Part shown: piece by piece, positions 1 through 64,000 of the stretch | Layout: each line of letters opens with the position of its first letter | Position numbering within the stretch: the stretch's first letter is position 1 | NCBI GenBank assembly: GCA_964473735.1 | Contig: CAYYQD010000002.1 | Location: 4,966-68,965, forward strand | Direction: 5' to 3' | Length of the DNA: 64,000 bases | DNA from: an uncultured bacterium | GTDB lineage: Bacteria > Hydrothermota > Hydrothermia > LBFQ01 | Notes under the pieces: model-generated | What the model was told of the DNA's origin: nothing | The model's input: only the letters and a program-made list of their open reading frames with translations | The model's database searches: none | Made by a program: the position numbers and the translations under genes

Positions 1-855
1 GAGGTGCAGGTGATAGCGGATCACCACGGGAACGTACTGGTGTTAGGTGAGAGGGAGTGTTCCCTTCAGAGAAGGCACCAGAAGATACTGGAGGAGACCC
101 CGTCCGTAGCCTTAGACGAGGACCTCAGGAGGAGGTTGTACGACTACGCCCGGCGGATAGTTGAGGGGGTGGGATACACCAACGCGGGTACGGTTGAGTT
201 CCTGTACGACGAAGAGAGACGGGAGTTCTACTTCCTTGAGGTGAACGCCCGCCTACAGGTGGAGCACCCCATAACGGAGATGGTGACGGGTCTTGACCTC
301 GTGAGGCTCCAGATGGAGGTGGCCATGGGCAGGCCTCTACCCATCAAACAGGAGGATGTGGCGGTGCGGGGGCACGCGATTGAGGTACGCCTGTACGCCG
401 AGGATCCGGAGAGGGACTTCCTGCCATCATCCGGGAGGATAGAGGCTCTGGAGTTTCCCCACATGCCCGGCCTCCGCATAGACGCGGGGGTAATTGAGGG
501 TACGGAGGTGTCCCACCTCTACGACCCCATGGTGGCGAAGGTCATATCTTACGCCCCCGACAGGGAGCAGGCCCGCCGCAGGCTTATAGACGCCCTGAAA
601 CGTACCCTCATCTTCGGCCCGAAAACCAACCTACACTTCCTGATATACCTCCTTGAGAGCGACGAGTACGCGTCCGGAAGGACCTACACCCACACGGTCG
701 GAGGGATCTTAGGACGGTACCTGAACGAGGATTTCCAGCTCCCTGAAGATATACGGGAGTTCGTCCGCACTCTCCGTACGGTCCGAAGAGCGGAGGTATC
801 GGACATCGGGGAAGGGGACCTGTACAGGAGGGTTAGGCCCGCTATTTACCCGTGA
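1..855 (+). CDS. accC: Biotin carboxylase (acetyl-CoA carboxylase/pyruvate carboxylase subunit A), C-terminal part; 5'-truncated by the window edge
   Basis: The ORF track frame 4..855 has no start codon. The biotin carboxylase ATP-grasp motifs VIADHHGNVLVLGERECSLQRRHQKILEE and EFYFLEVNARLQVEHPITE are present. Confidence 0.85.
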   Translation, partial: EVQVIADHHGNVLVLGERECSLQRRHQKILEETPSVALDEDLRRRLYDYARRIVEGVGYTNAGTVEFLYDEERREFYFLEVNARLQVEHPITEMVTGLDLVRLQMEVAMGRPLPIKQEDVAVRGHAIEVRLYAEDPERDFLPSSGRIEALEFPHMPGLRIDAGVIEGTEVSHLYDPMVAKVISYAPDREQARRRLIDALKRTLIFGPKTNLHFLIYLLESDEYASGRTYTHTVGGILGRYLNEDFQLPEDIREFVRTLRTVRRAEVSDIGEGDLYRRVRPAIYP

Positions 856-2236
856 TTCGTTCGTGCTCCGCCTTCAGGATCTCAATCTTCAGGCTCCCTA
901 TAACCGACATGATGGTAGCCTGCTTCTCAAGGCTGCCGTGCTGTAGGCCTATGCGATAGGGCCTCGCCGGAAACTCTCCGTAGACCGGGTCCACCGGAAC
1001 CCATTTACCACCTATCCACGATACGTTCCACGCGTGGTAGTAGAAGCCGTCCCCCTGATACACCAACCCCACCATTATGTCCGTCGGTATGCCGGCGGCT
1101 CTGGATAGGGCAGCGTAGAGGGTGGCGTGCTCGTTGCAGTCTCCGTAGCGATCCTTGAGTACCTGCTTGGCCGTGGGTATGGTGACGGACCCTCTCTTCT
1201 CAAGGTTGCCGTACACCCACTCCATTATAGCCTTAGCCTTCTCAAGGTCCGTGCGCTTCCCCGCCGTTATCTCCTTCGCCAGAGAGCGGATTTCGGGGTC
1301 ATCAACCTCAAGGAACTGGGTGGGCTGAAGGTACCGCTTCAGGCTGTCCGGAGGTTTGGACGTGCTCCCTTTGAGAACTTTCGGGTAGGTTATATCAACC
1401 ACGAAGGTATCTCCACTCTCCTCAAGTACCTTCTGATTGGCGAAGTTCAAGGTCAGATCCCCCTTGAGAGGGTACATCCTGACCCGGAGATGCACGAGAG
1501 TGCTCAGGTCCCCTATAGGTTCTCCGGTAGGCCGCACGGCGTACAGGGAGAGAACGTTAAAGGGTTCAACGGGTGCCTTTGCCCTCTCCGGTGGTTCGGC
1601 CACTATGTCCATCTTGAGGGGCTGATTCTGAAGGAGGAGCCTACCGTCCTTCACGTGGGCACGCACCACTATGCCGTGGGCGTTCAACTTCCAGAGGGTA
1701 TCGCTCTCCCTTACGACCTCCGCGTCCATGAAGGAGGCGACCGAAGGGTCAAAATAGGAGTACTTCCCGTCCTTCAGGAGGCCAACGGCGGCGGAGAAGA
1801 CGAAGCTCTGGGGAGTAAGGAGTGGTCCGGATAAGTCGTACTGAAAACGTTGAGGTGACCCCTGAAGGGGCTTGTAGGTCACGTAGAACTTCCCGTCCTT
1901 TACCTCACCTCTGGCCTCAACCGTGGCGTCCTGAGTTGCCATGCTAAAGAACAACGTCCTTACGCCCCCGTCCTCACCCACCGTAGCCCTCTCTCTGGTG
2001 CGCATCTCCTTCACCAGACCCAACATTATGACCTTTATGTACATCTCCTCCGAGAAGTCCCACACCCCCCCCTTCCTGTAGGCCTTCATCTCCTCCCAGC
2101 CGGCCCTCTGGCCCAGCATATACACGCTCCCGATGAAATGAAAGTCCGGTTTCCGTTCAACCTCCGTCTTACCGCCTTCCCCTCCTGCTCCTCCGCAGGA
2201 TAGGATGAGGGGTAATAGCAAAAGCGCCCTCTTCAC
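842..2236 (-). CDS. Transglutaminase-like (Cys-His-Asp) domain lipoprotein
   Basis: The signal peptide carries a lipobox (LILSCGG). The C-terminal transglutaminase-like core reads GDCNEHATLYAALSRAAGIPTDIMVGLVY...YHAWN...VDP. Confidence 0.6.
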   Translation of the reverse strand: MKRALLLLPLILSCGGAGGEGGKTEVERKPDFHFIGSVYMLGQRAGWEEMKAYRKGGVWDFSEEMYIKVIMLGLVKEMRTRERATVGEDGGVRTLFFSMATQDATVEARGEVKDGKFYVTYKPLQGSPQRFQYDLSGPLLTPQSFVFSAAVGLLKDGKYSYFDPSVASFMDAEVVRESDTLWKLNAHGIVVRAHVKDGRLLLQNQPLKMDIVAEPPERAKAPVEPFNVLSLYAVRPTGEPIGDLSTLVHLRVRMYPLKGDLTLNFANQKVLEESGDTFVVDITYPKVLKGSTSKPPDSLKRYLQPTQFLEVDDPEIRSLAKEITAGKRTDLEKAKAIMEWVYGNLEKRGSVTIPTAKQVLKDRYGDCNEHATLYAALSRAAGIPTDIMVGLVYQGDGFYYHAWNVSWIGGKWVPVDPVYGEFPARPYRIGLQHGSLEKQATIMSVIGSLKIEILKAEHERITGK

Positions 2237-2390
2237 GTGGGCTATTCTAAAGGCGTCCCACTCAAGAACCCTGATGCGTTCTATCTATGCCCTACCGAAT
2301 TTGTCGGCATGGGTACCATTAGGGCTTTTAGGGCGAACGGTCAAAATATGGGACATTAGAAGGTGTTGCACTATCGGAAGGATGTAGTGG

Positions 2391-2432
2391 CAGTATCACT
2401 TTGGGTATGAAACTAAGGGAAGTGATACCGGT
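2391..2432 (-). repeat. Copy 1 of the ~40-bp intergenic inverted-repeat element (reverse orientation); divergent region between the transglutaminase-like gene and the helicase gene
   Basis: The + strand reads cagtatcactttgggtatgaaactaagggaagtgataccgg. Its reverse complement matches the consensus cGGTAYCACTTc-N6-TTTYRTACCCAAAGTGRTACC. Confidence 0.7.
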
Positions 2433-2578
2433 TAGCGTTCTACAATGACAACATCCCTGTACGATTACCATCTTACAGCGGCATTTCTGGCATCACAAAA
2501 CCGCGAAAACCCACCCGTACAGCGGTATGAACATAAAGCGCGAAGTAATACCGCACCCGCACCGTTTAGAATCCACGG

Positions 2579-4591
2579 ATGCATTTTAAATCTTACAGGG
2601 AGTACTACGACTTCTTCCGTCGCCTCGTACTGCTTGAGAGAGAGGCCGAGATAGAGTTCCACAGACAGGAGATAAGGAGACTTCCGGGATGGAAGAGGGA
2701 GAGGTTAGGCAGGGCGATCCTGAATCTGCGGGGGAAGCTGGTGGGCAGAGGGTTGGGGGGTACCTATCTGGTGAAGTACGTCCGTCAGGGTGGCCTGCCC
2801 GACACCGAGATAAAGGTGGGGGATCTGGTCATAGTTAGCCGGGGAAAGCCGAGGGGAAACGAGGTGCAGGGTACGGTGGTAGAGAAGACCCGATTCTCCA
2901 TAACCGTAGCCTACGACAGACATCCACCCGACTACGCTTTGGGCAAGGGTGTCCGTATGGACCTCTTCGCCAACGACGTAACCTTCCAGAGGATGTTAGA
3001 CGCCCTCAAGTCCCTGAAGGATAATCCGGACCTACTGAGTCTGCTTCTGGGTAAGGCGAAGCCCAGCGTATCCGAGGAGGACGTACCCCTTAAGAATGCG
3101 GCCCTGAACGGAAGTCAGAGGGCGGCCGTCAGGAAGGCCGTAGGCTCCCGGCCCGTCTTCCTCATCCACGGGCCACCGGGAACGGGTAAGACCACCACCG
3201 TAGTTGAGGCCATATACCAGTACGTCCGGAAGGGGTTGAAGGTCCTCGCCACGGCGGACTCCAACGTGGCCACGGATAACATGGTTGAGAGGCTGGCCAG
3301 CTACGGCGTGAAGGTCGTGAGGGTGGGGAACCCCTCCCGCATAACTAAAGCGGTCGTGGAGCACTCCCTTCCCCACCTTCTCCAGTACGACGAGGACTAC
3401 AGGAGGGCCCTGAAGATATACGAAGAGGTGGATCGGCTCAGGGAGGAGCAGAAGGGATATCTGGCCCCCAGCCCGAGGTGGAGGAGGGGCCTATCCGACG
3501 AGCAGATATTACGGTTCGCGGAGACGGGGACACCCGTCCGTGGGGTCCCGCCCAACGCCATAAGACGGATGGCCGCATGGATAAAGGTCCAGCAGCGCAT
3601 AAACGCCCTTATGGACAGGGCCAAGAGGTACGAGGCCATAGCCATAGAGAGGGTCCTTAGAAACGCGGAGGTCGTATGCTCTACCAACTCCTCCGCCGGA
3701 GGGGAGGTACTCGCCCACTTCACCTTTGACGTGGTGTTTATAGACGAGGCCACGCAATCCACCGAGCCCTCCTGCCTGATCCCCATGGTCAAGGGGAGGA
3801 TGTGGGTGATGGCGGGGGACCACAAACAGCTTCCCCCTACCATACTCAGCGAGGAGGCGGCTAAGCACCTACAGAGGACCCTGTTTGAGAGGCTCCTTCG
3901 GGTCTACGGGGACGGTATAAAGGAGATGCTCCGGGTACAGTACAGGATGAACAGGGTGATAATGGAGTTCCCGAGTAAGACCTTTTACGATGGGAAGCTG
4001 GTGGCCCACGAGAGCGTCGCCCACCGTACGCTGGCAGACTTAGGCATAACCCCGGAGAGGGTCCGAAACCTTCCCCACCCCCTGTCCGTGGTTCTGGATC
4101 CGGACAGACCCGTCGTATTCGCCGACACCCTGGGTAGGTCTCCGGAGAGGCAGAGGAAGGGCTCCACCTCCTACTACAACGAAGGGGAGGCCCGGTTCGT
4201 CCTCGCCGTGGTCAAGGCCCTCCTGAGTCTGGGTATAGGACCAACGGATGTGGGCGTGATCTCCCCGTACGACGACCAGATAGACCTCCTTAAGAGGGCC
4301 TTTCGGGAGGGAGGGATACCGGAGGATGTTGAGGTGAAGACGGTGGATGGGTTTCAGGGGAGGGAGAAGGAGGTGATAGTGGTGTCCTTCGTCAGGTCCA
4401 ACGGTAGGGGGGAGATAGGTTTCCTGAACGACGTCCGTCGCCTCAACGTAGCCATAACCCGTCCCAGAAGGAAGCTCATAACCGTGGGAGACTCCACCAC
4501 CTTGAGAGTACATCCGCTCTACCGCGATTTCCTTGAGTACGTTAAAAGGGTTGGAGGATACGTGCAACTTCTACCTTCAGCGGGGATTTAG
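2579..4591 (+). CDS. Superfamily-1 Upf1/IGHMBP2-like (DNA2/NAM7 family) helicase with an N-terminal beta-rich extension
   Basis: Walker A is GPPGTGKT, the DEAT-like box is FIDEATQ, and a C-terminal AAA_12-like region reads VDGFQGREKEVIVVSFVRSN...LNVAITRPRRKL. The protein is 670 aa. Confidence 0.75.
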   Translation: MHFKSYREYYDFFRRLVLLEREAEIEFHRQEIRRLPGWKRERLGRAILNLRGKLVGRGLGGTYLVKYVRQGGLPDTEIKVGDLVIVSRGKPRGNEVQGTVVEKTRFSITVAYDRHPPDYALGKGVRMDLFANDVTFQRMLDALKSLKDNPDLLSLLLGKAKPSVSEEDVPLKNAALNGSQRAAVRKAVGSRPVFLIHGPPGTGKTTTVVEAIYQYVRKGLKVLATADSNVATDNMVERLASYGVKVVRVGNPSRITKAVVEHSLPHLLQYDEDYRRALKIYEEVDRLREEQKGYLAPSPRWRRGLSDEQILRFAETGTPVRGVPPNAIRRMAAWIKVQQRINALMDRAKRYEAIAIERVLRNAEVVCSTNSSAGGEVLAHFTFDVVFIDEATQSTEPSCLIPMVKGRMWVMAGDHKQLPPTILSEEAAKHLQRTLFERLLRVYGDGIKEMLRVQYRMNRVIMEFPSKTFYDGKLVAHESVAHRTLADLGITPERVRNLPHPLSVVLDPDRPVVFADTLGRSPERQRKGSTSYYNEGEARFVLAVVKALLSLGIGPTDVGVISPYDDQIDLLKRAFREGGIPEDVEVKTVDGFQGREKEVIVVSFVRSNGRGEIGFLNDVRRLNVAITRPRRKLITVGDSTTLRVHPLYRDFLEYVKRVGGYVQLLPSAGI

Positions 4592-4801
4592 CGTCGCGAG
4601 GCCCCCCTTCCCTCAAAGGAGGTTCTGCTATGCCGTTATAAACGGGCTGAAGGAGGTATGGAGAAATTGCCCGGGGGACCGGAGAAGGGATACGTAGAAC
4701 CACAGGGTATGGACGCAAGGGAGCGGAAGGGGATCCGGGCCCCGAACAACCCATCCCCCTTAACGGGACAAACCCGCTGCCGCGGTGGTTAAACTGGAGG
4801 G

Positions 4802-5401
4802 CTATATGCCCATTAGAGAGTACATCAGGATATTGATGCCCATGCGTACGGCCTTCTCGCGGATGTCCGGGGCATCACCGTACCTGTCGGTCCATCCGTC
4901 CGATACGTTGGAGTTCCACGTGTAAAGCAGAACGAGACGGCCCTTAACGAATATGCCGTAGGCTTTTGGAGGCCCGGGATAATGCTCATGCACCTTGGGG
5001 AGGGGTTGATCGTAGAAGATGTGGAATATGGGGTGCTCCGGGGGTATCTCAACGAGGTCGTACTCCGGAAAGACCTTCTTTATCTCCCTGCGGAAGTACT
5101 TGTCAAGGCCGTAGTCGTCGTCTACGTATAGGAATCCCCCGTTCATGAGGTACCTCCGTAGATTGCGGGCGTCGGCTTCGGAGAAGACCACGTTCCCGTG
5201 TCCCGTCATAAAGAGGATAGGATACTCGTATATCTCCGGGGACGAAGGCCTCACGCTGTAGGGCAACGTGTCAAACACCGGGGATACCCTGCTGTTGAAG
5301 GCCTTCGTTATGTTGGGTAGAATCTCCGGGTCGTTGTACCAATCCCCCCCACCTTCGTACTGCAGGCGGGCTATCTTGAGTAGGGCGAGGAGGATTAGCA
5401 T
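4802..5401 (-). CDS. Hypothetical protein (possibly DUF4159-like)
   Basis: This is a 199-aa ORF with genome-typical codon usage, abutting the next gene at 5402. There is no recognisable catalytic motif and the family assignment is from memory only. Confidence 0.4.
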   Translation of the reverse strand: MLILLALLKIARLQYEGGGDWYNDPEILPNITKAFNSRVSPVFDTLPYSVRPSSPEIYEYPILFMTGHGNVVFSEADARNLRRYLMNGGFLYVDDDYGLDKYFRREIKKVFPEYDLVEIPPEHPIFHIFYDQPLPKVHEHYPGPPKAYGIFVKGRLVLLYTWNSNVSDGWTDRYGDAPDIREKAVRMGINILMYSLMGI

Positions 5402-5839
5402 TTACTTGAGCTCTATCACTATACGGTTCCCTTCCACCTTCGTCCTGGTCTTCCTGCCCATCACCTCGCCTATAAAACCCTCGGCTGCACCTACCAAAGG
5501 CCTGAGGGCCACGTCCGGTTTCTTGTGGGCTTTCAGAAGGAAGCTATCCTTAACTTCCATGACGATCTCGGAGCCCCCTACCTGGACCTCTATATCTCCG
5601 AATCCGGCCTTCCGGAAGAACTCCTCCACGAGCTCCTTCAGGTTTGATGCCGCCTCGGACTCGGATATGTAAGGGGATAGGGCCTTTGCCGCGCTGACGC
5701 CCGCCTTCTTGGAGCCGGCCTGAAGGAGACCGGCCAGACCTCCGGCGAACTTCAGAATCTGGGCGTACACCTCCACCACAAAATCCTTAGGGAGGATCAC
5801 ACCCTCGTTCTTGAGGAAATCGTCCAGTTTCTCCGTCAT
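5402..5839 (-). CDS. Hypothetical protein, partner of the roadblock/LC7 gene
   Basis: This 145-aa ORF lies 11 nt downstream of the roadblock gene on the same strand. There is no P-loop, so it is not an MglA-type GTPase. Confidence 0.4.
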   Translation of the reverse strand: MTEKLDDFLKNEGVILPKDFVVEVYAQILKFAGGLAGLLQAGSKKAGVSAAKALSPYISESEAASNLKELVEEFFRKAGFGDIEVQVGGSEIVMEVKDSFLLKAHKKPDVALRPLVGAAEGFIGEVMGRKTRTKVEGNRIVIELK

Positions 5840-5850
5840 ACTTCCCCCTC

Positions 5851-6219
5851 CTACGAGAACATCTGGGCTATCTTCTTACTCTGTTTGCGCATCTCCATGA
5901 ACAGCGTGCCGAGCTTGGTGTCGGCCGTGGCGATGAAGCCTATATAGACACTCCCTGACCTGCTGACTAAGATGGAGTACTCCTTACCCTGCGTGAAGAC
6001 CAGATGGGCGCCACTGTCTCCGAACTCACGCAGGACGTTCTCCATCATGGCCATGGCCGAGGATATGAGACCGCTTATCACTATGGGGTCCTCCATCTCC
6101 CACGCCTTGGAGAACGAGTAGCCTATAGGGAGTCCATCCTCGCTTATCACTATGGCCCCCAACAGGGTGGGGACGAACCTCCTCACGTCCTCAACGATGC
6201 TCTGGAGTTCATCTACCAT
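5851..6219 (-). CDS. Roadblock/LC7 (MglB-like) domain protein
   Basis: The protein is 122 aa with a pattern typical of roadblock/LC7 family proteins (LLGAIVISEDGLPIGYSFS...LISSAMAMMENVLREFG). Confidence 0.6.
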   Translation of the reverse strand: MVDELQSIVEDVRRFVPTLLGAIVISEDGLPIGYSFSKAWEMEDPIVISGLISSAMAMMENVLREFGDSGAHLVFTQGKEYSILVSRSGSVYIGFIATADTKLGTLFMEMRKQSKKIAQMFS

Positions 6220-6934
6220 ATCACTTCTATTCTAAAGGGGTACCGTGCTTCGGTGTAGCCTTTTCCGTGCCAAACTGTACGAAGAGGACGGAGAACCCCG
6301 ACAGAAATATAACGAATATCGTACCGGACTATCCGGAAGACGCATCGTTTGGGGAAATACCTTATAGACGAGTACCGTACGCTCGCCTTCCTTCCGTCCC
6401 TAAAATACGCTCTCAGGGGTAGGTGGTTGGCACCGGAGGTGGCGGCACGCTCCCTTCCCCCATTTATGGGTGGAGACGAGAGCACGTCTTAATAGAGTGG
6501 GAGTACGCTGACGATTGGTAGGATCTGGAGGATATAGGTGGCAGTGACCTCTTTGCCCTCGTCAAAGGGAGCAGGCTCATCTACATAGGGGCCTTCCGAT
6601 CGGATGAGGTGGTTAAGGAGGTGGAGGAGGTGCTGGAGAGGATCGGGGAGAGAAGGGAGGACGTCCAGCTCTGGGCGGGTGATATAGAATCCTACCCGTC
6701 CTCCCTGGCGGGGGACAGAGATAGACGGATGCGGGAGGTCCTGTGTGCTCTAATCTTCAGCCTTATGCCCCCCCACAACACGCACTGCATAGATAGGTAC
6801 GAGGGTAGAAAGGGGTTCGTCATTCGCAACCGGGGGTGTCCCTACATAAAGGGAAGGGTAAAGGCCGGCCTGAGGTAAATCGCGCAACGTTGCACGTCCA
6901 ATGTGGTGGGGGTGAAAGGGTGGCCTTGAGGTAA

Positions 6935-8912
<1,978 letters not shown>

Positions 8913-8918
8913 TAGCCT

Positions 8919-9890
8919 CTACTTAAACTCCGGCGCCCTCCATCTGGCCTTCCATATCTGGGAGTTCCCGGAACGTGTGGAGGTCCATAGCAGGTACTTG
9001 CCGTCCCATGAAAAGGTGGGCAGAAGGTCGGACCCCTCCTCGCTGTTGGTTATCTGGACGAGGTGCTTCCCGGAGGTGTCCATGACGAAGAGGTGAAACC
9101 TCCTGCCCATCTTACCGGTTTTGGGGTCGTAGTTTGATGAGAATACGAAGTACTTACCCGATGGGTGGAAGTAGGGGGCCCAGGATAGGGCGTTCAGGTG
9201 GGTGATCTGTTTTTCCCGTCGCTTCTCAAGGTCGTAGATGTAGATCTCGGCTACCCTCGGATGTTTGGGATCCCTGAAGCTTCGGTATATGACCTTTTTA
9301 CAGTCGGGGGAGAAGAAGGGCCCACCATCGTAGCCGGGGCTGTGCGTTATCTGTATCTCCTCTCCGGTCTTCAGATTTTTAACCCAGACCTCAAGGTCCC
9401 CCGTCTTCTGGGACGTCCATACGAAGAGGTCGGGATTGGAGGGGCAGAAGCTCCCCTCGGCATCGTACCCGGGGTAAGATATGAGTTTTTTCAGGATGCG
9501 ACCGCTGGTGTCGGCTAAGTATATGTCCATCCCCCTGTCAAAGGACCACCTGTACTTTCCCTTTTTACGGGGTTCCTCCTTCCACGTCGTGGTATCCTCG
9601 TGGGTGGAGGCGTATATCAGGTAGGGGGGATTGGGAAAGCTGGGATGGAAGAAGGAGCAGGTCGTCTTACCCTTGCCCGGGGAGATCTGCTTTACGTGGC
9701 TCCCGTCCGACCGCATTATGTATATGCGGTAGTGCGACTTCCCGGGTGGGATCCCCTGAAAGGAGATGTACCTGCCGTCCGGAGAAAAGTAAGCCTCTCC
9801 GTTCTCCCCCTCGTGGGTGAGCTGGACGGGGTCTATGAGGTACTTCCTCTCCAGGGGGGTGAAGGAAACGGCCGTTATTGTCCAGAGCAT
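8919..9890 (-). CDS. TolB-like WD40/PD40 beta-propeller repeat protein
   Basis: Repeated PD40-like motifs are present (FSPDGRYISF, FFSPDCKKVIY, WAPYFHPSGKYFVF, FSWDGKYLLW). Confidence 0.65.
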   Translation of the reverse strand: MLWTITAVSFTPLERKYLIDPVQLTHEGENGEAYFSPDGRYISFQGIPPGKSHYRIYIMRSDGSHVKQISPGKGKTTCSFFHPSFPNPPYLIYASTHEDTTTWKEEPRKKGKYRWSFDRGMDIYLADTSGRILKKLISYPGYDAEGSFCPSNPDLFVWTSQKTGDLEVWVKNLKTGEEIQITHSPGYDGGPFFSPDCKKVIYRSFRDPKHPRVAEIYIYDLEKRREKQITHLNALSWAPYFHPSGKYFVFSSNYDPKTGKMGRRFHLFVMDTSGKHLVQITNSEEGSDLLPTFSWDGKYLLWTSTRSGNSQIWKARWRAPEFK

Positions 9891-9913
9891 GAGAGGGTAT
9901 TCTACCGCCGGAT

Positions 9914-10903
9914 TTAAGTTCCCTCAAGGTACCTGCGGGTCTTCTCAAGGAGGTGGTGGTTGTGAAGGGTACGGGCCACCAGTATGGCGTTGTGTATGGC
10001 CCGGGCCGAGGACCTGCCGTGCGCTATGATAACTATACCGTTCACTCCGATGAGGGGAGCACCACCGTACTCCTCAAAGTCTGCCTTCTTCTTAACGGCC
10101 TTGAAGGCCGGTTTCATGAGCATGGCCCCGAAGAGGGCCCTCGGGTTGTTCTTGACCTCCCTCTTTATGAACTCCAGTATGGTTGATAGGATACTCTCAC
10201 CGAACTTCAGGAGCACGTTTCCGACGAAGCCGTCCATGACTATGACGTCGGCCTTATCCATGAGTATCTCGTGCCCCTCCACGTACCCGACGAACCTGTA
10301 GTGGGAGTCCATGATCTCAAGTTTTCTCCTCGCCTGTACTATGACGTCTCCCCCCTTTCCCTCCTCCTCCCCTATGTTGAGTAGGGCCAGTCTGGGGTGC
10401 CTGTGGAACAGGGCGTTGTAGAAGGCCGCCCCCATGATTCCGAACTGGACGAGCATGTCAGAGGATACGTGGATGTTGGCCCCCATGTCAAGTACGAGGG
10501 TACGGCCCTCGTTTATGTTCGGGAACAGGGCCCCTATGGCCGGACGACGCACCCCCTTTATACGGCCCAACTTGCGGAGGGCGTAGGCCATCACCGCCCC
10601 GGTGTTGCCAGCGGAGATGAAGGCGTCGGCCTCTCCGCTACGGACCAGCTCCATAGCGACGGCCATAGAGGAGTTGGGCCTCTTTTTCAACACCTCCGAG
10701 GGTTTGTCGTGATGATAGACCACTTCCGGGGCGTGCACTATTGAGAGGCGGGGATGGGTCTGGGGGAGGTTCTCCCTTATACGCCTCTCATCGCCCACCA
10801 AAACGACCTCAATATCCCTCTCCTCCTCAAGGACCTTCAGGGCCCCCCTGATCTCGGGGAGGGGGGCGTCATCCGTACCGAAGGCGTCTAAGGCTACACG
10901 CAT
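9914..10903 (-). CDS. plsX: Phosphate acyltransferase PlsX
   Basis: The N-terminus reads MRVALDAFGTDDAP and the length is 329 aa. The gene lies immediately downstream of rpmF, which is the conserved rpmF-plsX arrangement. Confidence 0.85.
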   Translation of the reverse strand: MRVALDAFGTDDAPLPEIRGALKVLEEERDIEVVLVGDERRIRENLPQTHPRLSIVHAPEVVYHHDKPSEVLKKRPNSSMAVAMELVRSGEADAFISAGNTGAVMAYALRKLGRIKGVRRPAIGALFPNINEGRTLVLDMGANIHVSSDMLVQFGIMGAAFYNALFHRHPRLALLNIGEEEGKGGDVIVQARRKLEIMDSHYRFVGYVEGHEILMDKADVIVMDGFVGNVLLKFGESILSTILEFIKREVKNNPRALFGAMLMKPAFKAVKKKADFEEYGGAPLIGVNGIVIIAHGRSSARAIHNAILVARTLHNHHLLEKTRRYLEGT

Positions 10904-11085
10904 TACCGTGTTTCAACTACGATGGCCACCCTCCCCTTGTAGTACCCGCAGTGGGGACACGCGAAGTGGGGTGGCTTCGGCTTACCACAGGAAGGGCACG
11001 TTGACAGCGCAGGTTTCCGTACCTTCCAATGGGTCCTTCTCTTTCTTCCCCTCGTGGCTGACTGCCTTCTCCTCGGTGAAGTCAT
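10903..11085 (-). CDS. rpmF: 50S ribosomal protein L32
   Basis: The protein is 60 aa with PRRRQS...RKRR and a CPSCG...CPHCGYYKGR zinc ribbon. It overlaps the plsX start by 1 nt. Confidence 0.8.
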   Translation of the reverse strand: MTSPRRRQSATRGRKRRTHWKVRKPALSTCPSCGKPKPPHFACPHCGYYKGRVAIVVETR

Positions 11086-11099
11086 CCTTTACCTCCTTT

Positions 11100-11771
11100 C
11101 TACTTCGTCAAAGCTACGGCTTCCCTTATCTTCTCGGCAAAGAAGGGCTCGGGGTAAGCCCCCTCAAACTCAACTATGTCGTTTATGACGATCTTAGGCA
11201 CGGCGTGGACGTGGTACTGGTCGGCCCACTGGGGGTACTCCAGAGCCTCTATCATGTAGCCCCTGATGTGGGGGTTGGCGACGGCGAACCTGTGGGAGGT
11301 CAGTACCGCCCTCGGGCAATAGGGACACGTTGGGGTCACGAATACGTATATGAGCACGTCCTTGTCTATATCTTTGATCTGCTCCTCTATCTCGGGGGAA
11401 AGACCCGAGCGCCCGGTTGAAGCGAGGACTATGCTCTCTATGAAGGCGGAGAACTCGTACCCGGCGGGGATGCCGAAGTACCTCATCCCGAAGTCTATCG
11501 GTTCCCCGTCTTCCTGTTTCTGGAGGATGGCCAGGGCGGGAGCGTCGTGGATGGCGTACTTCTCGGCCTCGGCCTTGTCCGTGACGACGTTCTTGACCAC
11601 CACCTCTATCTTATCGGAGATCTCGGCCACCTCCTTAAGGAGCTTTTCCTCATCCTCGCAGTAATCACACCCTATGTTCTTCTTAAAAAACAGAAGAACG
11701 ACGGGCTTCTCAAGCTCCGACGCAAACTTTTGGCGCAAATACTCCTTATCTTCTTCCCTTAGAAAACCCAT
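11100..11771 (-). CDS. Glutaredoxin-like protein disulfide oxidoreductase (two thioredoxin-fold units)
   Basis: Two CxxC motifs (CDYC and CPYC) sit in a ~220-aa protein, like thermophile PDO/glutaredoxin-like proteins. Confidence 0.6.
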   Translation of the reverse strand: MGFLREEDKEYLRQKFASELEKPVVLLFFKKNIGCDYCEDEEKLLKEVAEISDKIEVVVKNVVTDKAEAEKYAIHDAPALAILQKQEDGEPIDFGMRYFGIPAGYEFSAFIESIVLASTGRSGLSPEIEEQIKDIDKDVLIYVFVTPTCPYCPRAVLTSHRFAVANPHIRGYMIEALEYPQWADQYHVHAVPKIVINDIVEFEGAYPEPFFAEKIREAVALTK

Positions 11772-11838
11772 AGCGCCCGCTATTATACTGTTGAAACGTA
11801 CCCGACTGCAGAGGACCCCCCACCTTTAAGATAACGGG

Positions 11839-12270
11839 GTGAGACTTCGTATTCTCCTGATGATGATGCCTTTGGGTCTTCTCTCCTGTGCGAAGAAGGT
11901 TCCACCGCCGGGTAAAGGCGAGTTTAGGGGTCCTAAGGTGCTCCTGTTTTTGCCGGAGGGTGGGGATACCGTACGGGATACCTTGAAGATCTACGTGTTC
12001 GCGGAGGATCCCTCCGGTCTGAGGGCCTTCACCGTCAGGAGGGGGAAAGAGGTCGTGGCTACGTTCCCAGTGAAGGGTAGGTCCTACTCCCTTGACACTT
12101 TTGTGATCCTTCCCCGTACCGGAGATACCCTCCTACCGGACACCTTAGAGATAGGGGCGACGGACAGGTGGGACAACTGGAGTGGGGTAAAAGTGGAGGT
12201 CTTTACGTATAAAGAAAGGAAAGACACGTTAAAAAACGGGAATAGAGACACGAGAAACACAGGAAAATAG
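11839..12270 (+). CDS. Hypothetical lipoprotein
   Basis: Signal peptide with lipobox (LGLLSCAK); 143 aa. Confidence 0.4.
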   Translation: MRLRILLMMMPLGLLSCAKKVPPPGKGEFRGPKVLLFLPEGGDTVRDTLKIYVFAEDPSGLRAFTVRRGKEVVATFPVKGRSYSLDTFVILPRTGDTLLPDTLEIGATDRWDNWSGVKVEVFTYKERKDTLKNGNRDTRNTGK

Positions 12271-12337
12271 AAGGTTTGCAATACTTATCGCATAAAATCC
12301 CCCCATGTCTGTAGAGCGCCCGTAGAATAAAAATAAC

Positions 12338-12637
12338 ATGACGGCGAAAGAGATAAAGGATAAGGCGATACTGGTTCTTATTCTGGACCTGCTTATCCCG
12401 GGTCTGGGGCACATCATAGCCTATCAGGAGATAGCGGAGGCCCTGAAGAGGACCGGTAAGGACCCCTCGGCCGACCCCGAAGCCGTAAAGAGGAACGGAA
12501 TAATCCAGCTCGTCCTGTACCTCGCCGGCTTTATCACCTGCGGTCTAACCTCCATAGTGGCGTGGATATGGGCCTTCATCATAGACACGCTCATGAAGTA
12601 CTACGGCGCGATGACGTCCGTACCGGAGGAGGGTTAG
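12338..12637 (+). CDS. Small hypothetical membrane protein
   Basis: The protein is 99 aa with two hydrophobic helices. Support is weak. Confidence 0.3.
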   Translation: MTAKEIKDKAILVLILDLLIPGLGHIIAYQEIAEALKRTGKDPSADPEAVKRNGIIQLVLYLAGFITCGLTSIVAWIWAFIIDTLMKYYGAMTSVPEEG

Positions 12638-12921
12638 AGGTCCGGAGGGTACAGGTAGGGTAGCCTCCACCCCATTAGGTGCATAACGAACCTCAGGAGG
12701 GTCATAAGGGTGTAGAGGGCGATCAGGAGGGTAAGGGCTCTGATCCGGGTCCTGTGGCTCATAAACGGGAAGGCGAATATGACCAACAGAGAGAGCAACG
12801 TCAAAGGGTTGTAGTACAGACTCTTAAGGACGTTCCCGTGGATTAGGGCGATGAGGGACCTGTAAGTCCCACACCCACCGTCGGGTATACTCGTCAGGCT
12901 CCTGTACGGACAGGCGTACAA
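12634..12921 (-). CDS. Small hypothetical membrane protein with an N-terminal Cys pair
   Basis: The protein is 95 aa with a CPY...C motif and hydrophobic segments. It lies tail-to-tail with the previous ORF with a 4-nt overlap, and support is weak. Confidence 0.3.
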   Translation of the reverse strand: MYACPYRSLTSIPDGGCGTYRSLIALIHGNVLKSLYYNPLTLLSLLVIFAFPFMSHRTRIRALTLLIALYTLMTLLRFVMHLMGWRLPYLYPPDL

Positions 12922-12996
12922 GGTAGGATGTTAAGGGAGAATGGAAGGGTTTAGAATCCTCTGGTAAGTTAAGGCTTCCTTTTACACATTTACCCG

Positions 12997-13036
12997 CGGT
13001 ACTACTTTGGGTACAAAAGTTAAGGAAGTGGTACCG
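12997..13036 (-). repeat. Copy 2 of the intergenic inverted-repeat element (reverse orientation), in a divergent intergenic region
   Basis: The + strand reads cggtactactttgggtacaaaagttaaggaagtggtaccg, which is the reverse complement of the element consensus. Confidence 0.7.
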
Positions 13037-13260
13037 ATGCCTCCGACAGGTTAGATCTTCCCTGCCCTTGATCGTGATGAACTGGACGGCACCGAGAGAC
13101 CTTCTTTTAAAACGGAGGTCATGGACGATACGCCCTAATCTGACATAATTCCCCGGTCTCCTTAGCATGAGATTGGTCGTACCCACGTAGGTGTTTCATA
13201 ACGAACTTAGGTGCATCGGCTCCCACCTAACGCCTACCTTACCCTCGTAAAATCCCTTCT

Positions 13261-15327
13261 ATGGAGAAGCTCTTTTACCCCGACAGCATCATCGTCTTCG
13301 GAGCATCGCCGCGCCCCGGAAACCTGGGTCGTGTGATAGTAGGCAACCTCCTCCGCTTCGGTTATCCCGGACGAATCTACATGTACTCCCCCCGTGGGGG
13401 TGTCCTCTACGGCCAGCAGATCATAAGCGACCTCAACGAGGTACCGCCGGGCATAGACCTGGCCGTCATAATAACCCCAGCCAACACCGTCCCCCACATC
13501 CTTGAAGTCTGCGGAAAGAAGGGGATAAAGCGTGTGGTGATAGAGTCAGCCGGTTTCGGCGAGTTCGCCGAGGAGAGGAGGGTGTTGGAGAGGCAGATGT
13601 TGGACATAGCCGAGGAGTACGGTATAAGGTTCGTCGGACCCAACGGCCTCGGCATAATCAACCTTGAGAAGGGGGTGGTCCTTCCCTTTACGGCCATGTA
13701 CCCGGAGACCACCAAGGCCGGTAACATCTCCATCCTCTCCCAGAGTGGAGGCATAGGTCTATCCTACATAGACCTGCTCTCCTTTGAGAATCTGGGGGTG
13801 AATAAGTTCGTGAGCCTCGGGAACAAGCTCCAGATGGACGAGAACGACTTCCTTGAGTACCTCAACGCCGACCCCTCCACCCGCATCGTCGGGATGTACC
13901 TTGAGGGTATAAAGGACGGGAGACGGTTCATGGAGGTGGGTCGGCACGTGACTAAACCCGTCATAATCCATAAGTCCAACACGGGTAAGTCCAGTCAGGG
14001 GATAGCCAAGTCCCATACGGCCTCCCTTGCCGTGGACGACCGCATAGTGGATGCGGCCACGAAGCAGTTAGGCTTCGTCCGGGTACATACCCTCCACGAC
14101 ATGATAAACGCCGCCAAGGCCTTCTCCCTCCCCCCCATGCGGGGGAACCGTCTGGCGATAATCTCCCGCTCAGGGGGGCACGCGGTCGTGGCGGCAGACG
14201 CCGTGGACGAGTACGGTTTTGAGCTGGTTCCCTTCTCCGAGCGTTTCCTCAAGGAGGTGAGAAAGCACTTCCGCGCCAACGTCATAAACCCCACCAACCC
14301 CCTTGACTTGGGCGATATGTTTGACTTCAACCTGTACGTAGCCGTGATAGAGCAGGCCTTAAAGGAGACCCAGCTGGACGGACTCGTATTCCTCCACGTC
14401 TATTCTCCCAATCAGGCAGACATATCCCGTCCTCTCATCCCCAAGATAAAGGCCCTGTCGGAGAAGTACGATAAGCCCATAGCCGTGGTGATCTTCAGTA
14501 CGCAGGAGGAGGTGGCCACCGTGAAGAAGATGTACGACTTCCCCCTCTTTGACGAACCGGGGGACGCCCTTAAGGCCTTAGCCGTGAGCAGGGACTACTA
14601 CATATACAAGCCCCGCTTCATGGACACCCACAACCCCGCCGTGATAGACACTTCCAGGGTGGCCGAGATATTAAAAGGGAAGGAGCAGCTGGACTTGGTG
14701 GATGCCCTGAGGCTGGTGGAGGCCATAGGTATAAAGGTGGCCCCGTACCGCTTCGTGCCGCTGGGTGAAGACCCCCTGAAGTACGCCTCCGACCTCACCT
14801 ATCCGCTGGCCGTGAAGATCGTAGCGGACGAGGGCATACACAAGACGGACGTGGGAGGGGTGGCCCTAAACGTTAAGGACGAGGAGATGCTCCTCAAACG
14901 GGTCAGGGAGATGGAGGAGAGTGCCAGAGCCTACGGCATAGACTTCAAGGGATTCCTCCTTCAGGAGATGGTCAGGAGCAGGAGGGAGCTCATAGTGGGG
15001 GCCAAGCTGGATCGCCTCTTCGGGCACGTGGTTCTCTTCGGACTGGGTGGCATAATGGTTGAGGTCTTCAAGGACGTGTCCTTAGGTGTGGTGCCCTTCG
15101 GGGAACCGTGGGCCGAGCACATGATAAAGAGCATAAAGGGGTACAACGTTCTTCAGGCCTTCAGGGACGAGCCCAGGGCGGATATACCCGCCATAAAAGA
15201 CGCCATACTGAAGGTGGCCAAGCTGGTTCAGAAGTTCCCACAGATAAAGGAGCTGGACATAAACCCCCTATTCGCCCTGCCGGAGGGCAAGGGGGTGGTG
15301 GCCGTGGATGCGAGAGTGGTGATTTAG
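13261..15327 (+). CDS. Acetyl-CoA synthetase (ADP-forming), fused alpha-beta; NDP-forming acyl-CoA synthetase family
   Basis: The N-terminal CoA-binding/succinyl-CoA-synthetase-like region reads IIVFGASPRPGNLG...AVIITPA. The C-terminal ATP-grasp part is present and the length is 688 aa. Confidence 0.8.
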   Translation: MEKLFYPDSIIVFGASPRPGNLGRVIVGNLLRFGYPGRIYMYSPRGGVLYGQQIISDLNEVPPGIDLAVIITPANTVPHILEVCGKKGIKRVVIESAGFGEFAEERRVLERQMLDIAEEYGIRFVGPNGLGIINLEKGVVLPFTAMYPETTKAGNISILSQSGGIGLSYIDLLSFENLGVNKFVSLGNKLQMDENDFLEYLNADPSTRIVGMYLEGIKDGRRFMEVGRHVTKPVIIHKSNTGKSSQGIAKSHTASLAVDDRIVDAATKQLGFVRVHTLHDMINAAKAFSLPPMRGNRLAIISRSGGHAVVAADAVDEYGFELVPFSERFLKEVRKHFRANVINPTNPLDLGDMFDFNLYVAVIEQALKETQLDGLVFLHVYSPNQADISRPLIPKIKALSEKYDKPIAVVIFSTQEEVATVKKMYDFPLFDEPGDALKALAVSRDYYIYKPRFMDTHNPAVIDTSRVAEILKGKEQLDLVDALRLVEAIGIKVAPYRFVPLGEDPLKYASDLTYPLAVKIVADEGIHKTDVGGVALNVKDEEMLLKRVREMEESARAYGIDFKGFLLQEMVRSRRELIVGAKLDRLFGHVVLFGLGGIMVEVFKDVSLGVVPFGEPWAEHMIKSIKGYNVLQAFRDEPRADIPAIKDAILKVAKLVQKFPQIKELDINPLFALPEGKGVVAVDARVVI

Positions 15328-15346
15328 GCGCCGGTATAATACCGGT

Positions 15347-16561
15347 ATGGAGAGGTACGACGCCGTAGTAGTCGGGGGAGGTCCCGCCGGCTCAATGGCC
15401 GCCCGCAGGTTGGCCGAGGGGGGAGCGAAGACCCTCCTCTTAGAGAAACGGCCCGAGTTCGGACAGGTCGTCCAGTGCGCCGAGGGAATATCCCACCAGT
15501 CTCTGACGCTCTACTTTGACGCCGACCCCAGATTCATAGCCTCCGTGATAGACGAGGCCCGCTTTTACTCGCCGGATGGGGACTTCTTCACCATCAGGAA
15601 GGAGAGGGTGGGGTACGTCCTTGAGAGGAAGATATTTGACAGGCACGTCGCTCAAACGGCCGCCGAGGCCGGGGCCGAGCTTCTAACCAAGGCCCACTTC
15701 ACGAAGCTTGAGAGAAAGGGGGAGGTGTGGCACGTGCGTTTCAAGTACGGGGGGAAGGAGGAGGTCGTGGAGACCCGCCTGATAATAGGCGCGGACGGTC
15801 CCGGCTCCAGCGTGGGGAAACAGGCCGGACTGAAGCTGGACCTCGCACCGGAGGACTACCACTACGCGGTTGAATACTTCTTAGTCCATCCGGCGGTTGA
15901 GGACGGGAGGATAGACTTCTTCGTGGGGGACTGGTGCTGCTGGAAGGGGTACGGATGGAGTTTCCCCAAGGGAGGACACTACGGAAACGTGGGGGTGGGC
16001 GTCGCCGTTCTACCGGAAGGGGAGTCGGCCGACCTCTACCTCAACCGCTTCGTCTCCCACTACTTTAAGGGGGCCCGGATAATGGGTAAGACCAGCAGCG
16101 TGGTGCCGGTCGGTGGCCACAGGATGCAGATCTACGGGGACGGCATAATGGTGGTGGGGGACGCCGCCCGCCTTGCCGAGCCCATCTCGGGGGGAGGGAT
16201 ACCGGCGGCCTTGATTTCCGGAAGCGTAGCCGGTGAGGTGGGGGCGAAGGCTTTAAGGGAGGGGGATCTGTCCGCCCGGAGGCTCAAGGAGTACCACGAC
16301 CGCTTCTGGGAGATAATGAACAGGAGGGAGTACGAGCTGGCCTACGAGATAAGGAGGGTCTTCCTGAAGATGGACGACGACGACCTTAGGTACATCTTCA
16401 CTAAGCTTAAGCCCCTGTTTGATGGGGTTGAGATAGACGAGATAGACGCCTTCAAGTGGGCCCGCTACATCTTCACCAAAGCGCCTGACCTTCTCCTATT
16501 CGCCGCCAAAAAGGCCGGACCCGCCTTCGTAGATTACCTCCGGAGGGCCGTGGGGTTATGA
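15347..16561 (+). CDS. Geranylgeranyl reductase family FAD-dependent oxidoreductase
   Basis: The FAD motif is YDAVVVGGGPAGSMAARRLAEGG. The length is 404 aa and the overall pattern is GGR-like. Confidence 0.75.
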   Translation: MERYDAVVVGGGPAGSMAARRLAEGGAKTLLLEKRPEFGQVVQCAEGISHQSLTLYFDADPRFIASVIDEARFYSPDGDFFTIRKERVGYVLERKIFDRHVAQTAAEAGAELLTKAHFTKLERKGEVWHVRFKYGGKEEVVETRLIIGADGPGSSVGKQAGLKLDLAPEDYHYAVEYFLVHPAVEDGRIDFFVGDWCCWKGYGWSFPKGGHYGNVGVGVAVLPEGESADLYLNRFVSHYFKGARIMGKTSSVVPVGGHRMQIYGDGIMVVGDAARLAEPISGGGIPAALISGSVAGEVGAKALREGDLSARRLKEYHDRFWEIMNRREYELAYEIRRVFLKMDDDDLRYIFTKLKPLFDGVEIDEIDAFKWARYIFTKAPDLLLFAAKKAGPAFVDYLRRAVGL

Positions 16562-17457
16562 TACCCGTACTTCTGGCGAAGTCCTATACCTCCCTGGAGG
16601 TCAGGCTTACGGAGATGTTGATAGGGAGGAGCGTGAGCGGATACGTCGCCTCGCGCAACGGGAGGTTGTTTGACGAGGTCGGAGGGGTGATATACGTTAG
16701 CCGCCCTAACCTGTGGTTGATGTTCTCCCAGCCCTTCGCCGCCTGCTCCGACCTCAAGGTCCTGTACGGGGGACAACCGGCGGACGTGCGCCTTCTGGCC
16801 TCCCCCCTCCTTGAGGGGGACATAAACCTCCTGGTATGGAACAAGGACCTCCCCGACAGGGTGGCCGTGGTCAGGCTGAGGGCGACCTTAAAGACCGACA
16901 CCCTCATCTACAAGGTGCCCGGTTTTCGCCTGAAGGTGCGTAAGGGTAAGTACGTTGCCGAAGACACCGTTTCGGTCGTGTCCGTATCCGGCCCACGGAT
17001 AACGTGTGAGGAGAAGGAGGTACGCCTCTTCCATCTCGGTAGGGCAGTTAGGGACCCCACTTTTATATGGACGGGTAGGGAGATATGGGTTCTGGACGGC
17101 AGGGATCTATTCGCCTACAGGAAGGGAAAGCTGGTCCATCTTCGGTCCTTTAAGGGGGAAGTCGTACCTGCATCCACCGGAGAGGGAACCGTGGCCTTTT
17201 ACCTTCCTTACAGGGATGACCTCGTGGTACTGCGCTTTTCACCGGATTACTCCGGGGTTAAAACGGAGAGGGTCAAGAACGTCTCAAGGGACGTTGGTGG
17301 GGAGTTCGTATCCATACACACGGTGAGGGAGGTGAAGGAGGGAGAGCGCCCCGGAGGGTGGGTCATCGTTCTGGCCTTCAGGCAGGACGGCGCACTCAGG
17401 TACGTGAAGGTTAGACGGAAGGGGAGCGGGTACGTGGTTGAAAGTACCGACCGCTGA
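16558..17457 (+). CDS. Hypothetical protein
   Basis: This 299-aa ORF overlaps the stop of the upstream gene by 4 nt. No recognisable motif was found. Confidence 0.4.
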   Translation: MIPVLLAKSYTSLEVRLTEMLIGRSVSGYVASRNGRLFDEVGGVIYVSRPNLWLMFSQPFAACSDLKVLYGGQPADVRLLASPLLEGDINLLVWNKDLPDRVAVVRLRATLKTDTLIYKVPGFRLKVRKGKYVAEDTVSVVSVSGPRITCEEKEVRLFHLGRAVRDPTFIWTGREIWVLDGRDLFAYRKGKLVHLRSFKGEVVPASTGEGTVAFYLPYRDDLVVLRFSPDYSGVKTERVKNVSRDVGGEFVSIHTVREVKEGERPGGWVIVLAFRQDGALRYVKVRRKGSGYVVESTDR

Positions 17458-17518
17458 TATGCGGGCCCGCCCCGAAACTGCACCGTACCGTCTTCCGGGC
17501 TTATAATATCCACCTCGC

Positions 17519-17591
17519 GGGTCCGTAGCTCAACAGGCAGAGCACCCGGCTGTTAACCGGGGGGTTGCAGGTTCGAGTCCTGCCGGGCCCG
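17519..17591 (+). tRNA. tRNA-Asn (anticodon GTT)
   Basis: The fold is a hand-drawn cloverleaf. The acceptor GGGTCCG/CGGGCCC has one G-U pair, and the D arm is GCTC-AACAGGCA-GAGC. The anticodon arm CCCGG-CTGTTAA-CCGGG carries U33 and A37. The T arm is GCAGG-TTCGAGT-CCTGC. No CCA is encoded. Confidence 0.8.
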
Positions 17592-17597
17592 CTTATT

Positions 17598-18314
17598 TTG
17601 TTTGGATTCTTGGACTCTGGACTGGGAGGGCTGGTGGCCCTCCGTGAGTTTCGCAAGCACTCCGGTGGTGAGGTTATTTACCTCGGGGACCTGAAACACC
17701 AACCTTACGGCGCCAGACCGAGGGGCGAGATCGTCTCCCTGTCCGAAAAGGCGGTCTCCTTTCTCCTTGACATGGGTGCCGAGGAGGTCTTCATCGTGTG
17801 CAATACCATCTCCGCCAACGCCTTAGGCTCCCTCCGTTCTAAGTTCGGCGTACCCATCCACGGTATAACCGAGTGGGTGAAGTACTACACTCCGCCGTCC
17901 GACAGGAGGGTGGTCGTCATAGGGACGAGGGCCACCGTGGAGTCCGGATACTACCAGAGGACTCTGAAAGCGGAGGGGATACCGGCACCGGAGTTAGCCC
18001 TCCTCATAGAGGAGGGCCATTGGGATGACGGGGTCGTGCGGGAGTACCTCAACGCCCTCCTTCCTGAGGGGGAGTACGTTCTGGTCTTGGGATGTACCCA
18101 CTATCCCGTCCTGATCCCCGTAATAAGGGAACTGAGGCCAAAGGTTGAGATAGTAGATCCCGCCTCTGTGCTATTCAGAAACCTAAGGAGAGAAGGGGGG
18201 GATTTCTTCGTCCATGTGTATCTAACCCGGGAGAATCCGAGGTACGAGGACTTCCTATTACGGCTGGGATACGAAAGGGATGTTTTCTCTCTTCATTTCG
18301 TACAGGATTATTGA
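17598..18314 (+). CDS. murI: Glutamate racemase
   Basis: The MurI signature FLDSGLGGL is at the N-terminus. The track ATG at 17565 lies inside the tRNA, so the in-frame TTG at 17598 giving MFGFLDSGLGG is the more plausible start. Confidence 0.75.
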   Translation: MFGFLDSGLGGLVALREFRKHSGGEVIYLGDLKHQPYGARPRGEIVSLSEKAVSFLLDMGAEEVFIVCNTISANALGSLRSKFGVPIHGITEWVKYYTPPSDRRVVVIGTRATVESGYYQRTLKAEGIPAPELALLIEEGHWDDGVVREYLNALLPEGEYVLVLGCTHYPVLIPVIRELRPKVEIVDPASVLFRNLRREGGDFFVHVYLTRENPRYEDFLLRLGYERDVFSLHFVQDY

Positions 18315-19416
18315 TGGGATAACCGTATCCGGGAACCGTTGGACCTCTACGGACTATATCCTGAAGTACTGCGGGGTTAAGGTCGGGGATACCCTGACGG
18401 ACAGCACCCTAACGGCCGTTAAGAGGAGGCTCTGGCAGCTGGGACTGTTCAGGGGCGTAGAGGTGTGGTACGATGCGGGTACTCTACGCGTAGAGGTCAA
18501 GGAAGCGTGGTACATTTACCCCTTTCCCTATATCAGCGTATCAACGGTTGAGGTGGCCTACGGCGCAGGTATTCAGGACATAAACTTCCGGGGTAGGGGG
18601 GAGAACGCTTACGTCTTGGTTACGTACGGGGACAGACGCACGTTTATGGTCGGGTGGAGTACCCCCACCCACAGGATGGTCAGGGAGGTCCTCTCCGTTG
18701 AGGGTGGTAAGGAGTTCTACAGGTCCCAGCTCTACCGTATGCCCATAGACCGATACTTCCTGAACCTCAAGTTCAGGAGCGCGCTTGAAGGTCCCTGGCG
18801 GTTGAAGATGAGAGTCCTGCTCGGTGAGGTCGTATCCGACAGCTCTCACCTTCTCTACCGGCGGGAGGGGGACAGGTTCCTCGGCGTGGAGACCTCCATC
18901 TACAGGGACACGCGCGATTGGGAGAACTACCCCAAACGCGGTTATCTCATGAAGGCTGATTTCACCTCGTATTCGGGGGACTTCGCCGCGTGGGTGTACG
19001 GTGGGGATTACGAGGGGTTCTTTACGGCGGGCAAGATTACCTTCGTACCCTACGTATCCTTCAGGGGTACCTTCGGGGAACTGCCTCTCTACCTCCGTCT
19101 CCCTCTCGTAGGTACGTCGGAGATAGTAAGGGGGAGCTACCCGGCTACCCGCATCCTCGGGAGCAGGAGACTGGTTCTATCCGGTGAGGTCAGGTACCTG
19201 ACCTTTGAGAGGTTCCCGGATCCTTTGGGTAGGATAGTGGAGGGAGGGGCGGCCGCCGTACTATTCGCGGACGCTGGCACCGTTGATACCCTCAGGGCGG
19301 CGGTCTTCGGGGTCGGTGCCGTCGCGTACACCCCCTTCGGCTCCTTCACGGGCCTGATAGGGTACGGTACCGGAGGGTTAAACCTGTTCTTCGGTGAAAG
19401 CCGCCGCATCTGGTAG
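18280..19416 (+). CDS. Omp85/surface-antigen (D15) family outer-membrane protein with a single POTRA-like domain
   Basis: The POTRA-like segment is GDTLTDSTLTAVKRRLWQLGLFRGVEV. The C-terminal region is beta-rich and Gly/Tyr-rich, ending ...GESRRIW. It overlaps the murI end by 35 nt. Confidence 0.5.
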   Translation: MFSLFISYRIIDGITVSGNRWTSTDYILKYCGVKVGDTLTDSTLTAVKRRLWQLGLFRGVEVWYDAGTLRVEVKEAWYIYPFPYISVSTVEVAYGAGIQDINFRGRGENAYVLVTYGDRRTFMVGWSTPTHRMVREVLSVEGGKEFYRSQLYRMPIDRYFLNLKFRSALEGPWRLKMRVLLGEVVSDSSHLLYRREGDRFLGVETSIYRDTRDWENYPKRGYLMKADFTSYSGDFAAWVYGGDYEGFFTAGKITFVPYVSFRGTFGELPLYLRLPLVGTSEIVRGSYPATRILGSRRLVLSGEVRYLTFERFPDPLGRIVEGGAAAVLFADAGTVDTLRAAVFGVGAVAYTPFGSFTGLIGYGTGGLNLFFGESRRIW

Positions 19417-19444
19417 GACGTTGCCGCTTTAGAATCCGCACTTC

Positions 19445-19708
19445 ATGGAGGTTGATAACATCCTGGAGGAGGTGAAGTTCTACATTATGAACCGCCGATA
19501 CGACGAGGCGGAGAAACTCCTGAAGGAGGCCCTGAAGAGATACCCCGACGACGAGGACCTGTTGTACAATCTGGGGCTGGTGTACGAGCTCCGGGCGGAG
19601 AACCGCAAGGCGATGGACATATACAGGAGGATCGTGGATATCTCCTCCGGGGGGCGGCGTAGAAGCGACGCCCTCAAACGGATGAGGAAGTTAGAAGGTA
19701 CCGTCTGA
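19445..19708 (+). CDS. Small TPR-repeat protein
   Basis: The protein is 87 aa with a TPR-like repeat (YDEAEKLLKEALKRYPDDEDLLYNLGLVY). Confidence 0.4.
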   Translation: MEVDNILEEVKFYIMNRRYDEAEKLLKEALKRYPDDEDLLYNLGLVYELRAENRKAMDIYRRIVDISSGGRRRSDALKRMRKLEGTV

Positions 19709-19709
19709 T

Positions 19710-20909
19710 ATGCTCTGGAACGAGAGGGTTGAGGTTTTTACCCTTACTAACGGACTTACCGTTTATCATCAGTACTACCCCGAAGCGGTCGCGGGGGTGG
19801 TCGTACTATACAGGGTGGGTTCGGCCTACGAGGAAGCCGGGAAGACGGGCATGGCCCACATTTTGGAGCACCTGATGTTCAACGGAACGAAGAGATACGG
19901 GCCTTTCAGCAACTACGTTGAGGCCTGGGGAGGGTACGACAACGCCTTCACGGACAGGGACATAACCCTGTACCACACCGTAGTCCCGGCCGATAGACTC
20001 CCGGACGTTCTGCGACTTGAGGCGGACAGGATGGAGAACCTGACCTTCAATAACTTCGGGGCCGAGAAGTCGGTAATATTGGAGGAGTACCTCCTGAGTG
20101 AGAACGAGGACGACGAGCGGTTATGGACGGAGGTCTTCGCCCACCTGTGGCCGGATTCCCCCTACTCCAACCCCGTCAGCGGATGGCCGGAGGACGTATC
20201 GGGCCTAACGCTAAGTGATCTGGAGGACTTCTATGGAAGATATTACACCCCCAACAACGCCCTACTGGTGGTCGTCTCCCCTTATACTCTGGAGGAGGTC
20301 AGGAGGTACGTCCGGGAAGCCTTTGAAAAGATAAGTGCGGGCTCCGGGGTAAGAAGACCCCCCCACGGACCTCCCCCCTACCGGTGGTTCAAGAGCGTAA
20401 CGGTGAAGCTGAAACGGCCCAGGCGTTTCGTTCTGGCGTTCCGTCTCGGCCGACCATCCCTGAAGTACAACACCGTTCTAAACGTCTTTACCCGGGTTCT
20501 GGACCTTGAGAGGTCCTCCCCCCTGTGGCCGTTGGTAGAGGAGGGCCACATTGAGATGTTCAACGTGCGTAATTACGAGTACGAAGGGGGAAACGTAGTA
20601 GCCGTTATCGGAGAGGTATCACCGGGCAGCACCGTTCCCTCCGACAGGATAATGGACGTGCTTACGGGATTTGTCCCACGAAAGAACATCGTTGATAGGG
20701 TGAAGAGGATGTTTAAGAGCGAATTCGTCTTCAGCTACGAGGAGGCGGAGAGTGTTAGCATCAACGTCGCCCTGACCGCCTACCTGTACGGTGAGGTGCC
20801 GTCCCTCTCCGCCAGTCTGCGTATGTACGATGAGGTGTCCTTGGAGGACCTGATAGCCGTAAGGAGGGACCTCGGCTCCGCCCCGAGCGTGCTGGTGATG
20901 TACGGATAA
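19710..20909 (+). CDS. M16 family zinc peptidase (pitrilysin-like)
   Basis: The inverted zinc motif HILEHLMF is followed by a downstream Glu; the length is 399 aa. Confidence 0.75.
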   Translation: MLWNERVEVFTLTNGLTVYHQYYPEAVAGVVVLYRVGSAYEEAGKTGMAHILEHLMFNGTKRYGPFSNYVEAWGGYDNAFTDRDITLYHTVVPADRLPDVLRLEADRMENLTFNNFGAEKSVILEEYLLSENEDDERLWTEVFAHLWPDSPYSNPVSGWPEDVSGLTLSDLEDFYGRYYTPNNALLVVVSPYTLEEVRRYVREAFEKISAGSGVRRPPHGPPPYRWFKSVTVKLKRPRRFVLAFRLGRPSLKYNTVLNVFTRVLDLERSSPLWPLVEEGHIEMFNVRNYEYEGGNVVAVIGEVSPGSTVPSDRIMDVLTGFVPRKNIVDRVKRMFKSEFVFSYEEAESVSINVALTAYLYGEVPSLSASLRMYDEVSLEDLIAVRRDLGSAPSVLVMYG

Positions 20910-20937
20910 TGACGACCGTATAATCTCATAGCATCCG

Positions 20938-21987
20938 ATGAGTAGATGGTTCATAGTACTCGCAGGCGCGTCGCTCCTGATGGGCGGGTGCGGTAAGAGC
21001 GAGCTCCACCTCTGGTACTACTTCGGTGAGATACACGACTACCACTTTCGGAACCTTTTAAATCACCTGTGGAGACAGTTCCCTTTCTCCGTGGTTCCCC
21101 GCAAATTCGGATCCATAAGGGAACTTGAAGACTCCCTGCTCAAGGTGAGCGAGGATAACCTTCCCGACGTGGCGCTTACCTACCCCTCAACCGTAAAAGC
21201 CCTATACGAGGCGGGAAGACTCCAGCCGGTGGATACCACGGAGGTAAAACCCGTCCTTCCGGGGTACTGCGAGTTCGGAGGAAAGAAGTACTGCTGGCCG
21301 CTCTTTAAGAGTTTCGTCGGGTTCTACCTGAACGTTCCCCTCGCTCAACAGGTGGGTCTGGATACGGTCTTCCGTCTGGAGGACCTCCTGAATCTGAACA
21401 CGGAGTACGTCGTCTTAGGTATGTACGTCTCCTCTACCCTATACACCGCCTTTACCTTTACGTACGCCTCCGAGGGTATGTCCCTGAAGGACGCCTGCGT
21501 TGAGGCCGGGAGGCTGTACTACGGCCTCCTACACCGACCGTACGTCAGGCTGTATCCATCCCCCTACAGAGCACAGGAGGACGTCGTACTTGAGAGGATA
21601 GTCCTCCTGCCCGGGACGAGCGCCTACGCCCCCTACATAGAGAGGGAGGGTATCGCCCTGAAGTTCGTGCCCCTGATTAACAGAAAAGGGGAGAAGGTAC
21701 TTTTCCTATCGGGCCCGGACCTCGTGCTCCTGAAGGGTGGGGAGCGTAAGATGGCGACGACCTTCGTAAAGGCCCTGTACAGTACTCTGGAGAAGGATAC
21801 CGTATGGCGTAGGTTCGGTTATATCCCTGCTATTACCCTCAGAGAAAAGAACATCTACCACGATATGAACTTCAACGTCCCGCGTCAGGAGATACGGGAG
21901 CTGATCCGGAGCTTCGTGGGGGCCGACTCTCTGGACCTGAACGCGGTTGAGAGGGTATGTGAGAAGTTCAGGAGGCTTGAGTGGTAG
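20938..21987 (+). CDS. Lipoprotein, possibly an extracellular solute-binding protein
   Basis: The lipobox is LLMGGCGK. There is weak SBP-family-1-like similarity around NLPDVALTYPSTVKALYEAGRLQPVD. Confidence 0.35.
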   Translation: MSRWFIVLAGASLLMGGCGKSELHLWYYFGEIHDYHFRNLLNHLWRQFPFSVVPRKFGSIRELEDSLLKVSEDNLPDVALTYPSTVKALYEAGRLQPVDTTEVKPVLPGYCEFGGKKYCWPLFKSFVGFYLNVPLAQQVGLDTVFRLEDLLNLNTEYVVLGMYVSSTLYTAFTFTYASEGMSLKDACVEAGRLYYGLLHRPYVRLYPSPYRAQEDVVLERIVLLPGTSAYAPYIEREGIALKFVPLINRKGEKVLFLSGPDLVLLKGGERKMATTFVKALYSTLEKDTVWRRFGYIPAITLREKNIYHDMNFNVPRQEIRELIRSFVGADSLDLNAVERVCEKFRRLEW

Positions 21988-22655
21988 TATCCGCCCTGAC
22001 CTTGACCCTATTCGGTAGAAAGGTACTCGTGATGCTTCCCGGATCGCGGCCGCGGGGGTACTTCCTGTTCCTCCATGGCTCCCTACTCTCCCCCGACGAT
22101 TACACGGAGTACCTTAGAAGGGTGGCCGCCGGTGGATACGTCGTAATAGCACCCTACTACACCATGCATATCTTCACGGACGTTGGGAAGACTTCCCGGG
22201 ATGCCCGTCTCATCCTTGACAGCCTCAAGGAGGTCTACGGCGTAAATACGGGGTGCGTCGGAGGGCACTCCATGGGAGCCCTCATAGCCCTTAATATGGC
22301 CGAAGGTCATGACTGCGCCGTCCTCCTGTCCCTCTACCTACCACCCTGGATGAGGCCCGACAGCGTGTCCGTCCCCCTCCTCCTCATCTCTGGAGGTAGG
22401 GACTTCCTGACACCGTACTTCCTGCACCAGATGCCCCTCTTCCGTAAGGCTGTGGCGGACAGGTCCATCATCGTTATTCCCGAGGGTACCCACAACGCGT
22501 ACCTGAACGGTCCGGTCTGGGGAGACTTTATGGCGGGGTGGCCCCCCTTCGGTCAGAGGAGGTTTTACGAAGAGGTAGCGGATGCAACCTTGAGGTTCAT
22601 GGACAGACACGTCAGGGTACGGGGCCCAGCACCACCTCGTGTAATGGTACGTTGA
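21981..22655 (+). CDS. Alpha/beta-hydrolase fold protein (dienelactone-hydrolase/chlorophyllase-like)
   Basis: The nucleophile elbow is GGHSMG, with downstream Asp and His candidates (GGRDF, GTHNAY). Confidence 0.55.
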   Translation: MVVSALTLTLFGRKVLVMLPGSRPRGYFLFLHGSLLSPDDYTEYLRRVAAGGYVVIAPYYTMHIFTDVGKTSRDARLILDSLKEVYGVNTGCVGGHSMGALIALNMAEGHDCAVLLSLYLPPWMRPDSVSVPLLLISGGRDFLTPYFLHQMPLFRKAVADRSIIVIPEGTHNAYLNGPVWGDFMAGWPPFGQRRFYEEVADATLRFMDRHVRVRGPAPPRVMVR

Positions 22656-23619
22656 TATCGGGCCTTCGGGTGGAGGAGACGAAAACCTGACCCTTGAGAC
22701 TCTCCATAACCCCCTCTATCCCCTCCCTGTCCAGATACACGAAGGGCTCATCCAAAACCATGACCGGGGAGTCCTGAAGCCTCTCCTCTAATAGGTCCCG
22801 CACGAATATGACTATACCTAAGTGTATCCGCCTCTTCTGTCCCTCTGAGGCGAAGTACCTAACCGGCTTGCCCTCAAGGAGTATCTCAAAGCGGTCCCTG
22901 TGGGGACCGAACAGGGCCGCTCGCCTCTCCATCTCCTCCTTTCCCCGACTCACTAAGTCTTCACCGTCCTTAATGCTCGGAATATACACTATACGGAACC
23001 TGTCCGGGACAAAGGAGTACCGTACTCCGGAGTTCAATCTCCTTACGAACTCCTCCCTTCTCCTCACCATGTAATCCACGTACCGTGCCATGGAGCGGTT
23101 CAGAGGAGTGGGGTCCGCGCCGCTGCGAAGGAGGATGCGCTTTTCCCTCAAAATTCGGTTGTAGCTAACCACGCTCGCGTAGTACTCCGGATCCAGGAGG
23201 GATAGGGCCCAGTCAAAGAACTTCCTCCTTTCGGACGGAGGACCGTCCACGAAAGCGTGTTCCTTGGAGCTGAAGGAGAGGACGACGAAGGTGTTGAAGA
23301 CGTCCTGATAGGTCTTTAGGGTACGCCCGTCCTTCTTGAAGACTTTTTTCACGGTGTTCCCCCTCTCATCCACCTCAACGTAGGCCGTAAGGGTTATGGG
23401 AGTTCCCAGACGTACGAGGTGCGCCTCAAGGAAGAACCGCCTCTCCCCCCACCTGACCAGAGCGTAATCCCTGACCCCCCTGAAGGACCTCGGTACGGAA
23501 AGGTACGCTATAGCCTCTAACAGGGAGGTCTTTCCCGCACCGTTTGGACCTATGATTACGTTCAGGCTGTCGGAAAAACGATAGGTACCCCCCAAATTAC
23601 GGAAATTCACCAACTTCAA
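22612..23619 (-). CDS. recF: DNA replication and repair protein RecF
   Basis: The N-terminal Walker A is NVIIGPNGAGKTSLLEAI. The C-terminal region is Walker B/D-loop-like (VLDEPFVYLD) and the length is 335 aa. Confidence 0.8.
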   Translation of the reverse strand: MKLVNFRNLGGTYRFSDSLNVIIGPNGAGKTSLLEAIAYLSVPRSFRGVRDYALVRWGERRFFLEAHLVRLGTPITLTAYVEVDERGNTVKKVFKKDGRTLKTYQDVFNTFVVLSFSSKEHAFVDGPPSERRKFFDWALSLLDPEYYASVVSYNRILREKRILLRSGADPTPLNRSMARYVDYMVRRREEFVRRLNSGVRYSFVPDRFRIVYIPSIKDGEDLVSRGKEEMERRAALFGPHRDRFEILLEGKPVRYFASEGQKRRIHLGIVIFVRDLLEERLQDSPVMVLDEPFVYLDREGIEGVMESLKGQVFVSSTRRPDINVPLHEVVLGPVP

Positions 23620-23688
23620 ACTCTCTATGTGAATGGTCTCCCTCCTTCTGGAGGGTATTCTACGGTCGTGTTTAGAATCTGCCGTCCC

Positions 23689-24339
23689 ATGCAGGATAAA
23701 CGTCGTATAGAGGAGATGTTCTCAAGGATGAGGCTGTACGAAGCCCGCAACGTAATATTCTCTTTCGGCCAAAATCTGATATGGCGTAGGTACCTTATAA
23801 GGGAGGCCGAGGGCTCCCTGCTGGACGTCGCTACCGGTGAGGGGAACGTGCTCCGGCTCTACCACGGTGGTAGGGCCGTTGGGGTTGATATAGCCATGGG
23901 GATGTTGAGGCGCGCCCGTGAGGGGCTACTGCTGGTCAGGGGAGATGCGGAGAGCCTCCCTATAAAGGACGCCAGCTTTGACACCGTGAGCATAGCCTTC
24001 GGTCTCAGGAACGTGCCGGATAAGCTCGCCGCTTTAAGGGAGTTCAATCGCGTCCTTAAACCCGGTGGTAAGGTGCTCATCCTTGACATGAAGATAGGGG
24101 ACAGGTTGGCATCGTGGCTGGCCCTCCCGTACGTGGGGGTCGTGATGCCCATACTAACACCCCTCTTCGGAGGGAGCGTGTCAGACTACATCTATCTATT
24201 CCGCAGTATCCTGAACTTCCCGGGTAAGAGGGAGATGGAGGTCCTGTTCTCAAAGAGCGGTTTCGTCATGGAGAGGGCCTACTACTTCCACGTGGGCTCT
24301 ACGTACCTCTTCGTAGGCAGGAAGGTGGGTGATGCGTGA
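23689..24339 (+). CDS. ubiE: UbiE/MenG-like class I SAM-dependent methyltransferase
   Basis: The UbiE-like N-terminus is FSFGQNLIWRRY. The SAM motif is LDVATGEG and the acidic loop is VLILDM. The track ORF begins at 23629, and a start at Met 23689 (MQDKRR...) is proposed. Confidence 0.65.
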   Translation: MQDKRRIEEMFSRMRLYEARNVIFSFGQNLIWRRYLIREAEGSLLDVATGEGNVLRLYHGGRAVGVDIAMGMLRRAREGLLLVRGDAESLPIKDASFDTVSIAFGLRNVPDKLAALREFNRVLKPGGKVLILDMKIGDRLASWLALPYVGVVMPILTPLFGGSVSDYIYLFRSILNFPGKREMEVLFSKSGFVMERAYYFHVGSTYLFVGRKVGDA

Positions 24340-24362
24340 CCATGCGTTCCCTCAGCAGAATC

Positions 24363-24401
24363 CGGTACCACTTCTCCCGATTTTGTACCCAAAGTGATAC
24401 C
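24363..24401 (+). repeat. Copy 3 of the intergenic inverted-repeat element (forward orientation), in a convergent intergenic region
   Basis: The sequence ccggtaccacttctcccgattttgtacccaaagtgatacc is nearly identical to copy 5, including the flanking gaatcc. Confidence 0.75.
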
Positions 24402-24570
24402 TTCCCGCCGGAGATGACTACATCGTTCCGATGGTACAATGTTACCCCTCTAAGGGTATCGGCTAAGTGTTGAGCCGTGCAGAATTCTTGAGCTCGCCCT
24501 ATGAGTATTCCGCACGAAAGTAGCAGAAAGGAACGCTTGACCACGAAAAGATCCGACGCCGGAATATAAC

Positions 24571-24600
24571 AAAAAAAGGGGGGCCCAAGGCCCCCTTTCG
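24571..24600. terminator. Bidirectional rho-independent terminator
   Basis: The sequence aaaaaaa-GGGGGGCC-caa-GGCCCCC-tttcg lies between convergent genes. It has an A-tract upstream and a T-tract downstream. Confidence 0.7.
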
Positions 24601-24616
24601 CAGGTTTAGGGTTCCT

Positions 24617-25603
24617 TTATCTCACGTAAGGCCTTATCAGGGCCCTATCCTTGGACCTGAAGACCACGAAATACACACCCTTGCGGGAGGGTAGCGGATA
24701 GGAAGCCTCCCTCTTACCGAAGTACCTCCTGATCAGGCGGCCGGTGGAGGAGTAGATGCTCAGGGTGTAATTCCCCACGTAGGTCACATCCACCACGCCA
24801 TCCCTCAGGGTCAGGACGGAGTACCCGACCGAGGGCCTCTCGGACACGCTCACGTTCATGACCTTGTGATAAAAGTCAGGGAATAGGGTATCAAGTACGG
24901 GGGCAGAGCCTGCTATGTACGTGTATCTCACGGAGTCGGTGTGGGTTCCTACCTTACCGTAATTTATACGGAAGATGTGCCTGTCGTACTCCTTGATGAC
25001 TATGGAATCTACCCCGTAGGATGTAAAGGCCGACGCCCACACCCTGATGTTGAGCGGGTAAATGCCGACGGCGAGGTTGGTGGACGTGGCCGCATCCACC
25101 GTAGCCTGAGAGGATACCACCCACGCGCTATCCACCGTAGCATCACCGTCCACGTCCCCTATGGGGAAACGGGTGTTAAGAGCAAGAAGACACGTGTCCC
25201 ACGCCTCCCACGTATCCCCGGAGGCAGCGTTGTACTTGGCTACCATTACTCCACCCTCACCGTATAGTGTGCCGTCAAAGTAGGTGAAGGAGGTGTCGTT
25301 TATGGCTCCGGAGTCGGCCGTACCTATGCTCACCCAGGCGGCTACCTGTGTCCCGGGCTTATAGCACGTGCCTATGGTGTCGTACGGCATAACGGCGAGG
25401 ACGCTGTCGTGGGTGCTACCGTTTCCGTAAAGTCCTCCGCTCAACGTGTAGTCCCACGCGGCGCCGGCTACGTATCCGAGCCATGAGAGGGAGAAGAGGC
25501 TATAATCCGATGAGCCCTTCGGCACGACCCTCCGGGCGAGGGCCTCCCTCACCTTCAGGTGCAGGGTGGGATCAAAGTACAGGTTCGCCACTATCCACAA
25601 CAT
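24617..25603 (-). CDS. Secreted protein with a type IX secretion (Por) C-terminal sorting domain
   Basis: The C-terminal ~80 aa (VLTLRDGVVDVTYVGNYTLSIYSSTGRLIRRYFGKREASYPLPSRKGVYFVVFRSKDRALIRPYVR) resembles the T9SS CTD. It is also paralogous to the C-terminus of the S8 peptidase at 43899-45356. Confidence 0.5.
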   Translation of the reverse strand: MLWIVANLYFDPTLHLKVREALARRVVPKGSSDYSLFSLSWLGYVAGAAWDYTLSGGLYGNGSTHDSVLAVMPYDTIGTCYKPGTQVAAWVSIGTADSGAINDTSFTYFDGTLYGEGGVMVAKYNAASGDTWEAWDTCLLALNTRFPIGDVDGDATVDSAWVVSSQATVDAATSTNLAVGIYPLNIRVWASAFTSYGVDSIVIKEYDRHIFRINYGKVGTHTDSVRYTYIAGSAPVLDTLFPDFYHKVMNVSVSERPSVGYSVLTLRDGVVDVTYVGNYTLSIYSSTGRLIRRYFGKREASYPLPSRKGVYFVVFRSKDRALIRPYVR

Positions 25604-25660
25604 AACCCTATATTATAGGGCGGAGAGTACCGGCGTATCAAGGTCGTTGTACGAAAAACA

Positions 25661-26251
25661 TCATCGTTTCACGACACCGTTGAGTATCAGGGAAGTTACC
25701 GTATCCTCAACCTCGCGGAACTTACCGTGGCCCTCATCCCCTTCAAAGAGGTACCTCATGGCGCCGTAGATAGTGCCCCTTATGGCGTGGGATATGGCCC
25801 CCACGTCCCCGGTGATGAACACCCCTCTACTCTGCCCGTCCCTGATTATGTGGGTTATGAGGTTGAAGTACCTGTCCTTCCTCTGCAGGTTCTTCACCAG
25901 GTCCATTCTCCTGGCCATGGATGAGAAGACGAAGCTATAGACGAACCGCAGGAAATCGGGGTTCTCCCTTACCTGACGGAAGTGCTCCCTCACCCATATC
26001 TCCAGCCTTCTGATCGGATCCTCCACCCCTCTCAGACTCTCCTCCAGGTCCTCTAAGGCCCGGTCCTTCAAGTACTGGAATATGCTGATTATGAGGTCCT
26101 CCTTTGACCTGAAGTAAAAGTAGAAGTAGCTCTTCGTCTTCCCCATGGCTCTGGCGAGGTCCTCCATGGACGTGTTGTCTATACCCTTCTCTATAAAGAC
26201 CCTCATGGCCGCGAGGATGATCTCCCTACGTCTCTTCTCTCTGCTATCCAC
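25661..26251 (-). CDS. TetR/AcrR family transcriptional regulator
   Basis: The N-terminal HTH is ILAAMRVFIEKGIDNTSMEDLARAMGKTKSYFYFYF; the length is 196 aa. Confidence 0.75.
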   Translation of the reverse strand: MDSREKRRREIILAAMRVFIEKGIDNTSMEDLARAMGKTKSYFYFYFRSKEDLIISIFQYLKDRALEDLEESLRGVEDPIRRLEIWVREHFRQVRENPDFLRFVYSFVFSSMARRMDLVKNLQRKDRYFNLITHIIRDGQSRGVFITGDVGAISHAIRGTIYGAMRYLFEGDEGHGKFREVEDTVTSLILNGVVKR

Positions 26252-26278
26252 ACCGCCGTATTCTACGGGGGACGGACC

Positions 26279-27598
26279 TTACTCCAGCTTCCACGCGAAG
26301 GATATTCCGAAGGAGTACGCGTACAGCTCTCTGGTGATAACCGGTACTGTAAAATCCACGTAGGGGTATCGGAGATGCCCGAAGGCCCGGGATACCTTAA
26401 AGGAGAAGACGAAGCTCTCCGACGCGTAGAATGCCCCTACCTGCCACCTTGATAACCTCTGCCCCCCGAAACGTAGGTCCAGTCCCGCGAAGCCTCCGTA
26501 CTCGTCCCCTACACGCCCAAAGGCCCATATCCCCTCACCGGAGAGTTTGCCGGAGGCGTACAGGTGCTCCCGGGTGTAGGATAGGGTGAGGAAGGGGTAC
26601 GTACCACCCTCTATCGGGAAGAGGGAAGAGCCCGTTGCGGAACCGCTGTCCCTCTTTACCGTATCTCTGATCAGACCTACCGTGGCGCTCCCCTTCAGGT
26701 AGACGGTGTCGGAGTCGGCCGAGTACTCGGCGTAGAGGTCGTTGTTAAAGAACTCCTTCCTCCTCCACTCCCCGCTCATAGCCGACACGTAGTTATAGTA
26801 GAGGGAGTCCGAAAATCTCAGGTTTAGGGTGCGGTAGGTTTCACCTCCCAGACTGACGGTCAGGGAGCCGAACTTTCGGCCAAAGCGGAGGCCCAGGTCG
26901 TAGAGTACGACAGGGTCCATCCTGAAACGGTAGTAGTACCTTCCCACGTCCTTCTCGGCCAGCTGGAAGGATAGGACGGCGTCGTTCTGTACCCCCTCAA
27001 CGGAGAAGGTGTCTTCGTATATCTGTCCCCCGACGTACCTTATCTCCCACCCCCCTTCACCGGCGAATCGGCTCGCACTCCCTCCGATGCTCAGAAAGTA
27101 GTCTCCGAACCTCCTGCCCAATCCGAAGGCCAGCGGTAGGTAAGAGAAGTCGGACTTAGAGGATACGACTGGCAGGACCGTCACGTTCCCCCTTATCCGC
27201 CATTTTACGGGAATCTTGGACTTGAGACCGTCCACATCAACGGGAAGCAGGGTATCCTCTAAGGTGGCGTCTATCCGACCCCATACCACCTCCGGAGGAT
27301 TCCCCTGAAGGGCGCTGGTACCTAACGGCGGGGTAGAAACGTGGACGGTGGGGAAGGATAGGTAGAGGAGCCAATCCGAAACCCAGCGCACGCTGGCGTG
27401 GAAGCGCATACCGTTGGAGATCTTGAAGGCTACGGGGAGGGCGTACTCCGGGGGCAACCCCTCCGGTCTGACGGTGGTCTGGAGGTTGTCTATCTGGGCG
27501 AAGTCAAACCCCCCCGACACGTAGGTGCTATCCTCCGGAAACTCGTAGGTAAATAGAGGTGGAGGGGGGAGGAAGTAAAACAGGGAAAACTCTACCAC
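26279..27598 (-). CDS. Hypothetical outer-membrane beta-barrel-like protein
   Basis: The protein is Gly/Tyr/Ser-rich with alternating beta patterns. The C-terminus ...SFAWKLE is aromatic, and the family is unknown. Confidence 0.35.
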   Translation of the reverse strand: MVEFSLFYFLPPPPLFTYEFPEDSTYVSGGFDFAQIDNLQTTVRPEGLPPEYALPVAFKISNGMRFHASVRWVSDWLLYLSFPTVHVSTPPLGTSALQGNPPEVVWGRIDATLEDTLLPVDVDGLKSKIPVKWRIRGNVTVLPVVSSKSDFSYLPLAFGLGRRFGDYFLSIGGSASRFAGEGGWEIRYVGGQIYEDTFSVEGVQNDAVLSFQLAEKDVGRYYYRFRMDPVVLYDLGLRFGRKFGSLTVSLGGETYRTLNLRFSDSLYYNYVSAMSGEWRRKEFFNNDLYAEYSADSDTVYLKGSATVGLIRDTVKRDSGSATGSSLFPIEGGTYPFLTLSYTREHLYASGKLSGEGIWAFGRVGDEYGGFAGLDLRFGGQRLSRWQVGAFYASESFVFSFKVSRAFGHLRYPYVDFTVPVITRELYAYSFGISFAWKLE

Positions 27599-27649
27599 GC
27601 GTGTATTATACGACGGGGCTCCGGGGTGTGTGCGGAGTGCACCCGACGG

Positions 27650-29731
27650 TTACTCCTCTCCCATCATGTGCTTCAGTCTCTCAACGTTCAACCTCGCCCT
27701 CGTGTAGGTTGAGTCGTACTTCAGTATCTCCCGCCATATCTCGTAAGCCCTCCGGTAGTCGCCCCGCTGGTAAGCCTCCAACCCAATAAGGTACATCCTG
27801 TCCAGCACGTCGCGGGAGATCCGTTTCTTCCTCTTCACCTTAAGGTTCCGGAGGAGGCCCTTAGCCTCCGGTACGTTCGCTATACTTATGGCCTCCTTCA
27901 ACTTTGTTATGGCCATAAGCGTGTCCCCTTTCTCAAGATGAGAGAGCGCTTCCGTGTAGAGCATACGGGCACGGGCCCTCTTCCTCCTGAGTAATCTACG
28001 CTTTAGGGCCTTCACCTTCGGATTTTTAGGGTCCTCCCTGATGGCTTCACCTAAGAGTCTCTCCGCCTCGTTGTACCTCCCGGACGCTATGAGGGAGGAT
28101 ACCCTTAGGAGGACCTCTCCCACGTACTCCCTTCTCATGACGTTGAGATGTCTTATGAGCCTCTTCAGGGTTCTGCTGTTTCTCCTCTTCTGAACCCTTT
28201 TAAGGATGTTTATCGCCTTACGGTACCGTCTCCTCCCTATCAGGGATACAACCTTCCTCGCCTCCGGGAAGTTGAGCTGGCGTATCTCCAGGGTATAGAT
28301 TGAATCCCGCAACCTCTGAAGCTTCGGAATGGAGTCCCCCCATCCCAGAACGTTGACGAGGCTGTCCATACCGTTCAGGTATATGAGGGCCGCGGCGTAA
28401 TCCCCCCTTTCCATGGAGCGCGTGAGGCTATCCCGAAGTACCATGTACCTTCCTCGCCTTATCCGTTCCATCAGGACCTTAACCTCCCTCTCGTAGGATG
28501 TGTCCGGGGCCCATATCAGGGCTAAACGGGTGAAGTGCTCGGCATCGTCGTAATCCCCCGCCTTGGCACTCTGCTCGGCCTGCCTTATGAAGTACTCGGT
28601 CATGCGCTCCTCCGTCCGGGCTTCCTGAAGGATCACCGCCAGCGTGGTATCGGAGAGGACTTCAACCGTCCTATCCTCTGGGTAGTACCCTTTCGCGGTT
28701 ATTTTGAGGGAATACCTCCCCTCTTTAACGTTCTCAAACTTGAGGCTGCCCATCTCGTCCGCTCTCCCCATTTTGCTCCCCAGTATGATCGTAGCATCGC
28801 TCACCGGCTTGCCCTCCGTGCTGACTACCTTAACCCGTACGGTGTGTTTGTACCTGTAGAGGGGTAGGGTGTAGGATATGGAGAACCAGACGGTGGCATC
28901 GGGCTTCAGGAGAACGTCCCAGTAATCGGGCCACGCGTTAGAGTACCTGACGTCGGGGTAGTTGCCCAGAGTGAAGAGGTGATCGTAGGACAGGGAGACC
29001 GTCAGACCTTCCCTAACGTAGGCCAAACCCACCTTAGCCCATACCGGCCCATCCACCTCAACGAAGCCCTCTCCTAAGATCTTCAGGTTTGATAAGACGG
29101 AGAATGAGAGCAGGTTGGAGACGTTTACGTCAAGGTCCGCCCCTCCCATGTAGAGGTTGAGGTCGTAGGACCATCTTCCCCCGCGCAGGGATAGGATCCC
29201 GCCGAAGGCGAAGTGATCCGGTTCGTTGAACACCCTCACCAGCCCCCTCGTGAATCTGTACCTTTCCCTGACGTTCCTTATCGGCGTGGTTGAGCCGGTA
29301 TCTCCCACGAGGGGGCCGTAGTATCCCATTATCCCCATCCCACCGAGCACACCGGCTACCCTGAACCTGTAGGCGGACTTAAGCGTCAGGGTGGGATTTC
29401 CGAAGCCGTAAGCGTAGAACATCTCCCCTGTCTCGTTCAGGTTGAGCTGGTCGTACCTCAATGGAGCTGAGAGCCCAACCTCAAGGAACCTGTAAGATAG
29501 ACCCACGCCTAAGTACAGGTCTGCGAAGAAGGTGTTGAACGTCCTCACGTCGGGCAGGGGATGGTCCACGGGTAGATAGGAGTACAGTCCCTCGTCTCTC
29601 TGGTGGTCGTACCCGAAGCGCACGGAGGGGATAGTAAGGAGTAGGGTCGGCCTGTCGTAAAGGAGGGCCGATTGTGTCCTCTCCCAACCGGAAGTTCCAA
29701 ATATACTGACGGATATCACCACGAATATCAT
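27650..29731 (-). CDS. Large envelope protein with a carboxypeptidase-regulatory-like beta-sandwich and C-terminal TPR repeats
   Basis: The CarbopepD_reg-like segment is VRVKVVSTEGKPVSDATIILGSK...GRYSLKITAKGYYPEDRTVEV. It is followed by about 300 aa of TPR-like helical repeats. Confidence 0.45.
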   Translation of the reverse strand: MIFVVISVSIFGTSGWERTQSALLYDRPTLLLTIPSVRFGYDHQRDEGLYSYLPVDHPLPDVRTFNTFFADLYLGVGLSYRFLEVGLSAPLRYDQLNLNETGEMFYAYGFGNPTLTLKSAYRFRVAGVLGGMGIMGYYGPLVGDTGSTTPIRNVRERYRFTRGLVRVFNEPDHFAFGGILSLRGGRWSYDLNLYMGGADLDVNVSNLLSFSVLSNLKILGEGFVEVDGPVWAKVGLAYVREGLTVSLSYDHLFTLGNYPDVRYSNAWPDYWDVLLKPDATVWFSISYTLPLYRYKHTVRVKVVSTEGKPVSDATIILGSKMGRADEMGSLKFENVKEGRYSLKITAKGYYPEDRTVEVLSDTTLAVILQEARTEERMTEYFIRQAEQSAKAGDYDDAEHFTRLALIWAPDTSYEREVKVLMERIRRGRYMVLRDSLTRSMERGDYAAALIYLNGMDSLVNVLGWGDSIPKLQRLRDSIYTLEIRQLNFPEARKVVSLIGRRRYRKAINILKRVQKRRNSRTLKRLIRHLNVMRREYVGEVLLRVSSLIASGRYNEAERLLGEAIREDPKNPKVKALKRRLLRRKRARARMLYTEALSHLEKGDTLMAITKLKEAISIANVPEAKGLLRNLKVKRKKRISRDVLDRMYLIGLEAYQRGDYRRAYEIWREILKYDSTYTRARLNVERLKHMMGEE

Positions 29732-29809
29732 CGCTCATATATTATACGGTTGGGTATAAGGCCCGGCTTAGGAATTAAGCCCAAATACTGCCATATAATA
29801 AATGGCGTT

Positions 29810-30355
29810 ATGCTACTTTCCCTTCTTTCCTTAACCGTCTCCTTCAAGGAGGGGTACGTTCAGTATCGTACGGTACTGAAGGCCCTGGGGGCGGTACCAG
29901 ACCCCGTCAGTGGAACCAGTAAAAGGCTCTCCGTGAAAACCTCCTTTTCTGACGACAGCACCTTCCGTTTCCAGCTTAAGGTACCGGTACGCTCCTTCAG
30001 GTCCGGAAACACCACGCGCGACAGAGATGTGGCCAAGATACTGGGTTATCCGAAGTACAGGTACATAACCTTTACCTTAGTTGCCTATCCGAAGGACGCC
30101 ATAGACAGGGTGATGAGTTCCGATAGCGGGACTGTGAAGGTTAAGGCCAGACTCAAGGTAAAGGGGAAGGCGAAGACCTACACTTGGAAGGTGAAGTACC
30201 GGTGGCTCTCCGACAACCTCCTTGAGCTGAGGACATCCCGGCACGTCAAATTCACGGACTTTGGCATAAAGCCCCCAACCCTCTTCGGCTTCGTTAAGAG
30301 GGCACCGGACGACGTTGAGGTGTCCGGGCGTATAACACTGGAGGTAAGAAGATGA
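29810..30355 (+). CDS. YceI-like family periplasmic protein
   Basis: The signal peptide MLLSLLSLTVSF is present and the beta-rich ~180-aa protein has a YceI-like pattern. The track ORF begins at 29672, and Met 29810 is proposed as the start. A cytochrome-b561-like gene follows, as in E. coli yceI-yceJ. Confidence 0.5.
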   Translation: MLLSLLSLTVSFKEGYVQYRTVLKALGAVPDPVSGTSKRLSVKTSFSDDSTFRFQLKVPVRSFRSGNTTRDRDVAKILGYPKYRYITFTLVAYPKDAIDRVMSSDSGTVKVKARLKVKGKAKTYTWKVKYRWLSDNLLELRTSRHVKFTDFGIKPPTLFGFVKRAPDDVEVSGRITLEVRR

Positions 30356-30954
30356 CGTGGTTGCTTTTGTTGAGCCTCTCTACAGGTGAAGGTTTAAGTA
30401 ACGTACAGGTCTGTTGCGATGGTAAGGCGCAGCTGGCCTTAGCCGACGAGGACGACGGGAGCGTGCCGGCCGAGTCCCTCACTGAAGAGGAGTCCGAAGG
30501 CGAGGAGATGGTCGTGGTGGATGAGAACGCCGAGGAGGAAGAGGAACACGAGGAACACGAATCCTACACCACTTTCACCCTCCACCGATGGATGGGGTAC
30601 GGTATAATCTTAGGTAGCCTTGCCAACGCGGGTCTTGGACTCTACGAGCTGAACCTGTATCAGAACAAACGGACACCTCCGGACCCTTTGAGGATAACCC
30701 ACAGGGCGATAGGCTATACCGTCTTCTCCCTGTCCCTTATCCAGTCCTCCATAGGCACCTACAACGCCTTAAAGCTCTGGAACGAGGCGGGGAGCCTGCG
30801 TCGCCTAATACACGGTACGCTGGCATGGGCGGCCACGGGGGCTTACCTCTACGCCGGGTATCTGGGATACAGAGGGTACTACGAGCAGCACAGGAACTGG
30901 ATGTTGGTCGCGACGGGCCTATCCACGCTAACGGGTCTGTGGATAATCTTCTGA
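30352..30954 (+). CDS. Membrane protein, possibly cytochrome b561-like (YceJ/CybB-like), with an N-terminal poly-acidic extension
   Basis: One His occurs in each of four predicted TM segments (LHRW, ITHRA, LIHGT, EQHRNW). The N-terminal region is Glu-rich (EEESEGEEMVVVDENAEEEEEHEEHES). The start overlaps yceI by ATGA. Confidence 0.35.
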   Translation: MTWLLLLSLSTGEGLSNVQVCCDGKAQLALADEDDGSVPAESLTEEESEGEEMVVVDENAEEEEEHEEHESYTTFTLHRWMGYGIILGSLANAGLGLYELNLYQNKRTPPDPLRITHRAIGYTVFSLSLIQSSIGTYNALKLWNEAGSLRRLIHGTLAWAATGAYLYAGYLGYRGYYEQHRNWMLVATGLSTLTGLWIIF

Positions 30955-30966
30955 AGGAGGGGAGGT

Positions 30967-31431
30967 ATGAGGCGTCTATTACTTCTGGTTCCAGCGGCTA
31001 TGCTTCTTGGATGCGAGGTCGGGGAGTTTGAGGAGGAGGACTACGGGCCCAACCACGCCCTGATTCAGGAGGCCGGCCTGAAGTTCAAGGCCGACTGCCT
31101 CTCCTGCCACGGTGGAGGTGCCTTCGGTGAGGAGGAGGCCCCAACGTTCAGGTACGCGGGGACGGTCTGGGACAAACCCAACGGGGATCCGGTCGCCGGA
31201 GCGAAGGTCATCCTCAAGGCTGTGGGTGCGGGGGACTCCTTAGTTTTGAGCACGGACAGATACGGAAACCTAAAGACCCCTTCTCCCTTGAGTACGCCCA
31301 CGTACTCCGCTAAGGTGGAGTGCCCCGACGGTAAGGTTCTGGCTATGAGGCTCCATCCCTACCACGGTGGGTGCAACGACTGCCACAGACCCGGGGGCAA
31401 GGCCGGAAACGTTTTATCTTGCAATAAGTGA
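30967..31431 (+). CDS. Dihaem c-type cytochrome lipoprotein
   Basis: The lipobox is MLLGCE and there are two CxxCH motifs (CLSCH and CNDCH). Confidence 0.55.
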   Translation: MRRLLLLVPAAMLLGCEVGEFEEEDYGPNHALIQEAGLKFKADCLSCHGGGAFGEEEAPTFRYAGTVWDKPNGDPVAGAKVILKAVGAGDSLVLSTDRYGNLKTPSPLSTPTYSAKVECPDGKVLAMRLHPYHGGCNDCHRPGGKAGNVLSCNK

Positions 31432-31970
31432 ATATGAACGCTGCGTACCTGCACCTCTTAACCAACCACATACCGGTTTTTGGTTTCCTGTTCGGGGCCT
31501 TTCTCATGGCTTACGGCCTCGTCAGAAGGAACGCCGAGATTAAAAAGCTGGCCGCCTTTGTCCTGCTCATAGCCGCCTTAGGGACGGTGGTAGCGTACTA
31601 CAGCGGACACAACGCCGAGGAGATGGTGGAGCACATGGCGGGGGTCTCCGAGGCCGCCTTAGAAAAACACGAGGACGCCGCGAGGTTGCCCTTCCTCATC
31701 GCCATAATCACCGCCGTGGGGTCGCTGGTGTATCTGGTGAGGGCCTTTCCCTTCTTTGACTTAGGGCTCCTCGTCCTCTCCGTGGTGGGCTTGGGTGCCG
31801 GCGTTTGGGCCGCCAAGACGGGTGGAGCCATAAAGCACTGGCAGGAGCAAGGTCTGTCCTCCCTTCCCGGCGGAGAGAATGAGGAAGAGGAGGAGATGGA
31901 GAGGGAGGGGAACGAAGGAAAAACGGGTATCCTGCCGGGACAGGAGAACGAGGAGGAGGGAGATGACTGA
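31428..31970 (+). CDS. Hypothetical 4-TM membrane protein with a C-terminal poly-Glu tail
   Basis: The start is GTG, overlapping the upstream stop (gTGA). There are four hydrophobic helices, and the C-terminus is ENEEEEEMEREGNEGK...QENEEEGDD. Confidence 0.4.
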   Translation: MNMNAAYLHLLTNHIPVFGFLFGAFLMAYGLVRRNAEIKKLAAFVLLIAALGTVVAYYSGHNAEEMVEHMAGVSEAALEKHEDAARLPFLIAIITAVGSLVYLVRAFPFFDLGLLVLSVVGLGAGVWAAKTGGAIKHWQEQGLSSLPGGENEEEEEMEREGNEGKTGILPGQENEEEGDD

Positions 31971-33168
31971 CCCCTTTATCTTGAGCGTCGGTGGGGCCGC
32001 ATTGACGTTCATGGTGGTGGAGGGTTTAAGGTACCGTCTCCATCTACGGCGGCTCGGTAAGATACCCCACCGCATACACGTGAACGGTTCGCGGGGTAAG
32101 TCATCGGTCACCCGTCTTATAGGGGCGGCACTGCGGGGGGACGGACGTAAGGTCGTAGTGAAGACGACGGGCACGACACCCCGTTTCATATACCCTGACG
32201 GTAGGGAGGTCCCCATATTCCGCCCCGGAAAGCCCAACATAATAGAACAGCTGAAGGTGGTGAAGAGGGCGGTTGAGGTAGGTGCGGACACTCTGGTGGT
32301 TGAGTGTATGGCCATAACCCCCGACTACATACGCATCCTTGAGGAGAAGATTGTGCGCAGTACCGTCGGCGTGATAACCAACGTCCGGGAGGATCACCTT
32401 GACGTCATGGGGCCTACGCTTTACGACGTGGCCAAAAATCTGGCCCTATCCCTCCCTAAGAACGGCGTAGCCTTCACGGCCGAGGACAGGTGGTTCTGGG
32501 TGTTTGAGGAGGAGGCCAAAAGGAGGAACACCCGCATAGTGAAGGTGTCGGCCAACGACGTCTCCGACGACGATATGCTGGGCTTTCCCTACATTGAGCA
32601 CAAGGAGAACGTGGCCATAGCTTTAGCCGTAGCCAAGCACTTCGGCGTGCCCGGGGAGGTGGCCCTCCAGCGTATGTACAGGGTGAATCCCGACCCCGGC
32701 GTCCTTACGGAGAGCGTGGTTGAGAGGGATGGGAAACGCATATACCTGTTCAACGCCTTCGCCGCCAACGACCCCGACTCAACGGTGATAATCTGGGACA
32801 TGGTGAATAGGAGGCGCAAAGGAAAGAGGCTGGTCGTACTAACACTGCGCAAGGACAGGCCGCAGAGGACGGAGAGCTTCGCCCGGATAGTGGGAACCCG
32901 TATAGAGGCCGACCATTACTTTATCGTCGGAACCTTCACCTCCTACATCGTCAGAGCCCTCAAGAGTGCGGGTGTCCCCGAAGGTAAGATAACGACCTAC
33001 GAGCACACCAACCCCGTCCCGGAGCCGGAGGCGGAGGAGGTGGCCAAAAGGGTGGTTGAGGAGATATGGAAGGTGGCCGACAGGGAGAACGTCCTGGTCA
33101 CCATGGGGAACATCGTGGGGATAGGTGGAAAGATAGTTGAAGTCCTTGAAAAGGAGGCGAAAACATGA
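31963..33168 (+). CDS. pgsB: Poly-gamma-glutamate synthase PgsB/CapB (amide ligase)
   Basis: CapB-like blocks are INGSRGKSSVTRL, ECMAITPDY, NVREDHLDVMGPTL and FNAFAANDPDST. The track start (31879) adds a basic N-terminal tail that is an alternate-frame reading of the upstream Glu codons. Met 31963 (MTDPF) is therefore proposed as the start. Confidence 0.8.
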   Translation: MTDPFILSVGGAALTFMVVEGLRYRLHLRRLGKIPHRIHVNGSRGKSSVTRLIGAALRGDGRKVVVKTTGTTPRFIYPDGREVPIFRPGKPNIIEQLKVVKRAVEVGADTLVVECMAITPDYIRILEEKIVRSTVGVITNVREDHLDVMGPTLYDVAKNLALSLPKNGVAFTAEDRWFWVFEEEAKRRNTRIVKVSANDVSDDDMLGFPYIEHKENVAIALAVAKHFGVPGEVALQRMYRVNPDPGVLTESVVERDGKRIYLFNAFAANDPDSTVIIWDMVNRRRKGKRLVVLTLRKDRPQRTESFARIVGTRIEADHYFIVGTFTSYIVRALKSAGVPEGKITTYEHTNPVPEPEAEEVAKRVVEEIWKVADRENVLVTMGNIVGIGGKIVEVLEKEAKT

Positions 33169-33617
33169 TACTTACGGAGGCTGTAGCCTTAGGTCTGGTA
33201 TTTTCTCTCTACTCTTCGGAGGTCCTCGGCTTCGTGGCCGGGGGTCTGGTGGTACCGGGGTACTTCGTCGTAATATCCTCCCGTCCTCTGATGCTCCTGG
33301 CCACCCTTACGGCCGCCTTTCTGGCTTACCTCTTTCTGCGGGTCGTATCCTCCTATATGCTCCTCTACGGCCGCAGGAGGCTCCTGGTGGCAGTTCTCTT
33401 AGGTTTTCTGTTCTCCTACCTCAGTAAGTGGGTCGCTGTAGTTTATCCTTCCCCCCTCCTGTTCAAGCTTCAGGCCTTCGGCTTCGTAATCCCCGGCCTC
33501 TTAGCCTACTGGATGGACAAGCAGGGCGTACTCCCCACCCTGGGGATGCTCTTCGTGAATGTGGCCGTCGTAAGGCTGCTACTGATACTCCTGCACGGTG
33601 GGGAGGTGGTGCTATGA
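33165..33617 (+). CDS. pgsC: Poly-gamma-glutamate synthase membrane subunit PgsC/CapC
   Basis: CapC blocks are GLVVPGY, YGRRR and GFVIPGL...DKQG. The protein is 150 aa with four TM segments, and it overlaps pgsB by ATGA. Confidence 0.8.
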   Translation: MILTEAVALGLVFSLYSSEVLGFVAGGLVVPGYFVVISSRPLMLLATLTAAFLAYLFLRVVSSYMLLYGRRRLLVAVLLGFLFSYLSKWVAVVYPSPLLFKLQAFGFVIPGLLAYWMDKQGVLPTLGMLFVNVAVVRLLLILLHGGEVVL

Positions 33618-34744
33618 GGCTGTTTTTCAAGCACAAGTTGAACACGGCCGAGATGCTCTTCTTAGGGGTCGTGGGGGTGGTCGTGATAGCCCTGTCCGCC
33701 TTAGCGAAGACGGTCAGCAGGGCCCCCCTGTACGACGTCAAGTTGGAGGCGGCGAAACGTACCTTAAAGGCCTTTAAAGTACTGAAAGAGGAGAGGCTGC
33801 GCAGGGACATACCGATAGACTCGGTTAACGACCCAGCCCTCAGTGGCCTCATAGGGTACAAGGACTCACCCATAACCACGACCACGGGGGACCTATTGGC
33901 CAAGCAGATGACCGTAAACCCCAACTGGGCGGCTCTGGTGGTGGAACTACTCAGGAGAGCAGGGGTCAAAAAGGGCGACTACGTCGCCATCCACATGACG
34001 GGGTCCTTCCCCGCCCTGAATACGGCCACCCTGATAGCCGTTGAGACTTACGGGGCCGTCCCCGTGTGGGTCTCCTCCGCAGGATCCTCCAGCTGGGGGG
34101 CGAACGTGCCGGACTTCACCTGGCCGGATATGGAGAGGGTACTCCGGGATAGGGGGCTTATAAGGGGGAAATCGCTCCTCATGTCCATCGGGGGCAACAA
34201 CGACGTAGGGGCCGGATTACCGGAGGAGGGCAGGAGGATGCTGAAGGAGGCTATCAGGAGGAACGGCTACGACCTTCTGGAGGTCCTGCCGTTGCAGAGG
34301 TCCGTGGATGCGAAGTACTCGGTTCTAAAGAGGGCCGCCGGAGGCAGGATAAGGGCCTTCATAAACGTGGGTGGAGGCGTGGCCAGTCTGGGGTCCCACG
34401 AGGTAGGGGAGCTTTTGAAACCCGGTATAAACTGGCCCCGCACCTATACGGACCTATCCCTGTCGGACTATCCCGTTGAGGGTCTGGTGGCCAGGTTCTT
34501 GAAGGAGGGGGTGCCTGTCATACACCTGCTCCACGTAAGGTCCTTAGCGAAGAGGTACGGCCTACCTCTGGTGGTGGCGGCCATGCCGGAGGTGGGGGAG
34601 GGGAGGTTGTTCTTTGAAGAGAGGTACGTTCTGTGGGTTCAGGCCCTTCTGTTAGTGGGTTATCTCGCCGTGGTCTTTCTGGTCGTCAACGGGTACCTGG
34701 GTAGGTTATTCGGAAATCCAAGAAAGGAGGAAGAAACGGTATGA
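33614..34744 (+). CDS. Poly-gamma-glutamate system membrane protein in the PgsA position (not CapA-type)
   Basis: It overlaps pgsC by ATGA. It has N-terminal and C-terminal TM helices with a large extracytoplasmic domain between them. It lacks the CapA metallophosphatase GDxMxGR signature. The track start (33428) is internal to pgsC, so Met 33614 (MRLFFKHK) is proposed. Confidence 0.5.
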   Translation: MRLFFKHKLNTAEMLFLGVVGVVVIALSALAKTVSRAPLYDVKLEAAKRTLKAFKVLKEERLRRDIPIDSVNDPALSGLIGYKDSPITTTTGDLLAKQMTVNPNWAALVVELLRRAGVKKGDYVAIHMTGSFPALNTATLIAVETYGAVPVWVSSAGSSSWGANVPDFTWPDMERVLRDRGLIRGKSLLMSIGGNNDVGAGLPEEGRRMLKEAIRRNGYDLLEVLPLQRSVDAKYSVLKRAAGGRIRAFINVGGGVASLGSHEVGELLKPGINWPRTYTDLSLSDYPVEGLVARFLKEGVPVIHLLHVRSLAKRYGLPLVVAAMPEVGEGRLFFEERYVLWVQALLLVGYLAVVFLVVNGYLGRLFGNPRKEEETV

Positions 34745-36579
34745 AGAGGTACGTGTTTGCCGTCTTATCTCTGTTTCCTGTCTCCCTCATGGGGGCGTGG
34801 GTTGATATAACGGATATGGCCGAGGGTCCGAGGGCCTCGGTCGGAAAGAAGGAGTACCTGCAGCTCTCCCCTGCTACGCCCGTCCGCCTGAAGGTCAAGA
34901 GGAGCACGAACGTCAGGTGGAGGGTCCGCGCCGACAAGAGCGGTAGGCTCTGGTACATAAACCGCAGGAACGGAAAACGCAGGGACTTCCACTTCAGGGC
35001 TGGTAAGAGCGAGATAAGGATGCACCTCTCGGCCGGAATATACGACTTCTACGCCTCACCGGAGGCCGTAGCACGTGTCTATAGGTACGTGCGGCGTCGC
35101 TGGAAACCCGTTCAGCCGGAGGGGGGAGGGTACCCCGTCGTACTGTTGGTGGGTGAGAACCGCTACACCTACTACAGAACGGATAGGGGGGTAGTGGTGA
35201 AGGTCAAGGGACCGACCACGCTCCACCTGTTCTTCCGGGCCTTCATGAGAGGCGGAGGTAAGGTGAGAGCTAAGATCAAGGTCTATGAGGGGAAGAGGCT
35301 TATAAAGTCCGCCATAAAGACGCTTAGACCTTCCCGACGGGCGATATTCTTTACGGGGAAGGACAGCATAAAGGCTTCCGTACCCCTGAAACTGAGCCTG
35401 AAGGTATCCAAGGGACTCCATCGCTACAGGGTCGTGGTATCTGGCGTTGAGGGTGCGGTCAAGCCCTACGTGGATAAGGGGAAACGCAAGCGGAAAAGGG
35501 GAAGTCTATTCCACTTCACGGAGATGGGGAGGGTTGAATACGGCCCCATGTTGGCCTCTTTAAGCGCCTCTTACAGTGGAAAGCGCTACAGGAGTAAGAG
35601 ACACCGCAGGAGAAGGCTCCGCAGGAGGAGACACTTCAAACACCACTACGTGCGGGTAGTACCCTCCTTCGCGTACTTATCCTCTGACAACGTCTATCAC
35701 TACAGCCAACCCCAGATTGACACCTTCTACAGCGGTCTAAAGCCCTACAGGTACCCCGGAGTTGAGGGTATAGGGGACGGTATCTGGAGGGCGAGGCTGT
35801 CCTTCACTTACCTCTACCGCTGGAGGCGTAAGATTTCCTTAGGTCCCACCCTGTACTACGCCCTCTACAGGTACCTTCAGAACCAGCAGCTTAACCGCAG
35901 TCTGTACGGTATTTCTCTCGTGGGCAGGTTTTACGGACTGCGGGCGAGGGTATCCTACCTGAACATGCCCTTTTACGGTGTTAGACCGACTTACACAGGC
36001 GTACCTAAGACGTACGAACTTCTATCCTTCGCCTACAGCAGGACGGAGGTCTCCCTATCCTACACCTTGAAGCCCATTACCGTAAGGGGGGTCTACGGGT
36101 TCGGTAGGTACGACTTCAACCCCACCTTTGACCTGTACGACGCCCGGTTTCGCAGGGCAGGGGGTGGTATCACCTTCAGGTACTCCGTCTTCTCCTTAAA
36201 GGGAGACGTCCTCTTCGGTAAAGTGGAGGCTACGAACCTACCCGCCGGAGTGCCCAAGGATTGGTCCCACGACTACACCACCTTCAAGGTCGCTCTTCTC
36301 CTGTCCCTTCCCTACGTTTCCCCTTACATCTCCTACAGGCATACGGTAAGAAACTACACGACCACGGACGTAGCCGACTCCCACTACGGCAGAGAGGATA
36401 AAGAGAGTGACCTCGTTCTGGGTGTCTCTGGAGAGCTCCCGTACGTCAGGCCCTTCGTATCCTACAGGGTCAGGAGCCGTTCCACCACCTCTCCCACCCC
36501 TATCGTGGATGTCTTCAAGGACTACAGGGAGAACGTATTTACGGCCGGCATAAGGGTACCCCTGAAGTTCAGGTTCTGA
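34741..36579 (+). CDS. Secreted, highly basic putative outer-membrane beta-barrel protein co-transcribed with the pgs genes
   Basis: The signal peptide is MKRYVFAVLSLFPVSLMGA. The polybasic tracts are GKRKRKRG and KRYRSKRHRRRRLRRRRHFKHH. The C-terminal half has alternating aromatic/hydrophobic beta-strand patterns ending ...VPLKFRF. It overlaps the upstream gene by ATGA. Confidence 0.45.
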   Translation: MKRYVFAVLSLFPVSLMGAWVDITDMAEGPRASVGKKEYLQLSPATPVRLKVKRSTNVRWRVRADKSGRLWYINRRNGKRRDFHFRAGKSEIRMHLSAGIYDFYASPEAVARVYRYVRRRWKPVQPEGGGYPVVLLVGENRYTYYRTDRGVVVKVKGPTTLHLFFRAFMRGGGKVRAKIKVYEGKRLIKSAIKTLRPSRRAIFFTGKDSIKASVPLKLSLKVSKGLHRYRVVVSGVEGAVKPYVDKGKRKRKRGSLFHFTEMGRVEYGPMLASLSASYSGKRYRSKRHRRRRLRRRRHFKHHYVRVVPSFAYLSSDNVYHYSQPQIDTFYSGLKPYRYPGVEGIGDGIWRARLSFTYLYRWRRKISLGPTLYYALYRYLQNQQLNRSLYGISLVGRFYGLRARVSYLNMPFYGVRPTYTGVPKTYELLSFAYSRTEVSLSYTLKPITVRGVYGFGRYDFNPTFDLYDARFRRAGGGITFRYSVFSLKGDVLFGKVEATNLPAGVPKDWSHDYTTFKVALLLSLPYVSPYISYRHTVRNYTTTDVADSHYGREDKESDLVLGVSGELPYVRPFVSYRVRSRSTTSPTPIVDVFKDYRENVFTAGIRVPLKFRF

Positions 36580-36625
36580 GGCGGGTACGTACCCTTTACG
36601 CGCCTTTCACCGGTATATTACCGGG

Positions 36626-37678
36626 ATGAAAAGGTTTAAGTACCTCTGGCCCGTACTCGTACTGCTGCTGGTCGCGCTGTACTTCCTCTGGCGGGGCGTG
36701 GGCGGAAGCAAGCCGCGGGAGGCGGAGGTCCGTAAGGAGGCCCCGAAGGCGGGGAATCGCCCCGTTGAGATATTCTTCACCCGCTCGGACGACGACCCCG
36801 AAAGGGCGCTGGTCTCCTTCATAAACTCGGCCAACAGGTACGTGCATGTGGCCATATTTGAGCTGGAGCTGGAGAGGGTGGTGAATGCCCTGATAGATGC
36901 TAAGCACAGGGGGGTAGATGTGAAGGTCGTCATGGACGACAGGATGAAGCGTAAGTGGGCGGCTAAGAAGTTGAAGGCCGCAGGCATCCCTATAGTCTTT
37001 GATAACCGAAAACCCTACATGCACAACAAGTTCGTAGTCGTTGACGGTAAGGCCGTGTGGTCCGGTTCTATGAACTTCAAGGAGTCCTCCGTCTATCGCA
37101 ACGATAACAACGCCTTCATAATCTTCTCCCCGCAGGTGGCGGAGAACTACGAGAGGGAGTTTCAGGAGATGTTCGCCCAGCACCTCTTCGGACCGGACTC
37201 CCCTCGCAACACTCACTGCTGCTTTAAAGTGGCGGACGTTTATCTGGAGAACTACTTCGCCCCGGAGGACAGTGTAGCGCGGAGGATAGTTGATATACTG
37301 CACAACTCCCGAAAGAGCATAAGGTTCGCGGCCTTCTCCTTTACGGACGACGACATCGGAAAGGCCATGGTGGAGGCGAAGCGCAGGGGGGTAGAAGTGG
37401 TCGGTGTGGTGGAAGCCCGCGGTGTCAGGAACAAGGGGTCGGAGTACAGGAGACTGAAGCGGGCGGGAATTCCCGTATTTAAGGACGGCAACCCCTACAT
37501 CCTCCACGACAAGTACATAATCGTGGATGACTCAATAGTGATAACAGGATCCTACAACTTCTCGCGCTCCGCCAGAAAGAGGAACGACGAGAACGTCGTC
37601 ATATTCTTCAAGAGGTGGATAGCCGGGGAGTACCTGAGGGACTTCGGTCGCATACTCAAGGAGGCTAAGGGAGAGTAA
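36626..37678 (+). CDS. Phospholipase D-like protein with two HKD motifs and an N-terminal TM anchor
   Basis: The first HKD motif is HNKFVVVDGKAVWSGSMNF. The second is HDKYIIVDDSIVITGSYNF. The N-terminus is a hydrophobic helix. Confidence 0.7.
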   Translation: MKRFKYLWPVLVLLLVALYFLWRGVGGSKPREAEVRKEAPKAGNRPVEIFFTRSDDDPERALVSFINSANRYVHVAIFELELERVVNALIDAKHRGVDVKVVMDDRMKRKWAAKKLKAAGIPIVFDNRKPYMHNKFVVVDGKAVWSGSMNFKESSVYRNDNNAFIIFSPQVAENYEREFQEMFAQHLFGPDSPRNTHCCFKVADVYLENYFAPEDSVARRIVDILHNSRKSIRFAAFSFTDDDIGKAMVEAKRRGVEVVGVVEARGVRNKGSEYRRLKRAGIPVFKDGNPYILHDKYIIVDDSIVITGSYNFSRSARKRNDENVVIFFKRWIAGEYLRDFGRILKEAKGE

Positions 37679-37707
37679 AGGAGAGGACACCCTCGCGGGA
37701 GACGGGG

Positions 37708-37749
37708 GCGGTACCACTTTTGCAGGTTTTATACCCAAAGTGATACCGT
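37708..37749 (+). repeat. Copy 4 of the intergenic inverted-repeat element (forward orientation), between the convergent PLD and rsmB/F-like genes
   Basis: The sequence is gcggtaccacttttgcaggttttatacccaaagtgataccg. Confidence 0.7.
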
Positions 37750-37775
37750 ATGAAAGGTGTAAATATCTACGGGGG

Positions 37776-38687
37776 CTAAACCTTCTCAAACATGGCTATG
37801 AAGAAACCTTCGGTATCCGTTCTGTGAGGGTAAAAGCGCTTCGTTCCGGGTACGGCCCCGTCTACCTCCCCTATTCCCACCTCAGGCACGGGTACCAGCG
37901 TGGCCCCGCTCTCCTTCAGGAACCTCTCAACTACGTTCTCGTTCTCCTCGTAGGTTAAGGTGCAGGTGGAATATACCAACCTTCCCCCCGGCTTCAGAGT
38001 ATCCCAGCCGGCCATAAGCAACCGGTACTGTACGCGACTGTAGGCCTTTACCTCCTTAGGGGACCACCAGAGGGCCACCTCGGGGTTCTTGTGCAGAGTC
38101 CCCACGGAGGAGCAGGGGGCATCCACCAGAACGTAATCGTAGTACTCCCTGTAAAATCTGGCCAACCTCTCCCCCCTGTATATGCTAACTACGACGTTGA
38201 GGCACCCCATCCTCTCCACGTTGTTGACCAGAGCCCTTACCCTGTCCATAGAGGAGTCGTTGGCGAAAACCATACCCGTGTTCCCCATAAGGGCCGAGAG
38301 TAAGGTGGTCTTGGAACCGGGGGCGGCAGCGATGTCCAGCACGAAGGAATGCGGCCGGGGGTTCAGGAGGTGGGCGGGAAGCATGGAGGCCAAATCCTGA
38401 ACGTAGTAGTATCCTAAGAAGTGCTCTAAGGTTTTGCCCATCTCCGTAGGGTAGTGGAGGACCCGGAAAGCGTAGGGTAGGACGGTCCCCTCAAGGACGA
38501 ACCCCCTATCCTCCAGCCTCCTTCTCAGGGTTTCCGGCTCTATCTTGAGGGTGTTGGCCCTGATGTACGGGCGGTAGGAGGGGGAGGTTATGTACCGGAC
38601 GTACTCTTCGTACTCCTCCCCCAGTATCTCCCGAATCGCGGACCACAGGCTCCTGTTCTTCCTCAGGTACTCCTCCCTTATGGGCAT
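37776..38687 (-). CDS. RsmB/RsmF (NOL1/NOP2/Sun) family rRNA cytosine-C5 methyltransferase
   Basis: The SAM motif is LDIAAAPGSKT. The catalytic motifs DAPCS and STCT are present and the length is 303 aa. Confidence 0.75.
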   Translation of the reverse strand: MPIREEYLRKNRSLWSAIREILGEEYEEYVRYITSPSYRPYIRANTLKIEPETLRRRLEDRGFVLEGTVLPYAFRVLHYPTEMGKTLEHFLGYYYVQDLASMLPAHLLNPRPHSFVLDIAAAPGSKTTLLSALMGNTGMVFANDSSMDRVRALVNNVERMGCLNVVVSIYRGERLARFYREYYDYVLVDAPCSSVGTLHKNPEVALWWSPKEVKAYSRVQYRLLMAGWDTLKPGGRLVYSTCTLTYEENENVVERFLKESGATLVPVPEVGIGEVDGAVPGTKRFYPHRTDTEGFFIAMFEKV

Positions 38688-38691
38688 CCCG

Positions 38692-40908
38692 CTACTTCAC
38701 CTCAACGTCGTACTCCATCCTGTAGAGAAGCTGCAACCCTTCCGGTACGATGGACTTAAGGTCAAGTTTGAGGGATGCCCCCTTCCCCATAATGCTCTTG
38801 AGCCTCTGGAAGGTGCCCTTGGGCCGGGGATACACTACGACCTCGTACTCCTTAACCCCGGACATCTTCGCCGCCAGCTCCACGGCGTCCGTGAGGCCGC
38901 CGAAACCGTCTGCCAGCCCTATGTTTACGGCGTCGTATCCGGCCCACACCCTTCCTCCGCCTATGGATCTCACGGAGTCCTCGGGCAGTCCCCTACCCTT
39001 TGATACCACGGAGACGAACCTGCCGTATGTGGCCTCTATGAGGCTGCGGACCCTTAAGATCTCCGTTGAGTCCATCTCCCTCCAGAGGGACCAGACGTCG
39101 CTGAAGGTATAGGTCTTCACCACGTCCCTGTTCAGGTGGAGTTTGTTTCTGTAAAAGTTCCGCAGGACGAACTTGGCCCCTATCACCCCTATGGAGCCGG
39201 TTACGGTGGTACGATCCACCAGGATGGTGTCTGCCAAGGCGGATATGTAATAACCTCCGGAGGCTGCCACCCGCCCCATGGAGACGACCACCACCTTCTC
39301 TTTGGCCAGCCTCTCCACGGCGTGGGCTATGTTGTCCGAGGCTAAGGCGCTCCCGCCGGGGGAGTTGACCCTTAACACCACAGCCTTAACGCTCTTATCC
39401 TTACGGAGTTTGTCCAGTATCCTGACAATCGTCCTGTCGCCAACGTTCTTACCGCCGACGAGGGGTAAGAAACCGTACGAGCTCTCACCGACCACTATTC
39501 CCCCCTCGGCTACGACAACGGCGACCTTAGGCTTCTCGTCCTTCCACTCCCTCTTCTGGACTTCAACCAGCCTGACCCTGCGACCCTTCTCCTTGAGAAG
39601 TGCTTTCCACTGATCCGGGTAGAGTAGGCTATCCACCAGACCGAGCTTAACCGCCTCCTCCGGGAGGAAGGTCCCCATGTGCGACTTCACCAGACCGTTC
39701 AGGGAGTCGGCGTCCATCTTCCTGCCTTCGGCGACGTCCTTCAGCCACACGCCCCATATAACCTCAAGGAGGCGGCTGTACTGCTCCCTGTTGGGTTCCG
39801 ACATCGTGTCCCTTACGAAGGGTTCAAGGGCGGACTTGTATTTGCCCATACGGAACTCCTGAACCTCTATCCCTAAGGAGTCAAAGGTCCTCTTGAAGAA
39901 GGTCAGCTCGGCAGACAGACCGGGGAGGGAGAGCATGCCCTCGGGCACGAGATAGACCTTACCGACAGAGGCCACGTAATATGAGGCCGTACCGTAGGAA
40001 TCGCTGAAGGATATCACCTCCTTCCCCTTATCTTTAGCCCTCTTGAGTAGGCTCCTGAGCTCCTCCGCCTGCGCCATGGATAGGCCGAAGTCCCTCATAT
40101 CAAGGGCTATGACCTTCACGTTGGGGGACTCAACGGCCTTTTTCACCTCACTTATGAAGTCGTAGAACTTCTTACCGCTACTGAACGGGCCCGTCCTCCC
40201 GTCCTCCGTGTAGGACCTGACCCTCACCTCGTACCTGCCCTTCTTGATGGAGGGGGTGAAGTACTCCTTAGATAAGAGCAGTCCGAAGGACTTAGCCCCC
40301 CCGGATAGGATACCGCCCACCCTGAGCTTGCTGAAGGAAAGCTCTACCCCGGCAGACAACGTGAAATTTCGTGAGTCGCTGGAGTAGGCCTCAACCCTGA
40401 ACCCGGCGTAGGGAAAGGGCTGGACGAAGAATCCGAAGACCGGAGAGACCCCAAGGAAGGCGTTGGGATCCGTCCCTTTAAGGTCCAGCCTGTAGTACCG
40501 GGTTCCGAAGTAGGCGGTCAGGTAGTCTTTGTACGGGCGTATCCCTACCCCCACGTCCGTACTCCCGGCCCCGCCGTTGTCCCCGTTCAGAACGGCTCCC
40601 ACGGATAGGAACCGGAAGGGCCTGATAAGGAGACCGGCGCGCCATAGGTTGTTGAGGGGGTCGTAGTCCATACCCAGAGCCACTGGTCCCCCCCTGAACC
40701 CCGAGGACAGCAGGAGGTACTGCCCCCCCGGGGATAGGCGACCGTACCCGACCCCGAATCCGGCGAAGGCGAGGTTAAGGCCGTAAGATCCGTCGCCGTA
40801 GTAAAGCAGGAGCTCCCTGCCGCCGTACCCGAGACCGGCGGGGTTATTTACGGAGTTGGCACCGTAAGATAGGGCTACCGATGAGAGTTCAAAGAAAGGG
40901 TAAAGCAT
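38692..40908 (-). CDS. sppA: Signal peptide peptidase SppA (67K type) with an N-terminal Gly/Tyr-rich extension
   Basis: Two ClpP/crotonase-like SppA repeats are present, including ...VSMGRVAASGGYYISALADTILV...GSIGV. The N-terminal ~220 aa are beta-rich. Confidence 0.7.
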   Translation of the reverse strand: MLYPFFELSSVALSYGANSVNNPAGLGYGGRELLLYYGDGSYGLNLAFAGFGVGYGRLSPGGQYLLLSSGFRGGPVALGMDYDPLNNLWRAGLLIRPFRFLSVGAVLNGDNGGAGSTDVGVGIRPYKDYLTAYFGTRYYRLDLKGTDPNAFLGVSPVFGFFVQPFPYAGFRVEAYSSDSRNFTLSAGVELSFSKLRVGGILSGGAKSFGLLLSKEYFTPSIKKGRYEVRVRSYTEDGRTGPFSSGKKFYDFISEVKKAVESPNVKVIALDMRDFGLSMAQAEELRSLLKRAKDKGKEVISFSDSYGTASYYVASVGKVYLVPEGMLSLPGLSAELTFFKRTFDSLGIEVQEFRMGKYKSALEPFVRDTMSEPNREQYSRLLEVIWGVWLKDVAEGRKMDADSLNGLVKSHMGTFLPEEAVKLGLVDSLLYPDQWKALLKEKGRRVRLVEVQKREWKDEKPKVAVVVAEGGIVVGESSYGFLPLVGGKNVGDRTIVRILDKLRKDKSVKAVVLRVNSPGGSALASDNIAHAVERLAKEKVVVVSMGRVAASGGYYISALADTILVDRTTVTGSIGVIGAKFVLRNFYRNKLHLNRDVVKTYTFSDVWSLWREMDSTEILRVRSLIEATYGRFVSVVSKGRGLPEDSVRSIGGGRVWAGYDAVNIGLADGFGGLTDAVELAAKMSGVKEYEVVVYPRPKGTFQRLKSIMGKGASLKLDLKSIVPEGLQLLYRMEYDVEVK

Positions 40909-40930
40909 AGGGCGGAAATTATACCGCCGC

Positions 40931-41803
40931 TTACCTGCGTAGAAGCCCCTTTATCCAACCCTTTGCCCTCTCCCAAAATCCCTTATGCGTCTCTCTGTAC
41001 CTTTCCAGAGCCCGAACGGCCTGAACGTACCCCGCCTCTATGAGCTCTCTGGTGCGCGAGAAGTCAAAGATAGATACGTTGTAAGGTGGGTCAAGGGGTA
41101 CGTACAGGGTATCCACCCTGTGCTCCTCCACGAAGTGTTCCTGCTCCCGTATCTTAGACTCAAGGAGCAGCCCTATGGACCTTGAGAGGACACCGTACAT
41201 GTTATACACCTCGTCGTCAAAGGACCTGCCCCCGCGGATGTGGAGGGCGACGGCACTCTTCGCCCCCCTCTCAACGGCTATGCTGTAGGGAATGTTACTG
41301 TAGAACCCTCCGTCTATGAGGACCATACCCTTGTACTTCCACGGTGGAAAGTAGGGAGGAAGGGCGGTTGAGGCCATTATGGCATCTACAACCGGGTCTA
41401 AGGGGTCATCACCGAATACGTACACCTGATTGCTCCTTATATCCACGGCAGGTATGTACGTGGGTAGCTTCAGCTCTCCGAACTTCTTAACGGGTACTGT
41501 GCGCACTATAAAACGGTAAAAAGCCTCGTTTGAGAACAGACTGGTACGGTTCCTCAGCAGGCGAAAGAGGGCCCCGATCCGTCCCTCCGGTACCACGTCC
41601 TCCCTCCTCATCCTCAACCATATCTCCTCCAGCTCCTTCACCCCTTCAAGGGTGGGTTTGTGAGCGAAATATACGCCGTTCACCGAGCCTATTGACACCC
41701 CCACGACCATATCAAAGGTAAAACCCCTCTCAAGTAGAGCCTTGAGCGCTCCCACCTGCATACTCCCCCGCGTTGAACCCCCACTGAGTATCAGAGCCCT
41801 CAT
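40931..41803 (-). CDS. Patatin-like phospholipase
   Basis: Motifs are GGSTRGSMQVG (oxyanion), GVSIG (GxSxG) and the catalytic Asp in LIDGGF. Confidence 0.7.
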   Translation of the reverse strand: MRALILSGGSTRGSMQVGALKALLERGFTFDMVVGVSIGSVNGVYFAHKPTLEGVKELEEIWLRMRREDVVPEGRIGALFRLLRNRTSLFSNEAFYRFIVRTVPVKKFGELKLPTYIPAVDIRSNQVYVFGDDPLDPVVDAIMASTALPPYFPPWKYKGMVLIDGGFYSNIPYSIAVERGAKSAVALHIRGGRSFDDEVYNMYGVLSRSIGLLLESKIREQEHFVEEHRVDTLYVPLDPPYNVSIFDFSRTRELIEAGYVQAVRALERYRETHKGFWERAKGWIKGLLRR

Positions 41804-41873
41804 CGGGAAGTATTCTAAGGAAGGAAACGTGTGGAAACCTGTTGCCTTCTTCAGACACTAAAGGCGGGTTGGG

Positions 41874-43355
41874 TTATCGTGATCTTAAAGCACAACCGCA
41901 CTCCACCCGATAGAGGGAACGCTCAGGTCCGGCTAAGAGGGAACATCCCACCTTCTCCAGAGCGTGGGCGTAGTCTCTACCTACGGTTATCACTTCCAGA
42001 CCCGGAGGTGGATTGGCCCCCTGCAACAGGAGTTTGTTCTTACGCGAGGGGTACTCACCCCCATCACACAGATAACTTTTGACAGCGGAGGCGGAGAAGT
42101 AGTATATCGGATAAACCCTGCGTCCCGGAAACAACCCCTCCCCCAGAATATAGTAAAGCGTGCGCTGTCTGGCCTGATAGGAGTTCTGACCGATTAGGGC
42201 TACGTCGTGTAGGGAACGAAGGGCCCTTCTGATTTCCCTCTCTCTACGCTCCGCGTTTCTGTTGTGGCGGGTTACCCTGTGCGCGTTCAGAAACACCTGG
42301 GCGAATCCGATAAGAAGGAGGAGGTTGATAAGGGCCGGCCACCTACCACTGATCTCCTCAAGGGATACGGATGCTATCAGAAAGGCGAACGGTACGGCCA
42401 CTATGAAGTAGTCCCTTATATCGTTTATGTGGTAAAGCGTTCCAATGAGGAGCAGCAGAGCCATAGAAAGGGAAAGGGCGTGAATATCCCTCCGTTTGAC
42501 CTTGAAGAGTGCGTACAGTACAAAGGGCAGAAGCAATGAAGTTTCCTTAAGCAGATACTCCAGAGCCTTCCTGAACCAGAGGACATTTCTACCGAGATTC
42601 CAGAAGTCCATGTTGTGGATAAAACGCTCCCCTCTGATAACGCCCAATAGGTCTATCAGGTTGTGGGCTCTACTCTCCAGATAGAGCGAGCCGGACCACC
42701 CGGTCAGGAATATAACGAGGGTGTAAGGCACGTAGGCCAGAAGGGTTAGAAACAGCATCAGGATGCCCTTTCTCATATCGGGAAGTCCGTGCAGGGCAAA
42801 ATATACCGGGATGAATACTATGCCAAGGGGATGGTGTGAGACGGCTAACGATAGGAGAAACCAGGATAGAAGTGCGTGCTTTTTCACAACCGAAAGGTAA
42901 ATCCCCGATACCCCCAGAAATACGAGGAAAATATACACCTCGGCCGTCGTCGCGTACCTAATAAACAGGGGGGAGCCCCCGGCGATGAGGGTAAGTGGTA
43001 GAAGTACTCTATCCGAAGCCCCTAACTTCCTCCCTACGGAGTACAACATCGTAAGTGTGGCCAGGGATAGGAACACCTGCAATAGGTTCGCTTTGAAGGC
43101 CGCCGTACCGAGAGGGCATACCTTCCCCCAGATGTGGAGCAGAACTATGTAGAGGGGATAGCCGGGATTGTGGGCGGTTCCCCAGACTTTCAGGAGGAAC
43201 TGAAATTTACTCGTATCGCCGCTCCATACGGGATAGGGAGAGACGAGGAAGAGGTAGAGAAGAAGCAGGAATACGAAAAACAGAAGAACCAACCGTTTGT
43301 ACATTCCGACGCGATATTCTAAGGTGAGCGTACTTTTTTGGGTAATTATGGACAT
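41874..43355 (-). CDS. Polytopic membrane protein, DUF2723/GT39(PMT)-like putative glycosyltransferase
   Basis: There are at least 10 predicted TM helices and a motif like TAHNPGYPLY. The family call is from memory. Confidence 0.45.
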   Translation of the reverse strand: MSIITQKSTLTLEYRVGMYKRLVLLFFVFLLLLYLFLVSPYPVWSGDTSKFQFLLKVWGTAHNPGYPLYIVLLHIWGKVCPLGTAAFKANLLQVFLSLATLTMLYSVGRKLGASDRVLLPLTLIAGGSPLFIRYATTAEVYIFLVFLGVSGIYLSVVKKHALLSWFLLSLAVSHHPLGIVFIPVYFALHGLPDMRKGILMLFLTLLAYVPYTLVIFLTGWSGSLYLESRAHNLIDLLGVIRGERFIHNMDFWNLGRNVLWFRKALEYLLKETSLLLPFVLYALFKVKRRDIHALSLSMALLLLIGTLYHINDIRDYFIVAVPFAFLIASVSLEEISGRWPALINLLLLIGFAQVFLNAHRVTRHNRNAERREREIRRALRSLHDVALIGQNSYQARQRTLYYILGEGLFPGRRVYPIYYFSASAVKSYLCDGGEYPSRKNKLLLQGANPPPGLEVITVGRDYAHALEKVGCSLLAGPERSLYRVECGCALRSR

Positions 43356-43467
43356 TATCCTTTACGGTGCCGATATTTTATCGTCCCACGGTAGTGGCCC
43401 GGATTCCCGTCTGGACGTCCTCCAAATCACCCACCGTTCCGCTCGGCTACCTTAAAATATCCTTCGG

Positions 43468-43902
43468 ATGTTGCGTTTTCTATTGTCCGTTTTAGTGCTG
43501 GGGGTACTCCTTCCCGGATGTAGGGTGGAGGATACGAACGGAGGGGGAGGGAACGGCAACCTCGTGAGTGTGGACCTCTTCCACGGCTACTACGACGTTG
43601 GACCCGGATACTACTTCCGTCTGAAGTTCTCCGCCCGCTCCGGAGATACCCTGCACTTTGAGGCCCGGGTAAGGAACGGGGACGGGGACATAAGCTACGC
43701 CTTCTGGACGGACAGCGTAAATTTCGTCAGGTGGCTGAACGACGACTCCACGGCCGTCCTCCACGGCTACGTTGAGGGGGTGAGCACCGTTTCCTACTCC
43801 CCCGCCCTTGACTCCAGCGTCTATTACGTTGTGCTCGGCAACTCCTCCGCCATTACCACCAAGCGCTTCTGGATAAGGGCCTACCTGAGGGGGTTGAGAT
43901 GA
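43468..43902 (+). CDS. Hypothetical lipoprotein
   Basis: Lipobox LLPGCR; 144 aa. Confidence 0.4.
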   Translation: MLRFLLSVLVLGVLLPGCRVEDTNGGGGNGNLVSVDLFHGYYDVGPGYYFRLKFSARSGDTLHFEARVRNGDGDISYAFWTDSVNFVRWLNDDSTAVLHGYVEGVSTVSYSPALDSSVYYVVLGNSSAITTKRFWIRAYLRGLR

Positions 43903-45356
43903 TAACGCTCCTATCCTTCTTCAGGCCGGAGATACCCGCAGAGGTTCCCCGATGGAGGGTCGGAGAGGTCTTACGGGAGATAAAGAGAGAGAGTCGGCCC
44001 TCTCCGTACGGATGGTACCTTAAAGTGAAGGACTCCCCGTCCTACTGGAAGGCCTGGGACGGAAAGAGGATAGTCGTCAGGCTTAAGGACGGTCATACGC
44101 CCGAGGAGGTGTTAGGTGGCCTGCCCTACAGAAAGGCTAAGAATACGCCATCCTACGTCATAACCCTCCCCGATGGCAAACGCGACCTATCCTACGTTAA
44201 AGCCCTCCTGAACTCTTTGAACTCACACCCCGGTGTCCTCTTCGCCGAACCGATGCTCCTGTACAGAACCGACTACTGGCCGAACGACCCCATGCTGGGA
44301 ACCTACCTGTGGGGGATGTGGGCCATATACGCCGACCGGGCCTGGGACATAACCCGTGGGAACTCCGCGGTTAAGGTGTGCGTCGTGGATGAGGGTATGG
44401 ATTACAACCACGAGGACATCAGCGGGAACTACGCCGGAGGGTACGACTTCGTTGAACTGGACTCGGACCCCTACCCCGCCGACGCCTCGGAGATGCACGG
44501 CACCCACGTGGCCGGTACCATAGCCGCCGTTATGAACAACGGCAAGGGGGTAGTGGGTGTGGCACAGGTGGGAATACTCTCCTGTAGGGCCATGGCGGGT
44601 GGGTCCGGAACGAGCGAGGACATAGCCTCCTGCATAAGGTGGTGTGTCTCACAGGGGGCCCGGGTTATAAACATGAGCCTGGGGGCCTCCGCCCCCGCCT
44701 CCGAGATACAGGACGCCGTCATATACGCTACGGACAGTACCGACAGGGGTACAGTTGTGGTGGCCGCCTCCGGAAACGACGGCATAAACGGGGTGCTTTA
44801 CCCCGCTGCCTACCCGCAGGTAATAGCGGTCGGGGCCATAGATACCTTAGGTCAGAGGGCCTACTTCAGCAACTACGGTCCGGAGCTGGAGCTGGTGGCT
44901 CCCGGGAACCTGATAGCCTCCACCGTACCCTTCAACAACGCCTACGCCTACGCCGACGGTACCTCCATGGCCACCCCCCACGTCTCCGGGGTCGCGGCCC
45001 TGATACTCTCCCGGAACCCCAACCTCTCCGCCGACACCGTGAGGGCCATACTGGACGCCACGGCCATAGACATGGGGGAGTACGGTAAGGATTACTTCTA
45101 CGGGTACGGCCTCGTGAACGCCTACCTGGCCCTCCTCGCCACCCCTACACCCACCGCCGGTCCTACCCTTACCGGGGCCGTTGATGTGGAGGTCTCCGGA
45201 CGCACGGTCAGGGCCAGCACGGATCGCGGCTCCGTATCCCTGTACTCATCGGGCGGCAGGCTTCTGGCCCGTGGTAGGTCCATCGTCTTGGAAGTCGGCT
45301 CCGGAGTGTATTTCCTGACCGCTAACGGGAAGACCTACAGCCTAATCGTGAGGTGA
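43899..45356 (+). CDS. Subtilisin-like serine peptidase (S8) with a T9SS-type C-terminal domain
   Basis: The catalytic triad motifs are VVDEGMD, HGTHVAGT and GTSMATPHVSG. The C-terminal ~70 aa are paralogous to the CTD of the 24617-25603 protein (VSLYSSGGRLLARGR...GVYFLTANGKTYSLIVR). Confidence 0.8.
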   Translation: MITLLSFFRPEIPAEVPRWRVGEVLREIKRESRPSPYGWYLKVKDSPSYWKAWDGKRIVVRLKDGHTPEEVLGGLPYRKAKNTPSYVITLPDGKRDLSYVKALLNSLNSHPGVLFAEPMLLYRTDYWPNDPMLGTYLWGMWAIYADRAWDITRGNSAVKVCVVDEGMDYNHEDISGNYAGGYDFVELDSDPYPADASEMHGTHVAGTIAAVMNNGKGVVGVAQVGILSCRAMAGGSGTSEDIASCIRWCVSQGARVINMSLGASAPASEIQDAVIYATDSTDRGTVVVAASGNDGINGVLYPAAYPQVIAVGAIDTLGQRAYFSNYGPELELVAPGNLIASTVPFNNAYAYADGTSMATPHVSGVAALILSRNPNLSADTVRAILDATAIDMGEYGKDYFYGYGLVNAYLALLATPTPTAGPTLTGAVDVEVSGRTVRASTDRGSVSLYSSGGRLLARGRSIVLEVGSGVYFLTANGKTYSLIVR

Positions 45357-45359
45357 CCT

Positions 45360-45866
45360 ATGCTCCACCTTCTGTACGCGGGGATCTTTGACGACATAAA
45401 GCGCATTTACGACACCCTCCGTACCTTCCGGGCCGACGTAGTGCAGGAGGTGAAGTTCGGAAACGTGGTCGTCTATAGGGGGAGCGTTTATCTTAAGAAG
45501 CCGGACCTGTTCCGATGGGAGCTGAACGATCCGGAGGAGTACATCATCGTGGCCCGGGGAGACAGCTCGTGGGTGAAGTATCAGGGGGAGATATACTCCC
45601 AGCCCGTCCCCTACGACCTCAAGTCCCTCCTCATGGGGGACTACTCCGCCCTGCACGTTGAGGAGAGGAGGAGGGGAAGGAGGATCATCCTGAAGATAAC
45701 GAGCGACAGGGTAGGGTACGACTCCCTGCTGGTCTATCTCCGTAGGGACCTGCTTCCGGAGAGGATAGAGGCCTTCAGCGATGAGGACTACGTGAAGATA
45801 ACCCTGAAGAACGTCGCCGTCAACGTTGAGGTACCGGACAGCCTGTTCAGGTTGAGCGTTCCCTAA
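45360..45866 (+). CDS. LolA-like domain protein (no signal peptide detected)
   Basis: The LolA-like block is FRADVVQEVKFGNVVVYRGSVYLKKPDLFRWELNDPEEYIIVARGDSSWVKY. There is no in-frame N-terminal extension, because the S8 stop sits 3 nt upstream. Confidence 0.45.
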   Translation: MLHLLYAGIFDDIKRIYDTLRTFRADVVQEVKFGNVVVYRGSVYLKKPDLFRWELNDPEEYIIVARGDSSWVKYQGEIYSQPVPYDLKSLLMGDYSALHVEERRRGRRIILKITSDRVGYDSLLVYLRRDLLPERIEAFSDEDYVKITLKNVAVNVEVPDSLFRLSVP

Positions 45867-45891
45867 CTTTCCCCCTTAAACTCCCCTCTCC

Positions 45892-46752
45892 ATGAACAGA
45901 TTCACAGTGGTGGTGGTGGCCATAGTATCGCTGGCCGCCGGAGTATTCGTAGGTTCCCTCGGGCTCATGTACCTGACCCGGGGTAAAGGCTCAAAGGAGG
46001 AGGTCGCGCGGACGACCGGTAAGACCAAGATAGACACCCTTGAGGTTATCGGGGACGTAGTGATAGCGAAGGAGGACCTGAACGCGGCCTCCAAGATCCC
46101 CGGACTTACCCCGGAGCAGGACCTGAAGAAGGCCCTTGAGAAGATAGCCCTATTCTACAACGCTGCCAAGGAGAAGGGGATAACCTCTGACCCTCAGGCC
46201 AAACGCATGGCCTACTGGGCGGACAAGAGCGTGTACGCCGACCTGTTTTATCAGAAGTACGTCGTTCCCCTCATAAACGTGGATACGAACGCCGTGAACG
46301 ACTACATAAACGCCCACAAGGACGAGTTCTCCAAGGAGATAGCCATGCTCATGGTGGTCTATAAGGACCCAGCTCTGACGGATACCCTCCGGAAGCTACT
46401 CAAGGACGGCAGCTACGCCGCTAACCTCATGCTGGAGGAGTTCGCCAAGAAGGGGAAGATAGGGGTACAACCCTCCCCTTACCAGAACTTGGGGCTCGGG
46501 AGGTTCGCCATGAACGAGGAGGAGTTCAAGACCCTGAAGGAAGCCAGGGTGGGAGATGTCGTGGGCCCGTTTCAGGTGGCTCCGGGTACGTACGCCCTCG
46601 CCAAGGTCGTGGATATACGTCGTACCAACCTGAAGAAGATAGATCCCAACGTGAAGGGCGTGGTGTATCAGTACCTGATTGATCAGCGCAAGAGGGAGGT
46701 TGAGGACTCCCTGATTAAGGTGTTTGAAAGGAAGTACGCGGGAGGTAAGTGA
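45892..46752 (+). CDS. SurA N-terminal-domain-like periplasmic chaperone (membrane-anchored)
   Basis: It has an N-terminal TM helix and a helical chaperone-like domain. It is adjacent to and co-oriented with the SurA-like PPIase. Confidence 0.45.
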   Translation: MNRFTVVVVAIVSLAAGVFVGSLGLMYLTRGKGSKEEVARTTGKTKIDTLEVIGDVVIAKEDLNAASKIPGLTPEQDLKKALEKIALFYNAAKEKGITSDPQAKRMAYWADKSVYADLFYQKYVVPLINVDTNAVNDYINAHKDEFSKEIAMLMVVYKDPALTDTLRKLLKDGSYAANLMLEEFAKKGKIGVQPSPYQNLGLGRFAMNEEEFKTLKEARVGDVVGPFQVAPGTYALAKVVDIRRTNLKKIDPNVKGVVYQYLIDQRKREVEDSLIKVFERKYAGGK

Positions 46753-47981
46753 TGCTTTTACTGTTGGCCGTGCAGCTGGATACCCTGGATAGGGTGGCGG
46801 CGGTGGTGGATGACAGGGCCATCTGGATGTCCGACGTGGACGAGAGGGCCTTACTTTACGCTTCCACCTACGGGATACCCCCGGACCAGCTTCCATCCCT
46901 CCGCAGGGAGGTACTCCAGCAGATGGTTAATACCGAGCTCCTGTACCTGAAGATAAGGGAGGACACCTTAATCCACGTGAGCGAGGACGAGGTGGAGAGG
47001 GCAATAGACATGCAGATACAACAGATAAAGGGGAACCTAAGCGATGAGGAGTTTGAGAGGAAGCTCAAGGAGGCCGGTTTTACCCTTGAGGCCTACCGAC
47101 GGTACCTGAGGGACGACATCCGCAAGACCCTCTACATTCAGAAGTACGTAGAGATGAGGATAAAACCCCGGGTGAAGGTAAGCGACGAGGAGGTGGATAA
47201 GGCCTACGAAAAGCTGGCCGACTCCCTGGCCACGCCCCCGGAGTTCAAACTCGCCGTCATAACCTTGATGGTAAAACCTTCGGCCTCCGCAGAGCAGGAG
47301 TACTACAACAGGGCAAAGAACATCTACAGACAGCTCAAGAGGGGAGCCGGATGGGAGGAGATGGTTCAGAAGTACTCCGACGACAGGGAGAGCGCTCGCA
47401 TAGGAGGGGACTTAGGCATAGTACCCAAGAACGCCCTGCCACCCAACTTCGTTAAGGAGATAGAGAAGACCCCCGAGGGTGGCTATACCAAACCTTTGAG
47501 GGGGCCTCAGGGGTACCACATCTTCTACGTTAAGGGGAAGAGGGAGGACGCCTTCCTATTGGCACACATCTTAGTTAAGGTAAGCCCCTCCGAGGCGGAC
47601 GTCAAACGTGTGATGAGAAAGGCTAAGGGTATAGTGAAGAAGATCAAAGCCGGGTACTCCTTCGCGAAGCTGGCTCGGAGGTACTCCGACGACCCAGTGT
47701 CCAGACAGAACGGTGGGGAGATCGGATGGGTGAGCGCCCGCGCCCTACCACCGGACATAGTTGAGAAGCTCAAGGGGGCCAAACCCGGCGAGGTGGTGGG
47801 TCCCATACCCACGCCCGATGGCACCATGATAAACATCTTCAAGGTGTTAGACGTGCATGAGGGCCAGAGACCCACGAGAGCACAGGTTAAACAGATACTC
47901 CTGCAGCGCAAGATAGAGGAGGAGCTGAACAAGCTGGTGGAAGAGGCTAAAAAGGAGTACTACGTGAAGGTCTATATCTGA
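46749..47981 (+). CDS. surA: SurA-like peptidyl-prolyl cis-trans isomerase with two parvulin domains
   Basis: Two PpiC-type blocks are present (ARIGGDLGIVPKNALPPNF and SRQNGGEIGWVSARALPPDIV). The start overlaps the upstream gene by ATGA. Confidence 0.65.
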   Translation: MMLLLLAVQLDTLDRVAAVVDDRAIWMSDVDERALLYASTYGIPPDQLPSLRREVLQQMVNTELLYLKIREDTLIHVSEDEVERAIDMQIQQIKGNLSDEEFERKLKEAGFTLEAYRRYLRDDIRKTLYIQKYVEMRIKPRVKVSDEEVDKAYEKLADSLATPPEFKLAVITLMVKPSASAEQEYYNRAKNIYRQLKRGAGWEEMVQKYSDDRESARIGGDLGIVPKNALPPNFVKEIEKTPEGGYTKPLRGPQGYHIFYVKGKREDAFLLAHILVKVSPSEADVKRVMRKAKGIVKKIKAGYSFAKLARRYSDDPVSRQNGGEIGWVSARALPPDIVEKLKGAKPGEVVGPIPTPDGTMINIFKVLDVHEGQRPTRAQVKQILLQRKIEEELNKLVEEAKKEYYVKVYI

Positions 47982-47996
47982 TTGACTTCCGGGTGT

Positions 47997-48030
47997 AAAA
48001 AAAGGGGGGCGTACGCCCCCCTATTTCTGT
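47997..48030. terminator. Bidirectional rho-independent terminator between surA-like and porB
   Basis: The sequence is aaaaaaa-GGGGGGCGTACGCCCCCC-tatttctgt, a perfect 8-bp GC stem flanked by A-tracts and T-tracts. Confidence 0.75.
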
Positions 48031-48042
48031 GTAGCACCGTCC

Positions 48043-48990
48043 CTATATGGTGCTGCGCACCGTCCTTCTCGCCTCCTCGGGCAGGTAGCCGTGCGTGGCC
48101 TCGTGCTTTCTCACCAGACTCTCCCACTGGTGCTCAACGAACCTCTGCACGTACGAGAGCCTCTCGGGGTCCTTGAGAACGGGCCTGAACCTCCCCTGGA
48201 GCTTGAAGTACTCCTCAACCGGAAGGCCCTTAGGCCAGTGGGTTATGGTGTAAAGCTCTCCGTCCTCTATCTCGTAGAGGGGGAAGATCTTGGTCTCAAC
48301 GGCAAGACGGGCTATCCTGACCGAAAGGTGTGAGGCCATCTTCCACCCCGGAGGGCACGGTGAGAAGACGTGTATGAAGCGGAACCCCTTTATCTGGGAG
48401 GCCTTCTTCAGCTTGCTGATGAAGTCGTCCGGGAAGGCTATGCTGGCCGTGGCGGCGTAGGGTACCCTGTGAGCCGCCAGTATCTCCATCATGTTCTTCT
48501 TGGGCCTGTCCTCCGGCCTCTCGTCCGGCGTGGTGGTGGTCCATGCACCTACGGGCGTTGAGGAGGACCTCTGTATTCCCGTGTTCATGTAAGCCTCGTT
48601 GTCGTAGGTGACGTATATTATGTTCTCGTTCCTCTCGGCGGCTCCGGAGAGGGCCTGAAGACCTATGTCAAAGGTACCCCCGTCACCGGCCCACGCTACG
48701 ACGTTGACGTCGTGCATTCCCTTCATGTCAAGGGCGGCCCTTATACCGGTAGCGGCTATGGCCGCCGTCTCAAAGGCCGTGTGGAATACGGGTATCTGAA
48801 GGGCGTGCTGGGGCCATGCCCCGTCTATCACGCTCCAGCAGGATGCCGGTATCACGAATACCGTCTTAGGCCCTAAGGCCTTAAGCGCCAGACGTGCGGC
48901 TATGGTGGCACCGCACCCCTGACACGCCAAATGACCCGAATAGAGCAGGTCGTTCTCGTTGGGTTTTACCTCTACCCATGCCCAGCTCAT
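48043..48990 (-). CDS. porB: Pyruvate:ferredoxin oxidoreductase beta subunit (TPP-binding)
   Basis: The TPP motif is GDGGTFDIG...NEAYMNTG. The N-terminal Cys residues are CQGCG and the length is 315 aa. Confidence 0.85.
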   Translation of the reverse strand: MSWAWVEVKPNENDLLYSGHLACQGCGATIAARLALKALGPKTVFVIPASCWSVIDGAWPQHALQIPVFHTAFETAAIAATGIRAALDMKGMHDVNVVAWAGDGGTFDIGLQALSGAAERNENIIYVTYDNEAYMNTGIQRSSSTPVGAWTTTTPDERPEDRPKKNMMEILAAHRVPYAATASIAFPDDFISKLKKASQIKGFRFIHVFSPCPPGWKMASHLSVRIARLAVETKIFPLYEIEDGELYTITHWPKGLPVEEYFKLQGRFRPVLKDPERLSYVQRFVEHQWESLVRKHEATHGYLPEEARRTVRSTI

Positions 48991-50162
48991 ACTCTTACCC
49001 CCTTCCAGATTATGTTGCCTTCCATCTCCTCTCTCCCCTTCATATCCTCGTATATGTCTATGATGTCCTGCGGACGGATGTCCCTACCTCCGAGCCCGGC
49101 AACGTAGCCGAAGATGGGAGGCCTATCCTTGGCACCGTACATGGCCGCCTTGGTCTCCATATAGAAGATGCCGGAGTGACCGAAGGAGACGTTCCTGTCT
49201 ATCACGGCCACCTTCTTACGACCGCTAAGTACCCTACGGACGTCCTCTACGGGGAAGGGCCTGAAGAGCTTTATCTTCATTATGCCCACCTTCTCACCCC
49301 GTTCGCGGAGCTTGGCCACGGCGTACTTGGCCGTAGTGGTGGTACTTCCGGCTAAGACGAGGACGTAGTCCGCATCGTCCAACATGAACTCCTCAACCGT
49401 ATCGTACTTACGACCGAACATGTCGGCGAAGAGGTCCGTCTCCTCCTTGAACACCTTCAGGGCCTCCTCGTGGGCCTTCTGGATGTTGTACCGGAACTCC
49501 ATGTAGTAGTCCGGACGGGCGAAGGCGCCTATGGCTCTGGGATCGTCAAAGTTTATGGCGTTGGGATGGTGGTAGGGTGGCAGGAACTCGTCCACCAGCT
49601 CCTGCGGGTAGACCTCAACCGGCTCGGAGGTGTGCGAGAGGATAAAGGCGTCCAGTACCAGCATGGTGGGTAGATACACCCTCTCCGCTATCTTGAAGGC
49701 TAAGATAGTGCTGTCAAGGACCTCCTGGTTGGACTCGTTGTATATCTGGATCCAGCCCGTATCCCTCTGGGCTAAGGAGTCCGTCTGCTCCGTCCAGATG
49801 TTCCACGATGGGGCCAGAGCCCTGTTCACGTTGGCCAGAACTACGGGTGCCCTCGCCCCAACTGCCCAGTGCAACATCTCGTGCATCAGTGCCAGCCCCT
49901 GCGAGGCCGTAGCCGTAAAGGACCTCGCTCCAGCAAGAGAGGAAGCTATGACGGCGGATATGGCGGAGTGCTCGGATTCAACGGTGATAAACCGGGCCTT
50001 GAGCTCCCCTGTAGCCGTCATGTCGGCCAGCTTCTCCGCGATCGTGGTCTGGGGGGTGATGGGGTAGGCGGAGATCACCTCCACCCTCGCCAGCTTTACG
50101 CCGTACGCTACGGCGTAGTTCCCCTTTAAAACCGTGTAGGTGCTTTGTTCCAGCAGTTTCAT
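48987..50162 (-). CDS. porA: Pyruvate:ferredoxin oxidoreductase alpha subunit
   Basis: The protein is 391 aa with a PorA-like pattern (YPITPQT...ESEHSA). Confidence 0.85.
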   Translation of the reverse strand: MKLLEQSTYTVLKGNYAVAYGVKLARVEVISAYPITPQTTIAEKLADMTATGELKARFITVESEHSAISAVIASSLAGARSFTATASQGLALMHEMLHWAVGARAPVVLANVNRALAPSWNIWTEQTDSLAQRDTGWIQIYNESNQEVLDSTILAFKIAERVYLPTMLVLDAFILSHTSEPVEVYPQELVDEFLPPYHHPNAINFDDPRAIGAFARPDYYMEFRYNIQKAHEEALKVFKEETDLFADMFGRKYDTVEEFMLDDADYVLVLAGSTTTTAKYAVAKLRERGEKVGIMKIKLFRPFPVEDVRRVLSGRKKVAVIDRNVSFGHSGIFYMETKAAMYGAKDRPPIFGYVAGLGGRDIRPQDIIDIYEDMKGREEMEGNIIWKGVRV

Positions 50163-50187
50163 TCTGCCCTCCTGTTTCTAAATCCTA

Positions 50188-51822
50188 TCAAAACTCCCTT
50201 TCCCTCACCATGTCTATAACACCCCTCGGACACTCCTCGGAGCACACGCCGCACCCCTTGCAGTACTCGTAATCCACCTTCGGGCGGCCGTGGACCCACT
50301 TTATGGTGTAGTCGGGACAGAAGACGTAACAGTTCCCGCAGGCGTTACAGAAGCCGCAGGAGAAACACCTCTCCGCCTCCTTCATGGCCAGCTCCTGCGT
50401 GTAGCCTATGACCTCCTCCCGGGTTAGGGACCTAACCCTCTCATCCACGGAGAGCTTCAGCTCCGGCACCCTCGGGGCGGTCGGGAAGTAGTCGGTTATT
50501 ATCCTGTCGTAGCCCACCACCTCCGGGAAGGTCTCGGGGGTGTAGGTCCTGCCCTTCAGGTAGGCGTCTATTGAGGCCGCAGCCACACGTCCGGAGTATA
50601 CGATATTCACCACGGGCGAGGGCCCGAGTACGACCTCTCCGGCGGCGAAGACCCCCTCAAGGGGTGTGGTGGAGTCCTTACGGTTGGCTTTCACGTACCC
50701 ACCTTCGGTTATCTCCTCGGGGAGGAAGGAGGTTTCAACCTTCCCCTCGTAGGCATAAAAGACCTCGTTGAAGGTCATTCCGTGCTCCGTACCGGCCACC
50801 GGCTCCCCGTCCTCGGATTCGGATACGGTGAGGTCAACCATACCGTTCACCCTTTGCGCCTTCACAGGCATCTCACCGAAGAAGAACTTTACGCCCTCCT
50901 CCTCGGCCATGGCAAGGGTCTGCCTCTCGTGGAAGGGTACGGTTATCTTGCCGGAGGGGTATATGACGAAGGGGTCGGCCCCTAATCTCTTGAGGACGCG
51001 GGCGACCTCAAAGGCCGTGCCTCCGTCCCCGACCACGGCCACCTTGCCGGAGATCTCCGGTCTCTTGCCGGCCCGGACGTCTTTGAGCAGGTCCCTACCG
51101 GACTTCAGTACCTCTGCACCGGGGAAGGTGGGCTTCACCTCCGCGGAAGAGCCGTGGGCTAAGAGAACGGCGTCGTACTTCGTCCTCAACTCGTCAAAGG
51201 GTACGTCCTTACCCACCTCAACGCCGGTTACGAACTTCACTCCCATCTTCTCAAGGGCGGCCACCTCCGCCTCAAGGACGGCTAAGGGCAGCCTGTACTC
51301 GGGAACGGCGTAGCGCAGGTACCCCCCAACCTCGGGGTTGCGGTCGTACACCACCACCTCGTGCCCCTTGGACCTGAGGTAGTAGGCCGCCGAAAGGCCA
51401 GCGAGCCCGCCGCCGACTATGGCCACCCTCTTGCCCGTCTCTCTCCTTGGAGGCTTACCCTTCTTGTCAAGGTAGTAATCCCCCACGAACCTCTCCAGCT
51501 GCTTTATAGAGATGGGCTCGTCGTACCTCCCTCTGTTGCAGGAGAGCTCACACGGAGCGTGGCACAGACGACCGGTTATGGAGGGGAAGGGGTTGTTCCT
51601 GTGGAGCAGGTTGGCGGCCATATCCAGATCCCCCTTGACTAAGGAGTCTATGAAGTGGGGTATGAGGACCTTCGTGGGGCAGGTCATGGTACAGGGGGCG
51701 GACTTGTTCTTTATCACCGGCTTATAGCTCCTCCACCCACCCGTAGGGTTCTCAAGGGTGGTGGTCAGGGTAATAGGAGATATGGGAAGCTCCGAAGCCT
51801 TGAAGTCGTACTTCTTGGCCAT
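50188..51822 (-). CDS. GltD/NfnB-like NAD(P)H-FAD oxidoreductase fused to a PorD-like 2x[4Fe-4S] ferredoxin domain, in the POR delta-subunit position
   Basis: The N-terminus has Fe-S cysteines. It is followed by FAD (VAIVGGGLAGLSAAYYL) and NAD(P)H (KVAVVGDGGTAFEVAR) dinucleotide motifs. The C-terminus is CFSCGFCNACGNCYVFCP...CKGCGVCSEECP. It sits between porG and porA. Confidence 0.7.
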   Translation of the reverse strand: MAKKYDFKASELPISPITLTTTLENPTGGWRSYKPVIKNKSAPCTMTCPTKVLIPHFIDSLVKGDLDMAANLLHRNNPFPSITGRLCHAPCELSCNRGRYDEPISIKQLERFVGDYYLDKKGKPPRRETGKRVAIVGGGLAGLSAAYYLRSKGHEVVVYDRNPEVGGYLRYAVPEYRLPLAVLEAEVAALEKMGVKFVTGVEVGKDVPFDELRTKYDAVLLAHGSSAEVKPTFPGAEVLKSGRDLLKDVRAGKRPEISGKVAVVGDGGTAFEVARVLKRLGADPFVIYPSGKITVPFHERQTLAMAEEEGVKFFFGEMPVKAQRVNGMVDLTVSESEDGEPVAGTEHGMTFNEVFYAYEGKVETSFLPEEITEGGYVKANRKDSTTPLEGVFAAGEVVLGPSPVVNIVYSGRVAAASIDAYLKGRTYTPETFPEVVGYDRIITDYFPTAPRVPELKLSVDERVRSLTREEVIGYTQELAMKEAERCFSCGFCNACGNCYVFCPDYTIKWVHGRPKVDYEYCKGCGVCSEECPRGVIDMVREREF

Positions 51823-51823
51823 C

Positions 51824-52405
51824 TTACACCTCCTGAGGTATCAGAATCTTAGTGCTCTCGTAGGCCTCGCGCGCGGCCGCGGCGTTCTCCTCCGGTTTTA
51901 TGGGTACGCCCTCCTTTATGGCCGCCAGGAGGTTCTCAAGGGAAGGCTGTCCGAAGGCCCGGGCGAAGGCGCCCAGGATGGCCGTATTCACTATGGGGGT
52001 CATCTTGCTACCGAGACGGTGTTTTATGGCTATGGACGTAGCATCCACCGTAGCCACCCTGTACGTAGGCGGTATTCCCACCTCCTCAACTATCTCCTCC
52101 GGGGACTGCGGGGTATTGACCACGATCCAGCCTCCCGGTTTCAGGCCCTCCATGACGTTTACGGCCGTAAGGAGGGTGGGATCTAACACGATTATGTGGT
52201 CCGGCTCGTAGATGTTGGTACGTACGAAGAGGCTTCCGGGGTCCCCAACGCGCACGAAAGCGGCGACCGGAGCGCCGCGCCTCTCCACACCAAAGTGGGG
52301 GAAAGACTGTATGTACTTCCCCTCTTTAAAAAAGGCTTGAGCAAGGATCTCGGAGGCTACTACGGCCCCCTGTCCTCCACGACCGTGGATCCTGATTTCT
52401 ATCAT
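51824..52405 (-). CDS. porG: Pyruvate:ferredoxin oxidoreductase gamma subunit
   Basis: The PorG-like N-terminus is IEIRIHGRGGQGAVVASEILA; the length is 193 aa. Confidence 0.8.
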   Translation of the reverse strand: MIEIRIHGRGGQGAVVASEILAQAFFKEGKYIQSFPHFGVERRGAPVAAFVRVGDPGSLFVRTNIYEPDHIIVLDPTLLTAVNVMEGLKPGGWIVVNTPQSPEEIVEEVGIPPTYRVATVDATSIAIKHRLGSKMTPIVNTAILGAFARAFGQPSLENLLAAIKEGVPIKPEENAAAAREAYESTKILIPQEV

Positions 52406-52491
52406 ACTCGTTCCTCCTTGGTCTCATATTATACACTGGTAAGGCACCCCGTTTCCGGACGCATGCAGTACGCTCCTCCGTAAAATACGGA

Positions 52492-54687
52492 GTGATCTTC
52501 CTGCTCTTAGGGAGCATAACGGTTGAGGGGCAGGTGGTGGATAGCCTTGAGGGGGGAATACCCTACGCCGTGGTGCGCGTCCCGAAGCTGAAAAAGGGTA
52601 CCTACGCCGACGATAGGGGTTTCTTCAAGCTTGTGTTGCCGGACGGAAGGTGGAAGGTAATCGTGTCAGCCGTAGGGAGGGAGCCGGATACCTTTTCAGT
52701 CTATGGGAGGGACACTACCCTCTTCGTAAAGGTAGTCCTGCGTACCTCACCGATAAAGGCTAAGGAGATCGTCATAACCGCCAAGAGGGAGGAGTTCCGG
52801 AAGGGGACAGTAGAGCCCTTTAAGTTCAAGGCGGAGGTGATAAGGGAGAGGCCCAACTTCTTGACGTCGGACGTCCTTAGAGCCATACAGGACGTACCCG
52901 GCGTGGTGATGGCGGCCGACTTCTCCTCCAAGTTCTCCGTGAGGGGCGGGGGGCCTCAGGAGAACATCGTCCTATTTGACGACGTACCGGTGTTCAACCC
53001 CTACCACATGGCCGGTCTGTTCTCCGTGTTTATAAGCGATGCCCTATCGGGTTTTACCTTTTACCGCTCCAACTTCCCGGCCCGGTACGGTGGTGTCCTA
53101 TCCTCCATCTTAGACGTTCAGGTGGCGGAGCCGGATAGCGCGTACGGTAACCTCTCCGTTAGTCTGTTGGCCACGTCCCTGTTCCAGACTTTTAAAAGGG
53201 GTAAGTTCGGCGGTCTCGTTGCCCTCCGTCGCTCCTACTTTGATATAACGGCCGGATGGATGGGGTACGATTTTCCCTACCACTTCTACGACGGTATAGC
53301 GAAGTTTTATTACGACGTCAGGCCGTCCTGGAGGCTCTCCCTGTCCTTGCTTCAGGGGGACGACGTCCTTGACCTGTACTTCCGGACGGCCCACCTCTAC
53401 GCCTCGTGGGGAAACACCGTACTGTCCCTCAGGAGTAGGGCCATCCTGGGGGGAAAATGGGTCTCTCTGAGCACTCTGGGTCTCACCCTCTTCAGGGATA
53501 GGCTATCCTTTGGCTTTAAGGATCAGACCATCGTCTCATTAACCGCCCCCATGAATCTGGGTACCTTCCGGACCTCCTTAAGCAGCGTGGATGAGAGCAG
53601 GGAGATAAGGTTAGGACTCTCCGTAGAGCCCGGATGGGGCGGGATAAATCAGGACTTCTTCGGCATGAAGTACGAGGATAAGGGCAACACCGTCCTCTCC
53701 TCCATCTACGGGGAGTACCTGCTGAAGAGGGGTATATACAACCTCTCGGTAGGCGGACGCCTCAACCTCTTCTATACGTGGTTCCCGGAGCCCATGAGCA
53801 AGTACAACGTTGCCTATCTCAACCCGGAGCCGCGTATAACCTTCCGCTACTTCCTCACACCCGACGTCGCCATCAAGGGTGGCTGGGGAGTATTTCACCA
53901 GTACCACATCGGTTTGAGTATGGGAGGGGGACAGCTGGGTGAGGTCCTATCCTCGTTCTATTACTGGACGTCCGTATTTAGAGGCTGGCAGCCCATGAGG
54001 TCCTTCCACTACTCCCTCGGGCTGACGGGTATAACCGCGTGGGGGGACTGGGAGGTTGAGGCCTTCTACAAGGACTACCCTTACGTCCTGCTGGAGAACC
54101 CTACTCCGGATATAAACGACATCTACGGTACCATCTTCCGGGAGGGGAAGGCGTGGGCCTACGGCTTTGACGGATACGTCCGGAAGGACGTCGGTAAGGT
54201 GCGCCTCCTCCTCTCCTACTCCTTCCTGATAGCCCGGATGAAGTTCGGAGATACCATCCATCCCTCCCCATGGGACAGGAGACACGCCGTGGTTTTCACC
54301 CTATCTCACCCCCTGCCTTGGGGTGCGGTAGGAGGGCTCCGCTTCACCTACCAGAGCGGTATGCCCTACACCGGGGTCATAGCCCGGTACGACGTATACT
54401 CCATGTACGACCCGGGCCTCGGGATGCCCATGAGGGTAGGGACGAGGGAGATATACAGCGTACCCTATACCCTCCGATACCCACCCTACCACCGTCTGGA
54501 CCTGTACGTGCGTAGAAACTTCAGTATAAAACGGTTCAGGGGGTACCTTTCCCTATCCGTAATAAACGTCTATAACCGGAGGAACGTGTGGTTCTACATG
54601 TACGACTACTCCAAAGATCCTCCGATAAGGACGGCATTCTACCAGCTGCCTATCTTTCCCTCTATAGAGGTGGGTGTGAGGTGGTGA
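52492..54687 (+). CDS. TonB-dependent receptor (SusC/RagA-like, with N-terminal CarboxypepD_reg domain)
   Basis: The N-terminal beta-sandwich is GQVVDSLEGGIPYAVVRVPK...DRGFFKL. The plug region is FDDVPVFNPYH, and the C-terminal barrel ends ...IEVGVRW. Confidence 0.65.
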   Translation: MIFLLLGSITVEGQVVDSLEGGIPYAVVRVPKLKKGTYADDRGFFKLVLPDGRWKVIVSAVGREPDTFSVYGRDTTLFVKVVLRTSPIKAKEIVITAKREEFRKGTVEPFKFKAEVIRERPNFLTSDVLRAIQDVPGVVMAADFSSKFSVRGGGPQENIVLFDDVPVFNPYHMAGLFSVFISDALSGFTFYRSNFPARYGGVLSSILDVQVAEPDSAYGNLSVSLLATSLFQTFKRGKFGGLVALRRSYFDITAGWMGYDFPYHFYDGIAKFYYDVRPSWRLSLSLLQGDDVLDLYFRTAHLYASWGNTVLSLRSRAILGGKWVSLSTLGLTLFRDRLSFGFKDQTIVSLTAPMNLGTFRTSLSSVDESREIRLGLSVEPGWGGINQDFFGMKYEDKGNTVLSSIYGEYLLKRGIYNLSVGGRLNLFYTWFPEPMSKYNVAYLNPEPRITFRYFLTPDVAIKGGWGVFHQYHIGLSMGGGQLGEVLSSFYYWTSVFRGWQPMRSFHYSLGLTGITAWGDWEVEAFYKDYPYVLLENPTPDINDIYGTIFREGKAWAYGFDGYVRKDVGKVRLLLSYSFLIARMKFGDTIHPSPWDRRHAVVFTLSHPLPWGAVGGLRFTYQSGMPYTGVIARYDVYSMYDPGLGMPMRVGTREIYSVPYTLRYPPYHRLDLYVRRNFSIKRFRGYLSLSVINVYNRRNVWFYMYDYSKDPPIRTAFYQLPIFPSIEVGVRW

Positions 54688-54756
54688 ATGCTCGCGGTGT
54701 CGTTAGAGGGCGTGGGAAAATCATCCCGTTGGTGGAAGTACGGGGTAAGCCGAATC

Positions 54757-54796
54757 CGGTACCGCTTTTTGCGATTTTGTACCCAAAGTGGTACCT
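54757..54796 (+). repeat. Copy 5 of the intergenic inverted-repeat element (forward orientation), ~40 nt upstream of the next + gene
   Basis: The sequence ccggtaccgctttttgcgattttgtacccaaagtggtacc has 10-bp arms GGTACCGCTT/AAGTGGTACC that pair fully, with one G-U pair. Confidence 0.75.
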
Positions 54797-54836
54797 GACC
54801 GGACACGCCGTGGGGACTCCCTCTTAGAATAAACGT

Positions 54837-55322
54837 ATGCGTCTGCTTAGAAACCTCTCGCTTCTGTCCGTTTCTCTCCTTGCCTTTCACGGGTGCGCCA
54901 CTGTACAGAAGAGGATCGCCCTGAAGGACTGTAGGTTCTCCCTGCAAGGGGCGAGTCTCAAAAGCGTCGACCTGAGCGGATTCTCCATGGATATACTCCT
55001 TTCGGTTGAGAATCCCAACACCATAGACGCCGTCCTTGACCGTTTTGTGGGCTCGGTACTCGTTGAAGGTGTGAAGGTCGCCGACGTCTCCAACACCTAC
55101 GGGAGGACGATCAAGGCAGGTGGAAAGGCCAGGGTTCCTATAACCGTATCCGTCAGGTACTCCTACCTCAAGGGGGCGGCGAGCAGGGTTATGGGGGTTA
55201 TAAAGGCGAGGAGGGCCCGCATAGGCGTGGATGGGAAGGCTTACGTGGATTTTAACGTACCTATACTGGGCAAGCGGAGTGTCCCCTACCCCGTTAGGCT
55301 GTCCAGAACTCTAACCTTCTGA
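54837..55322 (+). CDS. Lipoprotein, LEA14/WHy-like (late-embryogenesis-abundant type 2) fold candidate
   Basis: The lipobox is LLAFHGCA. The ~160-aa beta-rich protein has a LEA_2-like pattern (ILLSVENPNTIDAVLDRFVGSVLVEGVKVA). Support is weak. Confidence 0.35.
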   Translation: MRLLRNLSLLSVSLLAFHGCATVQKRIALKDCRFSLQGASLKSVDLSGFSMDILLSVENPNTIDAVLDRFVGSVLVEGVKVADVSNTYGRTIKAGGKARVPITVSVRYSYLKGAASRVMGVIKARRARIGVDGKAYVDFNVPILGKRSVPYPVRLSRTLTF

Positions 55323-55323
55323 C

Positions 55324-57240
55324 CTACCCTTCGGCCGTTTTACCCTCTTCCCCCAAGCTCTCCAGAACCGCGCCACCTATGGCGGCCGCGTTGAAATTCA
55401 CCCTCTCCATGTCGGACAGCAGGTCAAGATATACCTCTCCGGACTGGACGTTGGAGACGTCTATCCGCGTGTAGAACTCCTTTCTCATACGGTCAAGGAG
55501 CGCCTTTACCTCCTTGGCCCTCGCTAATAATTCCTTCGCCCTTTCCGGATCCCACGTGGTTAGCACGACCATAGCGATGGCTAAGGTCCTCATGACCTCC
55601 GAGTGCATCACCTTTATACCGTTCAGCTCATCCTCCGTCAGGCTTATTCCCTCCTTGTACAGCTTCTCAACGTTCCGGACTATGGACTTGGAGATTATGT
55701 CCCCCATGTTCTCAATCTCCTCCATTATCTGGGCTAAGGCCACGACCTTCTTTCCCGTCTCCCCCGTCAGACCGTGGGCCATCACCCTTGAGACGTAGGC
55801 GTTTATCGTCTCCTCTGCCCTATCTATCTCGTCGTCCATACTGGCTATCCTCTCAAAGATCGCCGGGTTCCGGGTCCGCACGGCCTCGTACAGGTCCTGA
55901 AACATCTGCATGGCCACGTTCAGGGCGTCCCCTATGACCTTCTCCATATAGACCAGCAAAAACTCGGGGTCGTCGTATATTATGGCTCTGGACACTCGCT
56001 CCTTTATGGGGGATTCCATCCTCCAGAGAGCCCTCACGTAGGTGAGGGGGACGACTATGGCGGCAAATACGAGGTTGTAGTATATGTGGGATAGGGCGAT
56101 GTTCTTGCTCAGGTCCTCCACCCATATCGGGAGGGATGGGGCCAGATGGACGGTGGGGAGGAGGAGTAAGGAGAGGACGGTACGACCCAGCAGGTTCATG
56201 AGGGCCACCCTCCGGGCCACGGGGGAGAGCTGGGCGGAGGCTAGTACGGCCGTGAAGGCCGTTCCTATGTTGGCGCCGAGGACGACGGCTAAGGCCCCGG
56301 TGAAGGTTATGACCCCGGCGAAGGCCATGGAGAGGGCTATACCTATGGTGAGGGCGGAGGAATGTACCAGAGCGGCGAACACGGCCGAGACCACTAACAT
56401 CAGGAGCACGTTGTTGGATATGTCGTGTATGAAGGTGGTGACGTAAGGGATGGAGGCCATGTCCGCGAAGACGTTCCCCATCTGCCATATACCGAAGAAG
56501 GCCAGTCCGAAGCCGAAGAGGGCCCGTCCGTAGTGTTCGTACACCTGCGTGAATCTCTCAAGGTAATAACCGAGGGCCATCATGACTATGGCGACGTACG
56601 TGAAGCCGAGGGACAGGATACCCACCGTAAAGGTAGTCCCTACCCCAGCGCCGGCGTTCATGGCCATGGCGGAGGCGGGTGTTAAGAAGCCTAAGTCCGT
56701 AAGGGAGACGACCATCACCGTAACGGCGGTTGAGGACTGGAAGCCGAGGGCCGCGATGAGGCCACCGAGGGTAGCCAGCATGGGGCTCCGTGAGAGACGG
56801 GTTAGGAGGGTACGGGTCCATCCACCTACGGCACGCATTATCCCGGTTGAACCCCGGTTAAGTCCGAACATGAACAGTACGAAACCTCCAAGGAGCTCAA
56901 GGACCTTGACTATCCAGTAGCTGGATTTAAGTACTCTCCCGGTAAAGGTCAGAAGCGTGTCCGTCGTAAAGGCCGTTACGCGCACCGTTGTGGGTTCGCG
57001 CGGCGTAGGTGGAGTGTATATGGCAACGCTTTCAGGGCCAACTACGGTTCTGTAAAGGTCAAGCGTGTCCCCAACGTACAGGAAGGTGACTTCGCATCCG
57101 GGCAGGCTCTTCACCCTTAAAGGTTTGAACTTCTGTCCGACCGTTAATACCTGATTGTCTCCCGACAGGTCAAGGTTGTAGAGGGTGTCGTACAACCTGT
57201 ATAACGGACAGAAACCTCCTATAAACCAGAGCAAGTTCAT
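55324..57240 (-). CDS. Na/Pi-cotransporter family protein with a C-terminal PhoU-like domain
   Basis: The polytopic core has duplicated Na/Pi_cotrans repeats (GANIGT...). The cytoplasmic C-terminus is helical and PhoU-like, and the length is 638 aa. Confidence 0.7.
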   Translation of the reverse strand: MNLLWFIGGFCPLYRLYDTLYNLDLSGDNQVLTVGQKFKPLRVKSLPGCEVTFLYVGDTLDLYRTVVGPESVAIYTPPTPREPTTVRVTAFTTDTLLTFTGRVLKSSYWIVKVLELLGGFVLFMFGLNRGSTGIMRAVGGWTRTLLTRLSRSPMLATLGGLIAALGFQSSTAVTVMVVSLTDLGFLTPASAMAMNAGAGVGTTFTVGILSLGFTYVAIVMMALGYYLERFTQVYEHYGRALFGFGLAFFGIWQMGNVFADMASIPYVTTFIHDISNNVLLMLVVSAVFAALVHSSALTIGIALSMAFAGVITFTGALAVVLGANIGTAFTAVLASAQLSPVARRVALMNLLGRTVLSLLLLPTVHLAPSLPIWVEDLSKNIALSHIYYNLVFAAIVVPLTYVRALWRMESPIKERVSRAIIYDDPEFLLVYMEKVIGDALNVAMQMFQDLYEAVRTRNPAIFERIASMDDEIDRAEETINAYVSRVMAHGLTGETGKKVVALAQIMEEIENMGDIISKSIVRNVEKLYKEGISLTEDELNGIKVMHSEVMRTLAIAMVVLTTWDPERAKELLARAKEVKALLDRMRKEFYTRIDVSNVQSGEVYLDLLSDMERVNFNAAAIGGAVLESLGEEGKTAEG

Positions 57241-57267
57241 TATTTTAAAGGGGTAGGTCCTTCGTCC

Positions 57268-57636
57268 TTAGTCCCTCCAGTACCTCCTTACCACGTTTCC
57301 CCCGGATAAGAGACCCACTAAGAAGAGTACAGGTACGAGGAAGTACTTTCCGGAGAGCCTGTAAGTCCAGAACGCCCCCGCTGTATATACGGACAGGTAC
57401 ATCATAGCGTTTAACAGGGACATATACACCGTGAGGGGAACCCTCTCCTTCAGGGGAGTAAGTCGCTCGGATAGGTACCCGTTCAGCTTCTCAAGTCCGT
57501 AGTCCGCTAAAAACAGCAGGAGTATGGGCAGCAGGGCGTAAGCGGAGCACACCTCCCCAAAAGCGAGCCCTCTAACCGTGTAGGAGAAGACGCTGGCCAG
57601 AAGGACGTAGGGTACTCCGAAAACCAACAGGGACAC
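57268..57636 (-). CDS. Hypothetical small membrane protein
   Basis: 122 aa with four hydrophobic segments; no known motif. Confidence 0.3.
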   Translation of the reverse strand: MSLLVFGVPYVLLASVFSYTVRGLAFGEVCSAYALLPILLLFLADYGLEKLNGYLSERLTPLKERVPLTVYMSLLNAMMYLSVYTAGAFWTYRLSGKYFLVPVLFLVGLLSGGNVVRRYWRD

Positions 57637-57639
57637 CGG

Positions 57640-57993
57640 TCAGTCCAGCCAGATGAGTATGATACCGCAGTTGGGACAGGCCACGACCTCGTCGTCCCTT
57701 GGGATGATGGAGGAGGGGAGGGCGGCGAAGCAGTTAGTGCACATGTGATTCACAACCCGGGTGATACCGCGACCGTACCTCCGCTTGAGCATCTCGTACT
57801 TCTGGTAAGTGACGGGGTCAAACTTCAGGAGGTCCCGGGCCAGCTCGTTTCTCTTCCTCTCCAGCTCCTTTATCTTCTCCTCGTCTATCTTAAGACCGGT
57901 CTTGGCCTCGTACTCCGGGTCCCTTACCTGCTGGAGGAGTAGATCCAGGTCCTGAAGGAGGTACAGCTTCCGCAGGTACTCGCGCTTACTCAT
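57640..57993 (-). CDS. C4-type zinc-ribbon domain protein (COG1579-like)
   Basis: A coiled-coil N-terminus is followed by CTNC...CPNCG. Confidence 0.5.
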   Translation of the reverse strand: MSKREYLRKLYLLQDLDLLLQQVRDPEYEAKTGLKIDEEKIKELERKRNELARDLLKFDPVTYQKYEMLKRRYGRGITRVVNHMCTNCFAALPSSIIPRDDEVVACPNCGIILIWLD

Positions 57994-58441
57994 GGTCGTG
58001 CTCTAAGATGTAATCTACTAGCTCCTTGGGAGAGGAGAAGTCGGTCCTTATCTCACCCTCGTGGGCGATGGAGCGGGATACCCGGGCTATGGCCCCCAGA
58101 GCCGTCAGGTACTTCATGGACGGGTCGTTAGGTGTGGCTATCAGCATGAAGAAGAGGTGTACGGGCTTCCCATCAAGGGAATCAAAATCCACACCTTCCT
58201 TGGATACCCCTACGACGAGGGTTATGTTATCAACGACTATGCTGCGGGAGTGGGGGATGGCTATCCCCTTACCTATACCCGTGGAACCGAGTACCTCCCT
58301 CTGCATCAGGGACTTGAACAGGATCTCCTTCTTGTCCTCGGAGAGGTCAAGGACATCCACGAGTTCCCGTATGGCCTCCTCCTTCGTCCTGGCCTTCATA
58401 TCAAGGATGACTCTGTCTTCCCTTAAGAGTTCCTTAAGCAT
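57986..58441 (-). CDS. PTS EIIA(Ntr)/fructose-type IIA domain protein (PtsN-like)
   Basis: A motif like GIAIPHSRS around the active-site His and a pattern typical of EIIA-Ntr; 151 aa. Confidence 0.6.
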   Translation of the reverse strand: MLKELLREDRVILDMKARTKEEAIRELVDVLDLSEDKKEILFKSLMQREVLGSTGIGKGIAIPHSRSIVVDNITLVVGVSKEGVDFDSLDGKPVHLFFMLIATPNDPSMKYLTALGAIARVSRSIAHEGEIRTDFSSPKELVDYILEHDHE

Positions 58442-58444
58442 GTT

Positions 58445-59146
58445 CTACCTCCTTTTTTCCCTTAGTCTGACAAGCAGAGGATCGGGGACCCCTACCTCGG
58501 CGAAGGCCTCCGCTCTCTGCAGGCACGTGGGACACTTTCCACAGGGCTCCCCGTTCACCGGAGAGTAGCACGACCACGTCCATTCGTAGGGTACCCCCAT
58601 CTTCAGGCCCATCCTGATTATGTCGGGTTTCTTTAGACCTAAGAGGGGGGTATGGACCCTCACGCGAAGCTTCCTGTCAAAGGACAGGGATGAGCCGGCG
58701 TTCAGTAGGGCCTCAAGGGAGGACGCCCACTCCGGCCTCGTATCCGGATAGTTGGGGACGTCCGAGGCGTGTATCCCTATCACCAGATCCGTTATGCCGT
58801 AGACCTCCATGTAGGCGCCGGCGACGACCCCGAAGATGGAGTTCCTCATGGGAACGTAGGTCGCTATGGTACCCTCCGGTGGGTAGGGCCCCTCGGGGAC
58901 GGGGACCCTATCGTCCGTCAGGGCGGACCCTCCCACCCTCTTCAGGACGTCCAACTCCACGATTAAGTGCCCCTTAACCCCGGCGAGGTCTGCCAGCTTC
59001 TTAGCGTACTCCAGCTCCACGGAGTGTCTCTGACCGTAAAGGAAGGTCAGCGCCCACACCTCACTGAACCTCTCCTTCGCCCACCACAAAGCGGTCGCCG
59101 AATCTATCCCGCCGGAGAGCAGGACTATACACTTATCGTTTTCCAT
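58445..59146 (-). CDS. queC: 7-cyano-7-deazaguanine synthase QueC
   Basis: The PP-loop is LLSGGIDS. The C-terminal zinc Cys residues are CYSPVNGEPCGKCPTC. Confidence 0.85.
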   Translation of the reverse strand: MENDKCIVLLSGGIDSATALWWAKERFSEVWALTFLYGQRHSVELEYAKKLADLAGVKGHLIVELDVLKRVGGSALTDDRVPVPEGPYPPEGTIATYVPMRNSIFGVVAGAYMEVYGITDLVIGIHASDVPNYPDTRPEWASSLEALLNAGSSLSFDRKLRVRVHTPLLGLKKPDIIRMGLKMGVPYEWTWSCYSPVNGEPCGKCPTCLQRAEAFAEVGVPDPLLVRLREKRR

Positions 59147-59252
59147 GTCGTGGAAACTTGATATTATAGGGTGGTAATTTATCGTTTGAAGCGCACGCTC
59201 CGGCCGAAAGAGGACTCTGCAGTGGGGTCGGCGACCGTAAAATAGCCGTCCG

Positions 59253-61547
59253 ATGTTCCTTCTGTTTTCCTACGTGGCCCTGAATTCCGCCTCTCTTGAA
59301 GATCTGCGGAAGGTCTTCCCCGGGTCTCTGGCGGATAGTGTGTATAAGTACAGGCAGAGGTTCGGCGGTTTCCGAAACTTCTACCAGCTCCTTGATGTCC
59401 CGGGCATGACGCCAGCCGTATTCAAACGGGTGAAGGACAGCCTCATCCTGTACGCTCCGGAGAACCAGCGCAACGGTTCCGCCCTTGGGAGTCGCATAAA
59501 CACCGTCATATCGCTGAGGGCTTCGGAGGAGGCCCCTTCGGACCTGAGCCGGGCCTACTGGCTCCTACTGGGAGGAAACCCCGTGGATATAAACTCCGCC
59601 ACCGTGCTGGAGCTGACGAACCTACCCGGGGTGTCCCTAAAGGACGCCGTAAAGGTCGTACAGTGGCGGAAATACACCCGCATAAAGTCCAGAAGGGACC
59701 TGAGATGGACCCCGGGCCTCACCCTCTACGGATACAGGAACCTGCGAAGGTACGTCACCTACCGCCACACCTACCGCCCCTTCAGGGCCTTCGTATTCCT
59801 CCACGGCTACGTTGATAACTACGCCTACGACCCCTCCTCCTTCTTCGCCTCCTCCATAAACGACCTCATGGACACCTCTGGAACGAGCAGGAACCTTCAG
59901 CTCATGAGGGAGGCCGGATGGAGCGACGGGGCCATAACCTCCTTCTTAAACCGCCTCAGGAAGGAGGCTTACGACATCAGCACCCTGCCCCGGCCTAAGA
60001 GCACCGTACGTGCCATGTTTAAGCTTTGGGACCTCGTGGATGTTGGCTTCTACCACTACGAGGGCTACACCACGTACAACAAGGGGTACGTTGGCATAAC
60101 CAAGCCGTACGTTAAGGTCATAGCCGGAGACTACCGCTTCTCCTTCGGGAACGGCCTGATATTCACCTCCTCCGAGAACCTCTCCGACAGGGTGTACTGG
60201 AACACGGTGGGTCTCATGCCAGACATACTCTACGGGGACGCCTTTAAGTTGAGGGGGATAGGGGTGTGGGGGAACGTCCGGGGGCTCTCGCCCTTTCTCA
60301 TATACTCCAGAGATAAAAAGGACGCAGTGGTGGATACGGCGGGCAGGCCTCTCTTCTACTACAGCTCCGAGTTCGTACCCTCCATATACAGGGACAGGAT
60401 AGACGAGGAGATCGTGGGAGGTGGTCTGAACTACATGGGGGACAACGGCTTCGGCCTCGGTTTCATGCTCTTTCAGATAAAGTACGGGGAGCCGTTCAGC
60501 AACGACTGGGGAAGCGTGGCGGTGCCCTTCTACTCCAGCACCTTCAACGGAGGATGGCAGTACGACCCGTCCTTCCGAATAGATACGGGCAAGATACACC
60601 GGTTTGCGGGCCTGACTTACAGCGCCGTAATAGGGGACATCGTGATACGCGGGGACCTCGCGACCAACCTCCGGCATCCGCGCCCCTCGGCCTTAGTGGT
60701 GGCCCGGTACGTGGGAGAGACCCGTAGCCTTGACTTCGTCTATAGGAACTACGACCCTACCTACTGGAACCCCTACGCTCGCCCCTTCAAGGAGGACAAC
60801 CGTTTTGAGAGGACCGACTTCCGCTACTCTTATCGCCTGCTTGACCCCTTAGCCACCAACGTCGCCGATCTGCCGGTACCGAAACCGGAGGAGGGGTACT
60901 TCTTCCAGATACGGGACCGCCTGTTTCAGGATATACTCCTGCCCCGGGTGTACCTTGACTTCTGGAAGGACAGGACGGACGGCATGTGGAACCGGAGGCT
61001 CCACGCCGAGGTAGAGTGGAGGGTGGTATGGGCGTTGCGCCTGCGCGTGTGGAGGAGGTGGCTGGAGCGTACGGACATGAGGTACGGCCGTCCCTTTAAG
61101 AGTAAGTCAGTTGAGACCGCCTTCCGCACCTTCGTAATAACCGACGCCCACTCCGTCCTTGGCATGGAGGTCAGATACTCCCAGTACAAGTCGGACAACA
61201 CCGGCGTACCTCCGGGTAGGGGCACCTTCTTCAGCTTCTTCTACAGCACGGACCTTCTCCGGGGCCTTAGGGTATATACCGGCTCCACGGTTTGGACGAG
61301 CAACGGGTACTCCCTGTGGGTCTTTGAGGACGACGGGATAGACTTCCTGTACAACCGTGGCGTGAAGACCTACGTCTCCGTCAGGAAGAGCATCTTCTCC
61401 AACGCGTACCTCCGCCTGAAGATACGCTACAAGAAACAGTACAACGACGGGAACTCCCTGATATCCGCCAGCGGGGATCCGATCAACGTCGGTCTGGGTA
61501 AGTACGAGTACTTTACGACCTATGCGGACTTCGCCATTACCTTTTAG
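59253..61547 (+). CDS. Secreted protein with two ComEA-like helix-hairpin-helix motifs and a large beta-rich C-terminal domain ending in Phe
   Basis: The signal-like N-terminus is MFLLFSYVALNSA. The HhH motifs are LNSASLEDLRKVFPGSLADSVYKY and DINSATVLELTNLPGVSLKDAVKVVQWR. The C-terminus ...YADFAITF is OMP-like. Confidence 0.5.
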   Translation: MFLLFSYVALNSASLEDLRKVFPGSLADSVYKYRQRFGGFRNFYQLLDVPGMTPAVFKRVKDSLILYAPENQRNGSALGSRINTVISLRASEEAPSDLSRAYWLLLGGNPVDINSATVLELTNLPGVSLKDAVKVVQWRKYTRIKSRRDLRWTPGLTLYGYRNLRRYVTYRHTYRPFRAFVFLHGYVDNYAYDPSSFFASSINDLMDTSGTSRNLQLMREAGWSDGAITSFLNRLRKEAYDISTLPRPKSTVRAMFKLWDLVDVGFYHYEGYTTYNKGYVGITKPYVKVIAGDYRFSFGNGLIFTSSENLSDRVYWNTVGLMPDILYGDAFKLRGIGVWGNVRGLSPFLIYSRDKKDAVVDTAGRPLFYYSSEFVPSIYRDRIDEEIVGGGLNYMGDNGFGLGFMLFQIKYGEPFSNDWGSVAVPFYSSTFNGGWQYDPSFRIDTGKIHRFAGLTYSAVIGDIVIRGDLATNLRHPRPSALVVARYVGETRSLDFVYRNYDPTYWNPYARPFKEDNRFERTDFRYSYRLLDPLATNVADLPVPKPEEGYFFQIRDRLFQDILLPRVYLDFWKDRTDGMWNRRLHAEVEWRVVWALRLRVWRRWLERTDMRYGRPFKSKSVETAFRTFVITDAHSVLGMEVRYSQYKSDNTGVPPGRGTFFSFFYSTDLLRGLRVYTGSTVWTSNGYSLWVFEDDGIDFLYNRGVKTYVSVRKSIFSNAYLRLKIRYKKQYNDGNSLISASGDPINVGLGKYEYFTTYADFAITF

Positions 61548-62082
61548 CCTCCTGCTCCTCTCCCTGATATCGGTGTCCTGTGCCACGCTCTCCAGACGTG
61601 GGGGATCTAAGGGGGCCCCGGGTACCCACCTCCTCCTCCCTCCGGACGTCCTTACGGAGATGGAGATAAACCGGGTGCGCGCCCTCTACGACAACCTTCC
61701 CGACTTCGTGGCCTACGGTACCTACACCATGACCTTCATGTTCAACAGGAGTAAGGGGACGTTCAGGATGTACAAACTCTCCGACACCATATACGTGAAG
61801 CTGGACGATAACCGGACCTTCGTAGTTCCGTGGGATAGCCTGATAAACACGCAGGTGCAAAACGGCAGGATGGATCTACGGGCGGACACCACGGTTATAA
61901 CGTGGGACGGGAACGAGGTGGTCCTGGTGGATGACCGGCTAACCGCCTACCGTGGCAGGGGGATAATCCTCCGTATGGAGGACTACGACTACTATCCCAT
62001 ACCCCATCCGAGGAGGTTGGTACTGAGGTCCATGGGGGTCAGCGTAGTGCTGGTAGTGGATAGCATAGTACCCCTCCCATGA
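61522..62082 (+). CDS. Hypothetical lipoprotein
   Basis: The lipobox is LISVSCA. The 186-aa ORF overlaps the upstream gene end by 26 nt. Confidence 0.4.
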   Translation: MRTSPLPFSLLLLSLISVSCATLSRRGGSKGAPGTHLLLPPDVLTEMEINRVRALYDNLPDFVAYGTYTMTFMFNRSKGTFRMYKLSDTIYVKLDDNRTFVVPWDSLINTQVQNGRMDLRADTTVITWDGNEVVLVDDRLTAYRGRGIILRMEDYDYYPIPHPRRLVLRSMGVSVVLVVDSIVPLP

Positions 62083-62120
62083 ACGGGCCCGTCCCTTCCC
62101 GGGTATAATCTGCTCCCTTT

Positions 62121-63002
62121 ATGATTACTTTCCTCCTCCTTGGGGATAGCGTTCTCCTCTTTCCCGTGAAAGAGGTGGTGCGTGAAGGTAAGGCTTTGGT
62201 GGTGAATGGGAAGGTGAGGGCCGAGTCCCTACCGGACTTTCTGGATAGCATCAGGGTAAGGAGGGGCCGAACCTACATCTACCCTAACCATCGCTACGCG
62301 TACGGCGAAATTCGGGGGGACACCTTGGCCCTGTTCTCCAAGGGGGTGTTCGCCGTGGTGGTGGATCCGGGACACGGGGGGACGGACTTCGGAGCGGTAG
62401 GGGTGTCGGGAGTGAAGGAGAAGGACATAACTCTGGCCGTGGGCCTCAAACTGGCCCGTCTCCTGAAAGATGAGGGGTACCGGGTCTTCCTTACGAGGAG
62501 CGAGGACCGGTTCGTCTCCCTCTTTGAGCGTGGGGAGCTGGCTAACTCCGTAAGCGCTAAGTACAAGATATACGTCAGCCTCCATTGCAACTTCATGTCC
62601 GACCCCCGGGCGGAGGGCGTGGAGACCTACATCCTGACCCTTGACAAGGTGACGGACAGGAGGGCAGCCGCTGTGGTGGAGAACATGCCTTACGCCCACT
62701 TAGGCTCCCTGAAGGGGATAATCGGGGACATGCTCCAGAACCTCTTCCTTGAGGACTCAAGGGAGTTAGCCTTAGCCCTTCACCTGCGCCTGAAGAACTA
62801 CACGAAGGACAGGGGGGTCAGACAGGCTAACTTCTACGTTCTGCGTCAGATATACTTCCCCTCCGTACTCTTGGAGCTGGGTTATATCTCCAACCCGGAG
62901 GAGGCCCAAAAACTTCAGGATACGAGCTATCAGGACGCTCTGGTGAGGGATATAACGCGTGGTATAGACGACTTTTTTATGGAAAAGTTCGCAGAAAAAT
63001 GA
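62121..63002 (+). CDS. N-acetylmuramoyl-L-alanine amidase (Amidase_3 family)
   Basis: Zinc ligands lie in VVVDPGHGGTD...SLHCNF, with the downstream Glu in AEGVETY. The Amidase_3 core is ~180 aa. Confidence 0.75.
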   Translation: MITFLLLGDSVLLFPVKEVVREGKALVVNGKVRAESLPDFLDSIRVRRGRTYIYPNHRYAYGEIRGDTLALFSKGVFAVVVDPGHGGTDFGAVGVSGVKEKDITLAVGLKLARLLKDEGYRVFLTRSEDRFVSLFERGELANSVSAKYKIYVSLHCNFMSDPRAEGVETYILTLDKVTDRRAAAVVENMPYAHLGSLKGIIGDMLQNLFLEDSRELALALHLRLKNYTKDRGVRQANFYVLRQIYFPSVLLELGYISNPEEAQKLQDTSYQDALVRDITRGIDDFFMEKFAEK

Positions 63003-64000
63003 TAATCTTACTTTTATCCACTTTCGCCGGGTGCAACAGGGGGATACACGTTCCCTTCGCGCGGGCTCTATCCCTCAGAAACCGGGCGAGACTGAAGAGG
63101 TACTACGATAGGATAAAGGGGGCGGGGTTTGACTGCGTCGTCATAGACTTCAAGACGATAGAGGGGTACGTAGGTGTTCCCTTCTCCCACCCTGTGATCT
63201 CCCGCACCCGCGCCTTCAAGGGAGACCTGCGGAAGGTGGCCACCTACTTCAGGGATAGGGGAATTTACGTCGTGGGTAGGGTGACCCTCTTTAAGGATAG
63301 GCTCCTGCGGAGAGCTCTCGGTAAGGGGCACGGTGAGTTCGTCCCACCGGGGGACAGCGTCGTGCTATCCTACAACCGGGCCGTGGTGGAGGCCACCCTT
63401 CCGTACGTGGATGAGATACAGCTGGACTACGTCAGATGGCCGGACTTTCCCGTAGGCCTTCCCACGAAGAGGAAGGTCGCCCTCCTCCTCTCCTCCGTGA
63501 GGTACATCACAGCCTCCGTTCCGGACTCCGTACCTCTCTCCGCCGACATATTCGGCAGGATACCTCTGCACCCTAAAGGGAGCAACGACATGATAGCCCA
63601 GAGTATATACGACTTTTACGGTATCTTTGACATCCTCTCTCCCATGGCCTATCCCTCCCACTACTGGAGGGAGCTCCTGAACCCCTATCAGGCCCCCTAC
63701 CACACTTTACTGGATATGCTCTCCTTTGGGGCAGATTCCTCCAGAATAAGGGTGTGGCTTCAGGCGTTCAGGTACAGGGTGCCACGGAGTAAAGGGCTCC
63801 GATGGTACATAAGGAGGCAGATGGACGCCGTCTCCGACTTAGGTGGCGTGGGCTACATGTTCTGGTTGCCCGACGTTCCGGTACTCACCGAGGTCCACAA
63901 GACTTATTTATCCTCCCTTCCCAAATCGGACTCGCTACCCGTATACGGCGTGGCCCGACCGGTAGACGGCAAGTACGTGGATACGTTAGTAAGGAAGTAC
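62999..64000 (+). CDS. Lipoprotein, putative glycoside-hydrolase-like TIM-barrel (GHL10/DUF4015-like); 3'-truncated by the window edge and absent from the ORF track
   Basis: Hand translation from ATG 62999 overlaps the amidase stop (ATGA). It gives MIILLLSTFAGCNRG...DCVVIDFK...IYVVGRVTLFKDRLL...IQLDYVRWPDF... with no stop codon before position 64000 (>330 aa). Codon usage is AGG/ATA-rich like the rest of the window. Confidence 0.45.
   Translation, partial: MIILLLSTFAGCNRGIHVPFARALSLRNRARLKRYYDRIKGAGFDCVVIDFKTIEGYVGVPFSHPVISRTRAFKGDLRKVATYFRDRGIYVVGRVTLFKDRLLRRALGKGHGEFVPPGDSVVLSYNRAVVEATLPYVDEIQLDYVRWPDFPVGLPTKRKVALLLSSVRYITASVPDSVPLSADIFGRIPLHPKGSNDMIAQSIYDFYGIFDILSPMAYPSHYWRELLNPYQAPYHTLLDMLSFGADSSRIRVWLQAFRYRVPRSKGLRWYIRRQMDAVSDLGGVGYMFWLPDVPVLTEVHKTYLSSLPKSDSLPVYGVARPVDGKYVDTLVRKY

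What the first reader, a model, noticed from the sequence alone, without database searches (positions are those of the whole stretch)
2391..54796. Family of about 40-bp intergenic inverted-repeat elements (five strong copies) with covariation in the stem
The copies are at 2391-2432 and 12997-13036 (reverse orientation) and at 24363-24401, 37708-37749 and 54757-54796 (forward). The consensus is cGGTAYCACTTc-N6-TTTYRTACCCAAAGTGRTACC. It contains 10-nt arms GGTACCACTT / AAGTGGTACC able to form a hairpin, and an inner GTACC-N6-GGTAC palindrome. Arm position 5/6 covaries: C-G in copies 2 and 5, T-A in copy 1, and a C.A mismatch in copies 3 and 4. Copy 5 also has a G-U in place of A-U. All copies are intergenic: two in divergent promoter regions, two in convergent 3' regions, and one 40 nt upstream of a lipoprotein gene. 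Copies 3 and 5 also share the flanking gaatcc and cgattttg. This is either a regulon operator for an unknown dimeric regulator, a structured RNA motif, or a miniature REP-like repeat.
Basis: seen in the sequence. Interest (0 to 1): 0.65.

Follow-up and report, generated by a model that had tools for sequence, protein, structure and literature searches.

The report
Species-specific 38-bp intergenic palindromic repeat family
The five look-alike 38-base elements are real. They belong to a short palindromic repeat family that has been copied into the spaces between genes of one uncultured hydrothermal bacterium, much like the REP elements of E. coli, and the proposed RNA-stem covariation disappears once more copies are compared.

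Summary
All five copies exist at the stated places (0 expected by chance). A metagenome scan and a profile search raised the family to 31 distinct copies, all from the same species.

What the copies show:
- The core is sharply bounded: (C)GGTAYCACTT-N7-TTTYRTACCCARAGTGRTACC.
- Every copy is intergenic, in convergent, tandem and divergent spacers.
- Copies lie in either orientation relative to neighbouring genes.
- The neighbours are unrelated housekeeping genes.

The covariation claim fails:
- Stem positions 5 and 34 vary independently (UA 11, CG 6, UG 3, C·A mismatch 10).
- The covariation score is no better than shuffles (168/500).
- RNAalifold finds no compensatory pair.

Evidence that copies arise by duplication of source copies:
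- The N7 spacer and 10-25 nt of left flank fall into discrete subfamilies shared by unlinked loci.

Evidence that the family is lineage-specific:
- About 128 kb from related species holds no copy.
- An orthologous TonB-receptor/LEA_2 spacer in a relative at 86% nucleotide identity lacks the element.
- No GTDB representative genome or viral contig shows the family. The GTDB scan gave only single, chance-level half-pattern matches.

There is no target-site duplication, no Rfam match and no terminator-type tail.

Verdict: a new, lineage-specific REP-like dispersed repeat, not a regulon operator or structured RNA. How it is mobilised is not shown; no RAYT or transposase was found in the sequence sampled.

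The parts
2392..2429 (-). Copy 1 (GGTATCACTTCCCTTAGTTTCATACCCAAAGTGATACT). It sits in the divergent spacer between a transglutaminase-like gene (842-2236, -) and an SF1 helicase gene (2579-4591, +). Spacer subfamily CCCTTAG.
   Evidence: the spacer is shared with L035 and L042 copies; the left flank GAACGCTAAC is shared with an L030 copy
12998..13035 (-). Copy 2 (GGTACCACTTCCTTAACTTTTGTACCCAAAGTAGTACC). It sits in the divergent spacer between a DUF2752 gene (12634-12921, -) and the ADP-forming acetyl-CoA synthetase gene (13261-15327, +). It has a C·A mismatch at stem pair 6/33.
24364..24401 (+). Copy 3 (GGTACCACTTCTCCCGATTTTGTACCCAAAGTGATACC). It lies 24 nt after the stop of a UbiE-type methyltransferase gene (23629-24339, +), in a convergent spacer. 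The convergent gene has its own canonical terminator at 24579-24595.
   Evidence: the spacer CTCCCGA is shared with the L039 copy; the left flank AGCMGAATCC is shared with copy 5
37710..37747 (+). Copy 4 (GGTACCACTTTTGCAGGTTTTATACCCAAAGTGATACC). It fills 38 of the 97 nt between the convergent PLD-like gene (36626-37678, +) and RsmB/F methyltransferase gene (37776-38687, -).
   Evidence: the same copy is present in other strains of the species (L023, L052-L054)
54758..54795 (+). Copy 5 (GGTACCGCTTTTTGCGATTTTGTACCCAAAGTGGTACC). It lies 70 nt after a TonB-dependent receptor gene (52492-54687, +) and 41 nt before a LEA_2 lipoprotein gene (54837-55322, +). It is absent from the orthologous spacer of relatives.

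Best explanation
The elements are members of a lineage-specific family of short interspersed palindromic repeats. They are REP-like: a non-coding, non-autonomous DNA element that has multiplied within one genome.

Anatomy:
- The unit is a sharply bounded core of 38-39 bp.
- It has 10-nt inverted arms (GGTAYCACTT / AAGTGRTACC) around an 18-nt interior.
- The 5' 7 nt of the interior are free to vary. The 3' 11 nt (TTTYRTACCCA) are nearly fixed.

Shown here:
- New copies arise by duplication of existing source copies. Discrete spacer and flank subfamilies occur at unlinked loci.
- Copies settle only where they do no harm, namely in intergenic DNA, in either orientation.

Inferred:
- The strongly conserved positions most likely mark what a trans-acting enzyme must recognise.

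Inferred, not shown:
- That enzyme is a single-strand-hairpin HUH/tyrosine transposase of the RAYT / IS200-IS605 type. This type inserts without target-site duplication.
- Any effect on neighbouring transcripts (3'-end hairpin stabilisation, insulation) would be secondary.
For: 1. The family is real. There are 5 copies in the window against 0 expected, and 31 distinct copies after the metagenome scan and nhmmer search.
2. The boundaries are sharp. Information content drops to background immediately outside the 38-39 bp core.
3. All copies are intergenic. Contexts are convergent, tandem and divergent, and orientation relative to flanking genes is mixed.
4. Neighbouring genes are unrelated housekeeping genes: DnaK, rplX, MetRS, GyrA, Icd, PRPP synthetase, PFOR and others.
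5. Copies are related by descent. Identical 7-nt spacers recur at unlinked loci: CCCTTAG x3, TTGCCGA x3, CTCCCGA x2 and ATGCGGA x2, giving 8 identical pairs against about 0.03 expected for random 7-mers. In addition, 10-25 nt of left flank is shared within subfamilies.
6. Selection is not at the RNA level. There is no covariation. C·A and G·T departures in the stem are equally frequent, about 15 each, so neither strand is favoured.
7. The family is lineage-specific.
   - About 128 kb from related species (67-88% identity) holds zero copies.
   - The orthologous TonB-receptor/LEA_2 spacer in a relative at 86% nucleotide identity is 62 nt shorter and lacks the element, while the adjacent -10 box is invariant.
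   - The scan of 185,579 GTDB species genomes for the right half gave only 17 single matches. That is about the number I estimated for chance, and none has the left arm.
   - No viral contig matches.
8. There is no target-site duplication. This fits HUH-type or REP-type insertion and argues against a cut-and-paste MITE.
9. Both strands can form a hairpin: mean -10.6 and -13.4 kcal/mol, against -4.0 for shuffles.
Against: - No RAYT, IS200/IS605 or other transposase gene was found in the window or in about 75 kb of element-bearing contigs. A single-copy gene would probably be missed in so small a sample, so the mobilising enzyme is unproven.
- The canonical REP features are absent: there is no GTAG head and no inverted REPIN doublets. 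The five close pairs seen are all in direct orientation.
- The 18-nt loop with a fixed half is unlike classical REPs and would equally suit a protein-binding site.
- No unambiguous empty site could be reconstructed, because the orthologous spacer is too diverged.
- No decayed copies were seen in the window. This implies a recent spread, constraint on the sequence, or homogenisation.
- Copy number may be only tens per genome. Only 3 of the window's 5 copies were recovered among the 23 metagenome hits.
Confidence: 0.68

Rival explanations
1. The elements are binding sites for an abundant host DNA-binding protein, such as a global regulator, a nucleoid or architectural protein, or a domesticated transposase. 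The protein would read three RTACC boxes: an inverted box at positions 1-5 and direct boxes at 22-26 and 34-38. The sites would be kept by selection for a host function such as insulating neighbouring transcription units.
For: - 18 of 38 columns are invariant. These include the 3' half of the 'loop' (TTTnnTACCCA), which a hairpin does not need.
- The variable positions tolerate only transitions.
- The GTAC cores are spaced about 12 and 20 bp apart.
- There are no decayed copies in the window.
- The elements occupy 5 of about a dozen sizeable intergenic spacers.
- Copy number may be only tens per genome, which is compatible with a large regulon.
Against: - Spacer and flank subfamilies show that copies were duplicated, not independently evolved.
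- Positions relative to starts and stops are inconsistent, and many copies lie between convergent genes.
- The neighbours are functionally unrelated.
- The element is absent from the orthologous LEA_2 promoter region and from about 128 kb of relatives. A conserved host function is therefore not shared even by species about 15% diverged.
- The ascertainment pattern itself forced many 'invariant' columns.
Confidence: 0.15
2. The element works at the RNA level. It would be a 3'-end hairpin that stabilises or terminates upstream transcripts, as some E. coli REPs do, or part of a small RNA or cis-regulatory leader.
For: - About 10 of 31 copies lie 24-80 nt after a stop codon.
- Predicted hairpins are well below shuffled energy on both strands.
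- On the reverse strand the common C·A mismatch becomes G·U.
Against: - There are no compensatory changes, and the covariation score equals the shuffles.
- Orientation relative to the upstream gene is mixed. In tandem contexts 7 copies oppose the gene direction and 2 match it.
- Several copies lie in divergent promoter spacers.
- There is no U-tract, and the terminator scan does not call the elements. The organism uses canonical GC-hairpin + T7 terminators, one of which sits beside copy 3.
- There is no Rfam match at gathering score or at E<=1.
Confidence: 0.08
3. The element is a minimal MITE: two terminal inverted repeats of an insertion sequence fused together and moved by a DDE transposase by cut-and-paste.
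For: - The terminal inverted repeats are 10 nt long.
- The element is non-coding, intergenic and multi-copy.
Against: - There is no target-site duplication of 2-7 nt at any tested boundary offset.
- At 38 bp the element is below the usual MITE size.
- No parental IS with these ends was seen in any locus.
Confidence: 0.05

Closest known systems
REP (repetitive extragenic palindromic) sequences / REPINs mobilised by RAYT transposases (Enterobacteria, Pseudomonas; PMC3116915, PMC3337134)
   Same: - A short (20-40 bp) imperfect palindrome.
- Strictly extragenic and multi-copy.
- Subfamilies within one genome.
- Restricted to a narrow lineage.
- No target-site duplication.
- Found in all kinds of intergenic spacer, often just after stop codons.
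   Different: - No GTAG-type head.
- An unusually long 18-nt interior with a fixed 11-nt half.
- No inverted doublets (REPINs). The close pairs seen are all direct, 80-180 nt apart.
- No RAYT gene found in the sampled DNA.
- Probably tens rather than hundreds of copies.
- The host is an uncultured WOR-3-related hydrothermal bacterium rather than a proteobacterium.
Bacterial MITEs such as Neisseria Correia elements
   Same: - Non-autonomous.
- Terminal inverted repeats.
- Intergenic, and can sit next to promoters or 3' ends.
   Different: - Correia-type MITEs are 100-150 bp, with about 26-bp inverted repeats and a TA duplication (from my own knowledge).
- Here the element is 38 bp with 10-nt arms and no duplication.
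PATEs / IS200-IS605-derived hairpin elements
   Same: - Hairpin-forming.
- Inserted without duplication.
- Would be mobilised in trans by an HUH enzyme acting on single-stranded DNA.
   Different: - Those elements carry distinct left and right subterminal hairpins and a specific 4-5 nt target 5' of the left end.
- Here there is one hairpin, and only a single preferred base (C at -1 in 23 of 30 copies).
Palindromic operator regulon of a dimeric transcription factor
   Same: - Inverted arms.
- High sequence conservation.
- Some copies lie in promoter regions.
   Different: - Copies lie between convergent genes.
- Spacers and flanks are shared by descent.
- The neighbouring genes are unrelated.
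- The element is missing from an orthologous promoter in relatives.

Membership tests
REP / REPIN-RAYT system | Short (about 20-40 bp) imperfect palindrome | tested here: met
   38-bp core with a 10-bp stem, 94.7% of stem cells paired
REP / REPIN-RAYT system | Many copies, confined to extragenic DNA | tested here: met
   31 distinct copies, none inside a called gene; 5 copies in 64 kb
REP / REPIN-RAYT system | Conserved GTAG-like tetranucleotide at the 5' end of the palindrome | tested here: not met
   The element begins (C)GGTAYC; no GTAG is present at either end
REP / REPIN-RAYT system | Copies typically arranged as inverted doublets (REPINs) | tested here: not met
   Most copies are singletons. 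The five close pairs (L022, L028, L030, L034, L042) are all in direct orientation, 80-180 nt apart
REP / REPIN-RAYT system | A single-copy RAYT (Y1/HUH transposase) gene flanked by the cognate REPs | not testable with these tools
   No complete genome of the species is reachable. No transposase domain was found in the window or in genes next to copies, but the sample is only about 140 kb.
MITE (DDE-transposase dependent) | Terminal inverted repeats | tested here: met
   GGTAYCACTT / AAGTGRTACC
MITE (DDE-transposase dependent) | Target-site duplication flanking each copy | tested here: not met
   No duplication of 2-7 nt above chance at any of 9 boundary offsets in 30 copies
Structured cis-regulatory RNA / sRNA | Base pairs maintained by compensatory changes; consistent strand relative to transcription | tested here: not met
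   Covariation equals the shuffles (168/500) and there are 0 compensatory pairs. Orientation is mixed. No Rfam hit.
Intrinsic terminator | GC-rich stem, 3-8 nt loop, U-tract | tested here: not met
   The loop is 18 nt with no T-run. The terminator scan does not call the elements but does call a canonical terminator nearby.
Transcription-factor operator regulon | Sites at a consistent position upstream of functionally related genes, conserved at orthologous promoters | tested here: not met
   Contexts and distances are mixed, neighbours are unrelated, and the element is absent at the orthologous LEA_2 promoter.

The most novel reading that the evidence does not exclude
The element is not merely selfish. 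It would be the recognition array (three RTACC boxes plus a hairpin-forming pair of arms) of a lineage-specific, possibly domesticated, DNA-binding enzyme that this hydrothermal bacterium uses to mark or insulate boundaries between transcription units. The direct-oriented pairs of 'A-type' (CCCAAAGT) and 'G-type' (CCCAGAGT) copies would delimit small functional intergenic modules.
Probability: 0.1. Interest if true: 0.55.

Novelty: new member of a known kind. Interest (0 to 1): 0.27.

Why it matters
- The finding documents a previously undescribed short dispersed repeat family in an uncultured, deep-branching (WOR-3-related) hydrothermal lineage. Such elements have hardly been catalogued in lineages of this kind.
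- The family is a handy strain and species marker. It is also a likely cause of fragmented metagenome assemblies and of the many synteny breaks seen against relatives.
- Its atypical anatomy (long half-conserved loop, no GTAG head, direct pairs) hints at a mobilising enzyme other than the classical RAYT.
- For annotation, it warns against reading these sites as a regulon or riboswitch-like motif.

Tried and rejected
- **GTDB representative genomes.** I scanned them for the right half of the element. This gave 17 single matches, about the number I estimated for chance. None has the left arm, and several lie in what look like coding stretches (e.g. an FHTQSDTEV-type reading frame, not verified). 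The host species is evidently not among the representatives.
- **Viral contigs.** No match.
- **Rfam.** Nothing at the elements at gathering score or at E<=1.
- **Sigma-54 (GG-N10-GC) and Bacteroidota (TAnnTTTG) promoter readings, CRP/NtcA/DnaA-box resemblances.** I considered these from the sequence. I rejected them because the spacing or key bases do not fit, or the feature is present in only some copies.
- **Restriction-site avoidance.** GGTACC occurs 55 times against 57 expected, so there is no restriction-modification story.
- **Relation to CRISPR repeats.** The sister species has an array next to the PLD gene, but its 30-nt repeat is unrelated.
- **A second motif (GTAAAGAGGAGACCCACATC) between paired copies.** Only two good matches, so I dropped it.
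- **A mini-ORF through the element (MAVSLLPILYPK*).** It depends on the TGA in GTGATACC and on an upstream ATG that only a few copies have, so I rejected it.
- **Empty-site reconstruction at copy 5.** The orthologous spacer lacks the element but is too diverged to define exact insertion boundaries.
- **An analogous repeat family in the sister species.** A 14-mer recurrence search over 43 kb found none.
- **The DUF5131 fragment next to a copy in L041.** The missing N-terminal half is not encoded on the other side of the element, so this is not a clean gene-disruption insertion.
Full report
**Observation**

With the spacer set to 7 nt, the pattern GGTAYCRCTT-N7-TTTYRTACCCAAAGTRRTACC finds exactly these five sites with at most 1 mismatch. 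They are 2392-2429(-), 12998-13035(-), 24364-24401(+), 37710-37747(+) and 54758-54795(+). None of 100 dinucleotide-preserving shuffles gives a match. A whole-window repeat search shows this is the only genuine dispersed repeat family in the 64 kb. It also confirms that copies 3 and 5 share 10 nt of left flank (AGCMGAATCC).

My gene calls and Pfam scans confirm the stated contexts:
- Copy 1 lies between divergent transglutaminase-like and SF1-helicase genes.
- Copy 2 lies between divergent DUF2752 and ADP-forming acetyl-CoA synthetase genes.
- Copies 3 and 4 lie between convergent genes (UbiE-type methyltransferase / hypothetical; PLD-like / RsmB-F).
- Copy 5 lies 70 nt after a TonB-dependent receptor gene and 41 nt before a LEA_2 protein with a lipobox-like N-terminus.

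**More copies**

The GTDB-representative scan for the right half gave only 17 single matches. That is about the number I estimated for chance, and none has the left arm. The species is therefore not among the representatives, and no represented species shows the family.

The metagenome scan for the full element gave 26 loci. Twenty-two come from one JGI metagenome (Ga0256833 = 3300028398) and one from Ga0256841. Three of the Ga0256833 loci are the window's own copies 3, 4 and 5, and three other loci are one unrelated chance sequence.

A profile built from 24 copies then picked up seven more diverged members in those contigs, six of them carrying the variant CCCAGAGT. It found no further copy, whole or decayed, in the window. 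In total there are 31 distinct copies with 30 distinct sequences.

Contigs carrying identical window proteins are 99.3-99.9% identical to the window. All these copies therefore come from strains of one species.

**Anatomy**

Aligning copies with 60-nt flanks shows that information content falls to background immediately outside the 38-bp core. The exception is a C at position -1 in 23 of 30 copies.
- Eighteen columns are invariant.
- The 7-nt spacer (positions 11-17) is the main variable part.
- Positions 5, 21, 22, 29, 33 and 34 show transitions.
- The arms GGTAYCACTT / AAGTGRTACC can pair. The predicted hairpin energy is -10.6 kcal/mol on the forward strand and -13.4 on the reverse strand, against -4.0 for shuffles.

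**Covariation**

This is the part of the finding that fails.
- On the 10-bp stem, 94.7% of cells pair, but the covariation score is reached by 168 of 500 shuffles.
- The only pair that varies on both sides (5/34) reads UA 11, CG 6, UG 3 and non-pairing C·A 10. That is what independent variation of the two columns predicts.
- RNAalifold drops pairs 5/34 and 6/33, finds no compensatory pair, and gives a consensus energy of -2.75 kcal/mol.
- G·T-type and C·A-type departures are about equally common, so neither strand is favoured as an RNA.

**Context and orientation**

All 31 copies are intergenic. They occur in all three kinds of spacer:
- convergent (copies 3 and 4, L039);
- tandem (copy 5, L022, L025, L029, L032, L042);
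- divergent (copies 1 and 2, L030).

About ten copies lie 24-80 nt after a stop codon. Their orientation relative to that gene is mixed. In tandem contexts 7 copies oppose the gene direction and 2 match it.

The neighbours are unrelated housekeeping genes: DnaK, ribosomal L24, RibF, MetRS, CoxB-like, Icd, GyrA, UbiA, PRPP synthetase, PFOR-beta and a class II tRNA synthetase, among others. No transposase domain was found.

The terminator scan does not call the elements. It does call a textbook GC-hairpin + T7 terminator (24579-24595, - strand), which lies between copy 3 and the convergent gene. Rfam has no match, even at E<=1.

**Copies are related by descent**

Identical 7-nt spacers recur at unlinked loci: CCCTTAG x3, TTGCCGA x3, CTCCCGA x2 and ATGCGGA x2. 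That is 8 identical pairs where random 7-mers would give about 0.03.

Subfamilies also share 10-25 nt of left flank:
- copies 3 and 5 share AGCMGAATCC;
- copy 1 and L030 share GAACGCTAAC;
- L036, L040 and L041 share GTCTTAGGA(A)GAT.

Independent operator sites would not share non-contacted spacers and flanks. Duplicated elements would.

No target-site duplication of 2-7 nt is present at any boundary offset.

Five intergenic regions hold two copies. All five pairs are in direct orientation, 80-180 nt apart, and each pairs a CCCAGAGT with a CCCAAAGT variant. The DNA between the two copies is unrelated from pair to pair.

**Lineage specificity**

Homologues of the flanking ACS, PLD and LEA_2 proteins identify a handful of related MAGs at 67-88% identity, followed by a gap to about 47-55%. 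The hits at about 55% are labelled candidate division WOR-3. The samples appear to be hydrothermal, which I infer from record names such as REYS20 and JOHN19.

About 128 kb of contigs from these relatives contains no copy at nhmmer E<=1, or E<=10 for L061-L065. These contigs are L047, L049, L051, L055, L058, L061, L063 and L064. Several lie at about 79-89% nucleotide identity to the window. The window's own density would predict about 10 copies. A more cautious genome-wide estimate of about 1 per 40 kb would predict about 3.

The sister species also shows no analogous repeat family in 43 kb.

At the one locus where synteny is kept on both sides (TonB receptor / LEA_2; L064 and L065, about 86% nucleotide identity), the spacer is 87 nt instead of 149 nt and lacks the element. 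The adjacent CTCTTAGAATA..GTATG segment is invariant. The spacer is too diverged to define an exact empty site.

**Interpretation**

The evidence fits a REP-like, non-autonomous dispersed repeat that has multiplied within one species and is tolerated only between genes. The conserved positions plausibly mark what a trans-acting enzyme recognises.

The hairpin potential and the absence of target duplication point to a single-strand-specific HUH/RAYT or IS200-IS605-type enzyme. This step is inference. No such gene was found in the roughly 140 kb of this species that could be examined.

The family fails two classical REP criteria (GTAG head, inverted REPIN doublets; PMC3116915, PMC3337134). I therefore describe it as REP-like rather than as a member of the RAYT-REP system.

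The main rival is a binding array for a host protein reading three RTACC boxes. It is kept at about 15%, because the half-conserved loop and the lack of decayed copies suit it. The subfamily structure, the heterogeneous contexts and the absence from relatives argue against it. RNA-level function and a DDE-type MITE are less likely still.

**Verdict**

This is a real, previously uncatalogued but conceptually ordinary repeat family. The eye-catching covariation came from having only five copies. Interest is modest.

Noticed in passing
L055 11056-12713 and 14016-21047 (sister species GCA_027050205.1, contig JALUCS010000083.1): A CRISPR array of at least 25 repeats (GTTTCAATCCCTTATAGGTAGGCTGCAAAC, period about 67) lies directly after the PLD-like gene. 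It is followed by cas2-cas1-cas4-cas3-cas5d-cas7-cas8c (type I-C-like). In the window the same PLD gene is followed by element copy 4 and rsmB/F instead.
   Followed up: partly
window 54819-54839; L062 1388-1408; L064 754-774: An invariant CTCTTAGAATA..GTATG lies upstream of the LEA_2 gene in three species. The -10-like TAGAAT sits only about 6 nt before the ATG, which suggests a leaderless mRNA. TTAGAA(T)-like boxes recur in many intergenic flanks of this organism.
   Followed up: partly
window 13261-15327 and 36626-37678 versus L047, L055, L058: The ACS and PLD genes have different neighbours on both sides in relatives at 79-89% nucleotide identity. Only a 4.4-kb block (window 43570-47969) is collinear with L047. 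Gene order in this lineage is therefore heavily rearranged. Whether the breakpoints coincide with repeat copies could not be tested.
   Followed up: partly
L022, L028, L030, L034, L042 (coordinates): Two copies of the element lie in the same intergenic region, always in the same orientation, 80-180 nt apart. Each pair has one CCCAGAGT variant and one CCCAAAGT variant, and in 4 of 5 pairs the G-variant is upstream. The DNA between the copies is not conserved from pair to pair.
   Followed up: partly
L041 517-978 (-) and element at 971-1008: A DUF5131 ORF covers only profile positions 125-243. It is truncated at its 5' end exactly where an element copy sits, and the missing half is not encoded upstream. 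This may be a rearrangement or deletion at a repeat copy.
   Followed up: partly
window 24579-24595 (- strand): A canonical intrinsic terminator (GGGGGCC-TTG-GGCCCCC followed by T7) serves gene 24617-25603. It shows that this organism uses ordinary Rho-independent terminators.
   Followed up: yes
L019 1504-1578: A tRNA gene followed by a T-run lies directly after rplX (L24), where rplE would normally follow. An element copy lies 230 nt further on, in an AT-rich non-coding stretch.
   Followed up: no
L047 7204-7449 and L055 6324-7025: In-frame tandem repeats (period about 66 nt) occur inside paralogous coiled-coil (apolipoprotein/Scy-like) genes of the sister species.
   Followed up: no
window 21014-21024 and 21038-21048: Two arm-like 11-mers (GGTACTACTTC, ACTACCACTTT) lie in direct orientation inside ORF 20938-21987. 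This is probably chance.
   Followed up: no
L052 11085-11122 (strain from ERZ27262668): In another strain (99.5% identical) copy 4 has a mutated left arm (TCGTACC instead of CGGTACC). This is an example of strain-level change inside the stem.
   Followed up: no
window 17519-17592: tRNA-Asn (GTT), the only RNA gene detected in the window.
   Followed up: yes

What the first reader, a model, noticed from the sequence alone, without database searches (positions are those of the whole stretch)
50188..51822. Pyruvate:ferredoxin oxidoreductase whose ferredoxin-like delta subunit is fused to a GltD/NfnB-type NAD(P)H flavoprotein
In the porG-X-porA-porB operon, the delta position is occupied by a 544-aa protein. 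Its N-terminus is glutamate-synthase-small-subunit-like: N-terminal Fe-S cysteines, then the FAD site GGGLAGLSAA and the NAD(P)H site GKVAVVGDGGTAFEVAR. Its C-terminus is a canonical PorD 2x[4Fe-4S] domain (CFSCGFCNACGNCYVFCP...CKGCGVCSEECP). Established knowledge: GltD/SudA/NfnB-type subunits shuttle electrons between NAD(P)H and Fe-S partners. Inference: this POR may exchange electrons directly with NAD(P)(H), or bifurcate, instead of using only free ferredoxin. That would matter for reversible pyruvate synthase or fermentation balance together with the ADP-forming acetyl-CoA synthetase at 13261.
Basis: partly seen in the sequence, partly recalled or inferred. Interest (0 to 1): 0.5.

Follow-up and report, generated by a model that had tools for sequence, protein, structure and literature searches.

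The report
PorD subunit carrying a nested NfnB-type flavoprotein
The small iron-sulfur subunit of a pyruvate-type 2-oxoacid oxidoreductase has a whole NAD(P)H-type flavoprotein inserted into it, so the enzyme probably passes electrons straight to NAD(P)+ instead of free ferredoxin; this widespread design has no experimental study that I could find.

Summary
ORF 50188-51822(-) encodes 544 aa in a four-gene operon, porG-X-porA-porB. It is not an artefact: identical-length copies occur in independent assemblies, and more than 130 full-length homologues exist in Bacteria and Archaea, usually next to por genes.

It is not an N-terminal GltD joined to a C-terminal PorD. Residues ~20-40 are the PorD N-terminal arm and 491-544 are the PorD 2x[4Fe-4S] domain. 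Between them sits an NfnB/GltD-type module that is circularly permuted: its usual N-terminal segment, with the first two Cys ligands, lies at residues ~449-490. All 15 Cys and the NfnB-type Glu ligand (E110) are conserved, which predicts five [4Fe-4S] clusters plus FAD per αβγδ unit.

The most likely function is a non-bifurcating 2-oxoacid:NAD(P)+ oxidoreductase. Bifurcation is not supported: the Arg333 equivalent is never Arg, and there is no nfnA gene. In this protein's own clade the three NADPH-contacting arginines are missing, so the nucleotide could be NADH or something else. Pyruvate as the substrate is also unproven; the core belongs to the POR/VOR family.

I rate it a new variant of a known kind, of moderate interest.

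The parts
51824..52405 (-). porG: gamma subunit of a POR/VOR-type 2-oxoacid oxidoreductase (193 aa)
   Evidence: PF01558 at 130.6 bits; TIGR02175 PorC_KorC at 204 bits against a cut-off of 81. GGAGG Shine-Dalgarno and a TATAAT hexamer lie upstream.
51703..51822 (-). X residues 1-40: PorD N-terminal arm (motif N.TGGWR..KPV)
   Evidence: The pseudo-PorD (residues 1-43 plus 484-544) aligns to solved PorD 9bt4_G residues 12-84 of 85, including the arm, with E = 1.1e-14. T27 and P35 are invariant (132/132), W30 is 131/132 and G28 is 130/132. Residues 1-19 have pLDDT below 50, as expected for an arm that folds on its partner subunits.
51448..51702 (-). X residues 41-125: Fe-S helical domain of the NfnB/GltD module (C44, C48, C87, C91, C95, E110)
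   Evidence: Fer4_20 at 75 bits. One-to-one mapping to PfNfnI-B C52, C56, C101, C107, C111 and Glu126. The Cys are 132/132 and E110 is 130/132.
50533..51447 (-). X residues 126-430: FAD and NAD(P)-type Rossmann domains (G137xG139xxG142; R177; G265xG267xxA270)
   Evidence: Pyr_redox_2 at 91 bits. Aligns to NfnB, GltD, StnC and NfnA(Bfu) at E = 1e-42 to 1e-75. R177 corresponds to PfNfnI-B Arg201. The NADP(H)-contact arginines are replaced: V229, P289-S290, and a deleted GEPDxSGRRRP loop.
50353..50532 (-). X residues 431-490: relocated NfnB N-terminal segment ending in R-C486-x-x-C489-G (circular permutation junction)
   Evidence: The de-permuted construct aligns contiguously to PfNfnI-B 7-471 (206.9 vs 174.3 bits), TmNfnB 12-462 (207.5 vs 178.5) and GltD 9-476 (167.4 vs 147.2). 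C486 and C489 are 132/132. pLDDT is 90-95.
50191..50352 (-). X residues 491-544: PorD 2x[4Fe-4S] ferredoxin domain (C492, C495, C498, C502; C521, C524, C527, C531)
   Evidence: TIGR02179 at 71.3 bits against a cut-off of 60.05; PorD_Arch at 68 bits. 9bt4_G match. All eight Cys are 132/132.
48987..50162 (-). porA: alpha subunit (391 aa)
   Evidence: POR_N at 254.8 bits and PFOR_II at 109.9 bits. Best solved relative is M. acetivorans PFOR alpha, 9bt4_B, at 332.8 bits. PorA_Arch scores 493 against a cut-off of 550.
48043..48990 (-). porB: beta subunit with TPP site and proximal [4Fe-4S] (315 aa); start overlaps the porA stop (ATGA)
   Evidence: TPP_enzyme_C at 75 bits. PRK11864 scores 410.3 against a cut-off of 405; PorB PRK11865 scores 371.7 against 405. 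Junction sequence.
48003..48022 (.). Bidirectional intrinsic-terminator-like hairpin closing the operon (8-bp stem, 7 G-C pairs, T-run on the minus strand)
   Evidence: It lies between the convergent porB (stop codon at 48043-48045) and the SurA-like gene that ends at 47981.

Best explanation
The operon encodes a four-subunit POR/VOR-type 2-oxoacid oxidoreductase. Its delta subunit (PorD) carries a complete, circularly permuted NfnB/GltD-type iron-sulfur flavoprotein, nested between the PorD N-terminal arm and the PorD ferredoxin domain.

Proposed mechanism (inferred). The 2-oxoacid is decarboxylated on TPP in PorA/PorB. Single electrons then pass along this chain: the PorB [4Fe-4S] cluster, the two PorD clusters, the module's distal cluster (C44, C48, C486, C489), its Glu-ligated proximal cluster (C87, C91, C95, E110), and FAD. 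FAD collects two electrons and reduces a pyridine nucleotide.

The net reaction would be 2-oxoacid + CoA + NAD(P)+ -> acyl-CoA + CO2 + NAD(P)H, without electron bifurcation. In effect this is a PFOR with a built-in ferredoxin:NAD(P)+ oxidoreductase.

Most family members look NADPH-type. This protein's clade has lost the 2'-phosphate-type contacts and more likely uses NAD+/NADH. Together with the ADP-forming acyl-CoA synthetase in the window, the pathway would yield ATP plus NAD(P)H from 2-oxoacids.
For: Shown here:
- Domain content and scores.
- PorD arm plus ferredoxin domain align to nearly the whole of solved PorD 9bt4_G.
- The module is a circular permutation of NfnB. The de-permuted construct gains about 20-33 bits and aligns from the N-termini of NfnB and GltD.
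- All 15 Cys are invariant in 132 of 132 sequences. E110 (PfNfnI-B Glu126) is present in 130 of 132, R177 (Arg201) in 119 of 132, and both dinucleotide motifs are kept.
- C489 lies three residues before C492, so the module's distal cluster and a PorD cluster must be neighbours (read directly from the sequence).
- The AlphaFold model has mean pLDDT 90.6 and pTM 0.88, with a confident linker.
- The whole model superposes best on the Bfu-type NfnA and StnC chains, including the Fe-S domain that follows the flavoprotein (TMq 0.76-0.77 over about 600 columns).
- Synteny: 38 of 49 full-length loci have two or more por genes adjacent, in two gene orders (20 G-A-B-X, 13 G-X-A-B). Only 1 of 31 loci with just the flavoprotein part does. 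The same operon occurs in a complete Asgard genome.
- Only one of these loci has a stand-alone porD, and the window has no ferredoxin-motif ORF.
- The operon is tightly packed, has Shine-Dalgarno sites and ends in a terminator.

From the literature:
- PorD houses the medial and distal clusters of four-subunit PFOR (PMC12337175).
- StnC's permuted GltD domain carries FAD, NADPH and two [4Fe-4S] clusters, and passes electrons one at a time without bifurcating (PMC10482914).
- NfnB homologues lacking NfnA are monofunctional Fd:NADP+ oxidoreductases, and Arg333 plus an upstream nfnA mark the bifurcating enzymes (PMC12221290).
- Here Arg333 is absent in 0 of 132 sequences, and no nfnA is present.
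Against: - No biochemical data exist for any member that I could find.
- In the window protein and about 16 close relatives the three NADP(H)-contacting Arg of PfNfnI-B are missing (V229, S290, loop deleted), and no acidic NADH-type residue follows beta-2. Nucleotide use is therefore inferred from the retained GxGxxA fold only.
- The NAD(P) domain is the least conserved region: 57-62% identity to the ~79%-identical clade relatives P0002 and P0003, against 76-97% elsewhere. The same ratio holds family-wide, so it is not decaying specifically in this clade.
- The protein scores below the curated cut-off of the full-length NCBIfam model NF009410 (436 against 516).
- Assembly of X into the PorABG complex is inferred from the arm, the ferredoxin domain and synteny. 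It has not been shown.
- Dissipating about 150-200 mV by reducing NAD(P)+ from a low-potential donor seems wasteful for a strict fermenter.
Confidence: 0.6

Rival explanations
1. Flavin-based electron bifurcation or confurcation. The NfnB-type FAD splits or merges electron pairs, so that NAD(P)H plus a second partner drives reductive carboxylation, or 2-oxoacid oxidation reduces NAD(P)+ and a second acceptor together.
For: The module is NfnB-like rather than StnC-like at the proximal cluster (Glu ligand E110; PMC10482914). The Arg201 equivalent R177 is kept. The NfnB-type extended N-terminal segment is retained in its relocated position.
Against: The Arg333 equivalent is never Arg (0 of 132). 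No nfnA-like gene lies in the operon and no NfnA [2Fe-2S] motif occurs in the 64-kb window. No third-partner domain is evident. The closest solved relatives with the same permutation, StnC and NfnA of the Bfu type, use this FAD as a non-bifurcating entry point (PMC10482914).
Confidence: 0.1
2. In this clade the flavoprotein module does not use NAD(P)(H). It reduces another acceptor (for example polysulfide or sulfur as with SudA/NsoC-type enzymes, a disulfide, or O2 as a protective sink), or it is only an extended Fe-S wire or structural element.
For: All three NADP(H)-contact Arg are lost and 11 residues of the Arg-rich loop are deleted, in the window clade only. The NAD(P) domain is the most divergent region.
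Against: G265xG267xxA270 and the overall Rossmann fold are kept, with high pLDDT. The ratio of NAD-domain to FAD-domain identity is the same as in the YRR-bearing members (0.73 against 0.74), so constraint is not specifically relaxed. Loss of 2'-phosphate-binding arginines is the usual route from NADPH to NADH specificity (general knowledge).
Confidence: 0.15
3. X is not a subunit of the oxidoreductase. It is a stand-alone ferredoxin:NAD(P)+ oxidoreductase with its own ferredoxin-like domain, merely co-transcribed with a three-subunit (delta-less) OFOR.
For: Cac_0764-type NfnB homologues work as soluble Fnor enzymes (PMC12221290). In 20 loci X sits after porB rather than in the delta position.
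Against: The PorD-specific N-terminal arm is essentially invariant across phyla (T27 and P35 132/132, W30 131/132, G28 130/132). The C-terminal domain passes the PorD_KorD cut-off. Relatives that lack the arm and the PorD domain are not linked to por genes. POR/VOR-type cores with gamma, alpha and beta normally need delta for the medial and distal clusters (PMC12337175).
Confidence: 0.1
4. The fusion is an assembly or frameshift artefact joining separate genes.
For: None found.
Against: The exact protein is on a 77-kb ENA contig. There are 8 members of 544 aa in its 90% cluster and 9 in the next cluster (7 of them the full 544 aa), from independent sources. More than 130 full-length homologues share the same junctions. 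A complete Asgard genome has the same arrangement.
Confidence: 0.01

Closest known systems
PorD, delta subunit of four-subunit pyruvate/2-ketoisovalerate:ferredoxin oxidoreductases (solved: M. acetivorans PFOR, 9bt4_G)
   Same: N-terminal arm motif (N.TG.WR..RPV), two CxxCxxCxxxCP motifs, position in a gamma-delta-alpha-beta operon, and a TIGR02179 score above the cut-off.
   Different: A ~450-residue flavoprotein module (residues 41-490) sits between the arm and the ferredoxin domain. The protein is 544 aa instead of about 85-105 aa.
NfnB (large subunit of NfnAB/NfnSL; PfNfnI-B 5jca_L, TmNfnB 4ylf_B) and GltD
   Same: Fold, FAD site, seven Cys plus one Glu ligating two [4Fe-4S] clusters, and the Arg201 equivalent.
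   Different: Circularly permuted: the N-terminal ~45 residues with the first two Cys now follow the flavoprotein. There is no NfnA partner and no Arg333. The NADPH-contact Arg are lost in this clade.
GltD-like domain of StnC (Sporomusa StnABC, 8oh5_C) and of NfnA in Bfu-type NfnABC (9bov_A, 9n5u_A)
   Same: Closest in both sequence (E = 1e-71 to 1e-76) and fold (TMq 0.76-0.77). It has the same permuted order, is also nested in a larger Fe-S protein and followed by further [4Fe-4S] clusters, and its FAD is non-bifurcating (PMC10482914).
   Different: The host is PorD of an OFOR, not a NuoG/FdhF-like protein bound to HydBC-like subunits. The proximal-cluster ligand is Glu (NfnB-like), not Lys170.
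Cac_0764-type [4Fe-4S]/FAD ferredoxin:NADP+ oxidoreductases (PMC12221290)
   Same: An NfnB homologue acting without NfnA and without Arg333. The predicted reaction, low-potential Fe-S donor to NAD(P)+, is the same.
   Different: Those are free-standing, non-permuted enzymes that use soluble ferredoxin. Here the 'ferredoxin' is the covalently attached PorD domain of the oxidoreductase.
NAD(P)+-linked 2-oxoacid oxidoreductases: Euglena/Cryptosporidium pyruvate:NADP+ oxidoreductase, and Azoarcus evansii 2-oxoglutarate:NADP+ oxidoreductase (KorABC) and phenylglyoxylate:NAD+ oxidoreductase (PadEFGHI). Recalled from memory; the primary papers are not held in the library.
   Same: Same functional idea: an OFOR core wired to a flavoprotein so that NAD(P)+ is reduced directly.
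   Different: PNO uses a cytochrome-P450-reductase-type FMN/FAD domain fused to a single-chain PFOR. The Azoarcus enzymes use an extra separate subunit. Whether that subunit is homologous to X could not be tested. The Pad NCBIfam models score far below cut-off on the window's gamma, alpha and beta subunits.
ANME-1 HdrA paralogues with an NfnB-like insertion in their ferredoxin domain (PMC9012536)
   Same: An NfnB-like module of about 500 aa inserted into a ferredoxin-type domain of a larger redox enzyme.
   Different: The host enzyme is heterodisulfide reductase, and function is likewise only predicted.

Membership tests
PorD/KorD delta subunit (TIGR02179) | Two CxxCxxCxxxCP motifs binding 2x[4Fe-4S] | tested here: met
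   C492/495/498/502 and C521/524/527/531 are invariant in 132 of 132 sequences.
PorD/KorD delta subunit (TIGR02179) | Model score above the curated cut-off | tested here: met
   71.3 bits against 60.05, on residues 492-541.
PorD/KorD delta subunit (TIGR02179) | N-terminal arm (N.TG.WR..RPV) preceding the ferredoxin domain | tested here: met
   Aligns to 9bt4_G residues 12-28. T27 and P35 are invariant; W30 is 131/132 and G28 is 130/132.
PorD/KorD delta subunit (TIGR02179) | Encoded with gamma, alpha and beta subunits | tested here: met
   Window operon. 38 of 49 full-length loci have two or more por genes adjacent.
PorD/KorD delta subunit (TIGR02179) | Small single-domain protein (about 80-105 aa) | tested here: not met
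   544 aa, with residues 41-490 inserted.
PorD/KorD delta subunit (TIGR02179) | Physically assembles with PorABG and relays electrons | not testable with these tools
   Needs co-purification or a structure of the complex.
Bifurcating NfnB (NfnAB/NfnSL large subunit) | Fer4_20 + Pyr_redox_2 with 7 Cys + Glu126 cluster ligands and Arg201 | tested here: met
   Maps to C44, C48, C87, C91, C95, C486, C489, E110 and R177.
Bifurcating NfnB (NfnAB/NfnSL large subunit) | Arg333 next to the FAD | tested here: not met
   H298 in the window protein; never Arg in 132 sequences (criterion from PMC12221290).
Bifurcating NfnB (NfnAB/NfnSL large subunit) | nfnA gene immediately upstream | tested here: not met
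   The upstream gene is porG. No NfnA [2Fe-2S] motif occurs in the window.
Bifurcating NfnB (NfnAB/NfnSL large subunit) | Canonical N-to-C order (RCx2Cx4Cx3CP contiguous) | tested here: not met
   The motif is split: Cx3CP at residues 44-49 and RCx2C at 485-489.
Bifurcating NfnB (NfnAB/NfnSL large subunit) | NADP(H)-contact Arg253, Arg325 and Arg382 | tested here: not met
   V229, S290 and a deleted loop in the window clade. Most other family members have them: the residue equivalent to Arg325 is Arg in 102 of 132.
NCBIfam NF009410 (PRK12771, 'NAD(P)-binding protein', full-length architecture) | Score at or above the curated cut-off of 516 bits | tested here: not met
   436.2 bits, although the alignment is end to end (23-541 against 29-565 of 566). 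The window protein is a divergent relative of that subfamily.
Bfu-type StnC/NfnA GltD-like module | Permuted order with RCxxCG after the flavoprotein | tested here: met
   the StnC and 9bov second-domain hits fall at about residues 525-569.
Bfu-type StnC/NfnA GltD-like module | Lys170 ligand at the proximal cluster; NuoG-like host; HydBC-like partners | tested here: not met
   E110 lies at the K170 position (alignment with numbering from PMC10482914). The host is PorD, and no HydBC-like genes lie in the flanking ±10 kb.
Pyruvate-specific POR (PorA/PorB equivalogs) | Equivalog scores above the cut-offs | tested here: not met
   PorA_Arch 493 against 550; PorB PRK11865 371.7 against 405. The PRK11864 subfamily model (named for the VOR beta subunit) passes at 410.3 against 405. 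Substrate is unresolved within POR/VOR.

The most novel reading that the evidence does not exclude
The nested NfnB module keeps the low-potential Glu-ligated cluster and the NfnB N-terminal segment. It could therefore make this a flavin-based bifurcating or confurcating 2-oxoacid oxidoreductase. One form would be an NAD(P)H-assisted pyruvate synthase. Another would be an enzyme that splits 2-oxoacid electrons between NAD(P)+ and ferredoxin. Either would be a new class of electron-bifurcating enzyme, present from soil bacteria to Asgard archaea.
Probability: 0.08. Interest if true: 0.85.

Novelty: new variant of a known kind. Interest (0 to 1): 0.55.

Why it matters
Genome-based metabolic models routinely score por/vor genes as 'makes reduced ferredoxin'. 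From that they infer H2 or formate production, Rnf-dependent energy conservation, or reductive carboxylation. If this delta-subunit variant sends the electrons to NAD(P)+, those inferences are wrong for every organism that relies on it. That includes Asgard archaea (Lokiarchaeia, Freyarchaeia), Bathyarchaeia, WOR-3, Acidobacteriota, Actinomycetota and Proteobacteria.

It is also a clear example of modular redox evolution. The same circularly permuted NfnB module appears to have been plugged into PorD here and into NuoG-like proteins in StnC and NfnA.

A compact, self-contained 2-oxoacid:NAD(P)+ oxidoreductase could also be useful in pathway engineering. Separate PFOR plus Fnor pairs are currently being engineered for ethanol production (PMC12221290).

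Tried and rejected
- Literature. All ten full-text searches and several paper reads found no description of a PorD-NfnB/GltD fusion. This covers the open-access library only, so it is not proof of absence.
- Primary papers I wanted were not held: Andersson & Roger 2002, Demmer 2015, and Ebenau-Jehle 2003. The Azoarcus KorABC and Pad precedents, and PNO, therefore rest on memory.
- The genome-contig scan did not recover the source genome (best hit 44% identity). The window has no rRNA, so taxonomy stays unresolved. It is a diderm-type bacterium by its SurA, LolA and TonB-like neighbours. Named relatives of X at about 38-41% identity include WOR-3.
- The AlphaFold coordinates are not exposed to scripts, so I could not measure the Cys-Cys geometry of the composite cluster site.
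- I considered that the NAD(P) domain is decaying in this clade, and rejected that as a specific effect because the relative conservation equals the family-wide ratio.
- I considered an artefactual fusion and rejected it.
- I considered membership in the phenylglyoxylate dehydrogenase (Pad) system. The Pad models hit gamma, alpha and beta far below their cut-offs.
Full report
**1. Observation**

The window has a 544-aa ORF at 50188-51822 on the minus strand. It is preceded by porG (51824-52405) and followed by porA (48987-50162) and porB (48043-48990).

Pfam and NCBIfam confirm the three flanking genes as gamma, alpha and beta subunits of the pyruvate/2-ketoisovalerate branch of 2-oxoacid:ferredoxin oxidoreductases. 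In the 544-aa protein they find Fer4_20 (40-119), Pyr_redox_2 (132-406) and a 4Fe-4S dicluster (492-538). The PorD_KorD model TIGR02179 scores above its cut-off on residues 492-541.

The four genes form a self-contained operon:
- The upstream neighbour is divergent and the downstream neighbour is convergent.
- Each gene has a GGAGG ribosome-binding site.
- porG and X are 1 nt apart, and porA and porB overlap.
- A strong hairpin followed by a T-run lies just after porB.

**2. Not an artefact**

The exact protein is on a 77-kb ENA contig. Its 90%-identity cluster has eight 544-aa members from several sources, and the next cluster (79% identity) has nine members, seven of them the full 544 aa.

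A database search returned more than 100 full-length cluster representatives (540-600 aa, 35-92% identity). Named sources include WOR-3, Armatimonadota, Krumholzibacteria, Syntrophaceae, Acidimicrobiia, Burkholderiales, Bathyarchaeota, Lokiarchaeia and Freyarchaeia. Some are labelled by JGI as '2-oxoacid:acceptor oxidoreductase delta subunit' or as a 'GltD-like/PorD' hybrid.

The best NCBIfam hit is a full-length model, NF009410/PRK12771 'NAD(P)-binding protein'. So the architecture is already implicit in annotation resources, although the window protein scores below that model's cut-off (436 against 516 bits).

**3. Real anatomy: PorD with a nested module**

The N-terminus is not GltD-like. 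I joined residues 1-43 to residues 484-544 to make a pseudo-PorD. It aligns to solved M. acetivorans PorD (9bt4_G) over residues 12-84 of 85, including the arm motif 'N.TGGWR..(K/R)PV'. The score rises from 46.3 bits for the C-terminal domain alone to 57.8 bits.

Across 132 family members T27 and P35 are invariant, W30 is present in 131 and G28 in 130. The flavoprotein is therefore inserted between the PorD arm and the PorD ferredoxin domain.

**4. Real anatomy: the module is circularly permuted**

Canonical NfnB has the contiguous motif RCx2Cx4Cx3CP, then GRVC..C...C, then a Glu ligand (PMC6405883, PMC12221290).

In this protein only Cx3CP (C44, C48) and C87, C91, C95 and E110 lie in front of the Rossmann domains. 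An invariant 'EA.RC486xxC489G' follows the flavoprotein.

I tested this by moving residues 440-490 in front of residues 41-430. The result aligns contiguously to canonical proteins from their N-termini:

| Solved chain | Residues aligned | De-permuted (bits) | Native order (bits) |
|---|---|---|---|
| PfNfnI-B (5jca_L) | 7-471 | 206.9 | 174.3 |
| TmNfnB (4ylf_B) | 12-462 | 207.5 | 178.5 |
| A. brasilense GltD (6s6s_G) | 9-476 | 167.4 | 147.2 |

The match in the moved segment is striking: 'prvpelklsvdervrsltreevigytqelamkeaercfscg' against '[40 protein letters not shown]'.

The Bfu-type chains StnC (8oh5_C) and NfnA (9bov_A, 9n5u_A) do not gain from de-permutation. They match the moved segment at their own residues ~525-569, so they share the permutation. 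They are also the best sequence hits (E = 1e-71 to 1e-76) and the best fold hits. They cover the whole AlphaFold model, including the Fe-S domain after the flavoprotein (TMq 0.76-0.77 over about 600 columns). Canonical NfnB and GltD reach only about 0.65 over about 425 columns.

The model itself is confident (mean pLDDT 90.6, pTM 0.88), except for the first ~25 residues of the arm. That is expected if the arm folds on PorA/PorB.

**5. Cofactor inventory**

This part is sequence-based. Mapping to PfNfnI-B gives:

| PfNfnI-B residue | Role | Window protein | Family (132 sequences) |
|---|---|---|---|
| Cys52, 56, 101, 107, 111 | cluster ligands | C44, C48, C87, C91, C95 | invariant |
| Cys42, 45 | cluster ligands | C486, C489 | invariant |
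| Glu126 | proximal-cluster ligand | E110 | 130 of 132 |
| Arg201 | next to the FAD (N5) | R177 | 119 of 132 |

The FAD motif GxGxxG and the second dinucleotide motif GxGxxA are present.

With the eight invariant PorD cysteines and the normal PorB cluster and TPP motifs, each alpha-beta-gamma-delta unit should hold five [4Fe-4S] clusters, TPP and FAD.

C489 and C492 are only three residues apart. The module's distal cluster and a PorD cluster must therefore be close together. This gives a sequence-level argument for a continuous electron wire.

In StnC the position of E110 is Lys170. The Glu here is the NfnB-type, low-potential solution (PMC10482914), which would suit electrons arriving from a 2-oxoacid at about -500 mV.

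**6. Linkage to por genes**

I scanned one genome per GTDB species with a 24-sequence alignment and analysed 80 loci.
- 49 loci match from the arm through the ferredoxin domain. Of these, 38 have at least two por genes adjacent: 20 as G-A-B-X (mainly Proteobacteria and Actinomycetota, including cultured Sulfurisoma sediminicola), 13 as G-X-A-B like the window, and five in other orders.
- 31 loci match only residues ~41-500 (StnC-like and others). Of these, 30 have no por genes adjacent.
- A stand-alone porD is present in only one locus (L041).

The complete genome of 'Ca. Freyarchaeum deiterrae' has the same G-X-A-B operon. The 64-kb window has no other ferredoxin-motif ORF, no porD and no second OFOR.

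**7. Mechanism**

Established knowledge:
- PorD carries the medial and distal clusters that conduct electrons out of four-subunit PFOR (PMC12337175).
- The permuted GltD domain of StnC binds NADPH and FAD, and passes electrons one at a time through its two clusters to the next cluster, without bifurcating (PMC10482914).
- NfnB homologues that lack NfnA are monofunctional ferredoxin:NADP+ oxidoreductases. Bifurcating NfnB is marked by Arg333 and an upstream nfnA (PMC12221290).

Findings here: the Arg333 equivalent is I, V, H, S or L and never Arg (0 of 132). There is no nfnA gene, and no NfnA [2Fe-2S] motif occurs in the window.

My best explanation is therefore a non-bifurcating 2-oxoacid:NAD(P)+ oxidoreductase, that is, a PFOR with a covalently built-in Fnor. 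This is inference, because no member has been assayed.

**8. Caveats specific to this window**

*Nucleotide.* Most of the family looks NADPH-type: 102 of 132 members have 'YRR' (Arg324/325), 79 of 132 have the Arg253 equivalent, and most have the 'GEPDxSGRRRP' loop (Arg382). The window protein and about 16 close relatives instead have V229 and 'YP(S/T)(G/A)K', and they lack the loop entirely. A third clade has 'L(C/S)LE', an NADH-like acidic signature.

The NAD(P) domain is the least conserved region in the window clade: 57-62% identity to the ~79%-identical relatives P0002 and P0003, against 76-97% in the other regions. However, the ratio to the FAD domain equals the family-wide ratio (0.73 against 0.74), so the domain is not specifically decaying. 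I read this as a probable switch away from NADPH, most simply to NADH. A different acceptor cannot be excluded.

*Substrate.* PorA is closest to M. acetivorans PFOR alpha (332.8 bits). But the PorA and PorB equivalog cut-offs are missed, and only the PRK11864 subfamily model, named for the VOR beta subunit, passes. The substrate is unresolved within pyruvate and branched-chain 2-oxoacids.

*Direction.* NAD(P)H alone is too weak a reductant for reductive carboxylation of acetyl-CoA.

**9. Comparison and novelty**

NAD(P)+-linked OFORs are known in principle. Examples are Euglena/Cryptosporidium PNO and the Azoarcus evansii 2-oxoglutarate:NADP+ and phenylglyoxylate:NAD+ oxidoreductases. These are recalled from memory, since the primary papers are not held.

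NfnB-like insertions into ferredoxin domains have been noted in ANME-1 HdrA (PMC9012536).

I found no paper describing or assaying a PorD-nested, permuted NfnB module (all ten searches used). I therefore rate it a new variant of a known kind. It is real, conserved and widespread, and has clear consequences for how por genes are read in metabolic reconstructions. It is not a categorically new principle.

The fused ADP-forming acyl-CoA synthetase at 13261-15327 fits a pathway from 2-oxoacid to acyl-CoA to ATP.

Noticed in passing
window 13261-15327 (+): A 688-aa single-chain NDP-forming acyl-CoA synthetase (CoA_binding_2 + Succ_CoA_lig + ATP-grasp_5).
   Followed up: partly
window 15347-16561 (+): A geranylgeranyl-reductase-like FAD protein (FAD_binding_3 + GGR_cat) lies 20 nt downstream of the acyl-CoA synthetase. 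They may be co-transcribed.
   Followed up: no
window 48003-48022: A perfect 8-bp G+C-rich hairpin flanked by T-runs, between the convergent porB and SurA-like genes. On the minus strand it meets the scan's T-run criterion, and on the plus strand the tail is weaker. It looks like a shared bidirectional terminator.
   Followed up: partly
window 16558-17457, 26279-27598, 33428-34744, 34741-36579: Four sizeable ORFs (299-612 aa) have no Pfam match at E <= 1e-5.
   Followed up: no
family members P0075, P0084-P0092, P0100, P0103, P0104, P0112 (about 600 aa): A distinct clade of the nested PorD family has 'L(C/S)LE' in place of 'YRR' and a changed Arg loop, which is an NADH-like signature. At least one member (P0075) also has a C-terminal extension of about 40 residues. 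Nucleotide specificity seems to have switched more than once in this family.
   Followed up: partly
L041:6001-7506 and 9603-12457: An X-like gene lies about 2 kb upstream of a classical porG-porD-porA-porB operon that has its own stand-alone porD. This could be an intermediate or alternative arrangement.
   Followed up: no
L034:11448-12692 and L036:11547-12401: A second GltD/NfnB-like gene (31-34% identity to X residues ~42-423) lies 2-3 kb downstream of the por operon that carries the nested delta subunit.
   Followed up: no
G-A-B-X loci, e.g. L018:4806-5058, L006:4797-5057: In the porG-porA-porB-X arrangement there is a constant gap of about 250 bp between the porA and porB matches. This could be an N-terminal extension of PorB or a small extra ORF.
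   Followed up: no
L058 (Cellulomonas MAG) and L053 (Actinotalea subterranea), match at 6001-7878: Longer X-like proteins (about 625 aa, 29-30% identity, aligned over residues 6-542). In L058 the gene sits near weakly POR-like alpha and beta genes on the opposite strand. It may be a KorABC-like system with a two-subunit OFOR core.
   Followed up: no
window 52428-52433 (-): A perfect TATAAT hexamer lies 22 nt upstream of the porG start codon, just ahead of its GGAGG site. The simple sigma-70 scan did not call a promoter because no -35 match is present.
   Followed up: partly

Follow-up and report, generated by a model that had tools for sequence, protein, structure and literature searches.

The HhH-barrel protein described here unites two ComEA-type helix-hairpin-helix (HhH) modules with an outer-membrane β-barrel in a single polypeptide, an architecture that is both real and novel. 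Judged by sequence comparison, the family is conserved across the FCB (Fibrobacterota-Chlorobiota-Bacteroidota) group, and since ComEA-type modules, barrel and this conservation come together, we regard the protein as a testable candidate for DNA handling at the outer membrane. In our preferred reading, to which we assign a probability of about 0.45, the barrel would serve as conduit or platform for nucleic acid from outside the cell, with the HhH tandem as a periplasmic holdfast or ratchet, both used for scavenging. The gene is located in a stretch of 64 kb, which was analysed as a whole and is called the window in the following. The open reading frame that a previous sequence-only reading had reported is indeed present (Table 1), and the interpretation given there is supported in part. 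Its upstream limit is an in-frame TAA at 59238, so that ATG 59253 is the earliest start available and an upstream-extended reading frame providing a classical signal peptide is ruled out.

Table 1. Features of the HhH-barrel gene and its surroundings (positions in the 64-kb window)
Feature	Position	Strand	Extent	Basis
Divergent intergenic region, queC (-)/HhH-barrel gene	59147..59252	.		promoter-like sites, both strands
HhH-barrel gene	59253..61547	+	764 aa	ORF list
MFLLFSYVA, putative very short signal peptide	59253..59279	+		hydrophobicity, clade conservation
HhH unit 1	59274..59450	+	residues 8-66	ComEA-type (HhH)2
Helical linker between HhH units	59451..59573	+	residues 67-107	AF2, alignment to EEPD1
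HhH unit 2	59574..59750	+	residues 108-166	second HHH_3 stretch
β-Barrel domain, ~24 strands	59781..61541	+	residues 177-763	
Helical insert between strands 1 and 2	59817..59996	+	residues 189-248	AF2 helices 197-242
Most conserved stretch of the family, YRNYDPTYWNPYARPFKEDNRFERTDF	60738..60821	+	residues 496-523	alignment, 81 sequences
C-terminal strand end ...YADFAITF, β-signal-like	61521..61544	+		terminal aromatic
Lipoprotein (D34), overlaps HhH-barrel gene	61522..62082	+	186 aa	predicted LolA/LolB-like fold
N-acetylmuramoyl-L-alanine amidase	62121..63002	+		Pfam Amidase_3, 173 bits
DUF4015 (putative glycosyl hydrolase) lipoprotein	62999..64000	+	extends past window end	Pfam DUF4015, 113 bits

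Full-length homologues sharing 23-93% identity were found in at least 83 loci. The survey of phyletic distribution that had been proposed as a check revealed members in WOR-3, Cloacimonadota, Krumholzibacteriota, Gemmatimonadota, Latescibacterota and further phyla, which abound in sediments, digesters and hot springs, and none from Bacteroidota among the 80 loci listed. The family is small, all of its members stem from metagenome-assembled genomes (MAGs), and the names they bear in databases are given at the domain level and refer to HhH only. A published account of the family was not found in the literature searched, and the barrel domain lies outside the coverage of Pfam and NCBIfam. The stretch YRNYDPTYWNPYARPFKEDNRFERTDF served as the family search pattern. 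A word-indexed search with a profile of the family returned no additional members; an exhaustive HMMER search was needed.

The host possesses an outer membrane: among the matches listed, the closest loci are those from WOR-3/Caldipriscus MAGs, and the cultured WOR-3 strain sy37 is diderm, with an inner and an outer membrane (PMC12285271). The window also codes for a TonB-receptor-like protein and for lipoproteins. The N-terminus of the HhH-barrel protein had been described as signal-like. This description is appropriate insofar as the stretch is hydrophobic, a property kept in 13 sequences of the Caldipriscus clade, and insofar as homologues outside Caldipriscus, in every other phylum, carry classical signal peptides at the position of MFLLFSYVA. 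It does not apply to length and composition, as MFLLFSYVA comprises only about nine residues immediately before HhH unit 1 and lacks a basic n-region. A minimal N-terminus of the same style is present on further exported proteins encoded in the window. These proteins, together with the classical signal peptides of the distant homologues, make it credible at the sequence level that MFLLFSYVA acts as a minimal signal.

The sequence-only reading had postulated an outer-membrane barrel that follows the HhH units and ends in an aromatic residue, and had suggested structure modelling as a test. Both parts of this proposal were borne out. In the AF2 model, the C-terminal domain adopts the fold of a closed antiparallel transmembrane β-barrel with about 24 strands, and the C-terminal residue is F in 78 of the 81 members (W in one, L in two). 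A soluble propeller or sandwich is excluded by the model and by fold comparison. Loops of 60, 34, 26, 36, 46, 17 and 17 aa all emerge on one side of the 24 strands, and in strict alternation the turns on the opposite side all consist of 2-5 aa. On the basis of this strand number and of the distribution of long loops and short turns, the N-terminal HhH tandem is predicted to reside on the periplasmic side. With this predicted topology, the outer-membrane-tethered DNA receptor of the original idea would be a periplasmic module holding DNA beneath a pore, and not a receptor for extracellular DNA (eDNA) on the surface. The helices inserted between strands 1 and 2 are mostly specific for the WOR-3 clade; in the majority of the other members this segment is gapped or unaligned. 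The conserved stretch YRNYDPTYWNPYARPFKEDNRFERTDF opens the 46-residue loop on the long-loop side and contains the top-scoring 20-residue segment for conservation; R498, N506, P507, Y508, R510 and F512 do not vary among the 81 sequences, and residues 513-541 have low pLDDT values in the AF2 model. According to the family alignment, numerous charged positions of the barrel are invariant.

The large outer-membrane barrels that come nearest are the FimD/PapC ushers (24), MtrB (26), TonB-dependent transporters (22) and LptD (26). The HhH-barrel protein does not contain the sequence-family domains of any of these, yields low TM-scores with them and carries a different N-terminal domain; its likeness to known large barrels is that of barrels in general (TM 0.3-0.45). 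Searches of Pfam and NCBIfam gave no match to Plug/TonB_dep_Rec, Usher, OstA/LptD or Secretin at E ≤1, and membership in the LptD, usher, TonB-dependent transporter or secretin families was dropped because the respective domains are absent.

The presence of two HhH units, as claimed from the sequence, was confirmed by profile search: Pfam HHH_3 (PF12836) matches in two stretches with 72.3 bits (E 3.5e-20), and with a cut-off of 27 the motifs therefore clear the profile threshold. HHH_3 is clearly the best family for the tandem, which has the (HhH)2 fold and matches ComEA well at the fold level. The designation "ComEA-type" thus holds for family and fold and fails for the ComEA-specific NCBIfam models, both of which stay below their cut-offs (TIGR00426, 45.7 vs 53.1; TIGR01259, 33.4 vs 152.35). 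ComEA is the periplasmic or membrane-anchored DNA receptor of competence (HHH_3; TIGR00426/TIGR01259; PDB 8dss, 8dfk, 2duy). It has one module, whereas the HhH-barrel protein has two in tandem, and it has an inner-membrane anchor or an oligomerisation domain in place of the outer-membrane barrel of ~590 aa. Furthermore, ComEA hairpins are of the canonical G-h-G type that touches DNA phosphates. This motif is absent from all four hairpins of the window protein, which read FPGS, VPGMT, LPGVS and TPGLT, and the family has P-G-[VLM]-[ST] instead, or none, the first hairpin of each unit being devoid of Gly in the majority of members. Compared with its counterparts in ComEA and EEPD1, hairpin 1 is short by three residues.

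EEPD1 (PDB 9yi2) is the best sequence match in the PDB (E 8e-5). The alignment covers unit 1, linker and unit 2, and the tandem arrangement is therefore common to both proteins; EEPD1, however, is an intracellular human double-HhH endonuclease fused to an EEP nuclease and not to a barrel. In the AF2 model the linker forms helices at residues 78-89 and 97-108, with pLDDT low in part, and its residue E93 is almost invariant. Unit 2 is better conserved than unit 1 (twelve positions ≥90% conserved), carries a net charge of +8 in the window protein (family median +2), and aligns to the Thermus ComEA-related protein 2duy. It also weakly matches PsbU (E 0.52), which, like GspK, is an extracytoplasmic HhH protein that does not bind DNA. 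In the majority of members, unit 1 (median -3) and the linker (median -4) carry an acidic net charge. Given the acidic unit 1, DNA binding by the tandem is no more than plausible as judged from these features. The ComEA models under cut-off, the degenerate hairpins, the acidic unit 1 and linker and the PsbU match count against the conduit model.

Degenerate hairpins, an acidic unit 1 and a weak PsbU match would also be in line with a part in envelope architecture or biogenesis. The HhH tandem would then be a periplasmic foot that binds protein or cell wall, and the barrel a platform for partners, namely the LolB-fold lipoprotein in the organism studied here and FadL/PorV/BamG-type barrels plus cargo elsewhere, comparable to the plug-and-barrel or anchor complexes LptDE, BamG-BamH and PorQ-PorZ. 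The invariant charged residues of the barrel could contact the plug. We consider such a role possible if doubtful, as HHH_3 is clearly the best family, the ComEA fold is matched well, and LptD, OstA, POTRA and Bac_surface_Ag domains were not found with Pfam and NCBIfam.

The genetic environment bears on this question. The gene had been proposed to head an envelope operon with genes for a lipoprotein, an amidase and a glycosyl hydrolase-like lipoprotein. In the window, the arrangement is as proposed: the genes for the HhH-barrel protein, the lipoprotein, the amidase and the DUF4015 lipoprotein (translation beginning MIILLLSTFAGC) are tightly spaced and have no terminator-like sites between them. 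Conservation is limited to the first lipoprotein, as none of the 83 related loci carries the amidase or the DUF4015 gene; these two are neighbours in the window only. In the WOR-3/Caldipriscus clade, the overlapping lipoprotein gene is the sole conserved partner. The lipoprotein is predicted to adopt a LolA/LolB-like fold, a call made from a shallow alignment of eight sequences with one confident model out of five; the small closed outer-membrane barrels OmpW and PagL score almost as high against this model as LolA and LolB, which belong to a superfamily characterized by an unclosed 11-strand barrel with a helix. No sequence-family match to LolA, LolB or DUF4292 was obtained with Pfam and NCBIfam. 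The appropriate comparison is the LolA/LolB superfamily, including the DUF1329 partners of DUF1302 barrels; LptD, in contrast, has a partner of the LptE fold. A Lol-like fold of the clade's only conserved partner would favor an envelope role, to the extent that one confident model in five can carry the assignment. In at least 16-27 loci, deep synteny exists with housekeeping genes (EIIA-like, Zn-ribbon, ClpB-like), which suggests a core envelope role for the HhH-barrel protein. The same synteny speaks for the foot-and-platform alternative and counts against the conduit model.

Outside the clade of the window, the gene is embedded in a five-gene outer-membrane cluster that has not been described previously. 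It is arranged in the order LTD-repeat protein, PorV-like barrel, HhH-barrel, BamG/PorV-like barrel and UshA-type 5'-nucleotidase, with same-strand genes for the LTD protein in 36, the PorV-like barrel in 44, the BamG/PorV-like barrel in 55 and the 5'-nucleotidase in 50 loci. In Cloacimonadota and in the window's clade the LTD gene does not adjoin that for the HhH-barrel, and tblastn and cluster-built HMMs detected neither LTD protein, PorV-like or BamG-like barrels, 5'-nucleotidase nor AAA_2 protein in the 64-kb window. The cluster barrels carry an N-terminal ...GMGG...NPA.L motif and are best compared with the FadL-family anchor barrels PorV/PorQ of the T9SS and BamG of the Bacteroidota BAM, none of which is encoded in the window; they reach 58.6 bits with PorV_fam and 70.5 bits with BamG and miss both curated cut-offs (90 and 250). 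Such partners would suit the envelope role, the more so as PorV/BamG-like barrels anchor surface lipoproteins in Bacteroidota (PMC12611786). A 5'-nucleotidase conserved in 50 loci, on the other hand, is hard to square with a purely structural function.

The cluster could also be read as a secretion or assembly machinery: the barrel, usher- or translocon-like, would export the LTD protein and the nucleotidase or display them at the cell surface, with the PorV-like barrels acting as shuttles and the HhH tandem as periplasmic docking site. PorV/PorQ-like genes indeed flank the HhH-barrel gene on both sides, and the C-terminal tail of the LTD protein is β-sandwich-like and by eye resembles T9SS/FlgD-Ig sorting domains, a weak match to the C-terminal part of PorU (E 0.07) being the only support from a tool. 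Por_Secre_tail and FlgD_ig, however, gave no match passing E 0.01, TM-scores with ushers are low (0.3-0.45), an usher plug, NTD, CTD or Usher Pfam match is missing, and the LTD gene is not next door in the window's clade and in Cloacimonadota, which makes a secretion pore very unlikely. We favor DNA or nucleotide handling because the HhH-barrel clusters with genes for a UshA-type 5'-nucleotidase, LTD and PorV/BamG-like proteins. The 5'-nucleotidase and LTD genes provide indirect support for a nucleic-acid link of the HhH-barrel protein, and the cluster as a whole points to handling of extracellular DNA or nucleotides rather than to classical competence. Nuclease domains were not found in the LTD proteins and the cluster; this and the lack of nucleotidase, LTD and PorV-like genes next to the HhH-barrel gene in the window and its clade count against the conduit model.

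According to the scavenging model that we prefer, the protein would be exported by a signal peptide that is reduced to a minimum in this lineage, its HhH tandem would be retained in the periplasm and its ~24-strand barrel would be inserted by BAM via the C-terminal Phe. The wide barrel may then act as a platform or a gated conduit for nucleic acid from outside the cell; at its periplasmic face, the tethered tandem may bind the polymer and, in the manner of soluble ComEA, work as holdfast or ratchet. Two FadL/PorV-type barrels, a surface protein with LTD repeats and a 5'-nucleotidase of the UshA type would be co-produced with it in most phyla, and with such companions the system would more likely serve to capture and consume eDNA or nucleotides than to bring about transformation. 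In favor of this model we count the strict alternation of long loops and short turns with the prevailing terminal F, the classical signal peptides outside Caldipriscus, the basic and better conserved unit 2, the same-strand cluster of other phyla, and two precedents, namely the diderm WOR-3 strain and the pilus-independent route of Riemerella. In WOR-3/Caldipriscus, the cluster would be reduced to the barrel and the translationally coupled LolB-fold lipoprotein, which may dock on the barrel or plug it.

To our knowledge, passage of DNA across the outer membrane is understood solely for the route via type IV pilus and secretin. For the FCB group, the genetics of Riemerella anatipestifer indicates a barrel-based route: as known genetically, transformation requires an outer-membrane barrel (RA0C_RS04915) and a periplasmic HhH protein (RA0C_RS02645) but no type IV pilus, and a lipoprotein (RA0C_RS04920) is implicated in DNA uptake along with them (PMC8459023). 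Compared by description alone, this FCB member has the same combination of outer-membrane barrel, lipoprotein and extracytoplasmic HhH protein as found here; in Riemerella, the barrel with its CarboxypepD_reg domain is one polypeptide and the HhH protein another, whereas the HhH-barrel protein has both parts in a single chain. A dedicated transformation pore, in which the barrel would admit dsDNA and the ComEA-like tandem would pull it toward ComEC, thus replacing PilQ and ComEA, could draw on this pilus-independent precedent (PMC8459023), on the ComEA-type domains and on an usher-sized barrel that we infer to be, in principle, wide enough for dsDNA. It appears quite unlikely, given that comEC, comF and dprA are absent from the conserved cluster, that the conserved 5'-nucleotidase would destroy and not preserve incoming nucleotides, that the cultured WOR-3 strain possesses pili, and that the literature searched holds no competence report for the phyla concerned. 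A self-contained, pilus-independent DNA importer of the FCB group that combines barrel channel and ComEA-like ratchet in one polypeptide is also unlikely, if less so; FadL/PorV-type barrels, LTD surface protein and nucleotidase would assist it where DNA is food, and in thermophilic WOR-3 it would be pared down to the barrel and the LolB-fold lipoprotein. With a ComEA-like tandem covalently linked to a wide barrel, the protein is a concrete candidate for eDNA capture or uptake. Should the tandem prove not to bind DNA, a barrel domain that is not covered by the databases and an undescribed cluster would remain of value.

Antisense open reading frames within the HhH-barrel gene (e.g., 59946-60677, minus strand) were rejected as genes, as they are confined to the closest relatives and represent shadows of the sense frame. 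An Rfam scan upstream of the gene, where a preQ1 riboswitch might serve the divergent queC, gave no family with a meaningful score. In the same area, at 59124-59190, four sigma-70-like matches are present compared with 1.6 expected.

The open reading frame proposed in the sequence-only reading is present and encodes a protein of 764 amino acids, for which ATG 59253 is the earliest possible start because a TAA lies in frame at 59238. Pfam HHH_3 scored 72.3 bits (E 3.5e-20) against a gathering score of 27, in two stretches, which bears out the claimed HhH motifs and places unit 1 at about residues 8–66 and unit 2 at about residues 108–166. Residues 170–764 matched none of the Pfam or NCBIfam models. 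Among PDB sequences, human EEPD1 was the best match (E 8e-5) through its double-HhH region, in an alignment that runs from unit 1 across the linker into unit 2; the ComEA entries 2duy, 8dss and 8dfk came next (E 0.02–0.04). The gene also contains long antisense ORFs; since none but its nearest relatives share them, they are best explained as shadows that the sense frame casts at a genomic G+C of 57%.

AlphaFold2, supplied with an alignment of 18 sequences (23–93% identity), returned a mean pLDDT of 74.4, a pTM of 0.74 and a span of 69 to 74 over five models. Helices up to residue 164 are followed by one strand (177–188), a helical insert (197–242) and 23 more long strands up to residue 763, giving a predicted barrel of about 24 strands, rather than a soluble propeller or sandwich, with BtuB, porins, AlgE and LptD as lower-ranked structural likenesses. 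When strand 1 is taken to run from the periplasm outward, the loops of 60, 34, 26, 36, 46, 17 and 17 residues all lie outside and the inner-side turns all comprise 2–5 residues; 78 of 81 full-length relatives end in Phe. Long loops on one side, short inner turns and a terminal Phe are typical of outer-membrane proteins inserted by BAM. The predicted structure identifies the C-terminal domain as an outer-membrane barrel, and the architecture originally put forward, HhH units joined to such a barrel, was right on the strength of the HHH_3 match and the model, from which we also infer that the barrel closes, how wide its pore is and where the HhH tandem sits. The family's most conserved stretch, YRxYDxxFxNPYxRxF (residues 496–512), lies not in the HhH units but at the start of the 46-residue loop on the long-loop side, and invariance extends to many charged residues of the barrel (R313, D324, E385, R498, R510, E546, R554, D569, R582).

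Ahead of HhH unit 1 there is MFLLFSYVA alone, shorter and less charged than a textbook signal peptide. Export is nevertheless credible, with MFLLFSYVA as a putative signal, because the segment keeps its hydrophobic character across 13 clade sequences of variable sequence (MLFLFSYIS, MSFLIAYIS, MFSLLALVP and others), members from every other phylum carry a classical signal peptide that stops just a few residues short of the conserved D-L-N at the start of unit 1, and other evidently exported proteins of the window have similar N-termini (Table). Many evidently exported window proteins start with M plus 7–12 hydrophobic residues and lack a basic n-region; judged from these sequences, minimal signal peptides look like a habit of the whole lineage.

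We put the odds that the candidate HhH tandem binds DNA or RNA at a little better than even. HHH_3 is clearly the top family, the predicted fold matches ComEA, the tandem arrangement is that of EEPD1, and unit 2 is well conserved and basic (+8 here, family median +2). On the other hand, ComEA-specific NCBIfam models score under their cut-off, P-G-[VLM]-[ST] replaces G-h-G in all four hairpins, in most members neither unit has a Gly in its first hairpin, hairpin 1 falls three residues short of its counterparts in ComEA and EEPD1, unit 1 plus linker is acidic in most of the family, and unit 2 shows a weak likeness to the non-DNA-binding protein PsbU. The degenerate hairpins, the acidic unit 1 and the PsbU likeness would suit an envelope platform whose HhH tandem is a non-DNA foot, the HHH_3 and ComEA fold matches would not, and we regard this alternative as somewhat unlikely.

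A word-indexed search returned 17 relatives, in each of which HHH_3 is the sole Pfam domain, and HMMER, run exhaustively against 1.84 billion cluster representatives, returned 176 at E ≤ 1e-30; among the 150 matches listed, roughly 75 are full length (755–944 aa) and share the architecture. Scanning one genome per GTDB species for NPYxR[PAG]F[KS][EN][DH] yielded 102 loci. With taxon labels taken from MAG record titles, identity is 54–89% in WOR-3 and Ca. Caldipriscus, the lineage of the window, about 30% in another WOR-3 clade, and 23–28% over nearly the full length in Coatesbacteria, Cloacimonadota, Krumholzibacteriota, Fibrobacteraceae, Gemmatimonadota, Latescibacterota and Eisenbacteria. 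A cultured WOR-3 strain is diderm (PMC12285271).

ORFs were called and clustered in 83 related loci. Outside the Caldipriscus clade, a same-strand cluster is strongly conserved: an LTD-repeat protein (750–1460 aa, 36 loci), a PorV/PorQ-like barrel (~296 aa, 44 loci), the HhH-barrel (~850 aa, all loci), a BamG/PorV-like barrel (~445 aa, 55 loci), a UshA-type 5'-nucleotidase (~565 aa, 50 loci) and often an AAA_2 protein (~420 aa, 25 loci). Gaps on either side of the HhH-barrel gene are typically 3–30 nt. The two flanking barrels match PorV and BamG significantly, yet under curated cut-offs; in Bacteroidota, surface proteins are anchored by FadL-family barrels of this kind (PMC12611786). Domain searches found no nuclease domain in the cluster proteins. 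The five-gene cluster occurs in Krumholzibacteriota, Gemmatimonadota, Latescibacterota, Fibrobacteraceae and Cloacimonadota, the last with a version reduced to HhH-barrel, BamG-like barrel and nucleotidase; it was seen at loci L004, L026 and about 50 others, roughly at positions 4500–13500. In the literature searched we found neither a mention of the HhH-barrel family nor a description of this outer-membrane cluster; fusion and cluster appear to be undescribed, and the HhH-barrel is a new combination of known parts.

The recurring 5'-nucleotidase is the best functional clue that gene context offers, and points to a substrate of nucleotides or nucleic acids that is consumed rather than preserved. 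The best-supported reading (probability about 0.45) is that the barrel would offer extracellular nucleic acid a conduit or platform in the outer membrane, with the tethered HhH tandem as a holdfast beneath it on the periplasmic side, used across the family mainly for scavenging. The 'outer-membrane-tethered DNA receptor' first suggested is plausible, except that the predicted topology turns the HhH module towards the periplasm. Riemerella genetics shows that a barrel-plus-HhH DNA route exists in the FCB group (PMC8459023), a likeness at the level of parts; a dedicated transformation pore would fit this precedent but not a consumed substrate, and is improbable. A pore that secretes the LTD protein or the nucleotidase would agree with the PorV/PorQ-like partners beside the gene; we consider it likewise improbable.

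No counterpart of the other phyla's partner genes was found in the 64 kb. Within the clade, the sole conserved neighbour is the 186-aa lipoprotein, whose start overlaps the final 26 nt of the barrel gene; such overlaps (25–61 nt) occur in 13 of 14 clade loci, L015 being the exception. The amidase and DUF4015 lipoprotein downstream share its strand without terminator-like sites between, but are absent from all 83 related loci, and the 89% identical orthologues are flanked by ClpB upstream and SmpB downstream. Of the proposed envelope operon, the adjoining lipoprotein therefore holds across the clade, whereas the rest is confined to this window. A scan of both strands between 58900 and 64000 gave not one intrinsic-terminator-like site (3.7 expected from shuffles), and all four promoter-like matches lie between queC and the HhH-barrel gene. 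In other phyla, homologues of the adjoining EIIA-like and Zn-ribbon genes are at most about 6 kb away from the HhH-barrel gene (27 and 16–22 loci, respectively), which shows deep vertical synteny.

Table. Coordinates of features in the window
Feature	Position	Strand	Remark
HhH-barrel gene	59253-61547	+	
Lipoprotein	61522-62082		
Amidase	62121-63002		MITFLLLGDS
DUF4015 lipoprotein	62999-64000		MIILLLSTFAGC
Antisense ORFs	59946-60677, 60926-61225, 61107-61586	-	
PTS-EIIA_2-like protein	57986-58441	-	adjoins HhH-barrel gene
Zn-ribbon protein	57640-57993	-	adjoins HhH-barrel gene
Na/Pi cotransporter-PhoU fusion	55324-57240	-	638 aa
TonB-receptor-like protein	52492-54687	+	731 aa; MIFLLLGSITVEG
Evidently exported protein	46749-47981		MMLLLLAVQ
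Subtilase	43899-45356		MITLLSFF
Peptidase_S49 protein	38692-40908	-	738 aa
No Pfam match	34741-36579	+	612 aa
Evidently exported protein	30352-30954		MTWLLLLSLSTGEG
Evidently exported protein	27650-29731	-	MIFVVISVSIF
No Pfam match	26279-27598	-	439 aa

In 25 loci of other phyla, the AAA_2/ClpB_D2-small protein (D12) downstream of the cluster is shorter than ClpB, and at L008, an 89%-identical WOR-3 locus, ClpB (5347–7872) lies immediately upstream of the orthologue; both may be remnants of an ancestral neighbourhood. The Na/Pi cotransporter-PhoU gene, which serves phosphate uptake and lies 2 kb upstream of the HhH-barrel gene, may be a coincidental neighbour. The 731-aa outer-membrane protein, encoded 4.5 kb upstream, carries CarboxypepD_reg and a weak Plug domain and resembles in domain type the RA0C_RS04915 barrel, which is required for transformation in Riemerella (PMC8459023). 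The 738-aa protein has its SppA-like domain at the C-terminus; its N-terminal ~490 residues lack a Pfam match and open with ...SVNNPAGLGY, recalling the PorV/FadL N-terminal motif, and the protein did not match HMMs of the PorV-like cluster partners. The 612-aa protein combines a signal-like start with an outer-membrane-like end (...LKFRF), and the 439-aa protein ends in ...SFAWKLE.
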